Below are positions 1 through 64,000 of a stretch of DNA of 64,000 nt, piece by piece (within the stretch, counting starts at the first letter, position 1; the number at the start of each line of letters is the position of its first letter). Both the position numbers and the translations under genes were made by a program. Source of the stretch: a virus (taxonomy: Duplodnaviria; Caudoviricetes); the IMG/VR virus record IMGVR_UViG_3300031851_000001. One strand, 5' to 3'. The notes under the pieces are model-generated. The model saw only the letters and a program-made list of their open reading frames with translations. It had not been told where the DNA came from and did not search any database.

Positions 1-327
1 AGCGAACGTAAAGAGTTTATGATTACTGAATGCCATTATAGTGAGGATTTGCGTAAGCACGATATTTTAATATCACCTGGGATTACAAACTTTTATGACC
101 AACACACATTAAACGTATTCTTAGCGTTTCCAATTAAAGACGAAGAATATACTGTTACACTTAAATATGGTACGCCTTTAATGTCAATATACCCAATGCA
201 CGAAATGGAACTTGATATTAAAATGCATGAGGTAGAATCAAAAGAGAAATGGCATAGAATACAACACGTATATCCATCAACCTTTATCGGACGTTATCAC
301 TCCCGGAAACACACACGCAGTAAGTGA
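1..327 (+). CDS. Hypothetical phage protein, C-terminal part (frame is open from base 1, so 5'-truncated by the window)
   Basis: The frame runs without a stop from position 1 to 327. The PGI..F..QH..NV....GTPL..I.P pattern resembles a common uncharacterised T4-like phage family. It is the only plausible real plus-strand gene and converges on the rSAM cluster. Confidence 0.55.
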   Translation, partial: SERKEFMITECHYSEDLRKHDILISPGITNFYDQHTLNVFLAFPIKDEEYTVTLKYGTPLMSIYPMHEMELDIKMHEVESKEKWHRIQHVYPSTFIGRYHSRKHTRSK

Positions 328-1305
328 ATGGTGTTCCATATAAGATAGGACACCTTTATCAATACATGTCATTAAATTTTTACAAGAAGCACAATTGTCA
401 GTTTCACTTGAATAAGTCAACTGTGACATAAACTTATTTTCTTTTACTTGAGTCCATGACTCAATATCGTTTTCATCTTTGACCACAAAATTATCTGTAC
501 CAATTAAAGCAATATCATATACGAATGGTGTCCAAAAGAAACGTTCGTTACAATAAGTATAATTTAATTCTAAAGAACCACCTTGTGCTTGGTCAATAAA
601 TGTTTTAGGCATAAGGTCGTCGGCAAAGTCATAGTTTTTCCATTTCTCAATAAGATGCTTTTGCACTTTAGATTTAGGTGCTCGGAAGAATGATGGATTT
701 AAAGTAAGTATAGAATCAAACCGTTCCTCAACAAGTTTTGACATCTCGAGTACTTTATTATTCTCAACATCATCATTACCCATATTATATACCATATAAT
801 AATTTAAATCATCTGTCAACTCATTTAATATTCCTAATTTATATTCAAGTACATTCCAATTAACTGGCGGCTGCAGGGCTATGTTACAATCATACATAAA
901 TCCCTCGGCCTTTGGAATACTATTCAGCATTTCAATAATATTAAAATCAATCTTTTCTAATGTTGTAACGAATTGAATAGTAGTTACTTTACTTAAACAC
1001 TCTCGGAATGTTTCGTCTTTCAACAACTCGGTGATATTATTATTACCAAATAAATCAGTTGGACCAATATTAATGGTTGACACGCGATAGCCATTGGTAT
1101 TAAATAAATCAATGGCGTTGTTTAATCTATCAAATGATCCCATATTTGATCCGAGTTTATTGACAAAACAACCTTTACATTTAAACTCGCAGCCAGATAA
1201 TACTTCGCAATTAAATTGTACTTTGATTTCATGTCCTTCACTAAAGGATAAATCAAAATCTTTATCAGCTTGTGCAGCACGCTTATTGTTAGTAACTATT
1301 CCCAT
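277..1305 (-). CDS. Radical SAM protein (cluster paralog 5) with C-terminal Cys4 auxiliary-cluster motif
   Basis: CEFKCKGC = CX3CX2C near the N-terminus; IGPTDLF motif; C-terminal CASCKNLMTC-X16-C. Start moved from 1332 to the ATG at 1305 because GAGGT lies 5 nt upstream, inside the 3' end of the previous gene. Confidence 0.88.
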   Translation of the reverse strand: MGIVTNNKRAAQADKDFDLSFSEGHEIKVQFNCEVLSGCEFKCKGCFVNKLGSNMGSFDRLNNAIDLFNTNGYRVSTINIGPTDLFGNNNITELLKDETFRECLSKVTTIQFVTTLEKIDFNIIEMLNSIPKAEGFMYDCNIALQPPVNWNVLEYKLGILNELTDDLNYYMVYNMGNDDVENNKVLEMSKLVEERFDSILTLNPSFFRAPKSKVQKHLIEKWKNYDFADDLMPKTFIDQAQGGSLELNYTYCNERFFWTPFVYDIALIGTDNFVVKDENDIESWTQVKENKFMSQLTYSSETDNCASCKNLMTCIDKGVLSYMEHHSLTACVFPGVITSDKG

Positions 1306-2443
1306 GGTATACCTCATCATCATATAAACCAATTACATCTTTATTTAAGATGCATTCTTTTCTTCCATCAAACACAGTATCCATAATCATTGGAACCATT
1401 CTATTCGCACATATATTTAAATACTTACAACTGCCACACTCTTTTTCAGAACTTTTTTCAATTTGGCTATTGACAATCTCGTTCTTTTTGTTTAATATAT
1501 AATCAACAATATCGGCATCAGGTAACCAAAGCCAACTATTATCAACTTTAAAATCATCTGTATGGATTTGAGCATTCTCATATATGAATGGCGACAAATA
1601 CATATCTCCGTGGTATATACTAACTACAGAATAATGAAACGCTTTATGTGATACGTCACCTTGTAAGAAATGGAATTTGTTTTTAAACTTATGTGGATCT
1701 GCAGCCAATCGAGTTAACATATCATTCCATTCAAATAGTTTGTCTCCGTGCTTTGCGCTATGATTAAAAGAACGTACTACTGACGGTAATACTTCGATTA
1801 CTGTTTCATACCTAGCTCTAACAAATTCAATAGCAGGAAATAATATATCTTCTACACCTTGCACGATATTAGTAGCCATACTTATTTCAAAGTTTAAAGA
1901 ACTATTTTTAAATGTTTCAACTCTTTCATCAAGTGCATCTAGGTATACCTGATCATTCATTAATCTATTTAAATCCAAAGCAATTTGTACATCCCATGCT
2001 TCGACTACTTCGCCTAGCATTGAGTTTTCAATAGCTTTTATTTTACCTTCAATATCTTTTTCAGATAATGATCCGAGTATAGAACAGTTATGTTGGATAT
2101 TTCTATTATCTTCAGGCATCATGGATATGGCATCAGCAAGCCTTTGATTATTAATAATCTCTTCTAAATTTTGAGCACCATAAAAGTCGGTTGGGCCAAT
2201 CACAATGTCGTCTAATACAATATCAGTTCTATCTTTTAATTCAAATGCCAAGGAATGAAATGTTGCGATTGAGTTTGGGTTCCAATTACCTTTACGTTTA
2301 ACAAAACAACCCGGACACATATATGAACAACCTTCGAGTATTTCAAGGTTGACCTGTATTTTATATTCTTTCATATTGTCGATTGAAGTAAATTCCTCAC
2401 CTCGCCCACCGTCTACAATATTTTTCCAATCATTATTTAACAT
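1289..2443 (-). CDS. Radical SAM protein (cluster paralog 4)
   Basis: CSYMCPGC (CX3CX2C); IGPTDFY; YLSPFIYE; C-terminal CGSCKYLNIC-X18-C. Confidence 0.9.
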   Translation of the reverse strand: MLNNDWKNIVDGGRGEEFTSIDNMKEYKIQVNLEILEGCSYMCPGCFVKRKGNWNPNSIATFHSLAFELKDRTDIVLDDIVIGPTDFYGAQNLEEIINNQRLADAISMMPEDNRNIQHNCSILGSLSEKDIEGKIKAIENSMLGEVVEAWDVQIALDLNRLMNDQVYLDALDERVETFKNSSLNFEISMATNIVQGVEDILFPAIEFVRARYETVIEVLPSVVRSFNHSAKHGDKLFEWNDMLTRLAADPHKFKNKFHFLQGDVSHKAFHYSVVSIYHGDMYLSPFIYENAQIHTDDFKVDNSWLWLPDADIVDYILNKKNEIVNSQIEKSSEKECGSCKYLNICANRMVPMIMDTVFDGRKECILNKDVIGLYDDEVYHGNSY

Positions 2444-3590
2444 ATGATATATCCTTTAATCGTTTTAGTTCTGGATCGTCATCATCAGTAACTAAAAACT
2501 TTTTACGATAACCGTTCTTATCGTTTTCAACAGAATAACCATCCCATCCATACATTGTCTGAGCAGGACCATTATAATTGTTTATATTATTTAGCATATT
2601 CTCTTTTGGTGCTATGCAGCGGTCTACTCCAAGGTAATCCCTTAACATTATTATTTTTCTGTTATAACAACTAAAGAATAATGGGCAATCCTCGCATTCA
2701 GTACCTTTTGCTCTTTTAATTTGATGTTCAACCATTGGAACAACATCATCAAAAGATTTGACTTTAAACATATCATCATATATCGCCATGTTCTCATACA
2801 TAAATGGACTTAAATACCATTCACCGCGTTTGTAGTTTAATACAGTGTAATTAATACCTGCGTGAGAATGGTCTACCATAATATTGTTTAGCTTGGACTC
2901 TTGGTGCCATGTGCTAAAGTATTCGTTAAACTCATCAAGCGTTTTTAAGATTATGTTTGCTTTATGCGAACGAGATACTGACGGAATAAAATCTAATATA
3001 GTATCAAAACGTTTTACAGCCTGATCATGCAATGCCTCATAATCTAATCCATAATCTTTAATGTTAACAACAAACGTATAAGTAACCTCATGTTGAATGT
3101 GTGTATCTATATAGGCTAACATATCTGATATATGTTTTGTGTATTCGTCAGTAAAAAACTTATGTGGATTTGTAGCGATACCAATTTCTATTTCAGTATC
3201 TAAATTAATATTATCAATAAGGAAATCGCAAAACTTTTTAATATCACCATCAATAAGAGTAGAGACAAAAGCTAGGATAGGTGAGTTTTCATTAATGATA
3301 TCTACGAGTTCTGGCATTACTTGATAGAAATTTTCTGATGCTAAAAAGTCTGTAGGACCAATTAATATTTCATCAACAAGTATCCCTTGGTCAGTAATAG
3401 AACGTATGAACTCTTTTGCCATATATACTTGGCTTTTATCACTAGAGTTACCCCGTCGATGTACAAAGCATCCAGGGCACTTGTGGTGACAACCGTCTAG
3501 TACATCCATTTGAATTTTAACAGCGCTGACGGGCTTAGTTTGGGTCTCTGTCGTCATCTCATAATAGAGATTATTTTTAATCAGAGGCAT
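2433..3590 (-). CDS. Radical SAM protein (cluster paralog 3)
   Basis: CHHKCPGC; IGPTDFL; YLSPFMYE; C-terminal CEDCPLFFSC-X16-C, plus a ~55-aa C-terminal extension. Confidence 0.9.
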   Translation of the reverse strand: MPLIKNNLYYEMTTETQTKPVSAVKIQMDVLDGCHHKCPGCFVHRRGNSSDKSQVYMAKEFIRSITDQGILVDEILIGPTDFLASENFYQVMPELVDIINENSPILAFVSTLIDGDIKKFCDFLIDNINLDTEIEIGIATNPHKFFTDEYTKHISDMLAYIDTHIQHEVTYTFVVNIKDYGLDYEALHDQAVKRFDTILDFIPSVSRSHKANIILKTLDEFNEYFSTWHQESKLNNIMVDHSHAGINYTVLNYKRGEWYLSPFMYENMAIYDDMFKVKSFDDVVPMVEHQIKRAKGTECEDCPLFFSCYNRKIIMLRDYLGVDRCIAPKENMLNNINNYNGPAQTMYGWDGYSVENDKNGYRKKFLVTDDDDPELKRLKDISYVK

Positions 3591-4599
3591 ACATATATTC
3601 CTTTAATGCGACGCAGCTATCTAATCCTCGCGACTCCATATATAAATGTATATTACGTTCAGCACAACTCATCATATACTCGCAGCCATTACAATCATCA
3701 ACCTGTTGAGCATAATCTATATTTTCATATAAAGTATTCGCATCCATTGTTGTTTCAAAATTTGGAGTTCTTTGAATAATAACATCATACAAGAATGGAT
3801 TTAAATATAGTTTATTATTATAGAAGCTATAATTTTGGCAGCCATATCCATTAAACTTTGCATCAAAAAATGTATAAAGGTTAAGCCATTTCTTATCAAT
3901 ATCTTGCTCAATCATTTCACGTCTAAAGTTTGCAAGGTGTTGTTCTACTTTACCACGCGCGTTCCTATCTGTTAAAAACGACGGTGTAATTATAACTGGT
4001 GCATTATAGTCATCATATATCCGTTGACATAAGTCGTTATATGTGATACGCTTAAATACATCTTTATGATAATTAACTCTAAATTGAACTGAACCTAACT
4101 CAAACATTTTAAGTTTACGGTTCCAATCGTCTAGTTCTCCATCAAGGTACTTGTCTATATCTAAAACGATTTTAAAATCAATATCAGGTACTCTATGAAC
4201 ACCTTCATATAAACTCCATATCATATCAAGTTTAGTTCTTATCTCGGCATATGATTGAAGTAATGTTGATGTAAATCCAACTGCTGATATTTCGTAAAGC
4301 TTTTTCATATATGGATGTTTCATAATTTCATGGAAGTTCTCTGCATCAAAAATGTCAGTAGGTCCAATCGTTATCTCGTCAGGATAATATGCGCCGTCCA
4401 TTAATAAATTGTATAATGTTTCTAAGTATTCAGGTTTAGTAAGGTTTTTACGTGGAATAAAACATCCTGGGCACGACTGAGCGCAGCCATGTAATATGTC
4501 TAGGTTTATTTCAGTACGTAAGAAGTCTGTATTAATAGGGCTCTTATCTTTATCATACGTATAATAACCTGCATATGTTTTATTCAGTTTTACTATCAT
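3577..4599 (-). CDS. Radical SAM protein (cluster paralog 2)
   Basis: CAQSCPGC; IGPTDIF; YLNPFLYD; C-terminal CNGCEYMMSC-X16-C. Confidence 0.9.
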   Translation of the reverse strand: MIVKLNKTYAGYYTYDKDKSPINTDFLRTEINLDILHGCAQSCPGCFIPRKNLTKPEYLETLYNLLMDGAYYPDEITIGPTDIFDAENFHEIMKHPYMKKLYEISAVGFTSTLLQSYAEIRTKLDMIWSLYEGVHRVPDIDFKIVLDIDKYLDGELDDWNRKLKMFELGSVQFRVNYHKDVFKRITYNDLCQRIYDDYNAPVIITPSFLTDRNARGKVEQHLANFRREMIEQDIDKKWLNLYTFFDAKFNGYGCQNYSFYNNKLYLNPFLYDVIIQRTPNFETTMDANTLYENIDYAQQVDDCNGCEYMMSCAERNIHLYMESRGLDSCVALKEYMYASD

Positions 4600-5416
4600 C
4601 GGCTACACTAGCGGCATTGGCTTTAGCCTCTGCTTCGATTTCAGCTTGTAAATCTTCATCAGACTTTGGTTTTGGAATTTCAACGCTGTTAATAAACCCA
4701 GGAGGCATCATTGATAAAATGTTACTAGTAATATTACTTTGTGTCAATAAGAAAAACAAATCTTTACCAAAGTATGCAGGTTTATCATTATACATCTGTT
4801 TATTATATTCTTGTTTAAATCCAAGCATAGAACAAACTAATAGGAAACCATCCCAGCCATCTATAAGAAGGCGTGCAACGTTTGGACCACAATTTGCTGG
4901 CTTGTCAGTTACTTCAATTTGCTCAACAGCTTCTTTTACATCAACTTCAATTGCTTTGTTTTCATCTGATAAGTTTTCGTAAAATTTGCAGAGTGTGAAT
5001 GGAATAAGTTCAGCCATTGCATTACAAACATCTTCTATAAGTTCATAGTTTTTGTCTACGAAGTCGTGCAATTGTTCTTTACTAAAGAGGCCAAGTAATT
5101 GTTCTTCTAAGCCATTAAACTCATACATGTATCTTACTTTGATTGCCATTACAACAAACCGTGATAGCAGTGGTGCTTCTACGATAAAGTCTGATTTAAT
5201 ATATTCTATTAATAGTTCTTCGTCAACCTGCGCAAAGGTTGTTTTAAAATTAGTATTGGCCAAATAGATTAGAATATGTTTGGCTGATAACTTTTCTTTT
5301 GATGCTAAATAATCTACCCATAAAACAAAGTTTTCGTTGTCTTCTTTTAATTTATATATTTCAACTAAATTTTGCGGTGCTAATGGCAGCGTATATAAAG
5401 TTTGCTCTTCACTCAT
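4580..5416 (-). CDS. Hypothetical protein embedded in the rSAM cluster (278 aa, acidic, probably helical)
   Basis: Long ORF, co-directional with and overlapping the downstream rSAM gene by 20 nt. No motif recognised. Confidence 0.75.
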   Translation of the reverse strand: MSEEQTLYTLPLAPQNLVEIYKLKEDNENFVLWVDYLASKEKLSAKHILIYLANTNFKTTFAQVDEELLIEYIKSDFIVEAPLLSRFVVMAIKVRYMYEFNGLEEQLLGLFSKEQLHDFVDKNYELIEDVCNAMAELIPFTLCKFYENLSDENKAIEVDVKEAVEQIEVTDKPANCGPNVARLLIDGWDGFLLVCSMLGFKQEYNKQMYNDKPAYFGKDLFFLLTQSNITSNILSMMPPGFINSVEIPKPKSDEDLQAEIEAEAKANAASVADDSKTE

Positions 5417-5431
5417 AATAAAATCACTTTC

Positions 5432-6535
5432 TTATATCAATGGGTATTTATGAATTAAATATGGAATTCTGTTTTGACGTTTTGAAAAGAACTGAACATC
5501 TGTGTTAATTAATGCCAAGTCTTCTCTAATATTATCTGTGTTAAAGTTTCTTTCTAAAACTTTTTTAACAATAGGGAACACGTTATTGATTTCAGTATAT
5601 AAATCCATGTATTCCCAACCGTCAGCAGTCGTATCAGCTTTATTTTGATGAACGGCTATAAAGGCAGCGTCGTCTTTAACTTTATTCCACATTTCTTCTA
5701 ATTTATAAAACGCTAATGTATAGTTAGATTTATTAGCAGCATTTACATATACGTCTTTAAAGAATTGTTGTTTATCTGTAGCCCAGCCATTTTCTTCAGT
5801 TGCATTAGCATTCATATAATCAATAACTGACATAATATATGCCGAGTAGTGACGACGTGAAGTAAAGTGTTCCATAACATCTTTTGCCATAACTGGTGAA
5901 TGAATAGTAAATTTTTCAACAATCAATTCTGAAACGCCTGCACATGAATAGAAATCGTTTAAGAAGAATAGCAAGTCATAACTAAAGTTTTTACCATTCT
6001 GATATGTAATTACCCAAGGTGTTTCGCCTTCAGCATTTAATAAAGTATTTGTATGGTTTCTAACATCGTTATAAACTGTCGAGTTGCTCATTAAAGATAA
6101 TACTAAATCTTGGTTAATAACTGCTTCCATATAATGAGCAACCATCGCATTAATTGTTGTTGCATCTGCGTCAGGATAAAAACCACATGATGTTAACAAA
6201 CCAGCAGTATATTTTGCAAATACTTTAATCATATCCTCTTCGTCTGTAAACATAAGAATACGCTTATCACTATTTTGAATATAAGTAGGATTGGCAATAG
6301 TATCCCATTCTTCAAAATCTAATAGTTCTGATGAGCCTGATCGTGCACCTTCTGCCAGCGCTTCATACTCAGCAGGCTGAAGAAATGAGTCTACAAGGTC
6401 AGGCTGTACAATAGTAATTCGTCTTGGTTCAGCAGTGTGGTAAAAAGAATTTAATTCACCAATTACTGTTTCAACGTTTTGTGTATTCGTAATATACTTT
6501 TTATTATTTAAGTAATATAAACTCTGCCCAATCAT
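5432..6535 (-). CDS. Hypothetical protein embedded in the rSAM cluster (367 aa)
   Basis: Long ORF coupled to the upstream rSAM gene by an ATGA start/stop overlap at 6532-6535. No motif recognised. Confidence 0.75.
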   Translation of the reverse strand: MIGQSLYYLNNKKYITNTQNVETVIGELNSFYHTAEPRRITIVQPDLVDSFLQPAEYEALAEGARSGSSELLDFEEWDTIANPTYIQNSDKRILMFTDEEDMIKVFAKYTAGLLTSCGFYPDADATTINAMVAHYMEAVINQDLVLSLMSNSTVYNDVRNHTNTLLNAEGETPWVITYQNGKNFSYDLLFFLNDFYSCAGVSELIVEKFTIHSPVMAKDVMEHFTSRRHYSAYIMSVIDYMNANATEENGWATDKQQFFKDVYVNAANKSNYTLAFYKLEEMWNKVKDDAAFIAVHQNKADTTADGWEYMDLYTEINNVFPIVKKVLERNFNTDNIREDLALINTDVQFFSKRQNRIPYLIHKYPLI

Positions 6536-7707
6536 GATCTTACTCCTAATTTTTCTATTGCGTCATCGTTCCAAGTAAAATCATACGGGTTATATTCTGC
6601 AAGGACATCTTTGTTCAATACACAACCGTTGACGTTTAATGATTCTTGGGCTTCAAAGATTAATCTGCTTGCACAGGCAACTGCAAATTTACAGTCAGCA
6701 CAATCTTTTACTTTACTAGACCTATTTATACCTTTTGTCACTAGTTCATTTTTACGATCTAATATTTGCTCGAATGTTAAACCAGTAACATCTAAATTTT
6801 TATTACCTAAGAAAAACGCTTGCTCATGCAGCATTACATTTAGGTGTGTAGTTGGACCATTTTCTCCTGGGACAATAGTAAGTCCAACAAAGTTAATTGA
6901 GTTACAATAAAGATTAGCCATTGACATAACGGTTTCTTGCGCATTATCTTTATCAATAACTCTACCAAGGAAATCGTTCCAACCAAATAAATTCTTTCTT
7001 TGTATCAATTGTGAATTGGCTCTAGAGAAAGCAGGGTTCATTTCTACAATTGTTTCATATTCGTTTACAGATTTTTGAATAATTTTATTATAAGTTTCTT
7101 TATCAATTTTTCTACCAACAACGTTAGAAGCCTGTAATGTCCACGACCAATCCATTTGTTTTGGTGTATTATTTTTAAAGAACTCTACCTTTTCCATAAC
7201 GTTATTAAAATATTCGTCATCGTTTAACATCTGATCTACTCTACCGATTGGCATAATAAATTCGATAATCATTTCGCGACGATACTTATCCTCATCATCA
7301 AGTACGGCAAAGATTTCTTTTACTTTATCCATAGTAGCCAAATCAAATTTAGCAGGTGCCGCGATACGAGCGCCAGTATGTTCTCTCATAATTTCTTGGA
7401 CTACTGAATTATTTAATACTGACTCTGTATTTTTAGCAGTGAAAAAGTCTGTTGGTCCAATAACGAACTCTCTTAAGTTAAGTCCAGTTCTTTTTACACC
7501 ATCTGCTAATTCTTTTGCTCTATCAATAATTTGTTGGTTCATAGCAGGGTCTATGTTTTTATCAACGAAACAACCTAAGCAGCCGTGATTACATCCTGCT
7601 AAAACTTCCATTTGAATTAGAACATCAAACTTAGTAGCATCTGACGGTGTTAGGCTTTCTGGACCAGAGTACCGCATTTGCTTACAATATGATTTTTGCA
7701 TTGACAT
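6532..7707 (-). CDS. Radical SAM protein (cluster paralog 1)
   Basis: CNHGCLGC; IGPTDFF; C-terminal CADCKFAVAC-X16-C. Start moved from 7800 to the ATG at 7707 (MSMQKS), 1 nt after the stop of the upstream small gene. The longer track ORF overlaps that gene. Confidence 0.9.
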   Translation of the reverse strand: MSMQKSYCKQMRYSGPESLTPSDATKFDVLIQMEVLAGCNHGCLGCFVDKNIDPAMNQQIIDRAKELADGVKRTGLNLREFVIGPTDFFTAKNTESVLNNSVVQEIMREHTGARIAAPAKFDLATMDKVKEIFAVLDDEDKYRREMIIEFIMPIGRVDQMLNDDEYFNNVMEKVEFFKNNTPKQMDWSWTLQASNVVGRKIDKETYNKIIQKSVNEYETIVEMNPAFSRANSQLIQRKNLFGWNDFLGRVIDKDNAQETVMSMANLYCNSINFVGLTIVPGENGPTTHLNVMLHEQAFFLGNKNLDVTGLTFEQILDRKNELVTKGINRSSKVKDCADCKFAVACASRLIFEAQESLNVNGCVLNKDVLAEYNPYDFTWNDDAIEKLGVRS

Positions 7708-7708
7708 C

Positions 7709-8092
7709 TTATCTTCTTCCTCTCGAACTGTGGCAACTAGTATGACAACTTGCGTGACAATAGTATGCGTTAATAGTTCTGTTTGACATTCTTCCTTCAA
7801 TTAGATCAACTGTTCTTCTAGTTATATCTTCCAATGTATCAACAATATCCTGTCCGTAAATAATATTACCACTATTGATACCACCATCTACATAGTTATC
7901 ATATACATAGTAGTTTGCATTAACATATTCAAATCTATGGTAATGCCACTGTCCTCTAGTATAACTGGTAGCAGCACTACTAGCTCTTACATATGCGTTA
8001 ACATAAATTCCAACCGTTCTATCGAACGTTCTTAATTGTTGACCACTATATGTTCTTACCCACGACCTAACGTCATTTCTATCCATAGTCAT
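7709..8092 (-). CDS. Putative rSAM substrate/precursor B, 127 aa, ending YYCHASCHTSCHSSRGRR
   Basis: Paralog of 8092..8472. C-terminal (C-H-x-S)x3 repeat. TAATG coupling with the upstream paralog. Sits immediately upstream of the first rSAM gene. Confidence 0.8.
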   Translation of the reverse strand: MTMDRNDVRSWVRTYSGQQLRTFDRTVGIYVNAYVRASSAATSYTRGQWHYHRFEYVNANYYVYDNYVDGGINSGNIIYGQDIVDTLEDITRRTVDLIEGRMSNRTINAYYCHASCHTSCHSSRGRR

Positions 8093-8472
8093 TAGCGGCG
8101 CCCTCTCGAACTATGACACGAAGAATGGCAACTTGCGTGGCAATAATATGCATTAATAGTTCTGTTAGATATTCTACCTTCGCATAAATCAACCGTTCTA
8201 CGAACAACGCTACGAATAGAATCAATAACATCACCAGAACGAATAATTCCGCCAGTGTATATACCGCTATCCAGATAATTGTTATATACATAGTAGTTTG
8301 CATTTACGTATTCAAACCGCGTATAATGCCATTGACCTCTGGTATAACTTGTTCCCCAGTTAGAACCTCTAACATAAGCGTTGATATAAAATCCTACGGT
8401 TCTATCAAATGTTCTTAATTGTCGACCACATTGGTTTCTTACATTTGTATTTAACTGTGCATACGTTGGCAT
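8092..8472 (-). CDS. Putative rSAM substrate/precursor A, 126 aa, ending YYCHASCHSSCHSSRGRR
   Basis: About 75% identical to precursor B over the last ~109 aa (hand count). Starts 1 nt after the stop of the long fibre gene. Confidence 0.8.
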   Translation of the reverse strand: MPTYAQLNTNVRNQCGRQLRTFDRTVGFYINAYVRGSNWGTSYTRGQWHYTRFEYVNANYYVYNNYLDSGIYTGGIIRSGDVIDSIRSVVRRTVDLCEGRISNRTINAYYCHASCHSSCHSSRGRR

Positions 8473-8473
8473 A

Positions 8474-11400
8474 CTATACTTTAACCTCTACTTCACCATT
8501 TTCACTATCAGATATCGCAATACCAATAATATCAAAGCTATTTATACCAGCAGTACCATAGTCTACGGCACGGCCTTTACCATCACGATCAGCAATAATC
8601 CATTGACCTTTAGTTGCATCGCCATTAATAAGAACTGGAATACGTCCTTTAAGAGCAACGAATGGGTTCATCTTAGACTCAATAGAGTCATCGTTGTCAT
8701 ATTCAATATGCTCATTCATTCTGTATGCAGGATTTGTAGAAACCGCACCAGCAACTGGCATTCCGGGTTGATACAATGTTACTTCTTTATCGCCGCCGAT
8801 ACCTAGGATATACCCAGGACCATAAATCGCGTCTGCTTCATATCTCTCTGCAAGGTCAGCCCATCTTGCTGACGTAGCCGTACCAACAAACACACCATCG
8901 TTTGCGATATAAGATCTATCAGAACCATTTTGTCTAAACTGACAAATTCTGTTTGAGTTTCCGCCTGCAACGATATAGAAACGGTTTGAGTGATATTCAA
9001 TTTTACCAACGTCGTTTCCTGGGTTACCTGTCCAGCTTTCGTTACCTGATTCTTCAAATCTAATACATGGTGAATAACCATCTTGGTGGCGAGTTCTTAA
9101 CTGCCATTGTCCTGCAGCATTTAAATCACCGGACCATGTTCTGTCACCATACATCCAACGACACATTGTACCGTTATATGTCGCTCTAAGTTGGAAAGAC
9201 ATAGATGAAGAGTTATTGTTACCAGTAGCAGCCCAATACTGACCTTGATAAGAATAAAAGTGTCCACCTGTACCTTGGTTATATAATCCATTGCGTGCTG
9301 AATCATTTCGGAGCCAACTCCTAGCATAAATATCGTTGCCTCTCATACCTGTATTAAAGTTAGAAAACGATGCTGGATCACAATAATAACCGGTGTTGTT
9401 TGAGTCATAGAAGATAGGCGCACGGAAGCTAAATCCTGAGTAAGCATAGTTTGCATCACCATAAACTCTAAACAAGTCAGAGTTACCAATACCACCAGTT
9501 GCCTGACCGTGTCGGCCAATATAGAAGTCTGCGCCAGAAGTATTGTTGTTATTTGAGTCTAAGTTAATATACACAGAACCATATGAGTTGATACGAATAT
9601 CGTCAGAAGTGTTACCATTAAGATCTCTAGCAGAGATTGAGTGGTTTGTGCTGTTATCACCGTATAAGGTAATAAAGTCACCACGATCACGCATATCAAA
9701 CTGGTCAGCTCGTACAACATTCATTTGAGATGTAGATGCAGGGTCTGTATAACGACCCGTGTTATTATTGTCATAGAATATTTGAGCTCTTAATGAACTA
9801 CGTGCTTGTAATGAGTTATTTACATAAACATCATTAGCACCTAATGGATCAGTCGCATTGTTGATTGACATAACCTGATTATTCATGTTGTAGTCATCAT
9901 AGAAACGCATACCATTATAGTTTGCATTAGCACCAAACTTAATACCTGTATGGAAAGCAATTCTTAAATCAGGGTAACGATATGACCAACCACCGCCTTC
10001 ACGGTAAATAGCATAAGCAGCTGATTCATTAGATGAAAAGTATAAACCAAACGTATCGTCTTGTGATACATCATCTTTATGTATAAACCTATTTGCTCGA
10101 ACATCGCCAGCAAAACTGTTGTCACCGGCTGGATTTAAGAAGTATGAAGAGTTGTTACGATCGTAATAAACATCGGCATACATATTACCATATACTTCAG
10201 TTGTACCACCGCGAGTTCTTAATGCCCATCCTGCACTATTATTAAGGAAACCAATATCATTCGAGTTATTTGCATATACATAACCTCGAATAGTACCGGC
10301 GTTTTCATCTCTAAATCGTATACCATTAGCAGATGAACCACCAGCAATGTTCCAATAGTCATCATTATCTGAATAGAAATGCTGACCTGTTGCAGTGTTA
10401 TATAAACCTCTACCATTTGTATCGTTACGGAACCAACCATCGTTATATACTTCAGAACGAATATCAAGTGTGTGCATTACCGATGTACTAGCAAAGTCAC
10501 CATAATAACCTGTGCTATCTCTATCGTAATATCTGCCAGCGTAAGCTCCGCCTGTTACGAATACATTACCGTCACCACGAACGAGAAGATTTGTTGTTCC
10601 GGATAATCCGCCATCTTTAAATGCGATGTCTTCACCACCCGATGTAGCAATAATTAAATGATTATCGTTTGTATCAGTAGCTTGGATATAACCACGAACA
10701 TTACCAGCACCCGTAATAAATTGAGCTTCACCACCATCAGCAAACTGAATAACATCAACTTTTGATGTATTTGATGGATCCATATAGAAAGACGTATTAT
10801 CTGAGTCAACTAATCTACTTGCATAGAAGTATGAACTTGTACCACCACCTGGGTTAGCGTTATAGATAGCAATATCAGAATAAGAAGAATAGGCTGTACC
10901 TGAGTTCCATGACTGTTGCCATAGACGCATACCACGACCAGACTTTTTAAACATCAATAAGTTATCTGAACCACCAGAAGAGTCTGTGTAAGATCTTAAG
11001 TGTAAGTAATCGGCATATGGTGCAGTGTTATCGTTGTTCCAAGATGTGAAACCAAACGTTAGTCGACCCGCAGTATCTTCATTTGGTTCAATAATACGGT
11101 TATCTTTTCGTAACAATGTTTGAGCATAACCATCAACATTACCTTGGATTACGTTATCAACTTGTAGTGTTAATAGTCTTGAAGTACCGTTACCATCAAT
11201 TTTATATGCAGTGTTATCACTATCATACCAAATTGGTGAACGTAACTGATTAGTACCTAAGAAGAAACCATCTTTAGTAGAGGCTTGTTCTGTACCAGCC
11301 CAATGAAGTTCTGTATCACCTGCTTGGCGATAGATCGTAGCCCACTGATTGTTCGTATCGTTATAGATACCAGCAATACCAGCTCCACTTGACATGAATA

Positions 11401-14400
11401 CCCAGTCATCGTTAATAGCATAACCTGCGTAACCACCTTTATTACCAGTTACACTAATGGAACCATAATTACCAGTAGATGTATCTAATTGATAAGTTGA
11501 GCCACCAAATTGAACTGCGTTTGCACGAAGAACATTAGTAAGAGATGTTGAAGCAGGATCTAAATAATAAGCATTATCGTCTGAGTCATAGAACCGACTT
11601 GCATAAGAACCGTTTAGAGCAGTATGCGTACCTGTTACAACAACATTACGAGACATAGCCCAATCACCATTAGCATCAGTCCAGTTATCGTCAGTAACAA
11701 ATCTTAGTCTGTCTGGGTTAGTACCCTCTGCCATTCTAAGCATTTGAGTTCCACCAGCAACCAACTGCATATCGTCAGCGCCAATAAATCTGATATATGT
11801 ATTTGTATCACCATTATGTCTGATATATTCATCAGCACGTATTTCGTTAAATACAGATGTTGAAGCAGGGTCAGCATAATAAGCTGAGTTATTAGAGTCA
11901 TAAAACCTTTGAGCATATGAATAACGTCCAGCCCAAACATCACCGTCAGACTCAACACGTAAACGATATGTACCATTACCGGCGCCAGATGTAAATTGTA
12001 AATTACCACCAGAATTTGTTGCTAAGTCATTTGGTGACTCATAAATTTGCCATAGGTTTCCGCCGTTCCATGCTAGTCCTTCAGACGGTCCCGGATCGTT
12101 GAATGTTAATTTGTTTACGTTATTAATATTACCATTTGTCCAATCCCAGTTACCTGCGACTTTAGATGGACCTTTTGGTTCAATATAATAGTTAGTATCG
12201 TTAAGATCTCTAAACCTACCAGCATCAATAATATTTGCTGATATGTTGTCTGCAGAAACATCACCAGTAACAGTAAGATCCCCACCGATTGAAGCATCAG
12301 TAACGACAGTTAATCCTTCAGCTTTTATACTCGATTGTACATCAACTCTCTTTAGAATTGGTGGACCAAATTCACGAGTTGCACCGTTTGGCGCAAAGTT
12401 CATAAGAGAAACTAATCTAACAAACCGAACACCTGCACCATCTGAACCATTAAATGGCGTATGGGTAGTTGGAAGCGTATGCTCACCTTTATATTCAGTC
12501 CAGCCTGTGGCGGTGTGGTCAACCGCAGATGCCGCGAAGTATACAATACCATCGTTAGCAGCAATTGGATTTTTATCTTTATCGTATTGTCTAACACCTA
12601 AGTAAAATAAACCGCCAGTACCACTGATGCGTCGTACTGCCTGTTCTGCATAAATTGTTTCTCCCGGCTCAACTGGAATAAAGTCAGAGTCAAAATCTCT
12701 GTAACCGTTAGTTCTTAATACATAACTTGATGCGAATGGGCCATCACCATTTAAAACATAATCACTGGTAGATGTAGTTGCGCTATTTTCAATACCTTGC
12801 ATTGGTTGGATAACTCGTTTATCCCAATAATCTGATGCATCAAACATTTTCATATCAGCAAGGCCAGAGCCATACGTTTTTAACAATCCAAGATTTTCAT
12901 TACCACCATTAAGAGCAAGTGATCCAAATATACCAGCGCCATAAGCTTGTATGTCACCATTTTCTGAGAACCAGAAACGCTCACCTATATTATTAAACGA
13001 AATACCCATCGCAGAGCGAGAGTTTCTTGTTTGGTGGAATATAGATGGGAAGTTAGCATCAGCAGTAGTATTTTGTAAAACGATCAAACGTTGTTGTGCA
13101 GACTTAACTTCAAGTGGATATGTAGTATTATTAAAGATTGCGCTATCGCCTGCCTTAACAGATTTAAGTCTAGATTGACCAGACGGTTGCATATAAAATG
13201 CAGCGTTATTTAAATCATAGAATATTGGAGAACGCATACTGTTTGGAGCAGAACCATAACCGTTTTCAGCACCAATTTGGTGAATGTTATTTGAATGTAA
13301 TCTTGTAAAGTTATTTCTGTTTGCAGTCAGTGACCATTCATTATCAGTCTCGTTATACAGACCCATCTCTGTAGCACCGCTGGATATAAAGCCCCAGTCA
13401 TTACTAATCATATAACCTGCATAACCATCTCTTTCGCCTTCAACCATAATAGTCCCTTTAGGACCTGATGGTGAGTCGATAGTTAGAGAACTGCCATCCA
13501 TTTGGATTTGATTTGTTCTAACAACATTAAGTATAGATGTTGAAGCAGGATCTAAATAATAAGCATTGTTTCCTGAGTCATAATAACGTGGAGCGTAAAC
13601 ATCAAGGTTAAAGTCAGCAGAGTTATCATCAATGTTTAATCTCTGTGTATTATTGATAAACAATTTATAGATACCAGCGGCTGAGAAACCGAAGTATGTA
13701 TCTTCATCACCTTTATGTCTAATATAATCGTCTAAGTCAATTCTATTCATTACTGATGTACCAGCAAAGTCACCATAATAAGCGTTGTCATTATAATCGT
13801 AATAAGTAGGGAAATATGCCATGTCATTGGCATCGGCTGCTGATATGCCGCCGTTGAAATTCACTCTCTTATTGAATAGGAATATTGCTCTGTCTGTATC
13901 AAACTGAGCTGACCCTGCAACCTTAGATCCAATATCTAAAGTACCAGTTGGTGTTGTGAACCTATGAGCATTGGCTGTATTTGGCTCAAACTTGTAAGTT
14001 CCACCAGCATCAGAGAATATTGGAGAACGCATATCTGTTGCAGCTTCAGCATATGTTGAATATACATCAAGCTGTGCGGTTCCACCGGCAGTAAATATAA
14101 TTTGGTCAGCGCCAAAACCAATTTTAGTATTAGTATTTCCGTCGTGTATAATTTCACCGACAAGACTTATATTATTCATTCGTGATGTACTAGCAAAGTC
14201 ACCGTAGAATAAAACATCATCTGCATCTAGGTATTGAGCGAATGAAGCATTACCTGTTGATGTGAGTAATTTATTATTTCTAATTCTAAGATTGTTGGCA
14301 TCGTTCATATAGAAACCGCCACCTTGACCAAAGCCAAGTTCATCCATTCTTAGGAATGTAGCAGTTCCATTACCGACAACATATGCATCATCAGTACCAT

Positions 14401-16861
14401 TAAGTTGAAGCGATCCATCTATGTGAAGTTTACTATCTGTTTTTGTTCCGCTATTTAATATCGGTGTATTATCATGTTGAGTATATGCGACTGAGTCATT
14501 ACCGATTGTAATATCCCCTGTGCTAAGCATTGCTAATCTAGTTGATGCACCACTATCGTAGAAGTAAACTCCTTGGTCTGCATCAGATATAAAGTAAGCA
14601 TTCCTTGAGTTATCACCACGAATAGAGAACGCCGCTGCGCCATCTGATAAGAACTCTGCCCAATAAGCATTTTTACTTTGGTATGGATTACCACCAATGT
14701 CAATTCTATTAAGTGATAAGAGCGATAGCCCGCCATTATTACCAGCGATTGAAATTGTAGGGTTAGTAGTTGCACCTAATCCTGCGTATGGCGCGATCAT
14801 AATTCCGCCAGTGCCTGAGTTATTATCTACAAGATTAAAGTCTGTGCCTGCTCCAACATTAATACGACCACCAACTCTAAGTGAGTCAGAAGCACCAGTT
14901 TGACCAAGATCCAAATAATTTGTGGTTCCTGATGTATCATAATATACCGGTGCTTTCATATTGTCAACGGCAGTTACACCAGAATCTCTTACGAATAATC
15001 TATCAGAACCACCAGTTCTTACTTTAAATTCGTTTGCAGCAGAGAATGTAATAAGTGTATCAGCATCTCCTTGATGAATAATATCACCTTGTAAACTAAT
15101 ATTATTCATTACCGATGTACCAGCAAAGTCACCATAATATGAGTTATTATCAGAGTCGACAAATTGTGGTGCAAGAACATTATACGTGAATGTTGCATTT
15201 GAATTATTAAGAGTTAATCGTGCAGCGCCATTTGTTGTAAATGTTTGCGTATCTGCGCCAAAAGAAATCTTATTATTAGTATCACCATTATGGAATAAGT
15301 CATCGTTAATCCCAAGGTTATTAAATACCGATGTACCGGCAGGATCAGCATAAAAGTTATTGTCACTTGAGTCAAGGAACCTTGGTGCGATTAAGTCAAC
15401 TGATGATGTAACCGACGTATCAGTGATTGCTAATCTTGTTGCTCCACCTGTGTTTAAATTGATTGTGTCGGTATCAAATGATAACTTAGTATCGGTATCA
15501 CCATTATGGAAAAGATCGCTGTCAATTCCAATCGTATTCATTACAGATGTACCAGCAAAGTCACCAAGATATGCATTATTACCGCTATCTAAATAGCGAG
15601 GAGCCTTTACATCAACTAATGATGTTACGTCAGTGTCAGTAATTAATAACCTTTGACCTCCACCAGTATAAACTTCAAATTGGTTAGCAGCCGGGAAATT
15701 AATATATGTATCAGCATCGCCATCGTGCGAAATTGTCCCAACAAGACTGATGTTATTTAACCTAGATGTATCAGAAGGCCAAGATAGATATGTATTATCA
15801 GCAGAGTCTAAAAATTTATCAGCAATAAGATTACGACCAACAGTCCAATCTCCATTTAAATCTGAATATGTTTGATAAGCAAATACGCCATCAAGGAAAC
15901 CAATTTTACCATTGTCTGATGCCATAACTCTATTGTTACCCGCACCACGCATAGTAAGTAGTGCTGAGCCAGTTCCATCACCAATAGCAACTGTACCTTC
16001 AAACTCTAAGTTACCTGTAGCAACATCGTTAACATCTGAGCGAATAAACTGAGCAGCTTCTAATCCATCAACCGTGTCAGCATCAAATAAGTTACCTGCA
16101 CCTTCATCATCAGTTGTAATAATACGACCTAAGTCTGTACCTCCTGATATTAGTTTAAACCAATCATTTGTTTCATCCCATTGTAAAGATGAATTTGGTA
16201 AATTACCACGAAGAACTTCCCAACCAGCATTTTCTGTCGGAGCTCCTGTAGTAAAATTACTATTAAGAGTAATTAAGTTATCGGCAATTAAAACTGTTTC
16301 TGATTGAACTTCGGTACGTGTACCTTGTACTGTAAGGTTACCAGTGATAATATAATCACCGTCCAATGTATCATTTTGGTCAGAACGAACAAACGATAAT
16401 GAGTCAATTCCATCAAGAAAATCGGCATCTAAGCCTGATCCTGTACCATCGTTACCACTATACCAAACTGGTACGCCGTTAATGGAAGGAACATTAGTAA
16501 AATCCGCTTCAGTAGTATTAATTGTAAGCTGGACGTTATTACCGGCTTTGAATACCAAACCGCTTGCCGTATTATCATTAAATTTTATTTCGTTTGAGCC
16601 TGAGGTATTGTAAATACTGTAGTCACCACTACCTGTATTTTTAATTCGTAATGCACCTACGCCGCCTGCAAAATCCATTAAAGGAGTATCAATACCTCCT
16701 GTGTTCTCAACAGTAATTGGAACCGATGAGCCTGTGCTTGTAAGTTTGGCTGTGCCTGATACTTGTAATTTATTTACACCATCATCAGAGGATGTGCCGA
16801 CAAGAACGTTATTCTCCGATTGAAGACCGTTCTTTACTATGAATTTCTTATCATTTGCCAT
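8474..16861 (-). CDS. Very long tail fibre/receptor-binding protein (~2795 aa) with C-terminal peptidase G2-like autocleavage chaperone
   Basis: N-terminal KKFIVKNGL motif typical of marine T4-like fibre proteins; ~18 YDS.NNAYY.DPASTS repeats; C-terminal ARWADLAERYEAD...GRIPV pattern typical of G2-type intramolecular chaperones. The ATG at 16861 is spaced correctly from a GGAG Shine-Dalgarno site; the GTG at 16870 is too close. Confidence 0.85.
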   Translation of the reverse strand: MANDKKFIVKNGLQSENNVLVGTSSDDGVNKLQVSGTAKLTSTGSSVPITVENTGGIDTPLMDFAGGVGALRIKNTGSGDYSIYNTSGSNEIKFNDNTASGLVFKAGNNVQLTINTTEADFTNVPSINGVPVWYSGNDGTGSGLDADFLDGIDSLSFVRSDQNDTLDGDYIITGNLTVQGTRTEVQSETVLIADNLITLNSNFTTGAPTENAGWEVLRGNLPNSSLQWDETNDWFKLISGGTDLGRIITTDDEGAGNLFDADTVDGLEAAQFIRSDVNDVATGNLEFEGTVAIGDGTGSALLTMRGAGNNRVMASDNGKIGFLDGVFAYQTYSDLNGDWTVGRNLIADKFLDSADNTYLSWPSDTSRLNNISLVGTISHDGDADTYINFPAANQFEVYTGGGQRLLITDTDVTSLVDVKAPRYLDSGNNAYLGDFAGTSVMNTIGIDSDLFHNGDTDTKLSFDTDTINLNTGGATRLAITDTSVTSSVDLIAPRFLDSSDNNFYADPAGTSVFNNLGINDDLFHNGDTNNKISFGADTQTFTTNGAARLTLNNSNATFTYNVLAPQFVDSDNNSYYGDFAGTSVMNNISLQGDIIHQGDADTLITFSAANEFKVRTGGSDRLFVRDSGVTAVDNMKAPVYYDTSGTTNYLDLGQTGASDSLRVGGRINVGAGTDFNLVDNNSGTGGIMIAPYAGLGATTNPTISIAGNNGGLSLLSLNRIDIGGNPYQSKNAYWAEFLSDGAAAFSIRGDNSRNAYFISDADQGVYFYDSGASTRLAMLSTGDITIGNDSVAYTQHDNTPILNSGTKTDSKLHIDGSLQLNGTDDAYVVGNGTATFLRMDELGFGQGGGFYMNDANNLRIRNNKLLTSTGNASFAQYLDADDVLFYGDFASTSRMNNISLVGEIIHDGNTNTKIGFGADQIIFTAGGTAQLDVYSTYAEAATDMRSPIFSDAGGTYKFEPNTANAHRFTTPTGTLDIGSKVAGSAQFDTDRAIFLFNKRVNFNGGISAADANDMAYFPTYYDYNDNAYYGDFAGTSVMNRIDLDDYIRHKGDEDTYFGFSAAGIYKLFINNTQRLNIDDNSADFNLDVYAPRYYDSGNNAYYLDPASTSILNVVRTNQIQMDGSSLTIDSPSGPKGTIMVEGERDGYAGYMISNDWGFISSGATEMGLYNETDNEWSLTANRNNFTRLHSNNIHQIGAENGYGSAPNSMRSPIFYDLNNAAFYMQPSGQSRLKSVKAGDSAIFNNTTYPLEVKSAQQRLIVLQNTTADANFPSIFHQTRNSRSAMGISFNNIGERFWFSENGDIQAYGAGIFGSLALNGGNENLGLLKTYGSGLADMKMFDASDYWDKRVIQPMQGIENSATTSTSDYVLNGDGPFASSYVLRTNGYRDFDSDFIPVEPGETIYAEQAVRRISGTGGLFYLGVRQYDKDKNPIAANDGIVYFAASAVDHTATGWTEYKGEHTLPTTHTPFNGSDGAGVRFVRLVSLMNFAPNGATREFGPPILKRVDVQSSIKAEGLTVVTDASIGGDLTVTGDVSADNISANIIDAGRFRDLNDTNYYIEPKGPSKVAGNWDWTNGNINNVNKLTFNDPGPSEGLAWNGGNLWQIYESPNDLATNSGGNLQFTSGAGNGTYRLRVESDGDVWAGRYSYAQRFYDSNNSAYYADPASTSVFNEIRADEYIRHNGDTNTYIRFIGADDMQLVAGGTQMLRMAEGTNPDRLRFVTDDNWTDANGDWAMSRNVVVTGTHTALNGSYASRFYDSDDNAYYLDPASTSLTNVLRANAVQFGGSTYQLDTSTGNYGSISVTGNKGGYAGYAINDDWVFMSSGAGIAGIYNDTNNQWATIYRQAGDTELHWAGTEQASTKDGFFLGTNQLRSPIWYDSDNTAYKIDGNGTSRLLTLQVDNVIQGNVDGYAQTLLRKDNRIIEPNEDTAGRLTFGFTSWNNDNTAPYADYLHLRSYTDSSGGSDNLLMFKKSGRGMRLWQQSWNSGTAYSSYSDIAIYNANPGGGTSSYFYASRLVDSDNTSFYMDPSNTSKVDVIQFADGGEAQFITGAGNVRGYIQATDTNDNHLIIATSGGEDIAFKDGGLSGTTNLLVRGDGNVFVTGGAYAGRYYDRDSTGYYGDFASTSVMHTLDIRSEVYNDGWFRNDTNGRGLYNTATGQHFYSDNDDYWNIAGGSSANGIRFRDENAGTIRGYVYANNSNDIGFLNNSAGWALRTRGGTTEVYGNMYADVYYDRNNSSYFLNPAGDNSFAGDVRANRFIHKDDVSQDDTFGLYFSSNESAAYAIYREGGGWSYRYPDLRIAFHTGIKFGANANYNGMRFYDDYNMNNQVMSINNATDPLGANDVYVNNSLQARSSLRAQIFYDNNNTGRYTDPASTSQMNVVRADQFDMRDRGDFITLYGDNSTNHSISARDLNGNTSDDIRINSYGSVYINLDSNNNNTSGADFYIGRHGQATGGIGNSDLFRVYGDANYAYSGFSFRAPIFYDSNNTGYYCDPASFSNFNTGMRGNDIYARSWLRNDSARNGLYNQGTGGHFYSYQGQYWAATGNNNSSSMSFQLRATYNGTMCRWMYGDRTWSGDLNAAGQWQLRTRHQDGYSPCIRFEESGNESWTGNPGNDVGKIEYHSNRFYIVAGGNSNRICQFRQNGSDRSYIANDGVFVGTATSARWADLAERYEADAIYGPGYILGIGGDKEVTLYQPGMPVAGAVSTNPAYRMNEHIEYDNDDSIESKMNPFVALKGRIPVLINGDATKGQWIIADRDGKGRAVDYGTAGINSFDIIGIAISDSENGEVEVKV
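9360..15820 (-). repeat. Dispersed protein repeat (F/Y)xD(S)xNxxYYxD(P/F)A(S/G)TS, ~18-19 copies; several extend to a ~72-aa unit with H.GD.DT...F
   Basis: Read from the translation, e.g. RYLDSGNNAYLGDFAGTSVMN, RYYDSGNNAYYLDPASTSILN, RFYDSDDNAYYLDPASTSLTN, IFYDSNNTGYYCDPASFS. Confidence 0.9.
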
Positions 16862-16898
16862 TCGGTTCACTCTCCCCAGTTAGGCTTATTCTTTATTG

Positions 16899-16906
16899 TA
16901 TTTATA
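16899..16906 (-). promoter_or_regulatory. T4-type late promoter TATAAATA
   Basis: Exact TATTTATA on the + strand, in the short gap upstream of the long fibre gene. Confidence 0.8.
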
Positions 16907-16910
16907 ATGA

Positions 16911-19016
16911 TTACTTAATCAGTGTTCCCGCAATTTTATATACTGTTGAAGATGCTGAACTTGAATTCACATTAAGTTTAACGAGAAACCCATCAATTTC
17001 AACATCAAACGTTGCTAGCTCTGTACTCGTAAACACAACGCCGTATTCAGTAGCAATTGCGGTTGACCCGTCGTGTGTAACCAATAGTTTAGTTATTTGA
17101 CGATCAGTACCTTCAGTTGCGGTTACTGTATATTCAGCACCACTAAAACTACTATACGGAAATGCGTGAATGTTTGTCGAGCTTGTTGTAGTTGTCGTGG
17201 TTGTTGATGATATAAATGTACTTTGGTCTAAACTTAAGTTGCCTTCAACCGTTAAGTTACCTGTAATCGTATCACCAGTAACATTAACAAATCTGTTATC
17301 AGCTTCAGTTTCAGTATAATAGCGATTGTCTAATTGACCCGCATCTAACTCTGTTTCAGTATAATATCTGCTATCAAGTTGACCATTATCTAATTCAGTC
17401 TCTGTGTAATAAAGAGAATTAAGTTGACCATTATCTAGCTCGGTCTCTGTATAATAACGACTGTCAAGTTCACCATTATCTAGCTCGGTCTCTGTATAAT
17501 AACGACTGTCAAGTTCACCGCTTGTTAATTCGGTTTCAGTAAAGTATCTGTTATCGAGTTGACCAGCATCTAATTCTGTTTCGGTATAATAACGATCGTC
17601 AAGTTGTGTATTTGCATGTGTTAGTACGTGACCATTCGTATCAAAGGTTAGACCAGTGAGTACACGACCTGATGCTAATGAAGTATCAACAACTGAAGAT
17701 GTATCGTCGTGGGTTATTGTAATTATTGTATTAATGGAATCATTTAAGTTAAAGTTTCCAGTACCAGTTAGTCCTGATCCACCTTGAACTGTAACATTAC
17801 CATTTCCGATTTGGTTTGCCGCAGTATTTGCAGCCTGTGATAAAATATCTGATGCATGTAATCCATCAAGTTTATCAGCATCTAAGTCAGTTCCTGTACC
17901 ATCAACTGTAATAAGTTCCGCAAGGATTTCGGCAGCAGTTTGGTCAGCGGTTGCGCCATCTTCAATTAAATCGAGTTTAGCACCATCAACCGAAACGTCT
18001 CTACCATCAACATTGCCAGTAACAGTAATATTACCTGTTACATCAATATCCTGTCCAAAGGTATCAACCTCAACGTAATAGCTTGTACCATCACCTGTTT
18101 GTAATGCCAAAGTGTTGTTTGCACTAATCCAAGAAAAGTCATCAACGCCAGATACTGAAGATGTTGTGACAGATGTTAAACGCCCGTCTTCGTCAACAGT
18201 AATTACCGGAACGGCGGTTGCCGAACCATATGAGCCTGCTGTTACACCAGTATTTGCTAACTCAGTAGTAAGAGTCATTACACCAGTATTTGAAGAAGCT
18301 GTACCCGTAACCTTACCAGTTAATGTGAGATCCAATCCATCTTCTAATAAATCTAACTTTGCACCGTCGGCAGCAACATCCCGGCCATCTACCAAGCCTG
18401 TTACTGTAATGTTTCCAATAACACCAAGGCCGGTAAACGTATCAATAAGTGTGTCGTAAAAGTTACCATCAGCGGTACCAATAGTAAATGTATTATTAGC
18501 AATAGTCCATGTAGTGTTTGCCACACCTGCCACGGAAACGGTATTGGCTGTAGTAATTCGACCATCTTCATCAACCGTGAAAACGGGTACAAGAGAAGCC
18601 GAACCATACGAGCCTGCGGTTACACCAGTATTTGATAACTCTGTTGTAAGAGTCATAACACCAGTATTAGAGAATGCATTGCCTGTTACTTTACCGTCTA
18701 ATGTGAGGTCTAAAGTAGCAGGTGGTACATTCGTAAAGTTATTATAATCTAAGTAATAATCGCCAGACTGACCATCTAATAGGTCTGAGTCAAGGCCGGA
18801 TCCTACGCCATCAACTGTTTTAAGGAGGGTAAGAACCGCGCTGGCATCTAAGTCTGCCGATACATCGATAATTGATTCTGTGTTAGCAACGGCATCATAT
18901 TTTTTAAAATATAGTTTACCGTCAGCAGTGTTAATGGCGATTTCACCAAAATCTAACTGTGCAACTGTAGGTACACGCCCCGCAACTGAACTGCGGCGTA
19001 ATTTTATTGTTGACAT
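16911..19016 (-). CDS. Tail fibre/virion structural protein (701 aa) with Mtd-N-like N-terminus
   Basis: N-terminal IKLRRSS..GRVPT...L..GEIAINTADGKLYFK motif shared by many fibre N-termini; internal duplications; C-terminal domain typical of marine T4-like structural proteins. Confidence 0.75.
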   Translation of the reverse strand: MSTIKLRRSSVAGRVPTVAQLDFGEIAINTADGKLYFKKYDAVANTESIIDVSADLDASAVLTLLKTVDGVGSGLDSDLLDGQSGDYYLDYNNFTNVPPATLDLTLDGKVTGNAFSNTGVMTLTTELSNTGVTAGSYGSASLVPVFTVDEDGRITTANTVSVAGVANTTWTIANNTFTIGTADGNFYDTLIDTFTGLGVIGNITVTGLVDGRDVAADGAKLDLLEDGLDLTLTGKVTGTASSNTGVMTLTTELANTGVTAGSYGSATAVPVITVDEDGRLTSVTTSSVSGVDDFSWISANNTLALQTGDGTSYYVEVDTFGQDIDVTGNITVTGNVDGRDVSVDGAKLDLIEDGATADQTAAEILAELITVDGTGTDLDADKLDGLHASDILSQAANTAANQIGNGNVTVQGGSGLTGTGNFNLNDSINTIITITHDDTSSVVDTSLASGRVLTGLTFDTNGHVLTHANTQLDDRYYTETELDAGQLDNRYFTETELTSGELDSRYYTETELDNGELDSRYYTETELDNGQLNSLYYTETELDNGQLDSRYYTETELDAGQLDNRYYTETEADNRFVNVTGDTITGNLTVEGNLSLDQSTFISSTTTTTTTSSTNIHAFPYSSFSGAEYTVTATEGTDRQITKLLVTHDGSTAIATEYGVVFTSTELATFDVEIDGFLVKLNVNSSSASSTVYKIAGTLIK
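17293..17607 (-). repeat. Tandem 45-bp/15-aa repeat (Q/E)LD(S/N)RYYTETELD(N/A)G, 7 copies
   Basis: Visible in both DNA and translation. Copies 3 and 4 are near-identical at nucleotide level. Confidence 0.92.
17960..18715 (-). repeat. Internal ~125-aa duplication (LDLTL.GKVTG...NTGVMTLTTEL.NTGVTAGSYGSA...DGRDV..DGAKLDL.EDG)
   Basis: Two aligned copies in the translation. Confidence 0.85.
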
Positions 19017-19078
19017 ATGTATGCCCCTTTGTTATAATAGATATATATCTTAATAATCAATAATATAGTTTTAATAAA

Positions 19079-22000
19079 TTAAAACGTTCCACCGTCAATT
19101 TCATTAATAGCAATTGCGACATTTCCCGCAGTTACTGTAGTATCGACTCCATCAGTACCAGTAAAGGTTAGATTTGTGCCTAGAGATATATCAGATGTTG
19201 CACCACTTTCATCAATAACTGTAAACGTAGAGTTCTCTAATTTAGCGTTAGTGATATCACCATCGGTTATAGAGAATTCAGTACCAGTTAATGTTAACGC
19301 GCTTCCAGCCGAGTATGTACCCGCACCAGAGAATTGATACCAAATAACGTCGTCAGTACCAAGCGCAAATGTTTCAGCATCTGTTACCGTCGCAACATAA
19401 CCAGTACCATTATTTATAGTACCATCAGTTACGAATTGGAAGGCTCCTGGGATTTCCGAGGTTTCATTAAAGTATTCACCTCGAGTAATTACCCAATCAA
19501 TAGCCGCGCTACCGATTGTAGTAACTTCATAGGAACCATTTTCTAGTGAAGCAGTTTGATCTTTAACAAGAATTCTATCTCCGAGAGACCAATTTGCTAC
19601 ACCGTCGATGTCAAGTATAATATTAGCAGGAATAGTAAGTGTACCATTTCCATGATTATACGTTGCACCTAAATCAGCAGTCGTTGCTGCAAGAGCAGAA
19701 GGAATAACTCTTAACCCTTGTGCTACACCATCAACGTAAGCCTTAGTTGCCGCATCCTGTAAACTAACAGGGTCAGCAAGATCTTTAATTATATTATTAC
19801 TTACACTTATTTCGTTTGTATCAGAGTCAAGAATTAAATCGTGGCCAGTTCCTGCGTCTGTAGAAACTGTTCTGTTATTAATTAAAACTGAACCTGATTT
19901 TAAATTACCATCAACTTCAAGTGCTTTGAATATAGAGTCTGTACCACCCGGATGTAAGAAGTAAGATGTGGCATCTGTATCAACAAATTTTTCTGCTAAT
20001 ACATTATTGTTTACATACCAATTACCGGTTGACCTTTCGGAATAAGCAGAGAAGTTAAACGTATTATCAAGGAAACCAATTTTACCTTGACCGGCGTAAA
20101 GCGTTGACTGAGATCCGGGACCATCAGCAAATCCAATTTGCGAGAATGTTAGACCATAACCAACTCTTAATTGGTTTAGTCTTGTTTCTCCAGCAAAATC
20201 GCCATAGTAGTTATTATTGTCTGAGTCAAAATATCTCGGAGCAAATACGTTACCAGTGAATGTTGAACCATCAAGCGTGGCATAAACCGTATCAAGATGG
20301 CTATAATCTAAACCAATCGCAACGTTTGCGTTAGCTCCTGTACCAATAAACTCTTGGTTAACTGTAACACCAGATGTAATTCCGTCTGGGTAAATAAACC
20401 TTACATACTGTGTAGTAATATCAGCATCAATAGTTGTATCTGTAAGTCTTGTAACTTGTGCCGAACCATCAAGGTCTCCACCCAGTGTAATAGTGAAGTT
20501 ATCTGCAAAGAGATTCATTACATCGTTGACATCATCGTTTACGGCAAATACACCTGCACCATTTGCATTACCGTCTGTAAACATCAAACCAATAATATCA
20601 CGTGATGTTTCAGTAAAGTTTGGAATCGCGTTAGCTTGTAATTCTAATGGAATGTCTGTAGCAAAATCAATTCTACCATCTTCAGTAATACGTATACGAG
20701 GAGTAAATCCATCAGTACCATACATTTCAGCAGAAACGCCAGTAACATCAAGTCCAATTTTTAATTCGTTGTTTGCACTATCAATATCCTGAAGTTCTAA
20801 ACCACGGCCAAGATTTAATGTTGGATTTTGTAGTAAGTCAATATCCGTTAAGTGTGAATTAGCACCATCTTCAATTTGTAATTTAGAAGAGAATGATCCG
20901 CCAAGATAATTAAGAGTAACAACATCACTAAGATTAACTGGGTCAGCAACATTAGTAATTGTATTATTTGCGGCATCAATATTACCAGTAGGATCAAGTA
21001 CTAAGTTAGCATTTGAAACAATTTTAGTATTGACTTCTAAATTACCTGTGTTATAATTAAGTACAATTTGATTAAGATTTTGACCAAAGTTTAAATTACC
21101 AAGCTCATCAATTTGCATTCTTTGAGTATTGGCAGTATAGAAATCTAAATCGTTATTATCAACACCTGCAGCGGTTTCAGCAATGATATATGTATTTCTG
21201 TCGAGATCCATAACTGAGCCAGCAAGACCAGCCCAAGCAGTACCATCGTAACCTTCAAACCGAGCATCTTCAGTATTATAGCGTAATCCACCAACGATAC
21301 CAACTGGCCTTTCAGCGGTCGTACCTTTTGGCATAACCAACGCGCCATTAGTATCAATTCTAATTAACTCATCGTCTGAACCAAGCTTACCTGTAAAGAT
21401 TTTATCAAAGTTATAATTTGGTGCACCGAGTGTTAAAGAACCGGTTACATTTGGTCTTAGGGAAGTTGATATGACAGGAACATTAACATCACCATAGAAA
21501 GTGGTAACATTGTTCGCATTCATCATAGCAACTCTAGAACCGCCAGTAAAGAATTGTAATTGATCGTCGTCAGACCCTGGGCTGTTTTCTGCTATAACCT
21601 TTGTATCTTGGTCAACATCAACAGTACCACCTAAGCCTGCCCATGCAACTCCATCATAACCTTCGAATTGGCTATCCTGAGTATTAAAGCGAATTTGACC
21701 AGTTGCTTCAGTTGGTCTTTCTAGTGTTGTACCTTGTGGTAAACGAACTGCGCTTGTTCCTGAGATTATTAAATCATCACCTACTGGATTAATCTGATTT
21801 AATGGAAGAGTTTCGTTTACACTAAATCGAGTTCCGTTAAGGACTAAACCAGCACCTGCTGTAAATGTACCTTCACCTTGGAACTGAGCCCATTCAACAG
21901 GGTCTGTATTAAGGTTAAAGTTAGCAGCATCAAGAACTGTAGAAACCCAACCTGTACCACCATTAATTGTACCGTCAGTAACAAATTCGTATGAACCCGG

Positions 22001-22963
22001 AAGTTGTTCGCTTGTATTGAAATCAGCTCTTTGGAATATCCATTCAGTATTGGCAGAACCAACTTGGATTACATCATAAGAACCGTTTTGTGTTTTATCA
22101 GTTTGGTCTTTAACGAGAAGGTTTTTGCCAAGTGTCCAAGTAGTAACATCGTCGATATATAAAAAGTTAACTGGCGGAATAGTAAGAGTATCACGTACCG
22201 TCGAGTTTCCTGTTTCAAACGTGGCACCTAAATCTTCTGTCGTTGCGGCAAGAGCCTGTGGTCTAACCACGAAACCCTGTACTAAATTATCAACATATCT
22301 TTTGTTTGTAGCATCAGTTGCGATAATAGGATCGTCAAAAACTTTAATCGTTGTTTCAACACGATCTAATTCAAACTCAAGATACGTTTTGTTAATAGCA
22401 TCAAATCCATCAATAGGATCAAGTATACCAGAAACTCTATGGAAAGACATATCCACAACGTTATTAGAACCTGGGTCAAATGTTATGTTGGCATTCGCAG
22501 TAAATGTACCATCAAATAATTCAACACCGCCTGCTTCAAATGTTGTAAGTCCAACGATATTGTTTGAAGACTCACCAAGAGTTAAGGCTGTTGTACCAAG
22601 TGTAATATCGTTAGTTGAAATTACGTTATTAGAATAAGCAAAGTTGTCTTCGCTAAACGAACGATTATTAAATTGAGTAATGTGACCATATTGGTCTAAA
22701 TCAATATTACCAGCAAATACTAAACCGGCATTATTAGAACTTATTTCCGTTGATGTAGCTGCGTGAGATATAACAAGATTTGCATTCTCTGTATTAAGTT
22801 CTGGTGTAACGATAATACCAGAACCTGCATCAACTTTTGCAACGTATTGACCAACTGTATCAATTCCAAGCGTAATGGAATCTGGCGTAATGAGTGGTTT
22901 TTTCTCAGCGGCTGCGACAATCCTAATCTTATTGGACTGACCTACTTTTACTTTAATGCTCAC
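19079..22963 (-). CDS. Virion structural/fibre protein (1294 aa)
   Basis: Repeated DA(A/T)(T/N)KxYVD motifs; two LVKDQT..xNGSY.V domains; two P.GTT.ERP....G..R(F/Y)NT....FEGYDG.AWAGL.G repeats. All are typical of marine T4-like fibre proteins. Confidence 0.75.
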   Translation of the reverse strand: MSIKVKVGQSNKIRIVAAAEKKPLITPDSITLGIDTVGQYVAKVDAGSGIIVTPELNTENANLVISHAATSTEISSNNAGLVFAGNIDLDQYGHITQFNNRSFSEDNFAYSNNVISTNDITLGTTALTLGESSNNIVGLTTFEAGGVELFDGTFTANANITFDPGSNNVVDMSFHRVSGILDPIDGFDAINKTYLEFELDRVETTIKVFDDPIIATDATNKRYVDNLVQGFVVRPQALAATTEDLGATFETGNSTVRDTLTIPPVNFLYIDDVTTWTLGKNLLVKDQTDKTQNGSYDVIQVGSANTEWIFQRADFNTSEQLPGSYEFVTDGTINGGTGWVSTVLDAANFNLNTDPVEWAQFQGEGTFTAGAGLVLNGTRFSVNETLPLNQINPVGDDLIISGTSAVRLPQGTTLERPTEATGQIRFNTQDSQFEGYDGVAWAGLGGTVDVDQDTKVIAENSPGSDDDQLQFFTGGSRVAMMNANNVTTFYGDVNVPVISTSLRPNVTGSLTLGAPNYNFDKIFTGKLGSDDELIRIDTNGALVMPKGTTAERPVGIVGGLRYNTEDARFEGYDGTAWAGLAGSVMDLDRNTYIIAETAAGVDNNDLDFYTANTQRMQIDELGNLNFGQNLNQIVLNYNTGNLEVNTKIVSNANLVLDPTGNIDAANNTITNVADPVNLSDVVTLNYLGGSFSSKLQIEDGANSHLTDIDLLQNPTLNLGRGLELQDIDSANNELKIGLDVTGVSAEMYGTDGFTPRIRITEDGRIDFATDIPLELQANAIPNFTETSRDIIGLMFTDGNANGAGVFAVNDDVNDVMNLFADNFTITLGGDLDGSAQVTRLTDTTIDADITTQYVRFIYPDGITSGVTVNQEFIGTGANANVAIGLDYSHLDTVYATLDGSTFTGNVFAPRYFDSDNNNYYGDFAGETRLNQLRVGYGLTFSQIGFADGPGSQSTLYAGQGKIGFLDNTFNFSAYSERSTGNWYVNNNVLAEKFVDTDATSYFLHPGGTDSIFKALEVDGNLKSGSVLINNRTVSTDAGTGHDLILDSDTNEISVSNNIIKDLADPVSLQDAATKAYVDGVAQGLRVIPSALAATTADLGATYNHGNGTLTIPANIILDIDGVANWSLGDRILVKDQTASLENGSYEVTTIGSAAIDWVITRGEYFNETSEIPGAFQFVTDGTINNGTGYVATVTDAETFALGTDDVIWYQFSGAGTYSAGSALTLTGTEFSITDGDITNAKLENSTFTVIDESGATSDISLGTNLTFTGTDGVDTTVTAGNVAIAINEIDGGTF

Positions 22964-22965
22964 TG

Positions 22966-23292
22966 CTAAACCTCCGTGATTGTTGGTATAACTATTGCTA
23001 GACCTTCAACAATTTTGGACATTTCACCACTGGATTTTCTCATTAAAACATCATACTCGTATTTTCCCGGCCTTAGATTGGCTGTAACATCAGCCTCTAA
23101 AACTAGTGTAATGTCATTCTCGTTTTTCTCTACAACGAATTCCGCTGCGCGTTTTGATGAATACATTTTTCTTAAGTCTGCGAAAAAACTAAATGTGTTT
23201 ATCACCAAATCATCATCGTCTCCGTCGAACATTTCCAACGTAATACGAAAATCAGTACCTTGATCTATATAGATATTTGCTTTGGATCCCAT
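22966..23292 (-). CDS. Small conserved virion-associated protein (108 aa)
   Basis: ANIYIDQG.DF N-terminus and G.Y.YDV...KI.EG...V.P C-terminus, typical of small beta-sandwich proteins found next to fibre genes in T4-like phages. Confidence 0.65.
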   Translation of the reverse strand: MGSKANIYIDQGTDFRITLEMFDGDDDDLVINTFSFFADLRKMYSSKRAAEFVVEKNENDITLVLEADVTANLRPGKYEYDVLMRKSSGEMSKIVEGLAIVIPTITEV

Positions 23293-23318
23293 TTTTTCAT
23301 CTCTTTATTACTTTTATC

Positions 23319-23326
23319 TATTTATA
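23319..23326 (-). promoter_or_regulatory. T4-type late promoter TATAAATA
   Basis: Exact intergenic match upstream of the 108-aa gene. Confidence 0.8.
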
Positions 23327-23365
23327 AAAAATAAGGAGGCACAATCGCTTGACCCCCTCACTTAT
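23327..23365 (-). terminator. Probable intrinsic terminator after the collagen-like fibre gene
   Basis: Minus strand reads ATAAG-T-GAGG-GGGT-CAA-GCGA-TTG-TG-CCTC-CTTAT-TTTT: an imperfect stem with a GNRA loop, followed by a U-run. Confidence 0.5.
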
Positions 23366-23386
23366 AATGACTGAGATTTGCAAGAA

Positions 23387-26300
23387 TTATTGACCTTTAA
23401 TTTGGTCAACCTCATCTTTTAAATCTTTGATAGCTTCAACTAACAGACCGACTAATGAGGCATATGCGACTGATTTAATCTTATCTTCAGTTTTATCTTC
23501 AATCACAACTTCAGGAATAACTCTTTCAACTTCCTGAGCAATTAAACCAATTTTTCTGGCATCAGGATTTGTTTTCTTGTTAAAATATACACCACGCAAG
23601 TCTGTAACTTTAGAAAGTGCGTTATCAACAGTAATAACATTTTCTTTAAGTCTTTCATCAGAGTTTGTAGTAATATCGCCTGTTGCAGTAAATTCTCCGG
23701 TTGTTGTATCAAAAGTAAATACCGCAGTACCGCCTGCTCTTTCTTCAATCCTAACTGATGTTACTGTAGTTGTATCAGCATCTAATAAGAATGCACCAGT
23801 ACCTGATTCCACACCAAGCTTCATTGCATTAGTAGTACCAAAACCAAAGTACGTATCATCAGGTAAGTTCATATCAGATGTAATACCTGTAAGATTGCCT
23901 GCGGTTAATGTACCACCAACAGTCATGTTACCAGCAGCATCAATGTTTTCAACACTAAGCTCATCATCTCCAGATGTATAGAAGAAGTTTTGTTCACCAC
24001 CTGGGTTAGGTCCTAACGTGGCCATCAACGGTCGTTGGTCTGCTCCAGCTTCAAAGAATGGAATGAATAACGCAGTATCCTGTAATGGAGATGTGTGAAT
24101 GTTTTGTAAGTTACCAACACCACCTTCGTTACCCGGTCCCTGAACACCTTGAGTACCTTGGAAACCGTAATCCCCTTGGAAGCCTGCAGTACCTTGATAA
24201 CCTTGAACACCGCCACCAATAGCACCTTGGAAACCTAAGTCACCTTGCATACCTTGTATACCTTGAACACCCTGTGCACCAAACCCGGTTGCACCTTGTA
24301 CACCTTGCCAACCATCAGCACCTTGAGTACCTTGGAAACCTTGTGTACCAGTTCCACCAACGCCACCTGAAATACCTTGTAAACCTTGCGATCCTTGGAA
24401 GCCTTCATAACCTTGAACACCACCTTCACCAGACTCACCTGAAATACCTTGTGGACCAGATGGACCATTGTCACCTTGTAAACCAGTATCACCGATACCT
24501 GCGGCACCTTGGAAACCTTGAACACCTTGTTGTCCTGAACCGTTTGGTCCTTGGAAACCTAATCCACCTTGGAAACCTTGGAAACCGTTACCACCTTGTG
24601 CACCTTGATTACCTTCACCTGCAGTACCTTGGTTACCGCCAAATCCTTGGAAACCCTCAGCTCCTTGGAAGCCTTGCATACCTTGTACACCTTGAGTACC
24701 AAATCCTATTGGACCTGTAATACCTTGTATACCTTGAGAAGCCTGAGGACCTTGAGTACCTTGGAAACCATCGTTACCTTGGAAACCTGCCGCACCCGGA
24801 GCACCAATACCTTGTGGACCTTGGAAACCCTGCATACCTTGGAAGCCATCGCCACCTTGTAAACCAAAGCTACCTTGTACACCTTGTGGTCCATCGCCAC
24901 CAACTTCACCTTCTTCACCTTGTTCACCATCAGTACCTTGTGGACCAGATGCTCCTTGGAAACCGGTAGCACCTTGAGCACCAACACCGTCTAAACCTTG
25001 AAGTCCTTGTAATCCTTGAGTACCTTGAGCACCAACTGTACCAATTCCACCGTCTAAACCTTGAATACCAGTATCACCTTGGATACCAGTAGTACCTTGT
25101 GAACCAGTGGCACCTAAGTCACCAGTTCTTGCGAAAGTAATTACAACATCAAGTCCATCAGTCATACTTGTAACTGAACCATTTACATATGAACATATTA
25201 TGTTAAAGTAACCTGCGACTTCCTGAACACTAGTGATAGTAAATACCGCAAAGTTTTCCGGAGCACCATTTTCAGATAACTTAAAGTGACCTTTGATAGG
25301 GCTTGTTGAGTCATCAATAGTTCTAAGGAATGGTTGAATGTCTGTAAAGTTATCATCTCTATCGTCCATATACAGGTTACCTGCAGAGTTAAACGATGCA
25401 TTATTGAACTTAAGTGTACCTACACCCGGATCTGATGTAGCAGTATTTGTGCTAAATGTGTAATCAAAAGTAACACCACCAAACGAACCTGTTTGACCTT
25501 GAACACCTGATCCACCTTGTAGACCATCAGTACCTTGAGTACCCTGCGGACCAACAAGTCCCGGCACACCTTGAACGCCTTGGAAACCTAAGTCACCTTG
25601 GAAGCCATCAGTACCTTGAATTGATTGTGGACCTTGCGTACCTTGGAAACCTAGTAATCCTTGAATACCCTGAATGCCTTGTATACCTTGAACACCCTGT
25701 GTACCTTGAGGACCAAGATCTGAAGTAACAATATCGCCACCCATTGCAGCATGTACTGTACACTGATAATAAAGCGATGCAGGAGCATCAAATGGTACTC
25801 GGAATATAATTAAACCGCTTGCTGACGCGTTACCTGTTACACCAGTATTATAAGCAGCTCCACCTTGGGCAACTCTAATTTCAAACGGGTGACCTGCTGC
25901 GCTTACATCAAAGATATAAGTAAATCCACGGATAAGGTGAATTGTTGGATCAGCTACACCATCAATTAAATAATCACTTGTGCCATTATTTGTTACAATA
26001 AATGTACGAGCACCTTCTTGACCTTGAATACCTTGAGCACCTTGGATACCAGTAGTACCTTGGATTGACTGTGGTCCTTGAGTACCTTGCAGCCCTTGTA
26101 GACCCTGTAAACCTTGTAATCCCTGTACGCCTTGTACACCTTGGGTACCAGCTTCGCCGCGTGGAACAAAGTTAATTAATGTTTTAGCAGGGTGTAATGT
26201 ATCAATAACATCTGTTTGCCAATTATTATTAGGCAAGCCATATGAACCAACATAAGTAACATCGAACCAACCAAATGTTTTTCCAGCGCCATCCCATGTA

Positions 26301-28087
26301 AAGTTTGTGAATTCGTATACAACTTGATGGTGACCACCCGGCCCATTACCATCGTCAAATGATTCAACAACAATTAAGCCTTTTGAACCTGACCCTTGTG
26401 GAATAGTTTGTAGCCAATCAAATACTTCATCAACATCGTTAGTGTAGTTATTTAAAGGAATATCGTCAAGTGTTAAAACAGTTGCTAACGAAACATCAGC
26501 GTTGTTTATTTTCCATTTACTAGTTCCTGGGAATGTAGAAGCAGTGTTATTATTAAGGAAATCCCACTCGTAAGTTAAACCACCATAATGTCCAACCGCA
26601 CCTTGAACTCCTTGTGTTCCCTGATCGCCTTGTGTACCTTGGTTACCTTGTAAACCAGCTCCACCTTGGACGCCTTGCACACCTTGAACAGATTGAGTAC
26701 CTTGTATACCTTGAACACCGGTTCCACCTTGTAGACCCTGTAAACCTTGAACACCTTGTACTGATTGAACACCTTGCAGCCCTTGTAGACCCTGTGTTCC
26801 TTGGCTACCTTGAATACCTTTTTGTCCTTGGATACCCTGCATACCAGTAGTACCTTGGATTGACTGTGGTCCTTGAATACCTTGGAAGCCTAAAATACCT
26901 TGAACGCCTTGGACACCTTGAGTTCCCTGTGGTCCTTGAATACCTTGGAAACCTCTGTCACCAGATATATTAAATGCAACCAATACTGGTAAACGCTGTG
27001 TTGTACCCGGAGTTGGTGTATCTAATTGAACAAAATCGCCCTTAACGCCTTCGCCTGCTACATAAGTAACATCTAATTGCCAATAACCTGTTTGGTCAGT
27101 AGCTGCCTGAACTGAGAATATAACATAATCATCAGGATTGTTGCGAAGAGTAATCTTCATATAAGCTTTGTTTGTAGAAGATGATGCGGCGATTGCTGTG
27201 TATAAACCTTCAAGATTTACACTATAGAATGCTTCATCATCAATCCAAATTCTTGTAACACCGGAAAAATCGTCTGCTGGATTAGCAGCGCCATTCATAA
27301 TCATTTCACCAGTAGTTGGATCTGCTTGTACTATTTCATCTTTAATTCTAAATTCTACTACATGACCGGCATCATCACCAGAAAAACCTTGAAAACCAAG
27401 ATCCCCTTGGATACCAGTAGTACCTTGAATAGATTGCGGTCCCTGTGTACCTTGGTTACCTAATAACCCTTGTACTCCTTGAGTTCCCTGAACTCCTTGG
27501 ACACCTTGAATTCCTTGAGTACCTTGTGGTCCTTGAACACCCTGTACGCCTTGGATACCATCAGCACCTTGAATACCTTGTGTACCTTGATAACCACGGA
27601 AACCACGTGAACCTTGAATACCTTCTTCACCAATAGTTCCTTGCACACCTTGTGTACCTTGGTTACCAATGAAACCTTGAACACCTCTAAACGATCCAAC
27701 GTTTACCCATACCGCACCATCATAAACCCATAACTCATCATCTGCGTTATCAATAACACCTTGACCAGTTGTAGCTGATGGGAATGCCGTATTAAGAGTT
27801 GCTTGCTGATCGCCACCTGTATCAACATCAGTAACAGAACCAATAACGTCAAAACCCGGTCCATATGTACCTTGTGTACCTTGTAAACCTGCATCGCCTT
27901 GTAAACCGGATGTACCTTGAACCCCTGCACCAACTGCGTTCCATGCTGTGCCATTAGAAACATAAATTAACCCGTCTGAACCATAAGCAATGGCTCCATT
28001 GTACGGGGCTGGATCTAATTGAATAGGTACTGCTTGCGGAGTACCCTGCCCAATTATTCGTGAACCGCTAATTGATTTGAAAGCCAT
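23387..28087 (-). CDS. Collagen-like tail fibre (1566 aa) with globular inserts and C-terminal peptidase S74 chaperone
   Basis: Long Gly-X-Gln triplet runs; C-terminal SDERLKENV...[13 protein letters not shown]...[16 protein letters not shown] is the S74 intramolecular chaperone signature. Confidence 0.88.
24140..27920 (-). repeat. Interrupted Gly-X-Y collagen-like repeats dominated by G-x-Q
   Basis: e.g. [23 protein letters not shown]. On the + strand this appears as recurrent ccttg/ccctg. Confidence 0.92.
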
Positions 28088-28509
28088 TATACATCATCCT
28101 CCTCGGATTGACCAAGTGTAAAGGATAAGGTAGCATCAACTGCGAGGTTTGTATCGCATTTGATTTCTAATAGATCGCCTGATCTAAAGAATTGACCGTT
28201 GAGTGGTAAAGGAACAGTATCATATGCTGGAATTTGTAAATTTCTAATAATCCAAAACTCTGCATTAATTTCTTCCCTGTGTGTTCTTACATCAACTGCT
28301 ACAGTATTTGCTGTAAAGTTACATAAGATAAGTGGCGAAATAACTTCACCAACACCGGGTTCTGTTGTAGTTGAACCACCGAAAACTAGTTCCGGAACTT
28401 CATAGTTTGGTACCTCAATCATTGTCTGCCAGTTCGTGGTCAATGTAAAGGACTTGGCGACCGGTTTAGCATCTGGCGCCTGGGATGTTGCGATTGTGTA
28501 TATAGCCAT
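28087..28509 (-). CDS. Hypothetical virion-associated protein (140 aa)
   Basis: Coupled at both ends by 1-nt overlaps. Beta-rich composition like small structural proteins. Confidence 0.6.
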
Positions 28510-31500
28510 TATAGAGATGCCCTACTGTTAGATGCACGTCGTGCAAGTTTTCTCACTGATGAAGTAAACGGACGACCTTCAATTCGACCTGTTCTACCGT
28601 TGATTTTGAGACCTCTTGCGAAGTACTGGTTGTTTAATTCGTCTGACCCTGACCATCTGATCCGGCCTCCGCCTTCTGACAATACAGAGGCATTAGCACC
28701 AATTGCGGCACCTACGTTTCTAAAGTTCAGCGGTAAGGCGTTTCTGTTAACACCTGCCGATGCACCGTTAAACTGGTGAGCAATAGATTCAACCAACGAA
28801 CCAAACGTTAAGAAGTTAGGTCTTATGACACTGTCTATGATAAGGTTATCTATCAATTCGGTTACCATGGTTCTATGATCTGCATCAGGAGCGATATTGT
28901 TATTTATATAAGTTTTCATTCTTGACCATGCGCCAGTGAACGAGTCAAGTAAATCTGTATTGTTAGCGCCTTCACTTATAATATTCCAAACGCCTGCACC
29001 GTTGTATACGTAAATGTTACCTACATAACGGTTAGCGCTAGGAGTAGTTGATACAATTCTTGCATCCCATTTCTTTGAAATAGAGTTTAAGGCAGCCAAT
29101 GCTGGAACATTGTCAACCGTACCTTTAAATCTTAACCTACGCCAATCAGCATATGCCTCTGGTGGATTAAATACTGGGAATACATGTTGAGCATCGATGT
29201 TAAACAACGCACCAACAAACGATCTTGAACCTTTATCAGAACCAACTGTACCAACAACTGGATCAATAACTCTACCTTTGAAATCGTTTTGTAGAACTTT
29301 AAGGAAGTTACCACCATCACGATATGTTTTAGGCAAGTCGATAAATTTGTATGTTGAAGTAATGTGACGTTGTACTTCACGCTGTAATTTAGTTCTGTTA
29401 TTAGATAAAATATCTTTAGCAAAGCTAAACTCTTTACTTTCTTCCCATGCAAAGTTAGGTTCAATTTTTGGACCAAGTGATTGAGGTGAGTCATAGAACA
29501 TTACGTTATGTAATATATCACCGAGTTCAATCGCTTGAGCTTCTTGAGTAGTTGTACCTAGCTCAGAACGAACAGCTTGATTTGGATGCTTACCAATAAC
29601 AACTTGACTTACGATTTTACCAAGTTGACGATATGCTTTCGCTGTCGCAACTCTTGTATCTTCTGGGATACGTAATTCGTTATTCCAATAATAGAAATCT
29701 GCATTCCATCTTGTAGCTAAGTTACCGCCATAGTTGAGATCCCAAGACATCGCATCAACGATATATCCAGCATCTCTGCGGCATTTAGCTTTAGAGTAAT
29801 CAATAATAGTGAATGTATCTTTAAGGAACTTAGTAACATCGTCAGCAAGTTCGTCAAGATTATCATCAATAATTTTTGAAGCTTCAATCTTAGTAGCGTT
29901 AACCCAAGAAGTGTCAGGCTCAACGATATCTGGTAGACCGTCAATATTATCTCTTCTGATTGCATCCTCTACGATACGAACTAAGTCAGCAACCTCTTCA
30001 CCTTCAACCGCGGTTGCTGGAGTGATTGATGTAGTATCTTGTGTTGTCCAAGTTCTAACCGCTTTCTTCAGTCCACCTTCAGTTGCACTTACGAATGTAT
30101 GAGCACCAGAATAAGTAGCTGCTGGTCCTACCCACATTGTTATTACGTTACCTTCAACGTAAAGGATTGGACAAGGAACATCGTAATATGGATGATGTGA
30201 CTCAGGTACCGCATGGTTAACTGGACCAGAACCAACATCACATGAGAATGTAAAGCTTTCAGGTTCAAACGATACGTAATCGCCAATTTCTAAACCGTGG
30301 TCAGCATCAATAGTTGCAGTGAAGTAACCTGTATCAGGATCGTATGTTGCACCAGTTGAAGTAAATCCTCTCTGATACGCTGTCTGACCTTGAACAACTG
30401 ACTTAACAACGCCGGCCATCTCTGTAAAGAACTCGGCGGTTTGTTGTCTTTGGTCTGCAGGTAATATTGAATGCGCGCCTTCGAAGTATAGACCTGCAGT
30501 CATTATCATTGCATAGTTTGTGGTATAGTTAACATCGTGTGATACGGCATCAATCATTACGCCAACATCTCTGCGGCATTTCTCTTTCGAGTATGATATA
30601 CCATTGTAAGCGTTACCAATATGTATTTGTAGATCTTTCGCCATTTGAATTGAATTATCGTCAATTACATTTTTAGCAGTCATCAATCCTGTTTCAATCC
30701 AAGAAGTATCTGGATCAATTCTTGATGGAATATTTGCTGGGCTATTATCATCAGCAACTTTTGCCAACATGGTTGCTAAGTTCATCGCTTCATCTGCGAT
30801 TGTGCGACGAGCAGCTCTGTGTTTAAACTCTTGTCTAACCGTGTTACCAGTTAGGTGAGTAATTGCATTCATTGTTGCGCTTACGAATGTATGAGCACCG
30901 CCACCTTTACCATATGGAACTTTACCAACATTCATAGTAATAGTTGTTCCAGTTCTTGCAGTGATTTTCATCGGTGCATTGTAATATGGATGATGTGCTT
31001 CTGGCGCAGGGTGGTTATGAACGTCGCCATCTAGAGCACATGTAAACACAATACTGTTTGGTGCGATCATAACGTAATCGCCAATTTTAAGATTGTGGTT
31101 TGCCATAGTAGCAGTAAATATGCCTGTATCAGGATCGTATGTGGCTGTTGTTGGTGTAAACTTGCGACCTTCTTTACGAGGTACTGTTTCATTGCGTGTT
31201 ACCCAACGAACTACTTTACCAAGATATTCAAATGCTTCTCTAGTTGATTGACGTTGGTCAATTGGTAGAATATTCACTGCATTCTTAAAGTAAAGTTCAG
31301 CAGTACCATGCATTGCAGAGTTACCACCATATTGAATATCGTGTGATATCGCATCAACAATATAACCTGTATCTCTTCGGCAACGATCCTCATCGTACTC
31401 AAGGTAACCAAAGTTATTTCTTAAGTATTGAGTAATAGTATCTTGTAGATTATCTTTACGTCCTGCGATAATTGTTGCAGATGGATCATATAGATAGTTT

Positions 31501-34500
31501 TCAGCACCTACAGTATTCGTAGGAATTTCAACAAGATCAGGCATATTGATTAAGGAGTCATCAGCAATTAAATCGCCAACGATTTTCCATAGTGATGTAA
31601 TGTGCTGTGCAATTGGAACAGTAACCACACCAAACGATGTATTTTGAGTAACGGTATTACCAGCTGATCTTGATACTGTTTGTTTCAGAACGATTTGACT
31701 TGCTACTGAACTTAAGTGAGTATATAATGCAGCGGTCGGTGCCCTTTGAGCAGTACTTAAAGTGGATAGACCATTTTCAAAATATAGTTTAGCAACATCA
31801 AGCATTGCTGTATTTGACTCGTGTTGTGTATCGTATGATACCGCGTCAACCATAATACCTGTGTCGCGTTTACATTTATTTACATCATATGATAATCCGC
31901 CATAGTTTGTATTAACCCAAGCTGTTGCTTCTTCTTTTAAGAATTCTCTGTTAAGTTGAAGCGCTTGACGAGCAAACACGTGGTTATCAGAAATTTGACC
32001 ATCACCGTAGTTATAGTTTGTACCATCTGGTGTGTAATCATTAATCATAGATGTAATAATGTTATTGAAGGAATCCTGAGCTCTAGTAAGTGCTACACCG
32101 GAAAGCTGTGCCTCGATGTCTTTTTGTACATATCTGATTCCTTCAATTGTTTCGGCAAGTTGGTCCTCAATAACCTTATCAGCACCTACAGTACCAATAC
32201 GATATGATTTACCGATATACTTACCATTGTATGTTGAACCTGTTTGAACATCTCTTCTAACCGCATCAATAATAAAGCCTGCATCTCTTGCGCATTTCGC
32301 TTCATCAAATGTGTAGTTATTATCTCGTACGAATTGAATAATCTCTTCTTGGATAAACGTTCTGTTCCATTGTAGAGATTTACGTGCGAATGTTCTAGCA
32401 GGATCCATTTTTGGTTTAGTTAGTAAGTTCTCTGTAGGCAATGCCTTAGGAGTTTTCTGACTAATATCTAATGAACCTCTGTAATCTGGAATTACTAATC
32501 TGTCATCAACAATATTCGCTATAACCATTGCTAGGTCAGATGCGATTGTTCCTGTTGCAGTATCAGCAGCTTGAAGTGATACATCTTGGTATAGGATGTT
32601 ACCATCAATTTCTGAAATCGCGTCAGTTAAAGCAGATACGAATGTATGAGCTCCGGTATATGCTCCAGCATTTCCAACCCACATAGTAATCGTTGTTGCA
32701 TCAGCACCAATAATTGGGCATGCTCTGTTATAGAAGCGATGATGTGCTTCAGGGCTTGCATGGTTAGTTGGTCCTGATCCTGTATCACAAGAGAACGTAA
32801 TTGCACTTGGTTTGAACCAAACGTAATCGTCTGTTGTTAATGAGTGAGTACCAATGGTAGCAACCATAATACCTGTAACAGGATCGTATGTTGCGCCAGT
32901 TGGAGTAAATCTTGCTCCAAAGATTGGTTCTTGAACTTCGTTCTTAACAACTTTTTCCATTACACTCGCTAGGTGAGTAAATGCTAGTCTTGTTGGTTCT
33001 CTCTGATATTGTGGTAATACGTTAATAGCACCTTCAAAGTAGTATCTTGCATTGAATATTGTAGCAGAGTCTCCGCCATATTCTAAGTCTTCTGAGATCG
33101 CGTCAACAATGTAACCTGTATCTCTTGGACATTTCTCTAGGCTGTACGCTAGGCCGTTATATTGTTCTGAAATATACTCGTTGATTTCAGTTTGGTATTT
33201 AACAGCTTGACCTTTGATTGCTTCAAACTCTGCACCTAATGTATAGTTTGCAGTGAAAGTATCAAACGCTGGTTCTACGATAGCAGGAATTGTGCCATCA
33301 TTTTCTCTGATAACACCACCAACATCTGCGAATAATTTTTCAGCATGTTGAGCAACTGCAGGTTTAATAGATCTTCTAACACCGTCAGCTAATGCGCTTA
33401 CGAATGAATGTACCTTATCAACTCTAGCTTCACCAACTTGTAATGTAATAGTTGTTGGAGTAACTGAGTCAATTCTAACTGGTTTGTTGTAGATTGGATC
33501 AGTTGGTCTAGGATGCGATATGTTAATTGGTGTGGCATCAGTTGGTGATGTTGGGCAAGATAGTGTAATCGCGTTCTCTGCAAAGATTACATAATCCTTT
33601 TCAGTAAACGAGTGAGTACCCAATGTCATTGTCATAACGCCAGTATTATGATCGTATGCAACGTCTGTTGGTGTATAAGCCTCTGCCATATTTGCTACAT
33701 TCACTGCATCAGCAGTAACCGATACAAATGTATGTACAGTTTGTGGCTCATGTTTGATTGCATTAGCGGTTGCACTTACGAATGTATGTACTGAACCACT
33801 TGCGCTTCCTGCATCACCTACGTTAAATGTCATTGTACCAGTTTGGCGTCTGATTGAATTAGCAGTTGCTGATACGAATATATGAGCACCATTATATGGA
33901 GATGGTCCAACATTTAATTTGAATGTATCAGTTGTAACATCTGAAATTTCTAACCAACGATTAGATGCAAAATCAGTTGCCCTTGGATAACCTTTTTCAA
34001 CCGTGTTACCATCAAGTACGCATGTATATGTTAACCCGTAATCAGCAATCATTACATAATCGCCATTACTAAATCCGTGATTAGCAACTGTGATTGTTGT
34101 ATCTCCACTTGCTGGGCTATGAACCGCGTTTGTTGGCGTATGTTGTGTTTCACCTACTGCAGTAATTGATAATGATTTGCCAGTTAATGGATCTCCAACT
34201 CTTGGATATGTATGCTGAGTTGCGTTACCATCTTGATCGCATGTGAATGTAAACGAGTTATTTTCTAGAACAACACCGTTTCCAACTCTTAATCCATGTT
34301 GACCAACATTAACTATCATTACACCAGTTGCCGCATCATAGTTAGCAGATGTTGGTGTAAAGTATTTGTTAGGGCCAGAGGCTGCAGCGTCTAGTGTAAC
34401 TGTGTTTGCACTTACATCTTTAACCAAATATGTTTTTAATGCGTATGGATCAAGTCCTGCACGAGGATATGTTTTAGCAGCATCATCACCGTCCATTGCA

Positions 34501-37500
34501 CAAGTGAATGTGAATGAATTTGGTTCCAATGTAACTCTATCATTAAGTGCAATGCTGTGTCCCGGCATAGTCATTACGAAATCGCCATTAGCAGGATCGT
34601 AAGATGCAGTTGTTGGTGTGTATGTTGTTGTTTCAACAATAGTTTGAGTTACCGCAACTTGTAGTGGAGTAACAACTTCGTTTCTAACAATTTGACCAAC
34701 TAAATCTGATGCGAAGAAGAATGCTTCCGATGTTGGAACAATTTCTTCATCATCTAATACTGGAATTGCATTTTCAAAATATAGTTTAGAGTTTGTTGCG
34801 CTTAACGCGTTTGAACCGTTTTGTACATCCCAAGCGATGAGGTCAACAAAGATACCCATATCTCTTTCGCATGCAACAGTGTTATATACAAAGTTTGGAT
34901 AGTTGGCTGTAATCCACGCAATGATTTCTTTTTGGATAAACGCTTTGTTAGTAAATATTGCTTTACCTGCTTGACGATGTTCTGGTGATATTGTTAAGTC
35001 ACCGTATATTGGTGCATCAGCGCCAGCAATACCGTTTGACATAATATCAATAACAGTATCAAAGGCAGCATTGGATCTTGTGATCGCTGTTGCATCAGTT
35101 AATACGTCAGTTGCGATTTTACCTTTGAGCCAAGTGATAGCACCAACAGTTTGAGTTAACTGTTCGTTAATTACCGCATTAGCACCTACAGTACCAATTG
35201 TGTAACCTTTACCTACATAGTAAGCGTTAACAGTTGAGTCAGTTAGAATATCTCTAGCAACCGCATCTAAAATTAAACCTGTATCTCTAGAACATTTAGC
35301 GTTGTCATAGACGAAGTAGTTATTTTCCATCCATAGTTTAACTTCGTTCTGAAGATATGATTTGTTTTTCTGTAGAATACGAGAAGCGTATGTACCTTGT
35401 TCTTTTGCACCAACCTGTACAACCGCACCTTCATCAGCACTTACGAATGTATGTGGATCAGTGTTAGTTCCTGCATTTCCGCAGTTTACTGTGATTGTGT
35501 TTGTTGTCACTGCACTAATTTCTAATGGTAATTGATAAGCCTTATCACCAATACGTGGTGAGTAATCAGTACCACCGCCATTATGAGCACAGCTGAATGC
35601 AAAGCTTAATGGTTGTAATTCAATATGATCGCCGAGACCCATACCGTGGTCAGTAATAGTAATAACCATCTCGCCACTTACTGGGTCGTATGTAGCTGTT
35701 TCTGGTGTAAAGGCTTTAATAACTCTAGCAGAGTCTGAGAAGAATAATGCGTTTGAGTCGATTGAGTCTGGGGTTGCCGATACGAATGTATGGTTGTTTG
35801 CATGCCCACCAGCATTACCAACATTAACAGTAATTGTGTCTGATGTTGTTCCAGTAACTCTTACCGGTTCTTTATATGCAGGGTGGTCATTTAGTGGTGA
35901 AAGGTCTGTACCTGTTATACCACCAACATCACAACTAAATACCATTGACTCAGGTGCGATTTGGATCCATTTACCAACCGGTAAATCGTGTTTCCCAATA
36001 GTAATTTCTAACTCACCAGTTACTGGGCTATATGTAGCTGTCTGAGGAGTAAATTTACCAGTCCACATTCCTGCTTCACGTATTGCATTAGTAGTTGCTG
36101 ATACGAAAGTATGTGCCGATGTATCACTTGACTCACCAACATTAACAGTAATTGTTGTTGAAGTTCTTGCAGAGATTGTAACTGGCTTTTTATATGCAGG
36201 GTGCATTTTTTCAGCTTGGATACAATTATCAGATGCACTTACGAATGTATGAGCACCGCCGCCATCAACAATTCCACCTACATTCATATAGATTTTTGTT
36301 GCGTCAACTTTTTCAATAGTGATTTGTTTCTTATAGAAAGGGTGATGTGATTCTGGCGCAGGGTGGTTTGTTACATCACCATCAAGTGCGCAAGTAAAGA
36401 TAATTGAACTTGGTTTAAATTCAACCTTATCACCAACCTTCAGCGTATGTGCACCAATAGTTGCGCTAAACTCACCAGTTGCCACATCGTATGAAGCGTC
36501 TGTTGGAGTAAAGTTTAAGAATTGAGTAGCAGGATAAGCATGCTTTGTTGCATTGCCATCAAGTGCACATGTAAATACTAAACTATGTGGTTCAATATAA
36601 ATTTCATCGCCAATGTTAAAGTCATTAGAACCAATCGTCATAACAACTGAACCTGTTGCAGGGTCATATACAGCGTTAGTTGGTGTATATTTTTTACCGT
36701 TGTTATTTAGTAATCTTGACATTTCATCAAAAGAAGCATTTGATCTATCAATAGCAATTGAGTTATCACCAATAAATGTGGCAGCCCTTGCTTTTAAATA
36801 ATCAATAGAACCAACAGTTTGTTCTAACTGTTCAGTAACACTTACCTCACCAGATTTAGTACGGTAAGCAGCGCCAGTTTGAATTGCATTATAGTTTGTA
36901 CCAAGGATTAAGTCACGTTGTACTGCAGGTAAAATATATTCTTCAGTATCTCTGTGGCATTTTTTGCTATCGTAGAAATACCATTCGTTATCTGCCCATT
37001 CCATCATGTAGTCTTGGATATATTCTTTATTTGCTTGTAGCATTTTACGTGCGTTACGTTTATCTACAGATATACCAGAGTTATCAGAATATGTCAATAG
37101 TTGTCCGATAACTGATACTGCATTATCTTTAGCTTCAACAAATCTATGTTCGAAGTTAGCAGCCGTCAGTCCTGGGTTAACCGTGATAGTCTTAGCTGAC
37201 ACAGCAACGATTGGAAGCGCAGCCAAGTAAGCTTTTTCTGATTTGCGTGGATGGCTAATTTTTGTTTTAAAGTTATCACTTGAACATGTGAATGTAAATG
37301 ATTCTTCAGCAAGGTTAACATATCGGCCAACAGTTAAATCGTGTGTACCGATAGTGATAACCATCATACCAGTTGTTGGGTCGTACGTAGCCTTAGTTGG
37401 TGTATATTTGTCGCCTGAGTTTGCAATCGTATCAATAACGTTATTAAATGCAGAGTAAGCCGATGTAGCTGCTGGTGCAGAGTTGGCTTGAATTAATTCG

Positions 37501-40500
37501 TCAGTTGTTTTGCGTAATCTCTTAAACGAAGCGATTGTTTCGTTGCGTTGGTTTTCAAGGCTTGTTCTTGCAGTGTTAACATAATATGCTAATCCAGCGT
37601 TTTCAGAATTATAATTTGTATCTAACAACATGTCGTATTTAACGGCAGGTAAGATATATTCCTGAACATCGCGCTCACACTTAACACTATCGTAAGCATA
37701 GAACTCGTCGTTATTGTCGATCCAATCAACAAAATCATTAATGATTAAATCTCTGTTAGATTGAACAAGTTCTCTAGCAGCCGTTTGGTCAGACTTACCA
37801 GTATCTGAGAAGATAATTGGTTCAGCCGCAGCCTCGCCATTTTGTAAAATGTTAAGAGTTTCATCAAGTGATGTGTTAATTCTGTTCGTTAACTCAGAAG
37901 ATGCGTTTGCAAAAATACCACCTGCTGAGCTGGCGATAGAGTCTTTAAGATGGTTAATAGAACCAACAGTTTCAGTTAATTGCTCATCAACTACAAGATA
38001 TGAAATTGGTGAACGGTATGAAATACCATTTAACCGACCCCAGTAGTTACCTTTTGTAGCAATATCGTAACCAGTGTTATCAACGATAATTCCTGTATCA
38101 CGGAAACATTTATCAGCATTATAACCTTGATAACCCAAACCACCAGACGCAGTGTTTGATGTCAAGTAGTAAACCATATCATCAACAATTTCGTCTGCCT
38201 TTTCTGTCAATACGTCTGCGAATGCAGAGTTAGCAATCAAGTTACTTTGATTTGCCTCGGCTGGTCGAATAATAACAGTTGAACCACGAGCACGCATTGA
38301 AATGTCACCGAACTGAGAACCTGAGTTGTTCAAAGTCATTTGACCACCATCTAAGGCGAAGAACGCTTGGCGTGTAAAGATTGATAATGAACCAATACCG
38401 TTAACACCAGCACCGTTTTTAGCAACGTATCCTGTACCATTTTGAGTACGAGGTGTAAAACCAAAACATAATACGTATGTATATAGTGAGTCGGTATCAA
38501 GTTGTGCTCTGTCTGCTAATAGACAACCGCCGCCTCGACCAACTAATCTGTTAGGGAAATCATCAATACCAATTGACTCGATAGTACCTGAACCACCACG
38601 TTGTGCGTATAGAACATCTCCAACTTCAACGTTGCCTTTTAGGTTACGAACATAAATTTGTCTGTTTGCATCAATATCATCGATGTATGATACATAACCT
38701 GTTGCACCGCTTGAGAATGTTACCTCATCGTCAACTTCGAATTGAGATTGCGCAGAGTGACCTGCTACTAAATAGAATTCTTGACCTAAATCAAGGATGG
38801 TACCTTTAGAGTTAAATGGATTTAACGGAGGTTCAACATCAAGTCTATTAAAGTTTGAAAGCTGAGTAGAGTCACGAAGATATGGTGAACGTCTTAGTAG
38901 AGCACCCGGTCTGTAAGCGATAGCAAAACCACCTTCAGGTTGGTCAAAGTTATCAACTTCAAAGTTCATATATGAGAAACCTTGTACATAACAACCAGAT
39001 CCAACAAGAACACCATTTGTTCTTTCGTATCCTTTTTTCTTTTGAATAACAGTAGCATACTGACCAGCGGTTGATGTCATGGAACAATCATCAGGTAGCA
39101 TAATTGGTTCATCAACATAGTAAGTACCGGGACCTACTGAAATGTGAACAGCATCATTAATTGCGTTACGGTTATATGATCCACCAGCTTTTTCTAAAGC
39201 GATTTGTTCAGCACGCTTTAGCGTACGAACTGGCTGTAAAATAGTTCCTGGGTATTTGTCGTCACCATCTGAAGCAACATGTACTTTAAGTGATTTTTCT
39301 GTTTTCTTAGAAAATTCTTGATACAACTGACGATAAGTCATTTTCTCTGTATCGCCAGTCTTGACGTTTTTCAGAGCAAAGTAACTATCTTCATCAAGCA
39401 TTGGCTCAAATTGTTTAGTAATGTTCATATCAAAGTCGACAAAAGTACTTTCTTCGATTGTCGAATTAGATACCACACCGTCTTTAAATTCTGAGTTTTC
39501 AATAACAGATTTTTGTTGGCCAAGTCCTTCAGTAGATGAACTTGTGATAGTCATATTCTGAGCAGTTACATTATCCAAAGTACCTTGGAATGACGAGTCA
39601 GTAATAACGTTATTAGCAAGTGTACCATCTTGGATTGTAGTATTAGTAAATACGTTATTATTACCAGTACCATCAGAGAAATCTGAGTTTGTAATGCTAG
39701 TATTATTAGCAGTGCTATCGTTAAGTTGTGAATTCGTAATAACGATATTGTTCGCTGTTGAGTCAATGATAGATGAGTTACTTGTTACAGTATCCCAAAT
39801 CAGACCATTAGCAAATCTTGAGTTTGTAATTGTTACGTTATCTAAATCAGTATCACGGATATCGGAATTAGAAATATCTGTATCAACGATAGTAACATTT
39901 GATACTGCAGTGTCTCTAATTGTACCATTGCTAAAGTCAGTAGTAATAATTACTGAGTTTGACATTAATGCATCTTCGAGAACAATTTCGTCAATCGTAA
40001 TATTAGTAAGGATTAAGCCATTCGCTGTACCTTGTTCAATAGCAACGTTCGCAAAGGATGAGTTATCAACTTGCGAATTAGTAAAGATATTATTATTGCC
40101 GGTTCCATTAGAAAAATCGGATTGGTCAATCGCCATGTTATTGGCAGAACTATTAAGGATTGTTGAGTCGTCAATAGTTGAATTAGTTAAAACAACATTG
40201 TTACCAGTACCATCATTAAACTCAGAATCAGTAATTACTGAATTCGTAATAACAAAGTTATTAGCATCAGAGTCTCTTAGATCTAATTCAGTACCAAAGC
40301 TTCCAAGTAAGGAACCGCCAGAGAATACAGAGTCGTTTATTTCAACATCATTGAGAGTTGAAACCGACATAATGACGTTTGAAATAGTTCCGCCAGTAAT
40401 TTTAATATTGTTGAAAATCTCGAATTGTAACGCTTGAACCAGTTCTTTACGTGTGATGTTCTTTGTACCATCATCACCTTGGATCAAGTTAACAATAACG

Positions 40501-40562
40501 AAAAGATCCTCAGATCTTGTATTGGCGCCTGTTATCGGACCGAGTTCTGAAATCAATGACAT
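28509..40562 (-). CDS. Giant virion structural protein (4017 aa): N-terminal beta-helix-like repeats, pectate-lyase-like region, CxRD helical repeats and TPT.A.YDP beta repeats
   Basis: Uninterrupted 12-kb ORF downstream of a late promoter. N-terminal 5-residue N/S..I..S periodicity; HVASDGDD...PVRTLKRA followed by V..GPGTY; two repeat families. Confidence 0.85.
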   Translation of the reverse strand: MSLISELGPITGANTRSEDLFVIVNLIQGDDGTKNITRKELVQALQFEIFNNIKITGGTISNVIMSVSTLNDVEINDSVFSGGSLLGSFGTELDLRDSDANNFVITNSVITDSEFNDGTGNNVVLTNSTIDDSTILNSSANNMAIDQSDFSNGTGNNNIFTNSQVDNSSFANVAIEQGTANGLILTNITIDEIVLEDALMSNSVIITTDFSNGTIRDTAVSNVTIVDTDISNSDIRDTDLDNVTITNSRFANGLIWDTVTSNSSIIDSTANNIVITNSQLNDSTANNTSITNSDFSDGTGNNNVFTNTTIQDGTLANNVITDSSFQGTLDNVTAQNMTITSSSTEGLGQQKSVIENSEFKDGVVSNSTIEESTFVDFDMNITKQFEPMLDEDSYFALKNVKTGDTEKMTYRQLYQEFSKKTEKSLKVHVASDGDDKYPGTILQPVRTLKRAEQIALEKAGGSYNRNAINDAVHISVGPGTYYVDEPIMLPDDCSMTSTAGQYATVIQKKKGYERTNGVLVGSGCYVQGFSYMNFEVDNFDQPEGGFAIAYRPGALLRRSPYLRDSTQLSNFNRLDVEPPLNPFNSKGTILDLGQEFYLVAGHSAQSQFEVDDEVTFSSGATGYVSYIDDIDANRQIYVRNLKGNVEVGDVLYAQRGGSGTIESIGIDDFPNRLVGRGGGCLLADRAQLDTDSLYTYVLCFGFTPRTQNGTGYVAKNGAGVNGIGSLSIFTRQAFFALDGGQMTLNNSGSQFGDISMRARGSTVIIRPAEANQSNLIANSAFADVLTEKADEIVDDMVYYLTSNTASGGLGYQGYNADKCFRDTGIIVDNTGYDIATKGNYWGRLNGISYRSPISYLVVDEQLTETVGSINHLKDSIASSAGGIFANASSELTNRINTSLDETLNILQNGEAAAEPIIFSDTGKSDQTAARELVQSNRDLIINDFVDWIDNNDEFYAYDSVKCERDVQEYILPAVKYDMLLDTNYNSENAGLAYYVNTARTSLENQRNETIASFKRLRKTTDELIQANSAPAATSAYSAFNNVIDTIANSGDKYTPTKATYDPTTGMMVITIGTHDLTVGRYVNLAEESFTFTCSSDNFKTKISHPRKSEKAYLAALPIVAVSAKTITVNPGLTAANFEHRFVEAKDNAVSVIGQLLTYSDNSGISVDKRNARKMLQANKEYIQDYMMEWADNEWYFYDSKKCHRDTEEYILPAVQRDLILGTNYNAIQTGAAYRTKSGEVSVTEQLEQTVGSIDYLKARAATFIGDNSIAIDRSNASFDEMSRLLNNNGKKYTPTNAVYDPATGSVVMTIGSNDFNIGDEIYIEPHSLVFTCALDGNATKHAYPATQFLNFTPTDASYDVATGEFSATIGAHTLKVGDKVEFKPSSIIFTCALDGDVTNHPAPESHHPFYKKQITIEKVDATKIYMNVGGIVDGGGAHTFVSASDNCIQAEKMHPAYKKPVTISARTSTTITVNVGESSDTSAHTFVSATTNAIREAGMWTGKFTPQTATYSPVTGELEITIGKHDLPVGKWIQIAPESMVFSCDVGGITGTDLSPLNDHPAYKEPVRVTGTTSDTITVNVGNAGGHANNHTFVSATPDSIDSNALFFSDSARVIKAFTPETATYDPVSGEMVITITDHGMGLGDHIELQPLSFAFSCAHNGGGTDYSPRIGDKAYQLPLEISAVTTNTITVNCGNAGTNTDPHTFVSADEGAVVQVGAKEQGTYASRILQKNKSYLQNEVKLWMENNYFVYDNAKCSRDTGLILDAVARDILTDSTVNAYYVGKGYTIGTVGANAVINEQLTQTVGAITWLKGKIATDVLTDATAITRSNAAFDTVIDIMSNGIAGADAPIYGDLTISPEHRQAGKAIFTNKAFIQKEIIAWITANYPNFVYNTVACERDMGIFVDLIAWDVQNGSNALSATNSKLYFENAIPVLDDEEIVPTSEAFFFASDLVGQIVRNEVVTPLQVAVTQTIVETTTYTPTTASYDPANGDFVMTMPGHSIALNDRVTLEPNSFTFTCAMDGDDAAKTYPRAGLDPYALKTYLVKDVSANTVTLDAAASGPNKYFTPTSANYDAATGVMIVNVGQHGLRVGNGVVLENNSFTFTCDQDGNATQHTYPRVGDPLTGKSLSITAVGETQHTPTNAVHSPASGDTTITVANHGFSNGDYVMIADYGLTYTCVLDGNTVEKGYPRATDFASNRWLEISDVTTDTFKLNVGPSPYNGAHIFVSATANSIRRQTGTMTFNVGDAGSASGSVHTFVSATANAIKHEPQTVHTFVSVTADAVNVANMAEAYTPTDVAYDHNTGVMTMTLGTHSFTEKDYVIFAENAITLSCPTSPTDATPINISHPRPTDPIYNKPVRIDSVTPTTITLQVGEARVDKVHSFVSALADGVRRSIKPAVAQHAEKLFADVGGVIRENDGTIPAIVEPAFDTFTANYTLGAEFEAIKGQAVKYQTEINEYISEQYNGLAYSLEKCPRDTGYIVDAISEDLEYGGDSATIFNARYYFEGAINVLPQYQREPTRLAFTHLASVMEKVVKNEVQEPIFGARFTPTGATYDPVTGIMVATIGTHSLTTDDYVWFKPSAITFSCDTGSGPTNHASPEAHHRFYNRACPIIGADATTITMWVGNAGAYTGAHTFVSALTDAISEIDGNILYQDVSLQAADTATGTIASDLAMVIANIVDDRLVIPDYRGSLDISQKTPKALPTENLLTKPKMDPARTFARKSLQWNRTFIQEEIIQFVRDNNYTFDEAKCARDAGFIIDAVRRDVQTGSTYNGKYIGKSYRIGTVGADKVIEDQLAETIEGIRYVQKDIEAQLSGVALTRAQDSFNNIITSMINDYTPDGTNYNYGDGQISDNHVFARQALQLNREFLKEEATAWVNTNYGGLSYDVNKCKRDTGIMVDAVSYDTQHESNTAMLDVAKLYFENGLSTLSTAQRAPTAALYTHLSSVASQIVLKQTVSRSAGNTVTQNTSFGVVTVPIAQHITSLWKIVGDLIADDSLINMPDLVEIPTNTVGAENYLYDPSATIIAGRKDNLQDTITQYLRNNFGYLEYDEDRCRRDTGYIVDAISHDIQYGGNSAMHGTAELYFKNAVNILPIDQRQSTREAFEYLGKVVRWVTRNETVPRKEGRKFTPTTATYDPDTGIFTATMANHNLKIGDYVMIAPNSIVFTCALDGDVHNHPAPEAHHPYYNAPMKITARTGTTITMNVGKVPYGKGGGAHTFVSATMNAITHLTGNTVRQEFKHRAARRTIADEAMNLATMLAKVADDNSPANIPSRIDPDTSWIETGLMTAKNVIDDNSIQMAKDLQIHIGNAYNGISYSKEKCRRDVGVMIDAVSHDVNYTTNYAMIMTAGLYFEGAHSILPADQRQQTAEFFTEMAGVVKSVVQGQTAYQRGFTSTGATYDPDTGYFTATIDADHGLEIGDYVSFEPESFTFSCDVGSGPVNHAVPESHHPYYDVPCPILYVEGNVITMWVGPAATYSGAHTFVSATEGGLKKAVRTWTTQDTTSITPATAVEGEEVADLVRIVEDAIRRDNIDGLPDIVEPDTSWVNATKIEASKIIDDNLDELADDVTKFLKDTFTIIDYSKAKCRRDAGYIVDAMSWDLNYGGNLATRWNADFYYWNNELRIPEDTRVATAKAYRQLGKIVSQVVIGKHPNQAVRSELGTTTQEAQAIELGDILHNVMFYDSPQSLGPKIEPNFAWEESKEFSFAKDILSNNRTKLQREVQRHITSTYKFIDLPKTYRDGGNFLKVLQNDFKGRVIDPVVGTVGSDKGSRSFVGALFNIDAQHVFPVFNPPEAYADWRRLRFKGTVDNVPALAALNSISKKWDARIVSTTPSANRYVGNIYVYNGAGVWNIISEGANNTDLLDSFTGAWSRMKTYINNNIAPDADHRTMVTELIDNLIIDSVIRPNFLTFGSLVESIAHQFNGASAGVNRNALPLNFRNVGAAIGANASVLSEGGGRIRWSGSDELNNQYFARGLKINGRTGRIEGRPFTSSVRKLARRASNSRASL
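29740..38115 (-). repeat. 11 copies of Y...KCxRDxG(Y/I/L)(I/L/M)(V/I)DA...D...G motif
   Basis: KCFRD, KCERD, KCHRD, KCSRD, ACERD, KCPRD, KCARD, KCKRD, RCRRD, KCRRD and KCRRD, counted in the translation. Confidence 0.9.
30080..37410 (-). repeat. ~12 copies of a ~100-aa beta module (TPT.A.YDP.TG...TIG.H....GD....F(T/S)C..D....H..P...TIT.NVG....HTFVSA)
   Basis: Counted in the translation. Some copies are truncated or nested. Confidence 0.88.
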
Positions 40563-40597
40563 TATTGAGTACCTTCTTAGTATCTACTATTTCTTTT

Positions 40598-40605
40598 TAT
40601 TTATA
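40598..40605 (-). promoter_or_regulatory. T4-type late promoter TATAAATA
   Basis: Exact intergenic match upstream of the 4017-aa gene. Confidence 0.8.
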
Positions 40606-40644
40606 AAAAAATTAGCAGGATTATACGTGTCTAAATCTATTTAT

Positions 40645-41163
40645 TTACTCTGTTTTCCAGAGCACAAAATTATCTATAGCATCCCTATCAACATATTTTC
40701 TTTCGCGTAAAATATTAGACTGATAATCGTTTACTTCTTGTTCGTTATTTAATACGGTACCGTCAGCACCTTTGGCGAACCACCATTTATTACCATCATA
40801 CTGAACAGTTTGAAATACTTCAAGTTCAGCCTTTGTTCCTTCAACTAATGAATTACCATTTTTAGTTAATCTATATACATCTGTTGGGTCAAAGTCAGCA
40901 TTTCTTTCTAGGATATCTGGGTTCCTATAAACCATATGAAGAGTTTTAAGAGTATTCCTGCGGTTCATTCCAGCATCATACGGGTCTCCAAACTCAGTAC
41001 ATAATTCTTTTATTCTGTTATCAAATTCTTCATCATTTCTAACATACGAACATCCGGCTTCGTATCCTTCGATATTATTTGCAACTACATATCTTTCGTA
41101 ATATGCTCGACCAACATCACACCATCCCATATCGGCATCGTTCATCATTCTTTTAATATCCAT
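40645..41163 (-). CDS. Hypothetical protein (172 aa)
   Basis: Coupled to the upstream Gly-rich gene by a 1-nt overlap. No motif recognised. Confidence 0.65.
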   Translation of the reverse strand: MDIKRMMNDADMGWCDVGRAYYERYVVANNIEGYEAGCSYVRNDEEFDNRIKELCTEFGDPYDAGMNRRNTLKTLHMVYRNPDILERNADFDPTDVYRLTKNGNSLVEGTKAELEVFQTVQYDGNKWWFAKGADGTVLNNEQEVNDYQSNILRERKYVDRDAIDNFVLWKTE

Positions 41164-42242
41164 TAGTCTCTACCCCACACAGTACCGTTGTTTGTTACGC
41201 TAACTTGCCCGTTATCAGTAGTAATTTCAAATGCAAGACCACCTGCGCCACCGTCACCGCCACAATTACCGCCAGAAGCACCCCAGCCGCCACCACCTGC
41301 ACCATGTCCAGTTCCGCCACCGCCACCTGCATTGTTTGCGGCACCACCAACTCTACCTGTTGTGTCTCTACTTCCACCACCGCCTGCGCCGCCATCACCC
41401 GGAAGTACACGACCGCCACCGCCACCAGAACCAGAGTCAACTTTGTTTCCTTTACCAGAACCATTGTCCCAGCCGCCTCCGCCGGCACCTGCGCCGCCAC
41501 CTTTACCACCACCAGCATCGCTATCGTCTGGAGCATCAGCACCTTTTGTATTTAATGCGCCACCAGCACCTGGGTTTCCGGCTGCACGATATCCTGTACC
41601 ACCTGCGCCACCGCCAGCTCCACCGCCACCACCAGCACCAAGTTCACCTCCACCGGAACTACCACCGCCACCACCTGCAGCGACATAAGCGTCTGCTTCA
41701 TTAATAAAAGTAATTGGTGATACGTTACCAATTTTTATAGCAGGTCCACCTGCTCCACCGTTGGTTACTTGACCTGCGTTAATTGTTCCGCCACCGCCTC
41801 GACCACCTTTACCTATAATGATACCTTTGTTACGAAAGATTATATTACCTGTCATAGTGTCAGGAATAATTAATCCACCTTTGCTAGTATCATCTGACCA
41901 AAGCCAATAGTCTGCAGGTAATGTAATATCATAAAAACCACCTTCGTCTCTATAACCCATAGCAAATAGTGCATCCCATAGGTTGCATTCTTTGATATTA
42001 TATTTGCTATTAATTTGAGTTTCAGATATTGGAATCCATTGATCTTCAGTAACAAATCTAATACCAGATTTGCCATAAAAATCGCTAAATTTAATTGTGC
42101 CTGATTGTGGTAAACCTATGCCGGGAGGTAAGGTTCTGTACTCACTAAGTTGATAGGGAGTTTGGTTTAATGTACCACCAAGTGGTTTAAACTCGTCGTG
42201 TATTTCTGTAAACGTAAGCGGTCCGCTGCTCTTAATAGTCAT
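41163..42242 (-). CDS. Glycine-rich adhesin, gp38-like (polyglycine sandwich)
   Basis: N-terminal domain ends IKFSDFYGKS, like the T-even gp38 attachment domain. IIGKGGRGG...GGAGGPAI...AAGGGGG glycine-rich motifs. Directly follows an S74-chaperoned fibre. Confidence 0.7.
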   Translation of the reverse strand: MTIKSSGPLTFTEIHDEFKPLGGTLNQTPYQLSEYRTLPPGIGLPQSGTIKFSDFYGKSGIRFVTEDQWIPISETQINSKYNIKECNLWDALFAMGYRDEGGFYDITLPADYWLWSDDTSKGGLIIPDTMTGNIIFRNKGIIIGKGGRGGGGTINAGQVTNGGAGGPAIKIGNVSPITFINEADAYVAAGGGGGSSGGGELGAGGGGGAGGGAGGTGYRAAGNPGAGGALNTKGADAPDDSDAGGGKGGGAGAGGGGWDNGSGKGNKVDSGSGGGGGRVLPGDGGAGGGGSRDTTGRVGGAANNAGGGGGTGHGAGGGGWGASGGNCGGDGGAGGLAFEITTDNGQVSVTNNGTVWGRD

Positions 42243-42245
42243 GGC

Positions 42246-43418
42246 TTACTTTCCTACTTTTTCGTTCAATTCCTTGATAGCTTCAATTAACAAACCAATT
42301 ACATTACCGTGTCTGACCGCAAAGATTGCCTCGCCAGTGTCTGGGTCCGTTGTTTCATAAACAGCTTCAGGTAAAACTTCCATAAGTTCTTGTGCCATAA
42401 CGCCGGTCATTGGTTCGTCAGGTTTTGATATATAGTTAAATGTATAACCACCAAGTTGTGAAACTTTATCTAAGGCATTATTAATTGGTTCAATATTTTC
42501 TTTTTGTCTTTTGTCTGAAACAGTACCAAAACCGGTAACTTCACCTGTTGAGAAAACTGATGCAAAAGTAACATTAGAGTTTGTAGCAACAGTTTGACCA
42601 ATTTCAATAAGGCCGGATGTTGTGTTATATGTTACGCCAGTACCACCAGACAATGCAGCCCGTACTCTTGCTGTAGTATAATAAAGATTGTCATCGCCTT
42701 CGGTTAAACTATCTGTATCGTGGTTTGTTAATGAACTAACTGTACCAATAACGTTACCTGTAAATGTAGCAGGAATTCCAGCCTGACCACTTTCAAGCAC
42801 CTTATTTGATACCCCACTATCGTCTACTTTATATACGTCACCTACTAAGTTACCTGTTAAAGTTCCACTAAAGTCATCTGCAGTAACACTATTTGCTGAC
42901 ATATCAACGGCTGTGATATCGTTAACAGTTAAATCGCCGGTAACTGTCATATCCTCAGTTACATTAAAATTAATTACGCTTAACGTACCAGCTGGCGTTA
43001 AAGATAGCTTTGGCGTACCTGTTCCTGTATCAATATTAAAATTAGCATCATCTGAATTATCAATACCAACATCCCAAGATATTGTACCATCAGTATATCT
43101 TGTTTGACCACCGCCTGCGCCATATGAAAATGTAGCTACTACCTGATCGCTTGCGCCGATAATATTTAAAGGTGAATTAAATGTTACTGGAGCACTTGCA
43201 GTGAAAGATGTAATTGTGTCTGCTTCAAATAACGTATCAGCAATTAATGTATTAGCTTGAAGATCTCCAGCTAAATTTACATCGCCTGTAGTTAAATCAC
43301 CGGAAACGGTTGCTGTGACAACTTGCTCACGCATAAGATCAACCATTTCATTGGTCTTATCAAACCAATTTTGAAACGTCTGAGTAGTCGTAATGTTTTG
43401 AATATTTGTTTTTGCCAT
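42246..43418 (-). CDS. Short tail fibre (390 aa) with C-terminal peptidase S74 chaperone
   Basis: N-terminal TF..W..KTN motif; C-terminal SDKRQKENI...GVMAQEL..VLPEAV...LLIEAIKEL. Confidence 0.82.
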   Translation of the reverse strand: MAKTNIQNITTTQTFQNWFDKTNEMVDLMREQVVTATVSGDLTTGDVNLAGDLQANTLIADTLFEADTITSFTASAPVTFNSPLNIIGASDQVVATFSYGAGGGQTRYTDGTISWDVGIDNSDDANFNIDTGTGTPKLSLTPAGTLSVINFNVTEDMTVTGDLTVNDITAVDMSANSVTADDFSGTLTGNLVGDVYKVDDSGVSNKVLESGQAGIPATFTGNVIGTVSSLTNHDTDSLTEGDDNLYYTTARVRAALSGGTGVTYNTTSGLIEIGQTVATNSNVTFASVFSTGEVTGFGTVSDKRQKENIEPINNALDKVSQLGGYTFNYISKPDEPMTGVMAQELMEVLPEAVYETTDPDTGEAIFAVRHGNVIGLLIEAIKELNEKVGK

Positions 43419-43424
43419 TTAACT

Positions 43425-43607
43425 CTACTTCTCTATTCGATCTAATCTATCGCAAACAACTGCCAATAGTTCTTTAATTTCCTGAACTTCATTACCTAAT
43501 TTAGTTACCTTACGGTGTAAAGCTCTTTCTTGTTTATATTTATTCAAACTTGCTGCGTCTGTACTTAAAACAGCTTTTGAAAATGTATGACGAACAACGT
43601 TTGACAT
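43425..43607 (-). CDS. Small coiled-coil protein (60 aa)
   Basis: Coupled to the DUF4815-like gene. The STD...L..YK..R...EIKELL pattern is like the small ORFs that follow VrlC-like genes in T4-like marine phages. Confidence 0.55.
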   Translation of the reverse strand: MSNVVRHTFSKAVLSTDAASLNKYKQERALHRKVTKLGNEVQEIKELLAVVCDRLDRIEK

Positions 43608-46600
43608 TATGTTAAAGCTAACGCTCGCATATCTCGTACTAACGATGATTTTGATATATCGTTAGAAATCATTTCAATTTTAATAGCAAACTTTCTATAA
43701 CCAACATGTGTTCCGCCAGTGCTTGTATAGTTAAGCACACCGTTTACATCTTTATTGGCATCAGGTAATTGCCATTCGTATTCTCTAAAATCATTTTGAT
43801 TAGACGCAGTAAACATATTTACGCCTTTATATAATTCCAACTCAATCCAAGGAATTGTATCAAACGCCGCGGCATCATATACATTTTGTGGTCTAATATA
43901 AACTTTAATATCAGTACCGCTTGGGCGGTGAGCAGTTAAAATAACATTAATATCTTCAGCATCTAAATCTTCAGAAAGTTCAACTGTCTGAGAAATGTAC
44001 TTCGATGTAGTATCAGAACTACTTGTTACTAACCATTGGTATGACATTAGTGTAGCGGTTTCCAAATCAACTATTGGAGATGTTGTATCGCTAGAACCGT
44101 TTGTCATATTCACTTTAATTTCAAAAGGTTTTAAGTCAGATGGATCATTTGATTTAGAATAAACAACAACACCTTTTTCTGTAAAGTAGTTTGAAGCACC
44201 AAATTTCATAGGTTTGTTATATGTAGTTAACGTATCAGCAGGTGGTACGAATGTACCTGATACTGAAGTTGTAGTTTTACTATCATTTGATTTGTTAATA
44301 AGTGGTTGTACATAACTTAAGTTAATATTATCAACTGTACCAATTGTTCCTTCGACGCCACTTGAAGAACCAGTAATAGTACCAGCCGCGCTGAATTGTT
44401 TGGTTGACGTAGCCGAACTATTTTGTAAGTGCATTACTGATCTATTAAGAGTATTGTAGAATGAAATGGTTCCTGAAACAATCGGTGTACCAGTACCGTT
44501 GCCAACATCAAATGATACTGGTTTAGTTGTAGTCATTTCAGTTGCACTATCAACACTCGCAATTTTAAATATTTCTTTTATTGAACCGCCTGCATTAATA
44601 ATCAGAATTTTGTCACCGGCGGCGTATGTGTCACCTAGTGCCGTACCGTTAATTGTTGATGTACCATTAACCATCGTTACACCAGCTGCTGTTCCACCAG
44701 TGAGTGATAATGTTTGATATACTTCTTCACCTTGAGTAAATCGACCATCCCAATCTGAAAGCGTAAGGAATTCATGATCGTTATTTGTTAGCGTTACAGT
44801 ACCATCTGATGCGCTAAACTGGTGGCGGTATAAAGTGAATTTTAAATCTTCATCTTGTACTGATTTCCAAGCTCGGTTGTTTGTTGATGTAAAGAGAACA
44901 CCGTCACCCCAGTCTTGAACAACTGCTTGACCGTTTGTTGCTCCCGGAGTTAAATCAACACCACCAACTTTAGATGTAAATACTAAGTAATTAGGATCGT
45001 TCGCATCCGGTTGAACAACAATTGCATATTCTTTTTCAATATCCAATCTGATTGGAACATTAAATGTAATCGTTGTTACCTCTGATGCATCGTCTGAAAC
45101 ATTAACATCAGCTGGATTTAAATGAACTTTAGAGAATGGCATAATAACTGACGAAGGATAACCGTTGACAACTTCACGTAACATAATAGTTACGCCGTTA
45201 ATTTCACTTTTACGTTTAAAGAATACATCAACTTTAGAAGCAAATACTGATGTTGCCCCTTTACCCATGCCTTCTTTAATAAAGAATGTTTGTGCTAGCG
45301 GATCAATTGCGAAAGGTCTTCCTGCAACTGTTCTCGTTGTCGTTGATGTTATGACTGAAGTTTCAGGCATTCTTACTGATGAAGTTAAGCTAACTTTGTC
45401 AACATTAATGTTATATGCGTTATACGATAAATCACCGCGTGATGTTTTTGCAGAGTCAATGCTTGAGTATTGGCTAACGTCAACAACTGTTAATTGTCTT
45501 TCGCCAACAAAGAATGTACCTGATGGTAATTCAAACACGGCTCTTAATACACCATTAGCATCGGTAGTAACCGCGGCATTTAATGCTCCAAATTTTTCAA
45601 CATCTCTTGCTCTTGTTGCTGAGGTGGTCCCAGGTCTTACTCTGTTATTTACGTCAACTTTATCAAAGAAAAAGTAATGTCGAGTATTAGGACGTAAGCC
45701 TGACATATAAACTTTAATATCTCTTGCTCTCATATATGGTTCAAATTGGAAGTCAGAAACAAAATCTCCAACACTTGAAGTTTGTTGATTTGATCCAACA
45801 TTAAGAGCTGTAGTTTGAGTAGTAGTTGATGTTACATCTTGCCAAATATTATTTCTAACTCTGTTTCGTACTCTACTTGCAGCCGTAACGACGTCTCGCG
45901 TCATTGGAATAAACGATTGTAAATCTTCAATAAAGTTATTAAATGGCGCAACAATATCAAAATCTAATCTCATAGGATTAGTTGTTACATCTTGTGCCAT
46001 ATCGTGGTCTGGAGATAAAGCACCAACACCGTCATATGACCAGTAATTTGATACACAATTTCTAAAGTTTGTAGCATATGTCTGCGATAATACTTTAACG
46101 TTTGCATTTCTTGTCAAGGATGCTATGTCTGCGTCGTCTGTTGTTGGGAAGATAGACGCTGATGAAGTTGATTTATATTTTAAATCTAGTGGAAACGTTC
46201 TTAATGCAGGAGTAAGTGTTTTTGTATCACCGCGAATAGCTGCCGAGAAATTAGGGTTTTCTAAATTAGCAATAGTAGTATCATTAAATGGATCTACTAG
46301 GAAACCGTTTTTAAATCTTGTTAAACCATTTTCATCAATAACATTTAAGTTTTGAGTGTCTGCCTCGAGTTGGCTTAGGCTAACATAATATTCTAAATTA
46401 TCTACTCGTTTTTCTACGCTAGCAATATCTTCCATAGTATATGTTTTCGTACCAGCAGACTTAGCAGTAACCGCATAGTATGACTTATTTTGACTTGACG
46501 CTTCTACCGGAGATAGTGCTGGATAACCTGGGATTGTAATATGAGAGATAAGGAATTGGTCTGCGCCAATTTTTGGAGGCGAAGGAATTTGTTCTTCTTT

Positions 46601-48967
46601 ACCTTTAACTGTAGCAACTACGCCATATGAGTCAATAATAACTGCATCAGTACGAGCGTTATAAGTTTCAATTTCAGCGTTGACATTACCATTAATTTGT
46701 GGTATAATATAATCATTAGTACTAAATGTTGGCTGTGATGCTCCAACCGCGGCAGTAACAACCGACGCAGCTCCTTCAGTCAATGCAGTGTAGCTTGCCC
46801 CAGCGCTAAGATCAGCATATGGTCTAAAATCAATACATTCTCTTAGTCTATATGTTGTGCCAGTCGTTGATTTGTATACACCCATGTCTGATGTGCGAAT
46901 TTTTTCACTAGGTAATATTGCAGTTGTATCATCAATTGGATAACTGTCAATAGTAAAAAAGTTTGAACCAGTTGAGTTATTAATTTTAAATACTTTAAGT
47001 TGTACTGTATATGTACCTGATGTTGGAACCGGCCGACCTGGGATAAGTTCCATAAAAGAGATATCATAAAAATTGTCTTTTTGGTTTTTATTTAATCTAA
47101 AGCTTTCAGTAAAATCATTACCAAGACTATCTTCAACGCTTATAATGCTGTGTACATCAGGAAATCCAAGACTATATTGAGATACGCCATTATCCCAAAC
47201 AAATTTAATATATGGATTAACTAATACTTTATTATATGCTGTTGCGTCTGTATTGTTGAATATTCTTTTGTTATAATAAACCTCGGCAACAGGATCTGAA
47301 TTATCTGCTGGGTCTAAAGTAATTGTAAGAACTGAATTATTGAGTGATGTTGTATAACTTAGTACATTAATAAGAGTATTAGATGCGTCTACCACAACGA
47401 TATCGCTTTGGTCAACTGCAAAGTCTTCGTTTGCTACGGCGTTAATAACAATTTCATTACTTGAAACATTTACACTTGATGCATGCGCACGAACAGGAAT
47501 AATTAAATCAGTTAAAGTTTTAATACTTCTTGCACCAGTATCAAATATTGTTGGCGCAGTGTTTGTACCTTTGATTTTTGATCCGGAAGGAATTGTGATA
47601 ACGCCTGCAGTGCCAACGATACGTTCAACATTAGCAAATGTATATGATGGGTAGAGTAATTTAACACCAAACAAATACAATCTTGTAGGAGTAATGTTTT
47701 TAGCAAAAGCTTCGCCAATTTTTGTGCCGTTTGCGCGTTGCAGTTCTAGTGTTTCGTATTGTAATCCAATAGTACCAGTAATTGCAGTAACGTCAACGTA
47801 TCCACCATAATTAAGAGATGTTGACTCATTGGCTTGTACGGTGGTAGTAGTAACTTCATCAATTACTGTATCTTGGAAACCTTTGTTTTCAATTCTATAA
47901 CCTTTAATATAAGCTGAGCCTTTTCCGACAAGTGCCGTAAGTTCATCATCTCTGCGTTCTACTAATACTTTAAAATCATCAACAATGTAATCGCCGTTTG
48001 TTTCATATGTACGTTTGGCTAGTTCTTCATTAACAGAGTTAAATTGTGTAACGTCTCTAAGCGTAACGGCCGAGCCATTCTGATACCTAATTAATGTAAA
48101 GAACCCTGCGTCAACATCAGCAACTGCGGTTGTCTTAACGGTTAATGTTGGAACCATTTTAAATCTATCAGCACCCGGAGCGTTTTCATTTTCTGAACCG
48201 TTTGCGTTATCAAATAGGCTGCTATCTTGTAGTGAACTAACAATTGTTTCAGAAACTTCATAGCCAACTGATAAGTCGTCAGGTTGGTTAGTATATGGAG
48301 AAACAACAAGCGTTTGGTCAGCAGCGAATAAGAAGTGACCTTTTTGGAATACGACACCAGCTGCAGCTTGAATACCAAATGATTTTCCTGTTGGAGTTGG
48401 AAGCTGTGTTACCTGAGTTGTTTGAACATTAAGTTGTGTTTCAATAATAGTTGAACCATTATAGCGATACTTATTAATTGTAAGTTCTTCACCAGCAATA
48501 AACGATTTATAACCACTTCCTTCGTTTGTGTTTAAGTAGTTAATAAAAAATGTATTAAGGTTTGGCGGACGAGTTTCAAAACCACGAGCAGCGGATACGA
48601 TTGATGCCTTCAAACCGGAAATTTGTCCTTCAACCTCATACTTAGTTTCGATAGAAGTTGTAGTACCAAGAATTACTTCGTCTGCAACAGAAGGGATAAA
48701 TGTTTCTGGGTCAAAACCAGTTTTGTCTGTTAGCTTAACAAATTCTAAACTATTTAAATTTGTAAAGTTACACCCTTTAACAATGCTACCTTCTTGGTAA
48801 ATATTATCACCAAATTGCTCAACTTGATTTTGAAGAATAGTTTGTAGCTGTGTAAGCTCGCGGGCTTGAATAGCGTAAGCAGGCTTAAACAGAATTTTAT
48901 AGAACTGCTTTTCTATATTGAAATCATCAAAATATGGAGCAATATTTAAATTTTTATTAATAGGCAT
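43607..48967 (-). CDS. DUF4815/VrlC-like large baseplate-associated structural protein (1786 aa)
   Basis: N-terminal PYFDDF....FYKILF.P..AIQARELTQLQTILQNQ signature; RFKNGFLVDPF and DPLAQTF motifs; position next to gp8. Confidence 0.85.
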   Translation of the reverse strand: MPINKNLNIAPYFDDFNIEKQFYKILFKPAYAIQARELTQLQTILQNQVEQFGDNIYQEGSIVKGCNFTNLNSLEFVKLTDKTGFDPETFIPSVADEVILGTTTSIETKYEVEGQISGLKASIVSAARGFETRPPNLNTFFINYLNTNEGSGYKSFIAGEELTINKYRYNGSTIIETQLNVQTTQVTQLPTPTGKSFGIQAAAGVVFQKGHFLFAADQTLVVSPYTNQPDDLSVGYEVSETIVSSLQDSSLFDNANGSENENAPGADRFKMVPTLTVKTTAVADVDAGFFTLIRYQNGSAVTLRDVTQFNSVNEELAKRTYETNGDYIVDDFKVLVERRDDELTALVGKGSAYIKGYRIENKGFQDTVIDEVTTTTVQANESTSLNYGGYVDVTAITGTIGLQYETLELQRANGTKIGEAFAKNITPTRLYLFGVKLLYPSYTFANVERIVGTAGVITIPSGSKIKGTNTAPTIFDTGARSIKTLTDLIIPVRAHASSVNVSSNEIVINAVANEDFAVDQSDIVVVDASNTLINVLSYTTSLNNSVLTITLDPADNSDPVAEVYYNKRIFNNTDATAYNKVLVNPYIKFVWDNGVSQYSLGFPDVHSIISVEDSLGNDFTESFRLNKNQKDNFYDISFMELIPGRPVPTSGTYTVQLKVFKINNSTGSNFFTIDSYPIDDTTAILPSEKIRTSDMGVYKSTTGTTYRLRECIDFRPYADLSAGASYTALTEGAASVVTAAVGASQPTFSTNDYIIPQINGNVNAEIETYNARTDAVIIDSYGVVATVKGKEEQIPSPPKIGADQFLISHITIPGYPALSPVEASSQNKSYYAVTAKSAGTKTYTMEDIASVEKRVDNLEYYVSLSQLEADTQNLNVIDENGLTRFKNGFLVDPFNDTTIANLENPNFSAAIRGDTKTLTPALRTFPLDLKYKSTSSASIFPTTDDADIASLTRNANVKVLSQTYATNFRNCVSNYWSYDGVGALSPDHDMAQDVTTNPMRLDFDIVAPFNNFIEDLQSFIPMTRDVVTAASRVRNRVRNNIWQDVTSTTTQTTALNVGSNQQTSSVGDFVSDFQFEPYMRARDIKVYMSGLRPNTRHYFFFDKVDVNNRVRPGTTSATRARDVEKFGALNAAVTTDANGVLRAVFELPSGTFFVGERQLTVVDVSQYSSIDSAKTSRGDLSYNAYNINVDKVSLTSSVRMPETSVITSTTTRTVAGRPFAIDPLAQTFFIKEGMGKGATSVFASKVDVFFKRKSEINGVTIMLREVVNGYPSSVIMPFSKVHLNPADVNVSDDASEVTTITFNVPIRLDIEKEYAIVVQPDANDPNYLVFTSKVGGVDLTPGATNGQAVVQDWGDGVLFTSTNNRAWKSVQDEDLKFTLYRHQFSASDGTVTLTNNDHEFLTLSDWDGRFTQGEEVYQTLSLTGGTAAGVTMVNGTSTINGTALGDTYAAGDKILIINAGGSIKEIFKIASVDSATEMTTTKPVSFDVGNGTGTPIVSGTISFYNTLNRSVMHLQNSSATSTKQFSAAGTITGSSSGVEGTIGTVDNINLSYVQPLINKSNDSKTTTSVSGTFVPPADTLTTYNKPMKFGASNYFTEKGVVVYSKSNDPSDLKPFEIKVNMTNGSSDTTSPIVDLETATLMSYQWLVTSSSDTTSKYISQTVELSEDLDAEDINVILTAHRPSGTDIKVYIRPQNVYDAAAFDTIPWIELELYKGVNMFTASNQNDFREYEWQLPDANKDVNGVLNYTSTGGTHVGYRKFAIKIEMISNDISKSSLVRDMRALALT

Positions 48968-48980
48968 CTATCATGTTTCC

Positions 48981-50618
48981 TTAAAATTCTAATACTAATT
49001 TGTATTCTTCCCGTGAGGTTCTTGTACGAACGAGAGGAACAAAATCTTCCATGAAGTATACTTGCCCACTTCTTTGGATGTAATCTGATTCTATCGTATT
49101 ATTGGCTTGTGGACTATTTATTACAATTCTTTGACCTGTAGAATTGACAATTGCGGCGGTTGGGTCAAACGATATATCATTGTTTGCTTGATTGACAAAC
49201 GGACCCATGTAGTTTGAAATATACACCGTGTTAGCAGAGTCAACTACTTCATGTACTTTACCAGTGAATGTAACTTTATTTGAAGAATCTAATTGCGTAA
49301 TTATATCTCCTTCAACTGCGTAAGAAATATTATTCGTTGAGATTTCAATTCTATTATCAAATACGTCTGGTGTGTTCGCTGTATTTGCCTGAGCACTTAC
49401 AAATTCTGGATTTTTAACAATACCAATATTTGAATAACTACTTTCCTTACCAATTTGGTTATTATCTGTTTCAGTAATGTATCCATATAAGAGAATGTGA
49501 CTACAATATAATTCGTCAATTAAGTTATATGCATGCCCACCAAACGGTGAAAGTATTGGTCTTAGTTCTGCTCTAACATCAACAGAGTTAGGATCTTCTG
49601 GCGCAAAATCAAACTCAGGATCTTTGACTGATGCTGTTAAATTAGTGTAACCAGATCCTGGGTTAAGAATAATAATATTTGTAATTTGTCCGTTAACTAC
49701 TTCTGACTTAGCAACACACCCTGAACCATCTCCTTGCAATTCAATAGTTGGGATAATTGAAAACGTGGCAATGTTTGAAACACCGTCAGCACGTGGTGTA
49801 CCTTCAACTCTAACTTTACCATATCCGGTATTCGAGTCAAATGTGTATGTATCAATTTTATATATGTTTGAAACACCATCTGGGTTTGTTGTATATATTG
49901 TCATGCCTGAATAATAGTTTTGAATTTGGTTAATATTATTAGCACGTACTGTTATAATACCAGAGTTTGACGGTGAAGCAACTAAAAATCCGTCCAAAGA
50001 AGGATAGCCAGCGTTATCAACTGGGTTTTCAATAAAGATATCACTAAGCTCTGATCCATAAACAATATTGTTAGCATCGGCATTTGGATCAGGATAAATT
50101 TCTAAATCTACAGGTAAGGGGATATAACCAACGGCATTATACGCCTCAAACTCTGCCGCCTCAATCGCATACATAAACTTCCATACGTATTTGTCGGCTG
50201 TTCTATATATTTGGTTTGTTGTAAAAGAATTCCAGTTTGGCGGAGCAGAAGATGCGCCATTATTGTTATTATATAAACATTTAAATACTCGATAGTCTCC
50301 AGTATCATTATCGTTTGGTCCTACTACGGCATAAAACTTTTCGCCATCTAAGTCAATCCTATCATCGTATTGAACATAAGTAGCGTCTTTCTGCCAAGGA
50401 TGATATTTAATCATAAACTTGGTATCAGATCCAAGAACCTTTTTACCAAATATAGTATTTTCTAAAAATTCATTTTTACTATATTGTGAATTAGATGCTC
50501 TTGCACGTGCGTCTGTCGAAACAGAAGAAATGAATACATAAAAGTCATTGTCCTGAATGTCTTCCATAAACATTCTGGTAGTATCATTTTTTAATTTTGT
50601 AGTAAGTACTTCTGCCAT
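48981..50618 (-). CDS. gp8: Baseplate wedge subunit gp8
   Basis: YRVFKCLYNN....S..P....D.YVWKFMY motif; C-terminal SG.VYF...R.....EE.KLVLEF. Confidence 0.85.
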   Translation of the reverse strand: MAEVLTTKLKNDTTRMFMEDIQDNDFYVFISSVSTDARARASNSQYSKNEFLENTIFGKKVLGSDTKFMIKYHPWQKDATYVQYDDRIDLDGEKFYAVVGPNDNDTGDYRVFKCLYNNNNGASSAPPNWNSFTTNQIYRTADKYVWKFMYAIEAAEFEAYNAVGYIPLPVDLEIYPDPNADANNIVYGSELSDIFIENPVDNAGYPSLDGFLVASPSNSGIITVRANNINQIQNYYSGMTIYTTNPDGVSNIYKIDTYTFDSNTGYGKVRVEGTPRADGVSNIATFSIIPTIELQGDGSGCVAKSEVVNGQITNIIILNPGSGYTNLTASVKDPEFDFAPEDPNSVDVRAELRPILSPFGGHAYNLIDELYCSHILLYGYITETDNNQIGKESSYSNIGIVKNPEFVSAQANTANTPDVFDNRIEISTNNISYAVEGDIITQLDSSNKVTFTGKVHEVVDSANTVYISNYMGPFVNQANNDISFDPTAAIVNSTGQRIVINSPQANNTIESDYIQRSGQVYFMEDFVPLVRTRTSREEYKLVLEF

Positions 50619-50642
50619 GTCACCTAGCCTGCCTCTTTGTAA

Positions 50643-50650
50643 TATTTATA
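50643..50650 (-). promoter_or_regulatory. T4-type late promoter TATAAATA
   Basis: Exact intergenic match upstream of gp8. Confidence 0.8.
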
Positions 50651-50659
50651 AACATTTTC

Positions 50660-53227
50660 CTAACCTCTTCTACGTATATTAGGTCGTGGGTAAACTTTCC
50701 CAGATGCAGGTCTTGTTTTAAAATTTTGCTTTGGAAGTGTGTTTCCGTCTATTGGTCGTTGATTATACCATCTTAGATATTTATTTGCCGCGCCTTGTAA
50801 ACTATTTCTATCGTACGCATCGTCTGTACCAGAGTCATACATGGCATTCATAGTTGCGTTATTAAGTAACCAATCCTCTGCCTCTTCCTGAGTTAGGTTA
50901 GGCCAAGACTCTGCAAGCAAAGCAACAACACCTGCCACTTGTGGGCCAGACATACTTGTTCCTTGATACTTACCTAATTGATAACTACTATTTCTAGCAT
51001 CGTTTACACCACCTGAGTGCAAACTACTTTGAATGGCTTCGCCGGCTGCGTAAATATCAACTTGGTTACCGCAATTACTAAACGTTGCTTTAACTTCATT
51101 AACATTATTTGATGTAGCTCCAACGTTAATAACCGGATTAAACCCAGCGCCGGAACCTGTACCGCGGTTAAGATAATATGTTTGGTCAAATCCATAATAT
51201 TGTACTTCGTATGTATTATTCCAATCTTGGTCTGATTCGTTAACAGTTTTCCAACTATCATTACCTGCCGATGCTACAATAATAATTCCGTCATCTATTG
51301 CGTCTTGCATATCAGCTTGGCGTGAAGTAAACCAATTTGGAATATCCATTTGTAAAGATGGAGCATAACAACCACGAGCTCTTAATTCAGTTGTAGTTAA
51401 ATCTCGTCCTGGGCTAAACTCTGTACCCCTATATGTAATACTTGTAATGTTACCAAAATTATCTTCAGCTGAACCAACAGGTATAGAACTACCATAACTA
51501 TTGTTTGTAATAGTAGGATTGCGTCTACCAGTTGTAGGGTTAATGGCTTTTGTATTATGCCATTCTCTAATGTAATCCCACATCCTTGTACTTGATAAAC
51601 TATTTGGGTTTGAACCATATGGACTAATGTTATAAACTGTTGCTGAACGTGCCCAACCTTGAGTATTCCCTGCTACAGTTCCACCACAATGGCAGCCATG
51701 ATTATTATCAGCTTCATCTGCTACGTTTGTATATGAACCTGAACGATTATATGTATATGTACCATTTGATCCAAATCCTAAAGCACTTGTTAACGAAAAC
51801 CAATTAAATTGATTAATTCTTGAAGCGCCGTTTGCTGCTGGTGTATAATATGAAGGACCGTTATCATTATCCCTAAAAATATCTCTTAAAACAACAAAGT
51901 CTGGTTTACTTAACACTGGTTCAAAATATGATTTAAATAGGGCGTACCCTTTCGGATTATTAGTTAACATTCCAGATGGAGTTTTTACTGAGTCAGACCA
52001 TTCCGGTGACAGTGATCCACCATCCCAAAAAGTACTCATATCCCACATTGACCAGTTCATCAAATACATATATTCTTTATAAGCTACCTCAGCTGCCTCA
52101 TCCACTGTTGCCCAATCGGATGCATAACCAGACGGATCAAAAAATCCGCCATCAATAGCTTCTTTCATAGCAAGGTGCAATTCTGTTGTTTGCCAATTAA
52201 CATTATTAGTTGCTAACCAATTCACAGCTGTTTCAGATCCCGGCACCGCACCCATAATACCAAACAAATGTATTGTGTGCATAAGATGTTCTACAAGTTC
52301 TTCAATATCTCTATCACCAACCGACGGGCTTGGCCCGCTAATATTAGCATACCAAACCATATCGTTATGTACGTGGTTATCTAAAAAATCTACGTATCCT
52401 GCATACTGTGCAGCGCCTGCGTCTGTTAAAAAGTTTGGACTATATTCAGAACCACCACCGTATGCAATTCTTTGAACGGCAGGAAGTCCTGCGTGTATAG
52501 TTCCTGTAGCGCCTTGTAATGTTTTAATTAAATTGATTTGATGGTCTACATTAATAAGAGGATATGTTGGATCAATTAACAATGTTACCATTTTGGCAGT
52601 TTTTTCTGCCCACATATCAGGTACTGCGGTTTGACCTCCAACTGCGCCTGCAACAACCATCTTTAAACCACGAGCTGTTATTTGTCTATTAAATACTGCT
52701 CCATTAGATGAGTCACTTATAAGTGCACCATTTGAATAATCTGTCTCAGTTCCAATTGCTGCAAATTCTGGATGTGCTGGGTCAATATGTCCATCAACGA
52801 TAACAACATCAACATTTTTACCTGATGCAGTTACGGTTAAATCAGAGTTTATATTTGCAACTCCATTATCTCCCCAGTTACTTCTATTTGCGGCTTCAGA
52901 ATGTCTAAGTAAACCCCAGTTAAAATCTGTTGCGTCTGTAAACCAATCTTTTGAAAACTTTTGATTAACGACTGACCATCCTTGAGGTTTGGTAGTCAAA
53001 TCAATTAATTCTACTAAGTCACAGCCCCAGACTCTAGGATCGTTTTTTAATTCTTTCGCTTCTTCATTGGTTAACATATAATGAGTATTGCGACTTATGC
53101 TTCTTCTATCAACAACGGGTACTGCTCGACCCGGAATGTACAACGCTCCACCTTCATTTTCCATGTCATCGTAAAAGGAATTTAAATCCTCTTTATTATG
53201 AAGTGTAACAATCCATTCTTTTTGCAT
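50660..53227 (-). CDS. Subtilisin-family (S8) serine protease with a large inserted domain
   Basis: Catalytic triad motifs VDVVIVDG (Asp), HGCHCGGTVAG (His), GTSMSGPQVAG (Ser); oxyanion-hole ASAGND; N-terminal propeptide-like segment. Confidence 0.9.
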   Translation of the reverse strand: MQKEWIVTLHNKEDLNSFYDDMENEGGALYIPGRAVPVVDRRSISRNTHYMLTNEEAKELKNDPRVWGCDLVELIDLTTKPQGWSVVNQKFSKDWFTDATDFNWGLLRHSEAANRSNWGDNGVANINSDLTVTASGKNVDVVIVDGHIDPAHPEFAAIGTETDYSNGALISDSSNGAVFNRQITARGLKMVVAGAVGGQTAVPDMWAEKTAKMVTLLIDPTYPLINVDHQINLIKTLQGATGTIHAGLPAVQRIAYGGGSEYSPNFLTDAGAAQYAGYVDFLDNHVHNDMVWYANISGPSPSVGDRDIEELVEHLMHTIHLFGIMGAVPGSETAVNWLATNNVNWQTTELHLAMKEAIDGGFFDPSGYASDWATVDEAAEVAYKEYMYLMNWSMWDMSTFWDGGSLSPEWSDSVKTPSGMLTNNPKGYALFKSYFEPVLSKPDFVVLRDIFRDNDNGPSYYTPAANGASRINQFNWFSLTSALGFGSNGTYTYNRSGSYTNVADEADNNHGCHCGGTVAGNTQGWARSATVYNISPYGSNPNSLSSTRMWDYIREWHNTKAINPTTGRRNPTITNNSYGSSIPVGSAEDNFGNITSITYRGTEFSPGRDLTTTELRARGCYAPSLQMDIPNWFTSRQADMQDAIDDGIIIVASAGNDSWKTVNESDQDWNNTYEVQYYGFDQTYYLNRGTGSGAGFNPVINVGATSNNVNEVKATFSNCGNQVDIYAAGEAIQSSLHSGGVNDARNSSYQLGKYQGTSMSGPQVAGVVALLAESWPNLTQEEAEDWLLNNATMNAMYDSGTDDAYDRNSLQGAANKYLRWYNQRPIDGNTLPKQNFKTRPASGKVYPRPNIRRRG

Positions 53228-53228
53228 G

Positions 53229-54206
53229 TTATGCCTCTAGTTTTAAAACATTAAGTGTTACTGTATGCGCAACTGATGATCCATGTTTACTTCTTACCTT
53301 GACTGGTATGTTTGTAGATGGAGTACTTTCTAAATTATAACCAATGGTTGCAGGCCCAATAATAACAGTTTCGGCACCTGCAGTAATTACCTCGGCAATG
53401 ATACCAGCATCTGTTGCAGGATCTTCTGTTTCGAGTCTAGAATTATCTGCCGCTCTTGCTGAGTTACTTGTATAAAGTGTTACCCACGCAGCATGGCTTG
53501 TTTGAATAGTCATTAATGCGTATGTCTTATGACCAACAATATCAATATCGGTTGAGACACCGTTTGCGATCGCGGCCGTTGTACCGGATACGGCAGCTCG
53601 TGTTGATAAACCACCACTGCCTCCTCCACCACCAACTTCGGAATAATCTGCTAAACGAACCCAAGCACCTGCATGAGCGTAATATGCTTTACCAGTTCCA
53701 TGTACGTGAGCAAACATGCCATGATAGCTTCCCGCAGCAGGTAAGTCACCTTCTGACTGATATACGTTACCAAATAAAACTCTATTACCACCCATATCTA
53801 AATCTGAGCCAGTAACAACACTTATAACTTCAGTATTTGATAAACCGCCACCGCCGCCTGAACCTGAAGCTTGAGGAACCCATTCATAATCAGTTCCTGA
53901 CCACGCTAATACTTGATCCGCAGCCGCTGAACCTATATTCAAATGAGAGTCGACATCAGTATTTCCATACCCACTTTGAAACGTTATATTTCCTTCGCCA
54001 TCAGTTGTAAGAACTTGATTATTTGCACCATCGTTTACAAAGAATAATAAACTGGTTGGCCTGCCAGTTAATGATGTGTATGCACCGTCAAATGCATCGT
54101 CGTATAATTCGGTAAAGTTTTCATTAACTTTAACCATAGCATTTCTTAGTGGATCGCCGAGGCCATCGTTTCCAACCAATCCAACGCCAATCGTTTGCTT
54201 TGCCAT
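53229..54206 (-). CDS. Baseplate fibre-connector-like protein with gp9/gp10-type N-terminus
   Basis: MAKQTIGVG...NDGLGDPLR....KVNENFTELY matches the T4 gp9/gp10 N-terminal motif. Confidence 0.65.
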   Translation of the reverse strand: MAKQTIGVGLVGNDGLGDPLRNAMVKVNENFTELYDDAFDGAYTSLTGRPTSLLFFVNDGANNQVLTTDGEGNITFQSGYGNTDVDSHLNIGSAAADQVLAWSGTDYEWVPQASGSGGGGGLSNTEVISVVTGSDLDMGGNRVLFGNVYQSEGDLPAAGSYHGMFAHVHGTGKAYYAHAGAWVRLADYSEVGGGGGSGGLSTRAAVSGTTAAIANGVSTDIDIVGHKTYALMTIQTSHAAWVTLYTSNSARAADNSRLETEDPATDAGIIAEVITAGAETVIIGPATIGYNLESTPSTNIPVKVRSKHGSSVAHTVTLNVLKLEA

Positions 54207-54241
54207 TTATTTGCTCCTAAAAGTCGTGTTTTATCTATTTA

Positions 54242-56497
54242 TTAAACTGTGTCAACCTTCAAGTTAACCGTGTCTACTGTAATCGTTGTTCTATCTGAAC
54301 TATACCTTGGAATAGTCGGTGATTGATCTGGTCCGACTATTGGATCCCCACCAATTAATGGATCGTTTTTAATTGTTCTACCAAACTTAGCAGTAACACC
54401 AACTATTTGTTTCTTTTTATATGAGAATGCTCCAAATATTCTAGTACCTGCTAAGTGTATATTTTGTTTAAGCGTTTCTTCATATTCTTTAAAGTCAACC
54501 GTTGATTTAATTTGATATGAATATTCTTGATAGAAGTCAGAGTCGTGTACTCTGTTTTGGCTATCGTAATATGTACCGTCTTGCTTGTAACCGTTTACGT
54601 GTGATGTTTCACTTCCCCAGAACCCTGCAGTGATACCTTGAGAGTCTGCGAACAATTGTCCCTTGGCTAATTTTTGTCCTGCTGCGTTAGTAAGGAATAC
54701 TATTTCTTTGTTTAAATAACCAAAGCCAGAGTTTGTAACTCTTACTTCAGATATTCTACCAGTAGCAAATTGAGTACGTGAAGTCATTTCAGCATTTGCC
54801 CCGTAAACATCGGTGGTGTAATCTCTTTCAGTTGCTATGACAGTGTATACCGTTCCTTCGTGGTTAATAGGTGCGGTTCTAAATCCATAATACGCATAAG
54901 GTCTAACTTGGATAAATCCTCTGTCTACATTAATGCCTGTAATAATACCGGATACACTTGTCGATGGTTGTGTGATTGTGTCACCTACCGAAAATGCAGC
55001 ACTGAATGGACTAACGATTAATCGCTGTTCGTATCTATCAAACGCAATCATTACCTCATCTCTAACTAATGTAAATACGTCGTTTACATAATCTTCACCT
55101 GGGTTAATATTTTCAAATGCATCAATCGTACCAATTTCAAATGGCGTTAAATCAAATGCATCCTCTAATGGAGTACTAAGTGTTACAGGATCTGCGGTAC
55201 CTGACATAGGTTGTGTAGCAGGTGCCACATTGTAATTTGCTGCGTTAATTGTTACACCAAGGAAAGGTGCAATAGGGTCTGTAATTAAAGCAATGGTTTC
55301 GATGTTAGAAAGTGTTTCAACTTTAACATCTGTGTTAGCTGATGTATCTGGGTACAACGGTCCCGGAGATGTTTCGTTTTTATCTGAAATACTAAAGACT
55401 GGTTCTATATCAATGTTTGGAGTTCTATCCAATGTTGAAATAGTTCTTCCTATAGCAAAGCTTTCGCCAACATCCATTTTAACACCGACGGCAGAAGAAT
55501 TCTGTCCAATCACTGTACCCTGATTACCGCCACTATCAACTAATCTTTCGAGTGGAGTAAAAGATAAATCTTCGTTATTTAAAATTACAACTTGGTTTGA
55601 AACTTCAAGTCTAGTGTTGGCTATCGTATAACCAAAGCCGCCGTCAGTTAATGTATAATCAACAATACCTGTAAACTCATCTTCAGTATCAGTAACAAGT
55701 GCTACACCGCCTACGCCATAATCGCTTTTAATATAAACTTCGTCACCAATGTTATTACCTGTAGTTCCACCATAGTCAAGGTCTATAGTAATATCAGAAG
55801 CTGACCCATTTAATACACCAAAAGATACATCTTTACTATCTATTCGAGCAACGATATCGTCGTATCTTTTAAACGTACCTTTTAAGTTAGACAGATATAA
55901 AATTGGTGTAAGAGTATTATTTAAAAGAACAAAGTTAATCTTATCAACTGCAGCCTGCGCCTTTGATACGGATCCAATAACCGTTTTACCTAATAAGTCA
56001 GAGTATTCGTAATATTTTTCGCCAGACCTATCGTAAAATAATCCATTGTTTGGAATCATTTGTAAATAATTACCGGTTTGCCATTTAGAATTTGATGGTT
56101 TTAAAACATATTTAGACGGATTAAAAATTTCTACATCTTCTTGGTAAAACATTCTAAAGAATAAAACAACACTGGCCGATGAACCTTTGCGTCTATATAA
56201 ATCTAATATATTTTTGACAACTAATCGTACGCTTGTATCTTCTAATAAAGGTAAATCCGCTAAAAACTTTTTCTGAAAGAATAAGATCATACTCGATAGT
56301 GTTGTAGTAATATCGCGATACTCAAATAATCTTCGCGTATTATACACGTGCTGATTAGGTGTTGTTTCTAGAAACTTATAATAGTCAGTGACAAGGGAAA
56401 CAAGCTCATCATTATTCTCTCTGTAAATCGCAGGAAATTGTTGCGCGATTTTAAAAGATATTTGCTTTTCTACTTCTTTGGTATTGCTAACGGGCAT
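54242..56497 (-). CDS. Baseplate wedge subunit, gp7-like
   Basis: Directly downstream of gp6. QFP......LV....YYKFLE N-terminus; YRRKGS; C-terminal DSDFYQEYSY.IKS...HLAG..IFG. Confidence 0.65.
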   Translation of the reverse strand: MPVSNTKEVEKQISFKIAQQFPAIYRENNDELVSLVTDYYKFLETTPNQHVYNTRRLFEYRDITTTLSSMILFFQKKFLADLPLLEDTSVRLVVKNILDLYRRKGSSASVVLFFRMFYQEDVEIFNPSKYVLKPSNSKWQTGNYLQMIPNNGLFYDRSGEKYYEYSDLLGKTVIGSVSKAQAAVDKINFVLLNNTLTPILYLSNLKGTFKRYDDIVARIDSKDVSFGVLNGSASDITIDLDYGGTTGNNIGDEVYIKSDYGVGGVALVTDTEDEFTGIVDYTLTDGGFGYTIANTRLEVSNQVVILNNEDLSFTPLERLVDSGGNQGTVIGQNSSAVGVKMDVGESFAIGRTISTLDRTPNIDIEPVFSISDKNETSPGPLYPDTSANTDVKVETLSNIETIALITDPIAPFLGVTINAANYNVAPATQPMSGTADPVTLSTPLEDAFDLTPFEIGTIDAFENINPGEDYVNDVFTLVRDEVMIAFDRYEQRLIVSPFSAAFSVGDTITQPSTSVSGIITGINVDRGFIQVRPYAYYGFRTAPINHEGTVYTVIATERDYTTDVYGANAEMTSRTQFATGRISEVRVTNSGFGYLNKEIVFLTNAAGQKLAKGQLFADSQGITAGFWGSETSHVNGYKQDGTYYDSQNRVHDSDFYQEYSYQIKSTVDFKEYEETLKQNIHLAGTRIFGAFSYKKKQIVGVTAKFGRTIKNDPLIGGDPIVGPDQSPTIPRYSSDRTTITVDTVNLKVDTV

Positions 56498-58289
56498 TTG
56501 TTTGTGAACCTGTAAGTTTAATTGTTACATCAGAATTTTTAATTCCAAATATTCTTCCTGCTGGGGCTTTAATATCGCTTGATACTGTATTGGCCATTAT
56601 CTTAATACCTGCGCCGATATAGTTGTCAGCAATAAATCCAACTAAGTTAACTTCGCCAGTTTGGTAATTGACGCTTCCAACAATTGGTTTGATAACTTTG
56701 GGATTTGCAATATCATTAGCAATGACTTGAATATTTCCTCGGCCGTCGTCTTGTAGATATACATCAGTACCATTAAGAGTATATACACCGCTTTTAATTG
56801 CAGGTTTATAATCATTGAACCCGTCCTCTGTATCAAAAGGATATGGTTTAACGAGTGCAGCTTCAAACTTAAACGATGGGTTAAGAGCAATACCTAATGC
56901 TGGCGAATACTCAATGTAAGGCATAATACTAATCGTTGTACCAATGATTGATGTTTCTAACGCGTCAATCGACGTTGTTAATTTAGAAATCCTTGCAAAA
57001 GTATTAAAGTCATCTAAGTAAGTATCACTATAGAGTTTAATTGCGTCTCTTATTAATATCTCTAAGTCACCTTCAGATTTACTTGTAAGCTTAGGATTAT
57101 AAGTTACTTCAGCTGTCGTACAACCATATAAGAATTTAGATGGAACAAATACTGGCTCAATAGCCAATGGGCTTCTATCTTTTAAGTATTCAATATAAGT
57201 ATTTGATAGCGTTGTAGATAAGCTTGTTTGGTTTTGTCCAAGGTATACTGAAATCGCAACTTTACCAAATTGTGGTGGTTCTAAATCTTCGCCACCATAT
57301 GCAGCAACTGATTGAATTTCAGGGAAGTTTGATTTTAATAAGATTTCGTAATCAGATGTTGTTACTGCACGTTCTTGGATTTGTAATGATTTAGGAGCAA
57401 AGTATCGAATGCTTTCCATTGTTTCACGTTCAGCACCATTACTTGCACTCTGTATTGTTTCAACTACCGCTGAGCCGTATGTAGTTGGGAGTGAAAATGC
57501 AAACGCACCATTACCTTCAACGCCTGATGTAATTCTATAACGTACTCTAATATCTTCAAATTCTTCAGGTTGGAAACCAAATACATTATTACCAAAGTAA
57601 ATAGTATATCTTCCATCAATATATGGCTCAATATAAAATACTTTATCTGTTGGTCCTACACCAAAAATATCATTCTTACGTAGGAATACATTTTCGTTTT
57701 CAGTAGCTTCAGCGTCAACGAATACAGAAATAGACTCAGTGTCTGCGTTTTCGTTTGAAAGTGTTACCCTTAAAATGCCATCGTCGTCAACAAAGAAACC
57801 TTCACGTTCAAAGCTAGCTAGCATCTGGCCTTCAAAAATTTCAACGTTTTCAGCAACGAATGTTTGAGGTGCGGTTTTCTTGGCAACATATGTTTGGTCT
57901 GTAACGAACTCAAAATTTTCGCCATTATAAACAGTTGTGAAAGGCGAGTACTGAGGAATTGTAATCGACTGACCTTCAGCATTCGCATCTGTAATCGTAA
58001 CCTTAACGATAGCCTTTGCCGATCGTCTAGATCTTGGTAGATAGTTTAATTCTTTTGCATGTGAAACAATAGAGTTTCTTAATACGGCAGAGTCAAGGAA
58101 CATTTCATTAACTGCCATATTTGTATAGAAGTTATTTTGGTATGTATTGTATGCCAACACGTCAAGCAATACCGACATGTTTGAACCTTCAAAGTTATAA
58201 TCTTTGAATTGAGTTTGTGATTGTAAGTATTCTTTAAACTGATTTTTAACCGCGTCAAAATCTAGTTCTGAAATATTTAACTTTGCCAT
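56487..58289 (-). CDS. gp6: Baseplate wedge subunit gp6
   Basis: LDFD.VK...K.YL..Q..FKDYNFEGSNMSVLLDVLAYNTY; RAVT..DY; GGE...PPQFGKV.I. Confidence 0.92.
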   Translation of the reverse strand: MAKLNISELDFDAVKNQFKEYLQSQTQFKDYNFEGSNMSVLLDVLAYNTYQNNFYTNMAVNEMFLDSAVLRNSIVSHAKELNYLPRSRRSAKAIVKVTITDANAEGQSITIPQYSPFTTVYNGENFEFVTDQTYVAKKTAPQTFVAENVEIFEGQMLASFEREGFFVDDDGILRVTLSNENADTESISVFVDAEATENENVFLRKNDIFGVGPTDKVFYIEPYIDGRYTIYFGNNVFGFQPEEFEDIRVRYRITSGVEGNGAFAFSLPTTYGSAVVETIQSASNGAERETMESIRYFAPKSLQIQERAVTTSDYEILLKSNFPEIQSVAAYGGEDLEPPQFGKVAISVYLGQNQTSLSTTLSNTYIEYLKDRSPLAIEPVFVPSKFLYGCTTAEVTYNPKLTSKSEGDLEILIRDAIKLYSDTYLDDFNTFARISKLTTSIDALETSIIGTTISIMPYIEYSPALGIALNPSFKFEAALVKPYPFDTEDGFNDYKPAIKSGVYTLNGTDVYLQDDGRGNIQVIANDIANPKVIKPIVGSVNYQTGEVNLVGFIADNYIGAGIKIMANTVSSDIKAPAGRIFGIKNSDVTIKLTGSQTNAR

Positions 58290-58290
58290 T

Positions 58291-58707
58291 TTATCTAGTC
58301 CTCTCTAGAAATACGTCAACAGATATAGGTTGCTGATTATTTGATATGTAAAAATGAACCTGTATCTTTACAACGTTATCATCAATATTTGAAGTTACTA
58401 AAACGTCAATGATCTCTGCTCTTGGTTCGTATAAATCGAGCGTTGTACGTACTTGATCTTCTATCATTACTAACACACCGGGTGTTATATTTTCAAAAAG
58501 CATTGCCCGCAAATTACCACCAATTGCTGGCTGCATTAGTCTTTCGCCACGATCAGTCAATAACAAATTAATTATTGCTTCTTTTACCGCGTCTTCATCT
58601 TTGTTTACAGTAAGATCTAATGACAATGGGCTAACTTCAAGGCTTTTCTTAAAGTCAGAATATATAGAGATCTTCTTTTGTCTCTGTGATAATAAGTTTA
58701 CGACCAT
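58291..58707 (-). CDS. gp25: Baseplate wedge subunit gp25
   Basis: YSD......P...DL....DEDAVK..I.NLLLT..GER...P..G..L...LFE; EPR. Confidence 0.9.
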   Translation of the reverse strand: MVVNLLSQRQKKISIYSDFKKSLEVSPLSLDLTVNKDEDAVKEAIINLLLTDRGERLMQPAIGGNLRAMLFENITPGVLVMIEDQVRTTLDLYEPRAEIIDVLVTSNIDDNVVKIQVHFYISNNQQPISVDVFLERTR

Positions 58708-58732
58708 TTGTCTGTGTCCAATGCTTTACAGT

Positions 58733-58740
58733 TATTTATA
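58733..58740 (-). promoter_or_regulatory. T4-type late promoter TATAAATA
   Basis: Exact intergenic match upstream of gp25. Confidence 0.8.
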
Positions 58741-58755
58741 TGAAAATGTATCATC

Positions 58756-60429
58756 CTATCGTCTCGAATCTGGCCATGTAGCACAGTATGATCTTAAATC
58801 TAAGTGTATAAAACTATTATAATAGCCAACACCATTAAAACCTATTCCATTAGCAATATCTCGTATTGGGCTTTCATTGATTTCAGTTGGTGATAAGCAC
58901 GTTAAATCCCCTCTAGCCTGTCTAACTACTTCTTTAACTTTGGCGCCATCAATGTGATAACTACTCCAAGAAATGTCAACCGCTAATCCTGAAGTGTGCT
59001 GTGAAATTTTTGCAACAGTGCCATCAGATTTTCCACCATTTCTATCTAACATTCTCTGGTATAATACATCTTGAAATTCTTGTGATCTATAACCACTGTG
59101 CAAAATAAATGGTGCACTCATATTTGCAAGTTTGTGAAGTTGTATTAGTTTAGCTCGAGTTTTTAGCTGTAAGCCTTCCCAACCACCGCGTGTATTAGCA
59201 GATGATCCAACTTTAGGTTTAATAATAGGATGCTTTCCATCTTTAATTTGATCCCACGTTGGTATTTCACTATATTCTTTATCTAATTCAAATGCATTTC
59301 CAGCTACCGTAAACAAATCATCAGCTTCTTCAATCGCCTTTTTGCGCGTTTCATCATCAAAACGAATACCGCCAGCCTTTACGACTGCGGCTGTAGTAAC
59401 TCCAGAATTTGCCTTTAACATATCAATACCATTTAAAAATGTATCAGCAGTTTTATCTAATGGATCTTTAAGACCTTGGACTAACGTTTCAATACCTGCA
59501 GCGAAACCACATATGCGAGATATTAAAAACATAATTTCTTCAACTGAAGGATTATCAAACAATCCAACTGCGTAATCAATCATACCTTTAATTTTGTTTT
59601 CAATCTTTTTAATATTTTCTTCGCTAAAGAAACCCATAATACCTTCTTGCAAATTTACAAGTTTGGATTCAATAGTATTCTTTATAAAAGTTTCAGCTCT
59701 TTTAATAACTTCAGCTGGGTTAAAATTTTCAACAGCGCTTTTAATTTTATTTACAACACCCATAACAGCTTTAGTAACTTTTTCTTTGATTGCATCAATA
59801 AGTGCCTTTACTTTAATTGCATCAAATAAAGCTTTTATTGGATCTTTAATATTTCGTATTTTACTAATAAAACTAAGCGCATCTTGAAGAAGTCCATCTA
59901 TCTGTCCAATAATACCAAAGAATGCGCCAATAGCTCCAAACACGTTTGGCATTGTTCCACAAAATCCACCCATTATAGAAGTAGCAAATCCACCTCTTAA
60001 ATAATCATCGAGGCTTTGTAAAAACTTAGGTGGATTTTGATTTGCTATAAAGTTAGAAGTAATAGGAGTCATACTACTATCAGCAAGAAAAAGCGCATAC
60101 TCAACAGGGGTTAAAACAACATTACCACCAGCCGCATCACTTTTAATTTTAAGTATTTCGTATTTAGGTATTTGTTCTTTAGAAAACTCAGATTGTAATA
60201 CTGCATTAATTGAAGCAAGATTTGTATAAAAGTCAGGGAACTGAGCAACGGCACGAGTTAATGGATCACCTACGACACTGTTAGATATACTATCTTGAAA
60301 CTCTTTTTCAAAAACTTCTATTTGCGATAACGTAAATTCGCCATTACCATTTGATGTTGAAGTTGCCGAAGATTGTTCTACGCGTAATTCATCTGGAGTT
60401 AAGCAATCTACTGTTGTTTCTATACTCAT
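58756..60429 (-). CDS. Baseplate-associated protein with C-terminal M15 (LAS-type) Zn peptidase domain
   Basis: SGYRS, HTSGLAVD (H-x6-D) and GVGYY..FIHLD motifs in the last ~150 aa; long helical N-terminal region. Confidence 0.8.
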   Translation of the reverse strand: MSIETTVDCLTPDELRVEQSSATSTSNGNGEFTLSQIEVFEKEFQDSISNSVVGDPLTRAVAQFPDFYTNLASINAVLQSEFSKEQIPKYEILKIKSDAAGGNVVLTPVEYALFLADSSMTPITSNFIANQNPPKFLQSLDDYLRGGFATSIMGGFCGTMPNVFGAIGAFFGIIGQIDGLLQDALSFISKIRNIKDPIKALFDAIKVKALIDAIKEKVTKAVMGVVNKIKSAVENFNPAEVIKRAETFIKNTIESKLVNLQEGIMGFFSEENIKKIENKIKGMIDYAVGLFDNPSVEEIMFLISRICGFAAGIETLVQGLKDPLDKTADTFLNGIDMLKANSGVTTAAVVKAGGIRFDDETRKKAIEEADDLFTVAGNAFELDKEYSEIPTWDQIKDGKHPIIKPKVGSSANTRGGWEGLQLKTRAKLIQLHKLANMSAPFILHSGYRSQEFQDVLYQRMLDRNGGKSDGTVAKISQHTSGLAVDISWSSYHIDGAKVKEVVRQARGDLTCLSPTEINESPIRDIANGIGFNGVGYYNSFIHLDLRSYCATWPDSRR

Positions 60430-61829
60430 TACCTCGGTCCTCCATTATTGTCATCACCGGCAGTTAAACCTCCACCGCCAACTGATACCGGATCTTCAGG
60501 ATTAATTGCGGTTGATTTTGTAACAGGCTCTGGCGCTTCAATAGGTGTAGCATCTTTTGAAGGTTCAGCAGGAAACGCGCTTTCTGGAGCAACTGAACTA
60601 CCATTTGCCATTTCTACATAATCGTCAATATGTACAGTAGTACCACTTACATGTACGAGGCCATCTGAACCCATACTTAATACACCATCACCTTTAATGT
60701 TAAGTGATGCAGTTCCGTTAATACGAGCAGCTTCAGAAAATATATCAAGTTCTGATGTAGCTTCCATAAAAGTAAGATCTGATTTTAAATGTAATTCGCT
60801 CAATGCTTCCATGTATATTTTGTCAGACTTAATATAAGTACCTTGACCAGATTGGAATTGAATTTCTTTACCAGCTTTTATAATAAGAGAACTAACATTC
60901 GCTTCAAGTTTTACATCGGCTGCTCTAATTTGAGCTTGTTCACCAGCAACTAAAGTAGATTGACCACCTACTGAAAGTAAATGATTACCATGAACTAATG
61001 TTTGCAAATCACCATCAATTTCTTCAGTCTTGTTACCTTTGACTTTAACATATGAATTACCATTGATAGTTACTGTACTAAAGCCACCGCCCATTCCACC
61101 AACTACTTTATGTTCGTTTCTATCTAATACGTCATACTGATCTGACACTGCTTTGTTGACAACAACACCGCGTGAGTCTATTGACATATAAGAACCTTCT
61201 TTATGATATATAAGAATTCTTTCATTGTTTGGCGTATCGTCTAGTTCAATAACATGAGCACCTGACTCAAAAACTCTATTAAAAGGATATTCTGATTGAA
61301 CTGACGGTGACGGCTCAGTCCAATTTCTTTCAGGATCGCCACCCATTTCAACATTTTGAACTCTTGCGCCGTTTTGTGATGAAACAGAAGTCTCGTCCAT
61401 ATATTCAACTCGTGAACGTCGCGAGTTTTGCGGTTGCCCAAAGTCTTCTGGCGCAGATCCACGAGCAAGTAGCTTAGCAGCTTTTGCTGGAATACTTCCC
61501 CACCCGTTTGCCTTTGGATTAATTACTTGTGTATATTGTGTTGGAATTAATCCAAGCACCATTGGTTGTTGAGCACCTTCGCCGTCAAGGAACATGCCAA
61601 ATACAAAACTATTTACTGCAGGCATTCCTAAACCGGGTGTACCATTTGGATCGTAATCGCCTTTAACAACAACGGCCCAAGGCAAGTCTTCTGTGCGAAT
61701 ATCTGTATTTAAACCGTGAATACCAAACGCACGAACTTTAACTCGTCCTTCTTTACGTGGATCTACGTTTTCCTCAATAACACCAACAAAGAATAGTGGG
61801 TTTCGTATTCCTTTACCATAATCAAACAT
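60429..61829 (-). CDS. gp5: Baseplate hub/spike gp5 (OB-fold plus beta-helix, no lysozyme domain)
   Basis: FFVGVIE...DP...GRVKVR.FG.H...LPWA...FG.FLDG..AQ.P.VLG; YPFNRV.ESG.H..E.DDTP..ERI...H..G; V.G...E.I.G repeats. Confidence 0.88.
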   Translation of the reverse strand: MFDYGKGIRNPLFFVGVIEENVDPRKEGRVKVRAFGIHGLNTDIRTEDLPWAVVVKGDYDPNGTPGLGMPAVNSFVFGMFLDGEGAQQPMVLGLIPTQYTQVINPKANGWGSIPAKAAKLLARGSAPEDFGQPQNSRRSRVEYMDETSVSSQNGARVQNVEMGGDPERNWTEPSPSVQSEYPFNRVFESGAHVIELDDTPNNERILIYHKEGSYMSIDSRGVVVNKAVSDQYDVLDRNEHKVVGGMGGGFSTVTINGNSYVKVKGNKTEEIDGDLQTLVHGNHLLSVGGQSTLVAGEQAQIRAADVKLEANVSSLIIKAGKEIQFQSGQGTYIKSDKIYMEALSELHLKSDLTFMEATSELDIFSEAARINGTASLNIKGDGVLSMGSDGLVHVSGTTVHIDDYVEMANGSSVAPESAFPAEPSKDATPIEAPEPVTKSTAINPEDPVSVGGGGLTAGDDNNGGPR

Positions 61830-63204
61830 TTATATCACCTTTACTCCAACCAAACTTTTGCAGTCTTAAACCGCAATGTAAAGTTCCTTTATCATCTCTA
61901 TTATGGTTTACAGTTTCAACCAAGTACTTCCCAGACATTGTTGTATTTTTTTCTAATTTGTCAACTCCATCTAAATTTTTAATATCTAAATTAACTATCA
62001 TTCCGGGTCTAATATCTAAACGACCTTTCATTTTGGCTGATAACAATGTTTTATTTAAATGATGTCTATAAGAAAGTCTGTTAGCAATAATTTGTGGTAT
62101 AAACCTGTCAGTATGTAAAGCACTTGGTATATCGCCACTTTGTTGATAATCTTTAAACACTAAAAAGTCTTTGGCATTTTCATCTGTAAATGTATCATCT
62201 CTAAAACTTGATGTATGTGTATCGTCTGTTAAGTCACGTGGTGACCCTGACATATCAATATATTTGGCATTCTTGTCGTATGACCAAATGTTTGTAACTA
62301 ACTTTCTTCTGACTAAATCAATTTCAGTTGTTTTATTTTTATATGCGCCAGAAAGCATATCAGCCGCAGTGTTTAAACCTTTATTAATAATAGTTAACTC
62401 ATCAATTCTATTAATTTGATCTATAGGCTTTCGTGGGTCGTTAGAAGAAGCCGGTGAATAAAACAAATCAATTATTTCTTTTCTTTGTGCGGTTTTAATA
62501 AAGTATTCGTCTGTGCAAAAATAAAAGTTGTCTACTGTTTCAAAAAACTTAAACGAACAAGATGGAGTTTCTGGCTGAAAGCTCATGTTTGATAAAAATT
62601 GCATAGCCTGCGTTGGAAGATAATTGGGTATAGTACAGTTAGTCATATTCGTTGTTGGCTGCAAAATAAAATTTCTATTTTCTTCTTCGGTAATTGGCAT
62701 TACATACGCAGCATATTCTAAAGGACGATTAGTAACAGGATCCAAATATTTCTTTCCGCCGAGCGGTCCAAAATACGTATTAAACAATTCGCGAGCAATT
62801 TGATCCATAGACTTTTGCTTAAACGCTTTAATAATTCTACGTTTGCTAGCTTTATAAGTTAAATTTGAAACGAAATTAATATTAAATAACAGCTTACTGC
62901 TTGATTCATCTACTGATATACTATCAATACTATATGTGTGTGTCTTTAAATTAACTTCTGTATTAAAATCATGACCTACAAATTTTAATTCGAGCGTTTC
63001 TTCACCACGAATTGGAAAGCTTTCAAACAAACCAATACTATCAAGTAAAGTTAGCGAACCGTTGTAGCTAGCACTACTCATCGTTTGACTTAAACTAAAG
63101 GACACAATTTGTGCCGTGATGTTTTCTGATTTGCTACCATCGTGCGATGTCATTATTGCTTCAACAACATCTGCCGTTCCCGGATTAAATTGTGTATCTG
63201 CCAT
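61822..63204 (-). CDS. Baseplate hub protein (gp27/gpD-like)
   Basis: Position between gp53 and gp5. C-terminal G.......PG..V.L.I......SGKYLV..V.H pattern of hub proteins. Confidence 0.65.
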   Translation of the reverse strand: MADTQFNPGTADVVEAIMTSHDGSKSENITAQIVSFSLSQTMSSASYNGSLTLLDSIGLFESFPIRGEETLELKFVGHDFNTEVNLKTHTYSIDSISVDESSSKLLFNINFVSNLTYKASKRRIIKAFKQKSMDQIARELFNTYFGPLGGKKYLDPVTNRPLEYAAYVMPITEEENRNFILQPTTNMTNCTIPNYLPTQAMQFLSNMSFQPETPSCSFKFFETVDNFYFCTDEYFIKTAQRKEIIDLFYSPASSNDPRKPIDQINRIDELTIINKGLNTAADMLSGAYKNKTTEIDLVRRKLVTNIWSYDKNAKYIDMSGSPRDLTDDTHTSSFRDDTFTDENAKDFLVFKDYQQSGDIPSALHTDRFIPQIIANRLSYRHHLNKTLLSAKMKGRLDIRPGMIVNLDIKNLDGVDKLEKNTTMSGKYLVETVNHNRDDKGTLHCGLRLQKFGWSKGDINV

Positions 63205-63461
63205 TATTTGCTACGCATTTTCTTTCTAAACGAATCGGTAACTTGTGGTAAATAAGCGTTATCCACCAAAAAGATTTCTTTTTTATTATTGTTATCGGCT
63301 AATTCCTGATCGTAAACTCTCCAAGGTTTCCATTCATCTGGAATAATACGTTTAATAATAATCTTACGTCCTTGTTCTGTACGTAAAATAATCCGGTCTT
63401 CCTTACGTAAATAAATCGTTCGGAATGACTCGGGAGCAAGTTTAACAATATCAACTGCCAT
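63204..63461 (-). CDS. Probable C-terminal half of gp53, encoded as a separate gene
   Basis: Ends VYDQE...NNNKKEIFLVDNAYL, like the gp53 C-terminal (Y.YE...NE.KR.I.L) motif. Has its own GAGGT Shine-Dalgarno site. Confidence 0.6.
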   Translation of the reverse strand: MAVDIVKLAPESFRTIYLRKEDRIILRTEQGRKIIIKRIIPDEWKPWRVYDQELADNNNKKEIFLVDNAYLPQVTDSFRKKMRSK

Positions 63462-63465
63462 TTAG

Positions 63466-63840
63466 TTATACCTCTTTATAATAGTATAGGATGTTTTCAG
63501 GGTTATCATCCTTCGTCCAATCAACAATATCTTCACCAACTAATCCTGAGGCTTCGCCATACTTTGCAATTAAATAATTATTAAAGTCTTGTTCTGATTT
63601 AGGCCAATCGTGGTATGGGTCCAGCATAGAATTTGCGAAATATACAACCCACGTGTAATCAACACTGCCATAATAAAATTCAGCAATGTCTTCTGGTCTC
63701 TCACCTTCTTTAACAGTATATGGTAAATACATTAAAGGATTGTTAGAGACTTCTTTTGTAAAGTTAGTACGTCTAGTAATATCTCGTACTAATTTGCCTT
63801 CGTATTCTATTAAAGGAAAGTTTTCAAAATATTTTGCCAT
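63466..63840 (-). CDS. gp53: Baseplate wedge subunit gp53 (N-terminal part, LysM-like)
   Basis: YF..FP.I.Y; Y.VKEGERPE.IA..YYG...Y.WVV...N...DP..DWP. Confidence 0.85.
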   Translation of the reverse strand: MAKYFENFPLIEYEGKLVRDITRRTNFTKEVSNNPLMYLPYTVKEGERPEDIAEFYYGSVDYTWVVYFANSMLDPYHDWPKSEQDFNNYLIAKYGEASGLVGEDIVDWTKDDNPENILYYYKEV

Positions 63841-64000
63841 TATCCTGCACTCGCACTAATTATGTTTTGTCTTCTTTGTTCTTCATCTGAAAGCGCAATA
63901 TCCTGGCCACCTGATGTACCATAATCATGCGATGTTTCAATTTCTAATTCAGTCATATTGAGACTAAGAGTAACACCAGCAGGTTTACCACCTTTCATAA
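63840..64000 (-). CDS. C-terminus of probable tail tube cap gp48 (truncated by window edge; not in the ORF track)
   Basis: Hand translation gives ...MKGGKPAGVTLSLNMTELEIETSHDYG...ISASAG*. The G.P..V.L.L...E.EI.T..D pattern is gp48-like. TAATG overlap with gp53. Confidence 0.6.
   Translation of the reverse strand, partial: MKGGKPAGVTLSLNMTELEIETSHDYGTSGGQDIALSDEEQRRQNIISASAG

Follow-up and report, generated by a model that had tools for sequence, protein, structure and literature searches.

What does a marine T4-like phage do with a row of radical-SAM (rSAM)-like genes placed directly behind its fibre gene? Up to 12 rSAM genes have been recorded in one genome of a marine T4-like phage, and no explanation was offered (Nishimura et al., 2017; PMC5332604); in print, the rSAM genes appear only as passing annotations (PMC5332604, PMC8066314). 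We studied a stretch of 64,000 nucleotides (hereafter, the window) from an uncultured marine T4-like phage, in which nine abutting or overlapping genes (277-8472, minus strand) lie behind a fibre gene of 2798 codons. The first-pass annotation, made from the sequence, had described these nine ORFs, and the ORF list of the window agrees with it in coordinates, strand and tight packing. The features used below, in the order of transcription of the cassette and followed by the neighbouring convergent gene, are:

8474-16870, minus strand: giant fibre protein (2798 aa; ORF), directly upstream of the cassette
about 8474-9030, minus strand: C-terminal domain of the fibre protein (~190 residues), which travels with the cassette
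8539-8546, minus strand: TATAAATA, a motif resembling T4-type late promoters, in the 3' end of the fibre gene, 67 nt before the ATG of preA
8092-8472, minus strand: preA (126 aa), a small alpha/beta body between a conserved N-terminal helix and the C-terminal (CHxS)3RGRR tail
7709-8092, minus strand: preB (127 aa), paralogous to preA and carrying this tail too; window-type loci keep the two genes in tandem
6532-7707, minus strand: rS1 (391 aa), type-A radical-SAM-like, with its own orthologue clade of 28 sequences
5432-6535, minus strand: U367, a 367-aa accessory protein that occurs in 35 window-type loci
4580-5416, minus strand: U278 (278 aa, PHROG 20767 family), the universal partner of the tailed protein
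3577-4599, minus strand: rS2, type-A radical-SAM-like, own clade of 19 sequences
2433-3590, minus strand: rS3, type-A radical-SAM-like, own clade of 19 sequences
1289-2443, minus strand: rS4, type-A radical-SAM-like, own clade of 15 sequences
277-1332, minus strand: rS5, type-A radical-SAM-like (ORF, alignment and tree)
1-327, plus strand: 3' end of a 235-aa gene (PHROG 7084), the last gene of a convergent operon

The ORF finder started rS1 at a TTG at 7800 (6532-7800), overlapping preB by 92 nt; since homologues start at the ATG at 7707, one base past the preB stop codon, we place the gene at about 6532-7707. Proteins encoded around the cassette match PHROGs of gp5-, gp6-, gp7- and gp8-like proteins, and the setting is therefore a T4-like baseplate and fibre module. 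The fibre gene is separated from the cassette by 1 nt, and the C-terminal part of its product matches PHROG 19602 (tail fiber protein) and PHROG 6427. A fibre ORF with the same C-terminal domain was found at most 2.5 kb upstream of 93 of 139 tailed-protein genes. Motifs of the TATAAATA type occur nine times in the window, all on the minus strand and five of them in short gaps before structural genes, and we regard the motif as a putative late promoter. Contigs from four RNA libraries cover the cassette region. In related phages the convergent operon starts just left of the window and comprises the rSAM/SPASM genes B1-B4 together with genes for a cupin, a 2OG oxygenase and a protein of 133 aa; this remainder, outside the window, was observed solely in the related loci L066, L118, L130, L137 and L143. 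The nine genes of the window are the fibre-proximal half of a larger conserved cassette.

As the first reading had it, preA and preB both terminate in (CHxS)3RGRR. The AF2 model of preA (pLDDT 85) is a folded protein with a leader-like N-terminal helix, for which the search with the model found no known fold, and the tailed proteins revealed neither a signal peptide nor a peptidoglycan (PG)-binding domain. Among 120 metagenomic homologues, which were gathered without the tail as a search criterion, the tail residues C, H, S, R, G, R and R are invariant or nearly so, and the bodies are 44-99% identical. The 122 distinct tail DNA sequences draw on both codon families of Ser and both of Arg, indicating selection on the peptide and not on a DNA or RNA motif. 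Scanning for the tail motif yielded 137 unique tailed proteins, which fall into at least ten unrelated body clusters with an identical tail; across loci the tailed proteins span 125-300 aa. We take the tail to be the probable site of modification.

The nine-gene order was found behind the same fibre gene in all ten IMG/VR loci retrieved via preA, and the tail-motif scan reported more than 116 viral and 18 genome contigs. The core of the cassette, as defined below, is present in more than 140 loci, which belong to marine T4-like phages, to jumbo phages (Ralstonia RSL2/RSF1, Burkholderia and Agrobacterium phages) and to chromosomes of Bdellovibrio-like predators. rSAM genes were evident in 130 of 142 tailed-gene loci, and in the remaining 12 the locus is short or the gene lies close to a contig end. 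A search with the IGPTD motif of the window's type-A enzymes, independent of the tail, gave CHxS-tailed genes in 42 of 42 loci with adequate upstream DNA; in each of the ten loci lacking a tail gene, the contig stops less than 3.2 kb upstream. The co-occurrence of enzymes and tailed proteins in phage metagenomes that the first-pass annotation proposed to look for is thus seen with no exception in the loci sampled (10/10 and 42/42), and the gene arrangement goes far beyond what chance would give. The copies in Bdellovibrio-like MAGs are chromosomal and neighbour type IV pilus genes, with no adjacent fibre gene, so the cassette is not strictly a virion system.

All five enzymes of the window carry the CX3CX2C motif and C-terminal Cys residues that had been noted in them, the latter being exactly four (CX2CX5C...C). 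CX3CX2C is kept in 155 of the 156 type-A family members of the fetched loci, and the five paralogs, which are 20-25% identical to one another and 64-97% identical to their own orthologues, have all seven Cys, GPTD and several further residues in common. Most single-copy type-A genes elsewhere, including ORF071 of RSL2, have rS5 as their best BLAST match among the window paralogs; in the tree, the single-copy genes of other phages form a clade separate from rS5. The description of the window enzymes as rSAM-SPASM proteins could not be upheld, as the best type-A scores were 18.2 bits for PF04055 (gathering threshold 29.5) and 13.9 bits for TIGR04085 (cut-off 27), and four invariant C-terminal Cys are enough for one auxiliary cluster, not for the full SPASM motif of 7-8 Cys. 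Homology of the type-A core to the type-B enzymes (B1-B4) was detected by profile-profile comparison only (hhalign probability 94.5%, E 8e-8, 153 columns), and GPTD aligned in the stretch that holds GGE in type B. Judged by sequence, type A is a divergent rSAM family in which GPTD replaces GGE and which has one four-Cys auxiliary site. Because type A stays below the curated rSAM and SPASM thresholds and has GGE replaced, its activity is an assumption.

Type B consists of four single-copy orthologue groups with 79, 71, 44 and 37 members. Some of these enzymes exceed the PF04055 threshold (37.8, 30.6 and 31.7 bits), those of related loci show the SPASM motif, and one passes TIGR04085 with 30.2 bits against 27. 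Their full-length matches to PapB, DynA, anSME and QhpD are weak and below the cut-offs. The HMM search gave no membership in the SCIFF, Hxs or triceptide families to which the first-pass annotation had pointed: the window enzymes did not match the SCIFF/ranthipeptide models (TIGR03973/03974, and NF047865 for PapB), and none of the nine window proteins matched the Hxs models (TIGR03976-03979) at E up to 1. The only Hxs match was that of B3 of locus L050 to HxsC, with 27.7 bits against a cut-off of 267.9. The best NCBIfam match of B1 from the same locus was full-length and to PapB (NF047865; E 4e-14), and at 52.6 bits against a cut-off of 340 B1 is not a PapB member; its score for the SCIFF maturase was 21.2 bits against 425. 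The cyclophane maturases YhhB, AmcB and GrrM/OscB gave very weak matches (E 1e-6 to 1e-3), far below cut-offs, and in the comparison with QhpD/QhpC and anSME, TIGR03906 scored 33 bits against 453 and TIGR03942 35 bits against 349.

As 13 of the 24 loci with a complete B1-B4 set have no type-A member, the type-A paralogs are accessory and not core, and the five of the window are an old accessory expansion. The core of the cassette is the tailed protein, its U278-family partner and B1-B4; in almost every architecture-I locus, B1 immediately precedes the tailed gene. Altogether the cassette holds five to nine rSAM enzymes plus oxygenases. That O2-dependent oxygenases occur together with O2-sensitive rSAM enzymes in one pathway is an observation for which we have no explanation.

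U278-family genes, which are about 240 aa long elsewhere and encode all-alpha proteins, were found in 118 loci, usually directly beside the tailed gene. The AF2 model of U278 (pLDDT 92) matched only folds of uncharacterised phage proteins, including those of Atu_ph07 and RSF1, and the search for RRE/PqqD or another known fold found none. In complex models, U278 contacted preA residues 1-23 with an ipSAE of 0.64 (0.01 in the best of three controls). Among solved complexes 58 of 80 attain this mark, against 2 of 110 among mismatched pairs. At least 41% of the contacts recur between runs, the pLDDT of U278 in the complex is at least 39 (about 40), its own fold being uncertain there, and the CHxS tail is not placed. 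U278 is predicted from these models to bind the N-terminal helix of the tailed protein. For U367, the profile search found no family. U367 and a protein of about 370 aa at the same position in other architectures are mutually exclusive, with an hhalign probability of 35% between them, too low to establish homology.

Published proteomics of a cultured carrier bear on the location of the tailed protein. The protein AUZ94952.1 of Agrobacterium phage Atu_ph07 (296 aa, C-terminus CHSSCHASCHNSRSRR) has a computed mass of 31,894 Da, which is the 31.89 kDa listed for gp170. This one distant homologue, and not the protein of the window phage itself, was detected in virions (eight unique peptides, 35% coverage), its abundance being highest in gel band 1, at the top (PMC6102473, Table S5). 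Its neighbours gp171 (rSAM) and gp169 (U278 homologue) are absent from the same table. The preparation was only PEG-purified and also yielded proteins that are plainly not structural, among them ribonucleotide reductase, topoisomerase and terminase (PMC6102473). An SDS-resistant oligomer could account for the band-1 position of gp170 in place of a covalent link.

We therefore favour, at a probability of roughly 55%, RiPP-like maturation of a fibre-associated virion protein via its CHxS tail, not production of a released peptide. Of the dedicated modification pathway proposed by the first-pass annotation, a pathway around the CHxS-tailed proteins stands, given linkage without exception in the loci sampled, with the five paralogs as accessory enzymes. 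Its RiPP-like substrates are retained as far as the leader-like helix goes. Protein maturation fits better than a released RiPP, since the substrates are folded, a homologue is found in virions, and neither the window cassette nor the architectures inspected showed a protease or a transporter.

In such a maturation, the genes would be transcribed late, together with the fibre gene. U278 (~240-280 aa, all-alpha) would grip the N-terminal helix of the tailed protein, like the leader-binding proteins of RiPP pathways, and present the C-terminal tail to the radical-SAM enzymes. 5'-Deoxyadenosyl radicals would then bring about covalent changes on Cys, His or Ser of the tail, the likeliest being thioether and/or His-to-Ser three-residue cross-links, and the Fe/2OG oxygenase and the cupin may add further oxidation. 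B1-B4, expected left of the window in the window phage, would be the core enzymes, and the accessory type-A paralogs would be specialised, each probably with its own site. The matured protein would be neither cleaved nor exported; it would become part of the virion, with a probable place at or beside the fibre from the upstream gene, and would act at the host envelope. The chemistry, the position in the virion and the function of the tailed protein are those that we infer. A fuller version, to which we give somewhat less than even odds, is a radical "factory" common to tailed phages of several unrelated lineages and to Bdellovibrio-like predators, with up to nine rSAM enzymes plus Fe/2OG oxygenases and guided by a leader-binding protein of new fold, that would turn the invariant (CHxS)3RGRR tail of a host-contact protein into a cross-linked or cofactor-like structure; the window's lineage would then have expanded a new GPTD-type rSAM family to five specialised enzymes. 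If true, a virus-particle protein would for the first time be seen to mature covalently through enzymatic radical chemistry.

Several known systems share features with the cassette. In the HXS antiphage system, HxsA is matured by the rSAM enzymes HxsB/HxsC with the small partner HxsD, and the modification, located at an S-H-x-S-S motif, is required for function at the cell envelope (PMC13128918). Like HXS, the cassette has a full-size protein with tandem His-x-Ser, more than one rSAM enzyme and a non-enzymatic partner; unlike in HXS, its repeat units carry an invariant Cys and sit at the extreme C-terminus, followed by RGRR, its tailed proteins are devoid of a signal peptide or PG-binding domain, its rSAM enzymes number five to nine and are joined by oxygenases, and it resides in phages and predators and not in a host defence locus. 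PapB/PapA (freyrasin) and the SCIFF pair CteB/CteA likewise employ rSAM/SPASM enzymes on tandem short Cys repeats, but the acceptor Asp at +4 of PapA is absent from the tail, the substrate here is a folded protein of 125-300 aa, unlike those of ranthipeptides, and the five enzymes of the window belong to a different, non-SPASM family. HtkB forms a three-residue cyclophane from His C2 to Lys C-beta (PMC11499958), and His-x-Ser fits the aromatic-X-X three-residue motif, often tandemly repeated, of HaaB/HtkB triceptides; those families, however, require no invariant Cys. As with QhpD/QhpC (quinohemoprotein amine dehydrogenase gamma-subunit) and anSME (sulfatase), a Cys of an intact protein subunit would be modified by rSAM/SPASM enzymes, but those systems use a single enzyme, are cellular and metabolic, and have different motifs. 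The literature search found no published description of the cassette, and the earlier remark that the system was not a recognised one stands as far as the literature was searched.

The same data might be read in other ways. The tail could bind metal or an Fe-S cluster through its Cys and His, for instance between the chains of a trimer, with the rSAM enzymes acting elsewhere (on the fibre, on a sugar or lipid, or in cluster insertion). Phage fibres and spikes bind Fe or Zn through repeated His, and T4 gp37 has His-x-His iron sites; three Cys and three His at a fixed four-residue spacing are good ligands, the 32-kDa homologue at the top of the SDS gel fits a very stable oligomer, and the fibre C-terminal domain travels with the cassette. 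We nevertheless consider a metal site unlikely, because metal binding alone leaves the invariance of Ser and RGRR, equal to that of Cys and His, unaccounted for, B1 immediately precedes the tailed gene in nearly all architecture-I loci, and the cellular copies keep the tailed protein and the enzymes with no fibre gene beside them. Less likely again is a classical RiPP or peptide cofactor, in which the body would be a long leader and the tail would be cut off to serve as a free chelator, redox cofactor or antibiotic. The invariant C-terminal core next to a variable body recalls the logic of PqqA and MftA, tailoring enzymes are many (rSAM/SPASM, 2OG oxygenase, cupin), and the partner is predicted to bind the N-terminal helix like a leader peptide. 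Yet genes for a protease, a transporter or immunity are missing from the architectures inspected, the body, a domain whose fold is modelled with confidence, is under selection, the peptides of the Atu_ph07 homologue from virions cover 35% of the whole protein, and the genes lie in late fibre operons.

By analogy with HXS, the matured protein might be an injected or envelope effector against a host barrier and not a structural adhesin, for instance one whose basic HxS-type tail competes with or mimics HxsA-like DNA-entry gatekeepers in the host periplasm, an idea that we rate below both of the former. The host HXS defence does use an rSAM-matured periplasmic protein with basic HxS repeats (PMC13128918), the cassette is common to phages and predators that breach Gram-negative envelopes, in the latter beside type IV pilus genes, and the tail ends with three Arg; however, the idea is one of pure analogy, no Hxs family takes in these proteins by sequence, and the tailed proteins have neither a signal peptide nor a PG-binding domain. 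Very improbable, in our view, is that the type-A paralogs are no longer enzymes and act as Fe-S scaffolds or chaperones for fibre assembly. Scores below the Pfam/NCBIfam thresholds, the missing GGE and the dispensability of type A in many loci would suit such a role, but seven Cys, GPTD and other positions are invariant among paralogs of only 20-25% identity and each paralog is strongly conserved among its orthologues, the pattern expected of active sites.

Radical-SAM maturation is known for peptides (RiPPs) and a few cellular proteins, and no description of it for a virus-particle protein was found in the literature searched. If maturation of the fibre-associated protein is confirmed, phages would devote 10-15 kb to covalent chemistry for a host-contact protein, and the substrate motif, the rSAM family (GPTD for GGE, a single four-Cys auxiliary site) and the leader-binding fold would be new. 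Phage adsorption or entry would also be linked with the biology of predatory bacteria, and the cassette matters for how much Fe-S marine T4-like phages require. A direct test is possible in cultured phages, since RSL2/RSF1, the FLC phages, Atu_ph07, pPa_SNUABM_DT01 and Phosso all have the cassette.

The nine genes that the first-pass annotation had listed at 277-8472, and their order, were borne out by our examination of the ORFs; only the start of rS1, the first of the five radical-SAM-like paralogs (rS1-rS5), had to be corrected.

Features of the cassette and its surroundings
8474-16870, minus strand: fibre gene, 2798 aa, one base before the nine-gene run
277-8472, minus strand: nine genes in the order preA, preB, rS1, 367-aa gene, 278-aa gene, rS2, rS3, rS4, rS5
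8092-8472, minus strand: preA, tailed protein of 126 aa ending in (CHxS)3RGRR
7709-8092, minus strand: preB, tailed protein of 127 aa with the same type of ending
7707, minus strand: most likely start of rS1, an ATG one base past the preB stop, rather than the TTG at 7800
5432-6535, minus strand: gene of the 367-aa protein
4580-5416, minus strand: gene of the 278-aa protein (U278)
1-327, plus strand: 3' end of a 235-aa gene, the last gene of a convergent operon known from related loci
6723, 8539, 16899, 19411, 23319, 28901, 40598, 50643 and 58733, minus strand: TATAAATA motifs

The window comes from a marine T4-like myovirus that is uncultured. PHROG families matched by ORFs downstream of the cassette were those of baseplate hub gp5, wedge gp6, gp7, gp8 and tail fibres, and for gp6 the nearest cultured homologues, 40% identical, belonged to the Sinorhizobium phages phiN3 and phiM12. 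DNA near-identical to the window was not found among GenBank phages and is contained in marine metagenome runs from at least nine studies. Between 8474 and 48967, very large genes for fibre or structural proteins follow one another (2798, 701, 1294, 1566, 4017 and 1786 aa), and the 2798-aa protein has many copies of a repeat resembling D-S-x-N-x-x-Y-Y-x-D-P-A-x-T-S.

The nine-gene arrangement is more than chance. A preA query against IMG/VR returned ten loci, all ten with the identical gene order behind a homologous fibre gene, and their identity to the window was 64-97% for the enzymes and 50-85% for preA and preB. Searching without the tail as a criterion yielded 146 metagenomic preA homologues; among the 120 listed, the final 16 residues, three C-H-x-S units followed by R-G-R-R, were essentially invariant and the bodies went down to 44% identity. 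Since both serine and both arginine codon families were in use among 122 distinct tail DNA sequences, it is the peptide that is conserved. At the RGRR positions of these tails AGA and GGA were the majority codons, and CGN codons occurred too; in preB the end reads AGA GGA AGA AGA TAA (7707-7724, minus strand), one base before the rS1 ATG, and its RGRR codons form a purine-rich, Shine-Dalgarno-like stretch.

A degenerate DNA pattern of the tail was matched by at least 116 viral contigs and 18 contigs of GTDB genomes, which encode at least 137 unique tailed proteins, 60-310 aa long. By their bodies they form at least ten clusters that are mutually unrelated by BLAST and share one common tail. 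Four CHxS units are present in a few, among them the proteins of two loci on Bacteriovoracia MAG contigs (L019, L023), where the four units precede RGRR. By tblastn against phages neither preB nor a class-0 tailed protein gave a match. The enzymes were also checked for occurrence without CHxS-tailed neighbours: among 52 loci fetched via the IGPTD motif of the window enzymes, tailed genes lay upstream in 42, and in the remaining 10 the contig ended less than 3.2 kb upstream, before the expected position of the tailed gene.

Data on the location of the tailed product come from the published virion proteome of Agrobacterium phage Atu_ph07. The phage protein AUZ94952.1 (296 aa) ends in CHSSCHASCHNSRSRR and is encoded between a B1-like gene (B1-B4 are the rSAM/SPASM enzymes of related loci) and a U278 homologue. 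It corresponds to gp170, as counted from gp180 (the 13,350-bp "T4-like structural protein") with the sizes of gp176 and gp177 checked, and the mass calculated for it, 31,894 Da, is that given for gp170 (31.89 kDa). The C-terminus of gp170 (L146:8068-8958) is RSRR, not RGRR. ESI-MS/MS of the virion detected gp170 with eight unique peptides and 35% coverage, in bands 1-9 and most abundantly in band 1, a slice in which the amounts of 75-139 kDa proteins are highest; the same table does not list the enzymes encoded next to it (PMC6102473, Table S5). These data concern one distant homologue, in one study, and a PEG-purified preparation that also contained non-structural proteins; with moderate confidence they support a place for gp170 in the particle, as a high-mass species that is SDS-stable or covalently linked. 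A fibre ORF with the C-terminal domain of the window fibre lay no more than 2.5 kb upstream of 93 of the 139 tailed genes. This domain had no match among PDB sequences or in Pfam.

The first-pass annotation had proposed a dedicated modification pathway of the RiPP type. This interpretation is partly supported: the cassette is best read as a dedicated maturation pathway, probably for a fibre-linked virion protein rather than a classical RiPP. The predicted structure of preA, a small alpha/beta domain (pLDDT 85), is a better match for a functional protein than for a disposable leader. No known fold was found for it in PDB Foldseek, Atlas and wide VIA searches, where the best Z was 5.7 and the matches were unspecific and helical. 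The closest published analogue is the bacterial HXS defence system, where two rSAM enzymes, aided by a partner, mature the HxS-repeat protein HxsA, and SHRSS carries a change of +8 Da (PMC13128918); the window and cassette proteins reach the cut-off of no Hxs family model. Assignment to SCIFF, Hxs, triceptide or anSME was rejected as unsupported by the family models. No paper describing the cassette was found in a full-text literature search; in phages FLC6 and RSF1, rSAM, Fe-S oxidoreductase, cupin and 2OG genes have been given generic annotations (PMC8066314).

The CX3CX2C proteins encoded near tailed genes comprise two families, type A (146 sequences), which includes rS1-rS5, and type B (231 sequences). 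Type B consists of four clearly separate groups of single-copy orthologues, B1-B4, with the full SPASM-like Cys pattern and weak full-length NCBIfam matches to PapB, DynA, anSME and QhpD; one member is above the SPASM domain cut-off. The window paralogs are 20-25% identical to one another and have as invariants L..GC...C.GCF (which holds CX3CX2C), IGPTD, and C-terminal cysteines spaced CX2CX5C...C. By curated tests they are not rSAM-SPASM maturases: they score below the PF04055 and SPASM-model thresholds, and only four of the C-terminal cysteines are invariant. Their profile had no match among PDB sequences. Despite the missed thresholds, the N-terminal 150 residues of type A align with type B (hhalign probability 94.5%, E 8e-8), the GPTD of type A falling in the stretch that contains the GGE of type B, and on this alignment type A may be taken for a divergent family of radical-SAM enzymes that has a single auxiliary cluster.

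A maximum-likelihood tree put every window paralog at the head of a separate clade (support 0.8-1.0, 15-28 sequences), made up exclusively of window-type phages, and under midpoint rooting, the only rooting used, the clades of rS1, rS2 and rS5 had the copies of locus L037 and of Bdellovibrionota as neighbouring branches. The type-A duplications are therefore old. Among the 24 loci with all of B1-B4, there was no type-A gene in 13, one in 7, two in 2 and five in 2. Type A is thus outside the universal core, and the window's five paralogs count as accessory enzymes of a putative new rSAM family.

The commonest architecture runs fibre, cupin, B1, tailed protein, U278, ~370-aa protein, B2, ~200-aa protein, B3, 2OG oxygenases, B4 and ~136-aa protein, sometimes with a single type-A gene. 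It is collinear with ORF066-ORF081 of the Ralstonia jumbo phage RSL2, whose ORF068 (186 aa) has the same C-terminal tail as the window proteins. In the middle of this rSAM cassette, the two proteins of RSL2 ORF073/074 (L001 10104-11253) resemble dihydrofolate reductase as judged by eye. In related loci of window-type phages, a convergent operon of B1, B3, B4, a 133-aa protein and B2 ends where the window begins, and the two fullest such loci also scored for a cupin and a 2OG oxygenase. From these loci the core enzymes B1-B4 are predicted to sit just outside the window; together with the five type-A genes, this would bring the full set in such phages to nine radical-SAM genes, a count that fits a report of one T4-like marine genome with 12 rSAM genes (Nishimura et al., 2017, PMC5332604). 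Tests of the convergent 235-aa protein against the cupin, 2OG and 202-aa proteins revealed no homology.

Searches of the 367-aa and 278-aa proteins against Pfam, NCBIfam and PHROG gave noise or PHROGs of unknown function only, and an ESM Atlas feature search gave nothing above lead level. Relatives of the 367-aa protein were not detected beyond window-type loci; it and the ~370-aa protein of other architectures occupy the same position and are mutually exclusive, and homology between them was not established (hhalign probability 35%). The U278 family (PHROG 20767) is present at 118 loci, mostly adjoining the tailed gene, with homologues in RSF1, Burkholderia phages FLC6, FLC8 and SURPRISE13, Pseudomonas phage pPa_SNUABM_DT01, Sinorhizobium phage Phosso and Atu_ph07. 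Its model (pLDDT 92) is mainly helical and matched uncharacterised phage homologues alone, those of Atu_ph07 and RSF1 included, in PDB, AFDB cluster and BFVD searches; a wide VIA search gave no match above Z 5.0, and the rSAM structures 4k36 and 9gm3 (Z 3.8) were too weak to use. The window U278 has an acidic, Ala/Glu-rich C-terminal extension of ~30 residues (4580-4660), modelled as a long helix and absent from most homologues (~230-250 aa).

The predicted complex of U278 with preA supports binding. It scored 0.64, against at most 0.01 for three controls; 58 of 80 solved complexes and 2 of 110 mismatched pairs score that high. The runs had at least 41% of contacts in common, with a partner pLDDT of at least 39. 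Confident contacts join U278 188-200 and 235-238 to preA residues 1-23, a conserved N-terminal helix with near-invariant N8, Q12, G16, Q18 and L19-D23. Judged by eye, other body classes open with a comparable stretch, e.g., ...IVNRF...V. On these models U278 would look like a leader-recognition protein for the tailed protein.

The nine TATAAATA motifs all lie on the minus strand, which encodes the structural module. Five of them occupy short gaps immediately 5' of structural genes, as T4 late promoters do, and the one at 8539-8546 is 67 nt before preA. Their total count is at or below chance expectation, and the bias of strand and position is striking; this placement suggests that the cassette may be transcribed late with the fibre gene. 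Scans of the window for sigma-70 promoters and terminators were at chance level. The cassette and fibre gene (1-17000) were matched patchily, at 99-100% identity, by contigs of four RNA-seq libraries (four studies), which records presence in RNA libraries, where DNA carry-over is possible, and not transcription.

The pathway could then run as follows. The cassette would be expressed late, together with the fibre gene, and U278 would hold the tailed protein by its N-terminal helix. B1-B4 would modify the tail via hydrogen-atom abstraction, and the five type-A enzymes would target the tail or additional sites. The likeliest products would be Cys thioethers, as PapB or QhpD make, and/or His-to-Ser three-residue cross-links, as HaaB or HtkB make (PMC11499958). 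Oxygenases may add hydroxylations, and the intact tailed protein would join the virion.

Several of the genome-contig matches were Bdellovibrionota MAGs. Phages and Bdellovibrio-like predators both attack Gram-negative envelopes, a correlation which suggests that the cassette product may act at the target cell surface. On a 299-kb contig of a Pseudobdellovibrio MAG the cassette is chromosomal (L148, G001:C4:180000-199999) and adjoins type IV pilus genes of the PilQ/PilM type as well as an ABC transporter for phosphonate. This copy includes an extra B12-binding radical SAM protein of 575 aa, of a kind seen in none of the phage versions.

What the first reader, a model, noticed from the sequence alone, without database searches (positions are those of the whole stretch)
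277..16906. The rSAM cluster appears to be part of a late tail-fibre transcript, so the substrate may be a virion protein
Seen: a TATAAATA late promoter at 16899-16906 precedes the 2795-aa fibre gene. Precursor A starts 1 nt after its stop, and coupling continues to position 277. I saw no gap large enough for a promoter or terminator in between (eye scan only). The same window has an S74-chaperoned fibre followed by a tip adhesin (42246-41163). Inference: by analogy, the proteins after the G2-chaperoned fibre may be fibre-tip proteins that are chemically crosslinked during assembly. That would be radical-SAM maturation of a phage particle, for stability, receptor binding or metal capture.
Basis: inference. 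Interest (0 to 1): 0.75.

Follow-up and report, generated by a model that had tools for sequence, protein, structure and literature searches.

The report
Late phage fibre module with radical-SAM-matured virion protein
A marine T4-like phage places, directly after a giant tail-fibre gene, two small proteins ending in CHxSCHxSCHxSRGRR and five radical-SAM enzymes, all under late promoters; a homologue of the small protein was found in purified virions of another phage, so a phage-particle protein matured by radical chemistry is plausible.

Summary
TATAAATA at 16899-16906 (minus strand) lies 38 nt before the fibre ATG (16861). Genes are packed from there to 277: the largest gap is 15 nt and most genes overlap. 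Sigma-70-like and terminator-like hits are at background.

Both are invariant at synonymous sites in relatives. The cluster is therefore probably read from nested late promoters, not only from the fibre promoter.

- The tail CHxSCHxSCHxxRGRR-stop occurs in at least 116 IMG/VR contigs, always at the C-terminus.
- An rSAM gene lies beside it in 106 of 113 loci.
- A fibre gene lies within four genes upstream in 75 of 91 informative loci.
- In Agrobacterium phage Atu_ph07 the homologue gp170 was detected in virions (8 peptides, 35% coverage), peaking in the top gel band. The neighbouring rSAM and cupin proteins were not detected.

The fibre's C-terminal domain is a phi29-gp12-type autochaperone.

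A fibre-tip location and covalent crosslinking remain untested. About 12-16 loci lack a nearby fibre gene, and one homologous cluster lies in a bacterial chromosome.

This scan noted the same cluster before, in overlapping windows.

The parts
16899..16906 (-). T4-type late promoter motif TATAAATA of the fibre gene
   Evidence: It lies 38 nt before ATG 16861. The relative L081 has the same motif 42 nt before its fibre gene.
8474..16861 (-). Giant tail-fibre gene (2795 aa from ATG 16861; the stop codon is included)
   Evidence: Fifty-five related loci carry a homologue, and the part shared by all is only the last ~150 aa.
8477..8857 (-). C-terminal phi29-gp12-type (G2-like) intramolecular chaperone domain, residues D2669-V2795. 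Predicted autocleavage site is A2668|D2669 in W-A-D-L-A-E.
   Evidence: D, L, A and E are invariant in 39 sequences. Foldseek matches: 3suc at E 3.3e-4, 3gqh at E 5e-3. Profile against PDB: 6qz9 at E 0.0036, aligning NTWS-DFAE with the ADLAE motif; the solved C-terminal fragment 3gqh starts at that D. Pfam gave no Peptidase_G2 match.
8539..8546 (-). Internal late-promoter-like TATAAATA inside the fibre's 3' end, 74 nt before the precursor A ATG
   Evidence: It is present in 12 of 31 type A loci, at -72 to -77. In 11 unique sequences of this clade the codons are GGT/GAT-ATA-AAT in 10, while neighbouring synonymous sites vary freely.
8092..8472 (-). CHxS-tailed protein A (126 aa); the tail CHASCHSSCHSSRGRR is encoded at 8095-8142
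   Evidence: C111, H112, S114, C115, H116, S118, C119, H120, S122 and RGRR are invariant in 45 sequences. The AlphaFold model has mean pLDDT 84.7.
7709..8092 (-). CHxS-tailed protein B (127 aa); the tail CHASCHTSCHSSRGRR is encoded at 7712-7759
   Evidence: Matches phrog_35144 at E 4.5e-6.
6532..7707 (-). Radical SAM paralogue 1 (Cx3CxGC, GPTD, C-terminal Cx2Cx5C...C)
   Evidence: sub-threshold Radical_SAM, Fer4_12 and SPASM hits. Cys, G-P-T-D and C-terminal Cys are invariant or near-invariant in 45 sequences.
6723..6730 (-). Second internal late-promoter-like TATAAATA, inside rSAM1 and about 190 nt before the 367-aa gene
   Evidence: It is found at -150 to -204 in 11 other type A loci. The Ile codon is ATA and the Asn codon AAT in 15 of 15 sequences that keep Gly-Ile-Asn (19 unique aligned), and the first T is kept in 12 of 15.
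5432..6535 (-). Conserved 367-aa protein of unknown family
   Evidence: Homologues in 23 loci by phmmer. No Pfam or PHROG family.
4580..5416 (-). Conserved 278-aa protein of unknown family; in type B clusters its homologue directly follows the CHxS gene
   Evidence: Homologues in 38 loci. The same motif is seen in the RSL2, DT01, Atu_ph07 and bacterial copies.
3577..4599 (-). Radical SAM paralogue 2
2433..3590 (-). Radical SAM paralogue 3
1289..2443 (-). Radical SAM paralogue 4
277..1323 (-). Radical SAM paralogue 5 (start uncertain, 1305-1332). Its 3' end overlaps by 51 nt the 3' end of a convergent plus-strand gene (19-327).

Best explanation
The stretch is a late-expressed host-recognition module of a marine T4-like myophage that resembles the pelagimyophages.

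Gene content. A giant fibre carries a phi29-gp12-type self-cleaving C-terminal chaperone. It is followed by two ~126-aa proteins. Each has a folded N-terminal domain, a conserved helix, and the invariant tail (CHxS)3-RGRR at the very C-terminus. Five divergent radical SAM paralogues and two conserved unknown proteins complete the operon. More rSAM and cupin genes lie in a convergent operon beyond the left edge of the window.

Transcription (motifs and their conservation shown, function inferred). The module is read late, from the fibre promoter at 16899-16906 and from two internal TATAAATA promoters at 8539-8546 and 6723-6730. These would give nested transcripts that boost the CHxS genes and the downstream enzymes.

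Mechanism (inferred). In the cytoplasm the rSAM enzymes recognise the conserved helix-plus-tail module and modify the Cys/His/Ser tail, producing crosslinks or a metal-binding site. The matured protein is then built into the virion, most likely in association with the fibre whose gene travels with it.

What is shown: the gene content, the promoter motifs and their conservation, the genomic linkages, and the virion presence of a homologue.

What is inferred: that the tail is the rSAM substrate, the chemistry of the modification, and the position of the protein in the particle.
For: Late promoters. There are five intergenic TATAAATA in the window and all 9 are on the coding strand. The two internal motifs are conserved at synonymous sites. 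In the other gene order (type B) a TATAAATA lies within 100 nt before the CHxS gene in 24 of 73 loci. The same test gives 0 of 64 for the gene before it and 0 of 69 for the gene after it.

Family. At least 116 IMG/VR contigs carry the tail, and it ends the protein in 144 of 144 cases. An rSAM-like gene lies within 3-4 genes in 106 of 113 loci.

Fibre linkage. A fibre gene lies 1-4 genes upstream on the same strand in 75 of 91 informative loci: 65 with the G2-like C-terminal domain and 10 of the jumbo-phage 'WPPxW' type. The only fibre in this window with the ADLAE domain is the one beside the CHxS genes.

Virion presence. Atu_ph07 gp170 is the homologue: 296 aa, 31.89 kDa, ending CHSSCHASCHNSRSRR. 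It is listed in the virion ESI-MS/MS table with 8 unique peptides, 35.16% coverage and maximum abundance in gel band 1. Most other listed 29-37 kDa proteins peak in bands 6-8, with a few lower. The fibre gp176 (66.07 kDa) is also present, whereas rSAM gp171, cupin gp172 and gp144-169 are absent (PMC6102473 Table S5).

Protein-like substrate. The model of protein A has mean pLDDT 84.7. Lengths in the family range from 124 to 309 aa. Types A and B share only the last ~55 residues (hhalign probability 99%).

Precedent. The bacterial HXS system shows rSAM enzymes maturing a whole protein that carries HxS repeats (PMC13128918).
Against: No data exist for this phage itself: no proteome, no mapped transcript ends, no detected modification.

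The Atu_ph07 preparation was PEG-purified only. Its list of 131 proteins includes terminase, RNR and RecA-like proteins, so some entries are contaminants.

The loading buffer listed in that paper contains no reducing agent. The band-1 position of gp170 could therefore reflect disulfides or an SDS-resistant oligomer rather than an enzymatic crosslink.

gp170 is a type B protein. It shares only the C-terminal module with the window's 126-aa proteins.

About 12-16 of 91 loci have no fibre gene within about 5 kb. One homologous cluster lies in a true bacterial chromosomal context.

The number of intragenic TATAAATA in the window (4) is what chance predicts. Only their conservation argues for function.

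The rSAM assignment rests on motifs and sub-threshold family hits.
Confidence: 0.55

Rival explanations
1. Classical RiPP pathway. The CHxS proteins are precursors whose C-terminal core is modified by the rSAM enzymes, cut off and released as a small bioactive peptide or cofactor. The position beside a fibre gene reflects only that accessory cassettes accumulate in the hypervariable host-recognition island.
For: The core-like invariant motif sits at the extreme C-terminus and is preceded by a conserved helix that could act as a leader recognition element. There are several rSAM/SPASM-like enzymes. rSAM cassettes have been noted as variable inserts in the pelagimyophage host-recognition cluster (PMC7029224). 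Some clusters are unlinked to fibre genes and one is in a bacterial chromosome.
Against: No protease or transporter family was found in the operon. The N-terminal parts are large (up to ~290 aa), confidently folded and variable. The full-length homologue gp170 is in virions with 35% coverage. In three phage lineages the module is kept beside a fibre gene.
Confidence: 0.15
2. Assembly factor. The CHxS proteins are non-structural helpers, for example a metal or Fe-S carrier or a scaffold, needed for folding or maturation of the adjacent fibre. Alternatively the rSAM enzymes act on the fibre itself and the CHxS proteins are cofactor-like partners.
For: There is tight linkage to the fibre's C-terminal chaperone-type domain. 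The Cys/His-rich tail could bind metal (inference). The best sub-threshold hits of the rSAMs are to NrdG-type activases, which act on proteins.
Against: gp170 was detected in virions. The tail's invariance, including Ser and RGRR, and its universal pairing with rSAM genes fit a substrate better than a carrier.
Confidence: 0.12
3. Infection-stage effector related in kind to the bacterial HXS defence. The matured, basic CHxS-RGRR tail acts on DNA entry or on the cell envelope. It would serve superinfection exclusion or counter-defence, either as an ejected protein or after release in the infected cell.
For: HxsA is an rSAM-matured protein with HxS repeats that blocks phage DNA entry (PMC13128918). 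The phage tails contain three H-x-S triads and end in RGRR.
Against: No HxsA, B, C or D family match even at E 0.1. No signal peptide is apparent in protein A (read from the sequence). Late rather than early promoters drive the gene.
Confidence: 0.08

Closest known systems
Bacterial HXS antiphage system (HxsA effector with His-Xaa-Ser repeats matured by rSAM enzymes HxsB/HxsC with HxsD; PMC13128918)
   Same: Several rSAM enzymes are encoded beside a whole protein that carries tandem H-x-S triads. The substrate is a functional protein, not a short peptide.
   Different: No sequence match to any Hxs family. Here each triad is preceded by an invariant Cys. The repeats lie at the extreme C-terminus and are followed by RGRR. 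There are 5-9 rSAM paralogues plus cupin/2OG genes. The system is phage-borne, driven by late promoters and linked to a fibre gene.
Sactipeptide, ranthipeptide and SCIFF type RiPPs, and QhpD/QhpC (rSAM-SPASM enzymes that make Cys thioether crosslinks)
   Same: A Cys-rich C-terminal motif lies next to rSAM enzymes that have an extra C-terminal Cys cluster. QhpC is an example in which the crosslinked product stays part of a protein complex (from my own knowledge).
   Different: The window's rSAMs reach no curated threshold. They have GPTD where canonical enzymes have GGEP, and only four C-terminal Cys. The chemistry is unknown. No leader protease or exporter is present.
phi29 gp12 pre-neck appendage (Peptidase G2 autochaperone) and the Klebsiella phage depolymerase Dpo31 chaperone domain
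   Same: The fibre's last 127 aa match in fold and in profile. The D-x-x-E motif aligns with the start of the released gp12 fragment.
   Different: The Pfam Peptidase_G2 model gave no hit. Here this domain travels with a downstream CHxS/rSAM cassette. To my knowledge, phi29 has no counterpart of that cassette.
Fibre-tip cassettes such as T4 gp37-gp38 or fibre plus Tfa pairs
   Same: A fibre C-terminal domain and the genes directly downstream are inherited together on fibre shafts of very different length (258 to 2824 aa).
   Different: No sequence or fold similarity of the CHxS proteins to any known adhesin or assembly protein. Binding was not shown.

Membership tests
Radical SAM superfamily (PF04055) with SPASM/twitch extension | Cx3Cx2C cluster-binding motif near the N-terminus | tested here: met
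   C34, C38 and C41 (numbering of paralogue 3) are invariant in 45 sequences. The motif is visible in all five paralogues.
Radical SAM superfamily (PF04055) with SPASM/twitch extension | Score above the curated Pfam or NCBIfam threshold | tested here: not met
   Best Radical_SAM score is 18.2 bits against a cut-off of 29.5. Fer4_12 scores 17.3 against 22. SPASM TIGR04085 scores 13.9 against 27.
Radical SAM superfamily (PF04055) with SPASM/twitch extension | C-terminal Cys motif for auxiliary Fe-S cluster(s) | tested here: inconclusive
   C299, C302 and C308 are invariant and C325 is nearly invariant. That gives four Cys, not the seven of a full SPASM domain. No structure was predicted for the enzymes.
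HXS system (HxsA-D; TIGR03976-03979) | Sequence match of substrate and enzymes to the Hxs family models | tested here: not met
   No Hxs model appears among NCBIfam hits at E up to 0.1 for the substrates or the rSAMs.
HXS system (HxsA-D; TIGR03976-03979) | Tandem His-Xaa-Ser repeats in a protein encoded beside rSAM genes | tested here: met
   Three H-x-S triads are invariant in 45 type A and 37 type B sequences. rSAM neighbours are present in 106 of 113 loci.
Peptidase G2 / phi29 gp12-type intramolecular chaperone | Pfam PF11962 match | tested here: not met
   No hit at E up to 1 for the last 199 or 599 aa. The only hit is a weak one to PF22758 Phage_cement, E 0.02.
Peptidase G2 / phi29 gp12-type intramolecular chaperone | Fold of the gp12 C-terminal fragment, and the Asp/Glu (D-x-x-E) motif at the cleavage site | tested here: met
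   Foldseek matches: 3suc at E 3.3e-4, 3gqh at E 5e-3. hmmsearch aligns invariant D-L-A-E with D692-F-A-E695 of 6qz9, where fragment 3gqh begins. That these two residues are catalytic is from my memory of the literature.
Peptidase G2 / phi29 gp12-type intramolecular chaperone | Actual autocleavage and release of the domain | not testable with these tools
   The only hint is that Atu_ph07 gp176 (66 kDa) peaks in gel band 4 together with 50-56 kDa proteins.
T4-type late promoter | TATAAATA about 25-40 nt before a start codon on the coding strand, enriched in intergenic DNA | tested here: met
   Five of 9 motifs lie in about 1.7% of the window that is intergenic, and all 9 are on the coding strand.
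T4-type late promoter | A transcript 5' end just downstream of the motif, appearing late in infection | not testable with these tools
   Only assembled contigs of RNA libraries were available. They carry no strand or end information.
Virion structural protein | Detected in purified particles | tested here: inconclusive
   Met for the homologue Atu_ph07 gp170 in a PEG-purified preparation. Nothing exists for this phage or for any type A protein.

The most novel reading that the evidence does not exclude
Phages, and some predatory Bdellovibrionota, use a dedicated battery of radical SAM enzymes to install covalent modifications in the (CHxS)3-RGRR tail of a protein that is then built into the tail-fibre apparatus. 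That would be the first enzymatic, radical-based maturation of a virion component. It would be a widespread determinant of fibre stability or receptor binding in marine T4-like phages and in jumbo phages.
Probability: 0.35. Interest if true: 0.9.

Novelty: new variant of a known kind. Interest (0 to 1): 0.75.

Why it matters
I found no report of radical SAM maturation of a phage particle protein in the literature searches made here.

If it is real, it adds a new class of post-translational chemistry to virion assembly. The family is abundant in ocean viromes: at least 116 IMG/VR contigs, probably including pelagimyophages. It is also present in cultivable jumbo phages (RSL2-like phages, pPa_SNUABM_DT01, Atu_ph07), where it can be tested directly.

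It would also connect to the newly described bacterial HXS defence, which uses rSAM-matured HxS-repeat proteins on the host side.

Finally, it gives a concrete function to the unexplained rSAM cassettes in phage host-recognition islands.

Tried and rejected
- Structure-based test of binding: three copies of the fibre's last 200 aa with three copies of protein A. It returned no answer (score 0.00, controls not run). This is not evidence either way.
- Fold searches with the protein A model in PDB (Foldseek), in the representative PDB set (VIA-align, best Z 5.6) and in the ESM Atlas (best TM 0.43-0.44). No convincing match. The Atlas feature search gave nothing.
- Megablast of 1-17000 and tblastn of protein A against cultured phages: no match. 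Relatives appeared only through the rSAM protein and type B proteins.
- RNA evidence: 14 RNA-labelled public runs hold parts of the stretch, and one covers all of 1-17200. All are assembled contigs without strand, level or end information, and DNA carry-over cannot be excluded. They were not used as evidence of transcription.
- Virion proteome of Ralstonia phage RP31 (PMC5468394). ORF78 next to its rSAM cluster is in the virion, but I could not show that it is a CHxS protein, so it was not used.
- The RSL2 virion proteomics paper is not held in the library.
- A profile of the rSAM paralogues against PDB sequences gave nothing meaningful.
- No whole genome is held for the window.
- A gp23 capsid search in five MAGs carrying the motif found nothing and its control did not ring, so it is uninformative.
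Full report
**Anatomy**

All genes of the window lie on the minus strand. From 16861 down to 277 the order is as follows.
- A 2795-aa fibre (8474-16861).
- Two paralogous proteins of 126 and 127 aa (8092-8472 and 7709-8092), ending CHASCHSSCHSSRGRR and CHASCHTSCHSSRGRR.
- A radical SAM-like protein (6532-7707).
- Two proteins of no known family, 367 aa (5432-6535) and 278 aa (4580-5416).
- Four more radical SAM-like paralogues (3577-4599, 2433-3590, 1289-2443, 277-~1323).

The five paralogues share an invariant Cx3CxGC motif, a G-P-T-D motif and a C-terminal Cx2Cx5C...C motif. They reach no curated Pfam or NCBIfam threshold.

The rest of the window is a T4-type baseplate and fibre module.

G+C drops from about 0.38-0.40 in the fibre to 0.32-0.34 in the enzyme genes. 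That fits a cassette.

**The observation**

TATAAATA at 16899-16906 is real and lies 38 nt before the fibre ATG.

All nine TATAAATA of the window are on the coding strand. Five lie in the ~1.1 kb of intergenic DNA, 25-38 nt before start codons. The phage therefore uses T4-type late promoters, and this motif is one of them.

- One base lies between the fibre stop and the precursor A start.
- There is a one-base overlap between A and B, and one base between B and rSAM1.
- Further on come overlaps of 4 to about 20 nt and a single 15-nt gap.

Sigma-70-like and terminator-like matches are at the level of shuffled sequence.

A T4-type late promoter needs only the octamer, so the lack of gaps does not exclude internal promoters. 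Two of the four intragenic TATAAATA lie in this operon.

The first is at 8539-8546, inside the last 70 codons of the fibre and 74 nt before precursor A.
- In the clade of relatives with the same fibre end it is present at -72 to -77.
- In 11 unique sequences the three codons that carry it read GGT/GAT-ATA-AAT in 10. The neighbouring conserved Tyr, Gly, Thr, Ile and Ala codons vary freely at their third positions. The two Ile codons a few residues downstream are ATA in only 10 of 22 cases.

The second is at 6723-6730, inside rSAM1.
- It recurs at -150 to -204 before the 367-aa gene in 11 other type A loci, including clades that lack the first motif.
- Nineteen unique rSAM1 sequences were aligned there. 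In the 15 that keep Gly-Ile-Asn, Ile is ATA and Asn is AAT in 15 of 15, and the first T is kept in 12 of 15.

The loci are related, so these are not independent trials. Even so, the contrast with neighbouring synonymous sites indicates selection on the DNA sequence.

My reading is that the module is transcribed from nested late promoters. This supports late expression. It corrects the picture of a single fibre transcript.

**The family**

In all 144 occurrences a stop codon follows the motif directly.

Two gene orders exist.
- Type A, as in this window: fibre, CHxS, CHxS, rSAM1, 367-aa, 278-aa, then rSAM2-5, followed by a convergent cupin-plus-rSAM operon.
- Type B: fibre (about 400-1100 aa), cupin, canonical rSAM/SPASM (~345 aa), CHxS protein (170-309 aa), a 278-aa-like protein, then more genes, among them in many loci further rSAM-like and oxygenase-like genes.

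An rSAM-like gene lies within 3-4 genes of the CHxS gene in 106 of 113 loci. The other seven loci are truncated.

Types A and B share only the last ~55 residues, a helix plus the tail (hhalign probability 99%). The N-terminal domains differ in sequence and size.

The model of protein A is confident (mean pLDDT 84.7). It has a helix, a long beta-hairpin and a long helix, and the tail is the least confident part. It matches no known fold.

In type B the CHxS gene, and essentially only that gene, is preceded by TATAAATA within 100 nt: 24 of 73 loci, mostly at -25 to -48. The gene before it scores 0 of 64 and the gene after it 0 of 69. So in two different gene orders the CHxS gene has acquired its own late promoter embedded in or just after the preceding gene. 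That is what one expects of a protein needed in larger amounts than the enzymes.

**Link to the fibre**

The fibre homologues found in 55 loci share only the last ~150 residues. Upstream of that, the fibres range from 258 to more than 2800 aa.

This shared domain has invariant D-L-A-E. Its model matches pre-mature phi29 gp12 (3suc, E 3.3e-4) and the released gp12 C-terminal fragment (3gqh, E 5e-3). A profile of the domain aligns "..W-A-D-L-A-E.." with "N-T-W-S-D-F-A-E" of gp12 (6qz9, E 0.0036). The solved C-terminal fragment begins exactly at that Asp. The profile also matches the chaperone domain of the Klebsiella phage depolymerase Dpo31.

Pfam's Peptidase_G2 model gave no hit. Membership therefore rests on fold and profile, not on the curated model. 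The predicted cleavage site is A2668|D2669.

No other fibre in the 64-kb window has this domain.

Counting all loci with enough upstream sequence, 75 of 91 have a fibre gene 1-4 genes upstream on the same strand. Of these, 65 have the G2-like end. Ten, all of jumbo-phage type including RSL2 and DT01, have a different end, '..AWRQVWPPLWQ'.

Sixteen loci fail this crude test. A few are false negatives. About 12, mostly one family, really have no fibre gene within about 5 kb.

**Experimental evidence from the literature**

tblastn with type B proteins found the family in Agrobacterium jumbo phage Atu_ph07. Its cluster reads fibre (607 aa, with the ADLAE domain), three small opposite-strand genes, cupin, rSAM, CHxS protein (296 aa, ending CHSSCHASCHNSRSRR), a 278-aa-like protein, then rSAMs.

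The calculated masses (66.07, 21.66 and 31.89 kDa) match gp176, gp177 and gp170 in the published virion table to the second decimal. That fixes the gene numbering.

- gp170 was identified with 8 unique peptides and 35.16% coverage, in gel bands 1-9, most abundantly in band 1, the top of the gel.
- Most other listed proteins of 29-37 kDa peak in bands 6-8, with some lower (bands 11-13). Only gp170 and two poorly supported entries of similar size peak in band 1.
- The fibre gp176 is present. The rSAM, the cupin and gp144-169 are absent.

Two caveats apply. The phage was only PEG-purified, and the list contains evident non-structural proteins. The loading buffer as described has no reducing agent, so the high-mass form could be disulfide-linked or an SDS-resistant oligomer.

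**What is known that resembles it**

The bacterial HXS defence system was shown in 2026 to use two rSAM enzymes to mature a protein effector with five His-Xaa-Ser repeats, installing a +8 Da change in an SHRSS motif (PMC13128918). The phage tails contain three H-x-S triads, each preceded by Cys. No Hxs family model matches the phage proteins. The resemblance is in kind, not in membership.

My literature searches found no paper that describes the CHxS proteins or links them to virions.

**Weighing**

Four lines favour a virion-associated protein substrate over a released peptide.
- The gp170 proteomics.
- The dedicated late promoters.
- The folded, variable N-terminal domains.
- The inheritance of the cassette together with a fibre C-terminal domain.

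A fibre-tip location, binding to the fibre and covalent crosslinking are not shown. The chemistry is unknown.

The clusters unlinked to fibre genes and the bacterial copy show that the system does not strictly need a phage fibre.

I put 0.55 on the late, rSAM-matured, virion-associated reading. I put about 0.3 on a location at the fibre itself.

This scan had already noted the same cluster in overlapping windows.

Noticed in passing
L143/L144 (G001 contig C4, 177100-217000); also L121, L124-L126, L128, L133-L135: The same CHxS-RGRR protein, with rSAM genes and homologues of the 367-aa and 278-aa proteins, occurs in MAGs labelled Bdellovibrionota (10-11 of 23 genome hits by record title). In one 299-kb contig it sits in a genuine bacterial context: PilQ secretin, PilM, an ABC transporter, CarA/CarB and aspartate carbamoyltransferase. 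A pilin-like protein with a Peptidase_S74 domain lies 9 kb away. The system is therefore not purely viral.
   Followed up: partly
window 1-327 (+) and relatives L017, L095, L109, L116: A convergent plus-strand gene ends at 327 and overlaps the 3' end of rSAM5 (277) by 51 nt. In relatives the convergent operon reads cupin-like, three rSAM-sized genes, a 132-aa gene and another rSAM-sized gene. The whole island thus has about nine rSAM genes.
   Followed up: partly
L132, L136, L131 (genome contigs): Some family members carry four CHxS repeats instead of three, for example CHSSCHSSCHGSCHGSRGRR.
   Followed up: no
window 1-8000 versus 8000-24000: G+C is 0.32-0.34 across the rSAM genes and 0.38-0.40 across the fibre and neighbouring structural genes. 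This suggests the enzyme cassette has a different history from the fibre.
   Followed up: no
The label is unverified.
   Followed up: partly
window 14939-14967 (-): A near-consensus sigma-70-like site (TTGACA-17-TATTAT, 11 of 12) lies inside the fibre gene. The overall count of such sites is at background, and conservation was not checked.
   Followed up: no
L001 (RSL2), L002 (DT01), L003, L004, L054, L101: Jumbo-phage versions of the cluster follow a different fibre type, which has repeated NPH.TT.AQVGLG motifs and a conserved C-terminus ..AWRQVWPPLWQ(D). They also include DHFR-like and several 2OG-Fe(II) oxygenase-like genes.
   Followed up: no

Follow-up and report, generated by a model that had tools for sequence, protein, structure and literature searches.

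Five GPTD-family radical SAM paralogs in a phage cassette, with a SPASM-homologous domain that appears to have kept only the AuxII site

The five radical SAM (rSAM) paralogs R1 to R5 are encoded on the minus strand at the beginning of the window, i.e. the whole stretch of 64,000 nt that was analysed and that stems from an uncultured marine T4-like phage. R1 (277-1323; 348 aa), which starts with an ATG and has a TTG present at 1332, carries its RS motif at 1168-1191, the hexapeptide IGPTDL at 1051-1068 and the C-terminal CX2CX5CX16C at 313-393. The equivalent elements of R2 (1289-2443; 384 aa) are located at 2306-2329, 2183-2200 (IGPTDF) and 1352-1438 (CX2CX5CX18C), and those of R3 (2433-3590; 385 aa), the copy chosen for structural modelling, at 3468-3491, 3345-3362 (IGPTDF) and 2616-2696 (CX2CX5CX16C). 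In R4 (3577-4599; 340 aa) they are found at 4462-4485, 4351-4368 (IGPTDI) and 3613-3693, and in R5 (6532-7707; 391 aa from its ATG) at 7570-7593, 7444-7461 (IGPTDF) and 6622-6702, both with the CX2CX5CX16C spacing. The paralogs are only 19-27% identical in pairwise comparisons, and all of them share the signature (E/D)(V/I)LxGCxxxCxGCF(V/I). Each protein contains 8-11 Cys, only seven of which are conserved. All shared motifs that the earlier note had described were recovered in the five copies where it had placed them.

Two non-rSAM proteins are encoded on the same strand, namely U278 (4580-5416), a cassette protein unrelated to R1-R5, and U367 (5432-6535), which is confined to the 22 loci closest to the window. 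Adjacent to R5, two tandem genes (7709-8472, minus strand) specify small proteins of 127 and 126 aa with 71% identity that end with CHASCH(T/S)SCHSSRGRR-stop and are probable substrates. The plus-strand 3' end of a convergent ORF is located at 1-327; the corresponding ORF of the syntenic locus L116 has 235 aa and comes last in an operon of four canonical rSAM genes, and four canonical rSAMs adjoin R1 in the syntenic loci. A late-promoter-like sequence, TATAAATA, precedes the first small gene by 67 nt, and a second one precedes the fibre gene; scans for sigma-70 promoters and terminators remained at chance level.

The family profile matches 216 proteins among 1.84 billion cluster representatives. 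The 134 full-length members show a conspicuous conservation of the signature: CX3CX2C is present in 130 and CX2CX5CX8-30C in 133 of them (X16 in 121). The most conserved positions are C34/38/41 (97%), D81 (98%), N87 (96%) and C299/302/308/325 (99%). The signature of R1-R5 is not a chance resemblance, because the same pattern is kept across the profile-matched family. Judged from sequence, the family is small and closed, and its members have so far been found almost only in viral contigs, apparently representing a virus-restricted, undescribed branch of the rSAM enzymes.

R1-R5 and the family members stay below the cut-offs of all Pfam and NCBIfam models. The best score of the five copies against Pfam Radical_SAM (PF04055) is 18.2 bits and thus below the gathering threshold of 29.5, and 15 of 135 family members reach this model at E<=1e-3. 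The sole significant profile match of all five copies is phrog_31457, annotated as "unknown function" (E 2.4e-7 to 6.1e-5; 1e-6 for R1). Residues 316-346 of R2 weakly match the SPASM model TIGR04085 (E 0.054), and NrdG models, whose cut-offs are 126-199, give weak matches over the cluster loop with 20.8 bits at most. HxsB and HxsC (TIGR03978/TIGR03977) show no match at E<=1 for R1-R5 and none at E<=1e-3 among the 135 members; the anaerobic sulfatase maturase model TIGR03942 and PapB match neither R1-R5 nor any family member. A search of PDB sequences with the family profile returned nothing at E<0.04, the best match being the cluster loop of GDGT-MAS (E 0.047), and a nucleotide search of the 7.5-kb region against a phage collection had no match. 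The proposal of a distinct rSAM subfamily is hence borne out by the absence of any curated model at threshold, the closed family and phrog_31457 as its only match; membership in a characterised family with the same motifs, set beforehand as a refutation, was not found.

The AF2 model of R3 (pLDDT 94.7, pTM 0.93) exhibits the partial (beta/alpha)6 barrel core of the radical SAM superfamily. The CX3CX2C site occurs in each of R1-R5 and in 97% of the family, and the aromatic residue preceding its third Cys is replaced by Gly in 91%. The GGE of rSAM cores sits at the C-terminal end of strand beta2. GPTD is found where the predicted strand beta2 (residues 71-78 in R3) reaches its C-terminal end, neither GGE nor GGD occurs in R1-R5, and the loop after this strand is filled by GPTD followed by A-x-N. 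The earlier note had placed IGPTD in the position of GGEP, and its exact register differs between two profile alignments: one sets GPTD opposite HGGE with low local confidence, and the other sets D81 opposite the Asp of VDLYGGE and A-x-N opposite GGE. The canonical GGE is absent whichever register applies. SAM binding is not to be assumed, because two motifs that contact SAM depart from the canonical form, with Gly in place of the aromatic residue and GGE missing. The role of GGE, the seven-Cys SPASM motif and the Twitch domain have been described previously (PMC6231123). An RRE-like N-terminal domain was not found in any R protein; about 20-30 residues precede strand beta1.

Three cluster architectures are distinguished among rSAM enzymes: no auxiliary cluster, Twitch (AuxI) and SPASM (AuxI and AuxII). 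The C-terminal fold of the family is homologous to SPASM, as documented by an hhalign comparison with the canonical SPASM rSAMs that the same cassettes encode (Prob 89.7, E 1.8e-6, 299 columns). In this alignment the three Cys of CX2CX5C and the last Cys coincide with their SPASM equivalents; the Cys of CX3C, the Cys of G-x4-C and the upstream Cys are replaced. The complete seven-Cys motif CX9-15GX4C-gap-CX2CX5CX3C-gap-C (TIGR04085/PF13186) is accordingly missing, and the AuxI columns are devoid of Cys. The reported lack of the fourth Cys in CX5CX3C was reproduced, since CX2CX5CX3C occurs in none of R1-R5 and in only two of the 134 full-length members. The usual AuxI position reads FWTPF, YLSPF, YLSPF and YLNPF in R1 to R4, as had been noticed before. 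R5, the most divergent of the five copies in the former AuxI hairpin, reads GPTTHLNVM at this position, and the string HLNVM previously assigned to it is alignment-dependent, because MAFFT aligns the Pro of R5 with the invariant Pro column.

The Cys pattern is best read as a single auxiliary cluster, as had been suggested. The identity of the site can be refined: by its ligand pattern it is AuxII and not AuxI, all AuxI ligands being lost and the four putative AuxII ligands (CX2CX5C...C) remaining. AuxII is known to be coordinated by CX2CX5C plus a distal Cys, and AhbD enzymes with a predicted AuxII-only equipment exist (PMC10452713). The loss of AuxI makes sactisynthase-type thioether chemistry through this cluster unlikely. 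The surface cluster would more likely let electrons enter or leave, or have a structural role, than act as a substrate ligand. A conserved AuxII-only family without GGE offers a test of the outer cluster acting alone.

The five copies have been attributed to in-situ duplication, which holds for the deep past only. Orthologues of R1-R5 with 56-93% identity and conserved gene order are present in other phage contigs; those of R1 are 74-86% identical (L017, L095, L103 and L116) and those of R2 66-90%. Each paralog forms its own orthologue clade with an SH-aLRT support of 99-100 and a stem of 1.2-1.7 substitutions per site. The dN/dS values range from 0.03 to 0.08 over the five copies (0.03-0.06 for R5), with saturated synonymous sites. 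From the tree and the substitution pattern, the five copies are ancient and individually maintained, a recent local duplication is excluded, and none of them looks dead.

The distribution of the CH-tail proteins was determined with a degenerate DNA pattern for the tail, which retrieved it from no fewer than 116 viral contigs, nearly always in the neighbourhood of rSAM genes. A stop codon follows the tail directly in 144 of 144 cases, and rSAM-like ORFs are present in 67 of the 68 CH-tail loci of at least 10 kb. Cassettes occur both in T4-like phages from marine sources and in jumbo phages that have been cultured on Ralstonia (RSL2, RSF1), Burkholderia (FLC) and Pseudomonas (pPa_SNUABM_DT01), with up to nine rSAM genes per phage; one example is the CH-tail beside the rSAM arrays of RSL2 and DT01. 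Some MAG contigs assigned to Bdellovibrionota bear the cassette as well, and these may be either chromosomal or jumbo-phage sequences binned in error. The respective genome papers list the cassette genes merely as "radical SAM proteins" (PMC7029224, PMC5332604, PMC5468394), and the virion proteomics text on phiRP31 (PMC5468394) makes no statement on the tail protein as a particle component. The reverse search, starting from divergent family members, revealed a CH-tail variant, (CHxx)2-3 R-x-RR-stop, in all six loci with enough flank. The U278 family is present in 107 fetched loci including those of jumbo phages, and its gene usually follows directly after the CH-tail gene. BLAST detected no jumbo-phage homologues of U278 or U367, and an iterated profile recovered them for U278 only. 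The structure model of U278 is confident and matched no known fold. Literature searches on the strings of the tail motif and on rSAM RiPP systems encoded by phages yielded nothing relevant.

The small CH-tail proteins are the probable substrate of the R enzymes, which are most likely site-specific radical modifiers of this protein. We consider it fairly probable that R1-R5 are long-diverged, maintained rSAMs of a small family, each with two [4Fe-4S] clusters, that modify the co-encoded CH-tail proteins together with the canonical rSAMs and U278. Every R enzyme would bind its two clusters, cleave SAM to the 5'-deoxyadenosyl radical and abstract a hydrogen atom at a site of its own on the small proteins ending in (CHxS)3-RGRR, and this site may belong either to the tail or to the protein body. 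The enzymes would act alongside U278, the universal partner, and the four canonical rSAMs that the convergent operon encodes, and the products may be synthesised along with the giant tail fibre at a late stage of infection. Complex prediction for R3, the 127-aa small protein, SAM and two 4Fe-4S clusters gave an ipSAE of 0.00, which speaks neither for nor against the pairing. More speculatively, and in our view rather doubtful as a whole, the family could be a new "reverse Twitch" structural class with AuxII only and a rebuilt SAM pocket, whose five specialised paralogs place a dense set of hitherto unseen radical modifications on the (CHxS)3-RGRR tail of a protein made along with the tail fibre, giving a terminal piece that is cross-linked or binds metal and is important to virion function or host recognition in T4-like and phiKZ-like phages.

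Of the 24 CH-tail loci whose downstream sequence extends for 8 kb or more, 10 contain no member of the GPTD family; the tail can therefore mature without the family, and the enzymes might target another component of the cassette. Active rSAMs with a different substrate, be it the giant tail fibre, a further protein of the virion, or a cofactor or small molecule that the cassette produces, would accord with this absence, with the location of the array directly after the gene of the 2798-aa fibre in the window, with the cupin/JmjC, 2OG-oxygenase-like and DHFR-like genes of the jumbo-phage cassettes and with the participation of rSAM enzymes in phage DNA hypermodification (PMC8989533). We nevertheless regard such a substrate as unlikely, given that every family locus with enough flank contains a CH-tail gene, that fibre genes do not adjoin the jumbo-phage cassettes, that the loci read showed no DNA-modification partners and that the nearest folds are those of peptide and protein maturases.

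The atypical SAM motifs and the lack of an RRE-like N-terminal domain in all R proteins would also be compatible with some or all copies being non-catalytic, in which case they could hand the substrate to the canonical rSAMs as scaffolds or chaperones or form heteromers with these enzymes. One degenerate relative in another lineage (L124, 3078-4124) has indeed lost CX3CX2C and GPTD and retained the C-terminal Cys. Within the window the earlier suggestion of non-catalytic copies finds no support: the seven Cys and GPTD are intact in all five paralogs, the key positions are 97-99% conserved across the family and strong purifying selection acts on every copy, which renders a non-catalytic role improbable. 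That R1-R5 are ordinary divergent members of a characterised family (anSME, HxsB/HxsC, sacti-, ranthi- or cyclophane synthases, NrdG-type activases) with motif differences due to phage drift is least credible of all, since, in spite of the closest folds being anSME and CteB and of the weak NrdG matches, the curated models stay far from their cut-offs, PDB sequences give no match at E<0.04 and the signature including the AuxI loss is kept family-wide instead of drifting.

Modification of the CH-tail proteins by active rSAMs, the reading preferred here, can be compared with several known systems. The SPASM maturases (anSMEcpe 4K36-4K39, CteB 5WHY, ChlB 9GM3, SuiB 5V1T) resemble the GPTD family in CX3CX2C, the AuxII ligands and a probable protein substrate that is encoded nearby. 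In contrast, the GPTD family is only about 10% identical to them, has Gly in CX3CXphiC and lacks GGE, the AuxI ligands (the CX3C Cys and the G-x4-C Cys) and an RRE. The heme synthases AhbD of non-methanogenic archaea, predicted to be AuxII-only (PMC10452713), share the SPASM-derived CX2CX5C...C and the replacement of the AuxI Cys; however, a sequence relationship was not detected, and AhbD has a tetrapyrrole as its substrate and SAM motifs of the canonical type. The Twitch rSAMs BtrN, MoaA and SkfB likewise have a single auxiliary cluster and a shortened SPASM-like domain, but they retain AuxI, whereas the hhalign comparison indicates that the GPTD family has kept AuxII and lost AuxI.

The HXS antiphage system, a bacterial defence system with 99.7% of its occurrences in Pseudomonadota, matures HxsA with its HxS repeats by the rSAM HxsB and HxsC with HxsD (PMC13128918). 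Its likeness consists in several rSAMs and a small partner that mature a protein with repeated His-x-Ser, the tail here being (C-H-x-S)x3. The small proteins have no match to HxsA, U278 none to HxsD and the GPTD enzymes none to HxsB or HxsC, and the companion rSAMs of the cassettes show weak N-terminal HxsB/HxsC matches only. The GPTD family represents a new entry point to the discovery of radical chemistry, and the biology of the cassette can be tested at the bench in the cultured jumbo phages that carry it. The N-terminal half of the family has its best profile match in the companion "CNFRCDFC" rSAM (RSL2 ORF077, DT01 PA10_00059; Prob 94.8, E 5.3e-8, only 107 columns). The C-terminal part of this companion likewise contains four Cys only (CX2CX5CX14C), but it has kept the canonical YGGE and the aromatic residue in CX3CXphiC.

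The interval 277-7707 is filled by seven minus-strand ORFs that abut or overlap, and five of them encode radical-SAM (rSAM) paralogs with 19-27% pairwise identity, namely R1 (277-1323), R2 (1289-2443), R3 (2433-3590), R4 (3577-4599) and R5 (6532-7707). The remaining two, U278 (4580-5416) and U367 (5432-6535), showed no relation to R1-R5 in the Pfam, NCBIfam and PHROGs comparisons. Each of the motifs that an earlier note had claimed for the paralogs was found as listed: the invariant columns comprise G-C-x3-C-x-G-C-F, I-G-P-T-D, an Asn six residues on, two Pro, one Phe and four C-terminal Cys, spaced as CX2CX5CX16C in R1 and R3-R5 and with X18 in R2. This signature extends to the GPTD family, i.e. 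R1-R5 and their relatives. CX3CX2C is present in 130 of the 134 full-length representatives and CX2CX5C plus a distal Cys in 133 (spacing 16 in 121), and only two exhibit CX2CX5CX3C. With residues numbered as in R3, 97% of the family keep C34/38/41 and 99% keep C299/302/308/325, alongside G40 (91%), P79/T80/D81 (90-98%), N87 (96%), N176 (88%) and R207 (91%).

None of the curated families with a characterised function in Pfam, NCBIfam or PHROGs covers R1-R5. Pfam returned only sub-threshold matches to Radical_SAM and Fer4_12, NCBIfam gave weak NrdG-type matches over the cluster loop and a single sub-threshold SPASM match, and all five proteins fall into phrog_31457, whose function is unknown. 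A five-paralog profile retrieved 216 proteins from 1.84 billion cluster representatives at E≤1e-3; because a generic rSAM profile would yield far more, the family is regarded as closed. Across 135 members, Radical_SAM was matched by 15 and SPASM by none at E≤1e-3, none of the NCBIfam rSAM subfamilies was hit, and the PDB sequence search returned no significant match. In the ESM Atlas, the neighbours are viral clusters labelled “hypothetical protein” that have no Pfam assignment. The search of Pfam, NCBIfam, PHROGs and PDB thus found no characterised family that includes these proteins, and the earlier proposal that they form a separate rSAM subfamily with a single auxiliary cluster holds as a prediction from the lack of a curated model, the closed family and the conserved Cys pattern.

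The AlphaFold2 model of R3, based on the 135-sequence alignment, is confident (pLDDT 94.7, pTM 0.93), and the top Foldseek ranks are CteB, EpeE, ChlB, viperin, anSME and SuiB. Related cassettes additionally encode canonical rSAMs, which contain HGGEP and the full SPASM motif; a profile-profile comparison aligned them with the family over 299 columns (Prob 89.7, E 1.8e-6). The Cys of CX2CX5C and the final Cys coincide in this alignment, whereas the fourth Cys of CX2CX5CX3C, the upstream Cys and that of the G-x4-C hairpin, which reads G-x2-Y-x2-P-F in the family, are replaced. CX2CX5C and the distal Cys are the ligands of the auxiliary cluster AuxII, and the following Cys is a ligand of AuxI (PMC10452713); the GPTD family is accordingly predicted to have kept the AuxII site and lost AuxI. 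The Twitch domain represents the reverse pattern (PMC6231123), and the only resemblance is to the AuxII-only AhbDs that are predicted, but unstudied, in non-methanogenic archaea (PMC10452713).

Syntenic loci harbor four canonical rSAM genes that are convergent on R1, and by this comparison the corresponding operon ends in the ORF fragment at 1-327. Among these four, the “CNFRCDFC” type gave the best profile match to the family's N-terminal half. This companion rSAM (L095 4678-5622; L002 8048-8980; L001 13931-14836) keeps YGGE and shows only CX2CX5CX14C, so that two distinct rSAM types within one cassette look AuxII-only from their Cys patterns.

The usual site of GGE in rSAM enzymes is the end of strand beta2, and GPTD is located at the end of the predicted beta2. 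The alignment with canonical cassette rSAMs places GPTD opposite HGGE with low local confidence, and the alignment with the “CNFRCDFC” type places D81 opposite the Asp of VDLYGGE and A-x-N opposite GGE. The two registers disagree, and GGE is absent from the family under either of them.

The order R5-(U367, U278)-R4-R3-R2-R1 recurs in other viral contigs, where the genes share 56-93% identity with their respective counterparts in the window; the two U genes between R5 and R4 are missing from a second contig clade. In the maximum-likelihood tree every paralog groups with its orthologues in a clade of its own (SH-aLRT 99-100; stem lengths 1.2-1.7 substitutions per site). The clade of R5 lies nearer to genes from more distantly related cassettes than to R1-R4, and jumbo-phage members occupy the other half of the tree. 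Synonymous sites between R genes and their orthologues are saturated (pS 0.5-0.9; pN 0.05-0.22), and dN/dS is 0.03-0.08 where computable. The saturation, the low dN/dS and the separate clades show that the duplications are ancient and that purifying selection acts strongly on each of the five copies. The in-situ duplication proposed earlier holds only for the deep past; a recent expansion conflicts with the orthologue clades and the conserved gene order. The maintenance of all five paralogs likewise argues against non-catalytic copies among them. A family member in another lineage (L124 3078-4124, minus strand) lacks CX3CX2C and GPTD, keeps the four C-terminal Cys and has a very long branch; it is likely a non-catalytic copy.

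Directly upstream of the array, two small paralogs of 126 and 127 aa (7709-8472, minus strand) end in CHASCH(T/S)SCHSSRGRR-stop, a motif not found elsewhere in the window. Distant R-protein homologues are present in phiKZ-like jumbo phages. Those of Ralstonia phage RSL2 and Pseudomonas phage pPa_SNUABM_DT01 lie within rSAM gene arrays alongside cupin and oxygenase-like genes, and each array also encodes a ~180-aa protein ending in CH(S/T)SCHTSCH(G/S)(S/A)RGRR. A degenerate DNA pattern located this CH-tail in at least 116 viral contigs; the stop codon follows directly in 144 of 144 cases, and 67 of the 68 CH-tail loci of at least 10 kb contain rSAM-like ORFs. In the reverse test, for which contigs were fetched via seven divergent family representatives, a variant in which two or three CHxx units precede R-x-RR-stop was present in all six loci with enough flank; the two loci without a tail are just 5.5 and 1.5 kb long. 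The GPTD family hence belongs to a phage cassette that is widespread and centred on a protein with a (CHxS)n-RGRR tail. The family is not universal there, being absent from 10 of the 24 CH-tail loci whose downstream flank spans 8 kb or more. The CH-tail proteins are probably the substrate of the cassette enzymes. Tail variants with only two CHxx units include CHAACHGSRGRR and CHSNCHINRSRR.

The logic of the cassette is similar to that of the bacterial defence system HXS, whose HxsA, a protein with five His-x-Ser repeats, is matured by two rSAM enzymes and HxsD; a single repeat shows a change of +8 Da (PMC13128918). Membership in HXS was ruled out with the NCBIfam models, since HxsB and HxsC did not match the GPTD family, HxsA the small proteins or HxsD U278. 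The companion rSAMs gave weak, N-terminal matches to HXS models.

The source of the window is an uncultured T4-like myophage with a GC content of 32-39%, whose minus-strand genes encode baseplate wedge, hub, tail fibre and several giant structural proteins. The gp6-like wedge proteins of Sinorhizobium phages phiM12 and phiN3 match its own at ≤40% identity. Twelve rSAM genes are present in one marine T4-like genome, but were left unanalysed in that study (PMC5332604). Surrounding the cassette are very large structural proteins of 2798, 4017, 1786, 1566 and 1294 aa, whose sequences are repetitive and resemble fibres (8474-16870, 28509-40562 and others, minus strand). The T4 late-promoter-like TATAAATA occurs at 6723-6730, 8539-8546, 16899-16906 and six further positions, and all nine matches are on the coding (minus) strand. 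Several are just upstream of gene starts, including those that precede the fibre gene and, by 67 nt, the first small gene; a further match lies within R5. Because the total count is at chance level, late co-expression is only an inference.

Members of the U278 family are present in 107 loci, where they mostly follow the tail gene directly, and the confident structural model of U278 found no match in the PDB. DHFR-like genes are located inside jumbo-phage cassettes (L001 11104-12253; L119 1314-1595) beside cupin, JmjC and 2OG-oxygenase-like genes, none of which is present in the window. The CH-tail pattern also matches 23 prokaryote assemblies (L130-L152). About 13 are MAGs binned to Bdellovibrionota, in which the contigs reach 382 kb and GPTD, U278 and rSAM genes lie alongside the tail; these contigs may be either chromosomes of the predatory bacteria themselves or jumbo phages binned in error. 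In RSL2, the annotated start of ORF071 (L001 8599-10032; motif variant LQPTDF) is apparently too far downstream, and the deposited CDS thus lacks the radical-SAM cluster motif GCQFNCKGC that is located in frame upstream.

Follow-up and report, generated by a model that had tools for sequence, protein, structure and literature searches.

Radical-SAM (rSAM) enzymes that mature peptides and proteins provide the closest described systems for the locus presented here. HxsA, the effector of the HXS antiphage system, is matured by the rSAM enzymes HxsB and HxsC with HxsD, and offers an earlier example of an HxS-repeat protein being matured by rSAM enzymes; a change of +8 Da is found on the sequence SHRSS and the protein binds DNA (PMC13128918). 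HXS is bacterial and defensive, and HxsA possesses a signal/processing region, a peptidoglycan-binding domain as well as five repeats. In a second group, the SPASM maturases PapB (freyrasin), CteB (SCIFF) and QhpD (QhpC) convert evenly spaced Cys residues into thioethers with a residue three to four positions away. The acceptors are Asp, Glu or Thr, each system uses one enzyme, and none is phage-encoded or virion-linked; QhpC is a protein subunit that is kept whole. The anSME enzymes (TIGR03942, PDB 4K36-39) target a Cys in a protein within the motif C/S-x-P/A-x-R. Finally, the CXXX-repeat maturases (TIGR04115) combine an rSAM/SPASM enzyme with a Cys at every fourth residue, but their product is uncharacterised and comparison with them therefore says little.

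Multi-rSAM cassettes in the host-recognition regions of several cultured jumbo phages and of marine myophages, which are abundant, have been listed without explanation (PMC7029224, PMC5332604, PMC8066314, PMC11898562), and pelagimyophage and marine-virome papers mention such cassettes without a function. For the cultured phages considered below, the genome papers list 'radical SAM', 'cupin' and '2OG oxygenase' only. Our search of the literature found no description of the tail motif presented here or of a link between such a tail and the cassette. New in this work are a tandem, anciently duplicated tail protein with codon-level evidence of selection, the probable auto-chaperone identity of the fibre end that travels with it, an anomaly in the gel behavior of the virion protein gp170, the distinction between a universal set of canonical enzymes and a lineage-specific GPTD set, and a 278-aa protein as universal partner.

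The window, that is the whole stretch of 64,000 nucleotides analysed (IMGVR_UViG_3300031851_000001), comes from an uncultured T4-like myovirus and represents a late structural region. Among its products are wedge proteins of the baseplate, several giant fibre proteins (1294-4017 aa), a fibre that is collagen-like and carries an S74 chaperone, and a protein resembling an L-shaped-fibre assembly protein. No cultured phage has a wedge protein more than 40% identical to the gp6-like one, the best matches being those of Sinorhizobium phages phiM12/phiN3 and Caulobacter phage Cr30. Near-identical DNA is present in marine plankton metagenomes from a dozen studies. The features at the centre of this work are collected in Table 1.

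Table 1. Position and strand of the tail protein genes and of neighbouring features in the window.
Feature	Position	Strand	Remarks
Giant fibre protein, 2798 aa	8474..16870	-	Directly upstream of the pair; tail-fibre PHROG matches on C-terminal part
Last ~144 aa of the fibre, putative Peptidase_G2 / phi29 gp12-like auto-chaperone (IMC) domain	8477..8908	-	
TATAAATA (T4-type late-promoter consensus)	8539..8546	-	Inside fibre 3' end, 66 nt before the ATG of A
Tail protein A (P0002, 126 aa)	8092..8472	-	First of tandem pair; ATG 1 nt past fibre stop codon TAG
Invariant tail of A, 16 codons, CHASCHSSCHSSRGRR	8095..8142	-	
Tail protein B (P0001, 127 aa)	7709..8092	-	Second of tandem pair; start overlaps stop of A (TAATG)
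Invariant tail of B, 16 codons, CHASCHTSCHSSRGRR	7712..7759	-	
rSAM-like enzyme 1, 391 aa from ATG 7707	6532..7707	-	CNHGCLGC, IGPTD, C-terminal Cx2Cx5C...C; starts 1 nt past the stop of B
367-aa protein	5432..6535	-	Confined to loci that also have GPTD-type enzymes
278-aa protein, unmatched fold	4580..5416	-	With tail protein in 18/19 clustered loci and in cultured phages
Four further GPTD-type rSAM-like paralogs	3577-4599, 2433-3590, 1289-2443, 277-1305	-	
3' end of last gene of convergent operon	1..327	+	Operon holds canonical GGE-type rSAM/SPASM enzymes in relatives

The first-pass annotation of this DNA had described two tandem paralogs with differing N-termini, about 75% identity over the last ~109 residues, a single difference in the last 25, many synonymous differences in the DNA beneath them, and a Tyr/Arg-rich upstream part of about 100 aa. 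All of this agrees with the recount. Both open reading frames are present, genes A and B are translationally coupled, and the proteins are identical at 85/116 positions by BLASTP (E 9e-42). A direct count finds 82 identical residues among the last 109 (75.2%), 24 among the last 25 and 15 among the last 16; the first ~18 residues are unlike each other. The two proteins end in YYCHASCHSSCHSSRGRR and YYCHASCHTSCHSSRGRR. Within the last 25 codons about 11 differ, with one amino-acid change only (Ser/Thr); the synonymous swaps include CGC CGC versus AGA AGA and, for Ser, TCG versus AGT. Tyr and Arg together make up 22-23% of the body.

Upstream of gene A, the motif TATAAATA suggests by its position that the pair may have its own late promoter. 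All nine copies of this motif in the window lie on the coding strand and five are just upstream of structural genes; their total is not above chance, and the promoter is best taken as a lead. Contigs from RNA libraries of three studies cover both genes with 0-1 mismatches. Since these contigs reveal neither strand nor level and could derive from DNA carry-over, they are not counted as proof of expression.

A word-indexed search for relatives identified 97 proteins, all metagenomic, of which 91 are at least 110 aa long. The sequence CHxxCHxxCHxxRxRR closes 88 of these 91, the exceptions being one chimera and two singletons in which a single His is substituted. Apart from those three, no full-length homolog without the tail was found; such homologs had been named by the first-pass annotation as evidence that would speak against its reading. 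An exhaustive profile search of 1.84 billion cluster representatives produced 108 matches, and 105 new representatives (50%-identity clusters, 112-541 aa) were read. In about 95 of them the very C-terminus is (C-H-x-[S/N/A])x3-R-[G/S]-R-R. Since the tail is kept while the bodies of these distant representatives can barely be aligned, the conserved unit is the 16-residue tail, (C-H-x-S)x3-R-G-R-R-COOH, rather than the whole protein. Members have three H-x-S units each, and four repeats occur in two MAG loci. One 1283-aa match (P0126) was dropped from the family as a chance match to a repeat protein, pentatricopeptide-like by its repeat sequence. When cultured-phage records were searched by tblastn with tail protein B and two distant tail proteins, or by megablast with the locus, no match was obtained; the low-complexity filter of BLAST masks the tail itself.

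Codon usage indicates what is being conserved. Across 63 unique family genes, every invariant position of the tail is encoded by a mixture of synonymous codons: TGT and TGC in a ratio of 37:26, both CAT and CAC, AGY as well as TCN for Ser, and AGR as well as CGN for Arg. Between the tails of tandem pairs, pS reaches 0.73, which amounts to saturation of synonymous sites and thus argues for selection on the peptide. These counts bear out the purifying selection on the peptide that was first proposed from the two copies in the window. In loci L006/7 and L015 the tail DNA is nearly identical, which suggests local gene conversion; in general, the tail is conserved at the level of the peptide.

The tail gene is present in all 44 IMG/VR loci. 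Enzymes with a CX3CX2C motif stand beside it in 19 of the 19 loci read in detail and in 16 of 18 MAG contigs that were found by a back-translated tail pattern; in the remaining two contigs (L066, L068) the ORF caller called no tail-bearing gene. Wherever the tail gene was called with flanking DNA, no case of a tail independent of rSAM genes was seen. The neighbouring genes form a multi-rSAM/SPASM plus cupin/2OG-oxygenase cassette. When 19 loci were clustered, the core accompanying the tail protein consisted of the 278-aa protein, three canonical GGE-type rSAM/SPASM families (CNLNCxHC, CNFKCTFC and CNFRCDFC), a CHLNCSFC-type enzyme, a cupin/JmjC protein and a protein of ~135 aa. The GPTD-type enzymes seen in the window were found in 13/19 loci and the 367-aa protein in 12/19, these being the nearer loci. 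Since the GPTD set is limited to nearer loci, the canonical enzymes are the most likely readers of the invariant tail, and the GPTD enzymes, absent from distant loci, may act elsewhere. By comparison with relatives in which the convergent operon could be read, the canonical set of this genome would be located in that operon just beyond position 1.

Turning to the enzymes inside the window, an alignment places a CX3CX2C motif near the N-terminus of all five (CNHGCLGC, CAQSCPGC, CHHKCPGC, CSYMCPGC and CEFKCKGC), and the other GPTD-type enzymes are 18-24% identical to enzyme 1. Four invariant C-terminal Cys (Cx2Cx5C...C) give them a twitch-like end that reaches 13.9 bits with TIGR04085 against a cut-off of 27. 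The gathering score of 29.5 for Pfam PF04055 was unreached, with 18.2 bits for the best of the five and no match for the others, and a profile built from all five matched no chain in the PDB. Judged by these motifs, they are a very divergent GPTD-type rSAM branch (phrog_31457). The 278-aa protein is modelled by AlphaFold2 with a pLDDT of 88, and its fold search returned as sole match an unnamed relative (AFDB, E 8.7e-7), with VIA Z values of at most 4.8; a feature search in ESM Atlas did not rise above noise (0.82). An anSME/ChlB-like identity for this protein (Z 3.8-3.9) was rejected after hhalign against the GPTD enzymes gave a probability of 0.2%. No protease or exporter was recognisable in the cassette.

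The canonical enzymes of relatives score 25-26.6 bits with TIGR04085 (cut-off 27). Among them the CNLNCxHC family is highly conserved and comprises 907 clusters at E<=1e-10, and is marked by the motifs KTTETCNLNCxHC and HGGEP together with eight invariant SPASM-region Cys. Its NCBIfam matches are all to peptide or protein maturases, namely PapB (the top match, 2.5e-13), YhhB, anSME, FxsB, DarE/DynA, HxsB and CXXX-repeat, and all lie far under the respective cut-offs. By sequence, the closest solved structures are anSME 4k36 (full length, E 3.7e-07) and then CteB.

How far does the locus resemble the systems described at the outset? A likeness of the tail to SCIFF, HxsA and triceptides had been put forward, and it stands as a likeness of pattern; membership in those families does not, because none of their HMMs matched. 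Against NCBIfam, tail protein B gave nothing at E 0.1. The SCIFF/ranthipeptide precursor HMM was unmatched, and the short leader-core form of those precursors (~45 aa) is unlike a 127-aa protein with a folded body. For the cassette enzymes, the cut-offs of the corresponding maturases were unreached (PapB, 50 bits versus 340; SCIFF maturase, 30.5 versus 425). The tail shares with PapB, CteB and QhpD the SPASM maturases and the evenly spaced Cys, and with QhpC a protein kept whole; it differs in offering Ser and His rather than Asp, Glu or Thr as neighbours and in being accompanied by four to nine enzymes.

With HXS the locus has in common more than one rSAM enzyme and a protein substrate (a probable one here) with tandem His-x-Ser in a basic context, a matter of pattern and not of homology. 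The modified S-H-R-S-S of HxsA resembles the C-H-x-S-[C/R] of the tail, but HxsA is without the obligatory Cys and the RGRR end. Neither HxsA (TIGR03979) nor HxsD was matched by the tail proteins or the small cassette proteins, and the scores for HxsB (31.6-35.4 bits versus 370) and HxsC (16.6-30.9 versus 268) are no better than those for a dozen other families. The conserved cassette enzyme is like anSME in its N-terminal CX3CX2C, its full SPASM domain and its want of an N-terminal RRE domain. In both cases the target would be a Cys in a protein, and the third tail repeat reads C-H-x-S-R. The tail nevertheless departs from the anSME target motif, as Arg is at +4 in the third repeat only and +2 there is S, T or G, rarely A and never P; the phage cassette also holds many more enzymes. 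TIGR03942 scores 27-40 bits against a cut-off of 349, even though anSME is the best full-length PDB match, and TIGR04115 scores ~26-31 against 350. The way of working would thus be like the rSAM/SPASM maturation of HxsA, QhpC and sulfatases, while the locus does not appear to be a member of SCIFF, HXS, CXXX-repeat or anSME.

An AlphaFold2 model of tail protein B, based on a 90-sequence alignment, has a pLDDT of 84 and a pTM of 0.66. Its predicted elements are a helix (5-20), a hairpin (24-55) of two strands (24-35 and 44-55) and a second helix (80-101), so that the N-terminal ~105 aa are predicted to be a confidently folded alpha/beta domain. This accords with the earlier proposal that the part upstream of the tail is folded and not a short leader. 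Confidence in the tail is low (pLDDT 52-65). Searches with the fold found nothing below E 0.07 in the PDB, BFVD or the AFDB clusters. For the native pair of locus L015 (a CNLNCSHC rSAM/SPASM enzyme and its tail protein, with 4Fe-4S and SAM), the predicted complex scored 0.06 against a mark of 0.32, a value that counts neither way.

Cultured phages were reached via the 278-aa partner only. They are Ralstonia phages RSL2 and RSF1, Burkholderia phages FLC6, FLC8 and S13, RsoM3USA, Pseudomonas phage pPa_SNUABM_DT01, Agrobacterium phage Atu_ph07 and Sinorhizobium phage Phosso. ORF068 of RSL2 (186 aa) ends in CHSSCHTSCHGSRGRR and gp170 of Atu_ph07 (296 aa) in CHSSCHASCHNSRSRR. Both phages carry the genes in the order cupin, a CNLNCKHC- or CQLNCAHC-type rSAM enzyme, and tail protein. 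As a homolog gp170 is distant: tail and architecture are shared, but its body is one of 296 aa. Eight unique peptides covering 35% of gp170 were recovered from purified Atu_ph07 virions (Table S5, PMC6102473), and none of the cassette enzymes was detected there; gp165, gp168, gp169, gp171 and gp172 are absent from the virion table (PMC6102473). A folded protein that is kept whole, as opposed to a cleaved peptide, had been suggested from the window, and the presence of gp170 in virions backs this suggestion. The same data contain the anomaly mentioned above. With a mass of 31.89 kDa (recomputed exactly), gp170 occurs in gel bands 1-9 and peaks in band 1, whereas other proteins of 30-34 kDa peak in bands 7-8 (PMC6102473). 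We read the top band as a covalent or SDS-stable high-mass form. Since the loading buffer contained no reductant (PMC6102473), that form could arise from disulfides via the three Cys or from enzymatic links.

Between 258 and 3242 aa long, the products of the genes upstream of the tail protein have only their last ~140 aa in common. This fibre end is found in 47/68 loci, including that of Atu_ph07, where the protein concerned (gp176) is itself a virion protein. PF11962 is matched by 13 of 25 members of this fibre-end family at E<=0.01, the best at 2.7e-06, with the copy in the window not significant; the family profile also matches the phi29 pre-neck appendage 3gqh (E 0.001). On these profile matches the fibre end probably belongs to the Peptidase_G2 / phi29 gp12 auto-chaperone family, whose domain is normally cut off after trimer assembly. 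The likeness to phi29 gp12 lies in the upstream fibre ending in a domain of that family; phi29 gp12 itself is not known to come with a tail protein or rSAM cassette. In T4-like lineages the fibre end and the tail protein are strongly linked, though not everywhere: near the cassette in RSL2 and several MAG contigs the fibre end is absent.

Taken together, the tail is invariant and its exclusive co-occurrence with the enzymes spans marine T4-like, phiKZ-related and 490-kb jumbo phages. Since the tail always travels with dedicated rSAM enzymes, it is probably their target, in an undescribed chemical finishing step on a virion protein. The account we favour, at somewhat better than even odds, is that the two proteins are folded and associated with the virion or fibre, and that the cassette acts on their invariant tail, which remains part of the protein. 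A and B would be small folded proteins of the tail-fibre module, anciently paralogous and expressed late, and the 16-residue tail would serve as the recognition and modification site of phage-encoded rSAM/SPASM maturases. Acting within the infected cell, the maturases would be assisted by cupin/JmjC and 2OG-Fe(II) oxygenases; the cassettes include JmjC_2/cupin members and 2OG-Fe(II) oxygenases, and the JmjC_2 oxygenase could hydroxylate His or Arg (ROX family). The whole modified protein, with no released peptide, would join the virion along with the fibre encoded just upstream, although the association with a fibre in this particular phage is inferred.

The strongest competitor, still rather unlikely, is an unmodified metal site in which the Cys/His pairs bind Zn, Fe or Cu, perhaps along the fibre axis, while the rSAM enzymes modify the fibre or a sugar or lipid decoration. 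The fibre tips of T4 gp37 and gp12 bind metal through His motifs, and here three adjacent Cys-His pairs are encoded in a fibre module together with a co-travelling fibre C-terminal domain; an SDS-stable or disulfide-linked gp170 band also requires no enzymatic modification. A metal site would, however, seldom need a Ser fixed at +3, an exact RGRR-COOH and three (rarely four) repeats across unalignable bodies, and the tail is not met without the enzymes, a SPASM maturase gene abutting the tail gene even in distant loci and in cultured phages. A classical RiPP, in which the ~110-aa body is a long leader (cf. NHLP, Nif11) and a 16-residue core would be cut away to act as a toxin, signal or cofactor, appears improbable. 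Its core would be C-terminal, Cys-rich and adjacent to SPASM maturases, RGRR could be a processing signal as the first-pass annotation had allowed, and cofactors made from peptides, PQQ and mycofactocin among them, typically have an invariant core at the C-terminus. Against it, the cassette is devoid of a recognisable protease or exporter, most RiPP families show the opposite of a folded and hypervariable body with a fixed core, the genes are part of a late structural operon, and gp170 is recovered from virions as a protein.

Two further readings have very little in their favour. A phage counterpart of HXS, whose matured basic HxS protein would act by binding DNA and keeping the genomes of competing phages from entering (superinfection exclusion), or would counter a host HXS, draws on the three H-x-S units with their basic RGRR end, the maturation of DNA-binding HxsA by two rSAM enzymes (PMC13128918) and the weak HxsB and HxsC matches. 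Those matches fall far short of the cut-offs (~17-35 bits versus 268-370), HxsA and HxsD are unmatched, no signal peptide or peptidoglycan-binding domain is seen in the sequences, and both the structural location and the homolog in Atu_ph07 virions point elsewhere; we consider such a counterpart highly improbable. Equally slim are the chances that the tail protein is an accessory and not a substrate, as an Fe-S cluster carrier or electron donor for the rSAM enzymes. A Cys/His-rich end could ligate a cluster, and phages of this kind carry Fe-S assembly genes (PMC5332604). Yet the body is hypervariable and the Atu_ph07 homolog is packaged in virions when the enzymes are not. In addition, we know of no ferredoxin-type motif with CxxxCxxxC spacing, obligatory His and Ser, and a basic C-terminus.

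Returning to a tail that is modified by the cassette and kept on its protein, we infer that the modification is covalent. The Cys spacing and the PapB, anSME and CteB affinities of the enzymes favour, by analogy, Cys-centred thioether cross-links or Cys/Ser oxidation, as for PapB, QhpD or anSME. As second choice, the obligatory His and Ser and the precedent of HxsA keep in play a His/Ser-centred change like the +8 Da on SHRSS. The extreme conservation of the tail would then reflect a short segment that must fit several enzymes at once, and perhaps a fixed final structure. A bolder version, possible but on balance doubtful, is that the cassette cross-links (CHxS)3-RGRR within itself or onto the fibre tip bared by auto-chaperone cleavage, and that the outcome is an adhesin, hyper-stable or reactive, with a variable body that reads the host. 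If true, this would be a new class of virion maturation in marine T4-like, phiKZ-related and 490-kb jumbo phages. Should modification of the tail as such be confirmed, the enzymatic alteration of a virion protein by radical chemistry would add a new step to phage assembly. The tail protein as probable substrate also turns the unexplained multi-rSAM cassettes into a testable question, with Atu_ph07 and RSL2 both available as cultured phages. A minimal 16-residue tag with its enzymes could serve protein engineering.

A few structures with ~20% identity to the tail protein look like unnamed members of its family. As for the origin of the pair, the 'first' copies of tandem loci fit a single origin on a maximum-likelihood tree and so do the 'second' copies. 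One change per label suffices on the tree, a result borne out by 74% and 66% of bootstrap trees, versus about 20 changes when the labels are shuffled. A single origin of each copy implies that the duplication is older than this phage clade and that both copies have been kept. The retention of A and B fits a heteromer or two distinct sites of use; in more distant phages, the tail gene is present as a single copy.

The collagen-repeat fibre of 1566 aa, which ends in a Peptidase_S74 domain, is a second type of auto-chaperoned fibre within the same module as the tandem paralogs carrying the (CHxS)x3-RGRR tail. The first type, exemplified by the giant fibre upstream of the paralogs, has a Peptidase_G2 / phi29 gp12-like end common to fibres from 258 to 3242 aa. 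Collagen repeats are also present in the 258-aa fibre of the related locus L037. Each of the nine copies of TATAAATA in the window is on the coding strand; five of them occupy short gaps directly upstream of structural genes. This arrangement fits T4-type late promoters. The count itself is not above chance (9 observed against about 10 expected).

Features of the late block and of related loci
Feature	Location	Strand	Remarks
Collagen-repeat fibre, 1566 aa	window 23387-28087	minus	nine collagen-repeat stretches; C-terminal Peptidase_S74 intramolecular chaperone
Peptidase_G2 / phi29 gp12-like auto-chaperone domain	window 8477-8908	minus	last ~140 aa of fibre upstream of paralogs
Fibre with Peptidase_G2 / phi29 gp12-like end	L037:9215-9988		258 aa
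Atu_ph07 gp176, same type of end	L049:4617-6437		
278-aa universal partner	window 4580-5416	minus	confident predicted fold
TATAAATA motif, n=9	window 6723-6730, 8539-8546, 16899-16906, 19411-19418, 23319-23326, 28901-28908, 40598-40605, 50643-50650, 58733-58740	minus	
4017-aa ORF	window 28509-40562	minus	same late block
1786-aa ORF	window 43607-48967	minus	same late block
Four-repeat tail protein	L058:864-1433		MAG contig binned as Bacteriovoracia
Four-repeat tail protein	L062:156-764		MAG contig binned as Bacteriovoracia

The 278-aa partner of the tail proteins is predicted to adopt an alpha/beta plus helical fold (pLDDT 88, pTM 0.81), whose sole match across all libraries searched was an unnamed relative.

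In L006/L007 and L015, unlike at other loci, the two copies have almost or entirely the same DNA sequence over the tail (pS 0-0.12), which suggests that gene conversion has recently acted locally on these tandem pairs. Contigs binned into Bdellovibrionota MAGs account for 9 of the 18 cellular-genome matches to the tail pattern (L055, L056, L058-L062, L064 and L066). These contigs may be jumbo phages placed in the wrong bin or may be genuinely bacterial. Some reach 300-380 kb, and the tail proteins of two, L058 and L062, carry four CHxS repeats rather than three.
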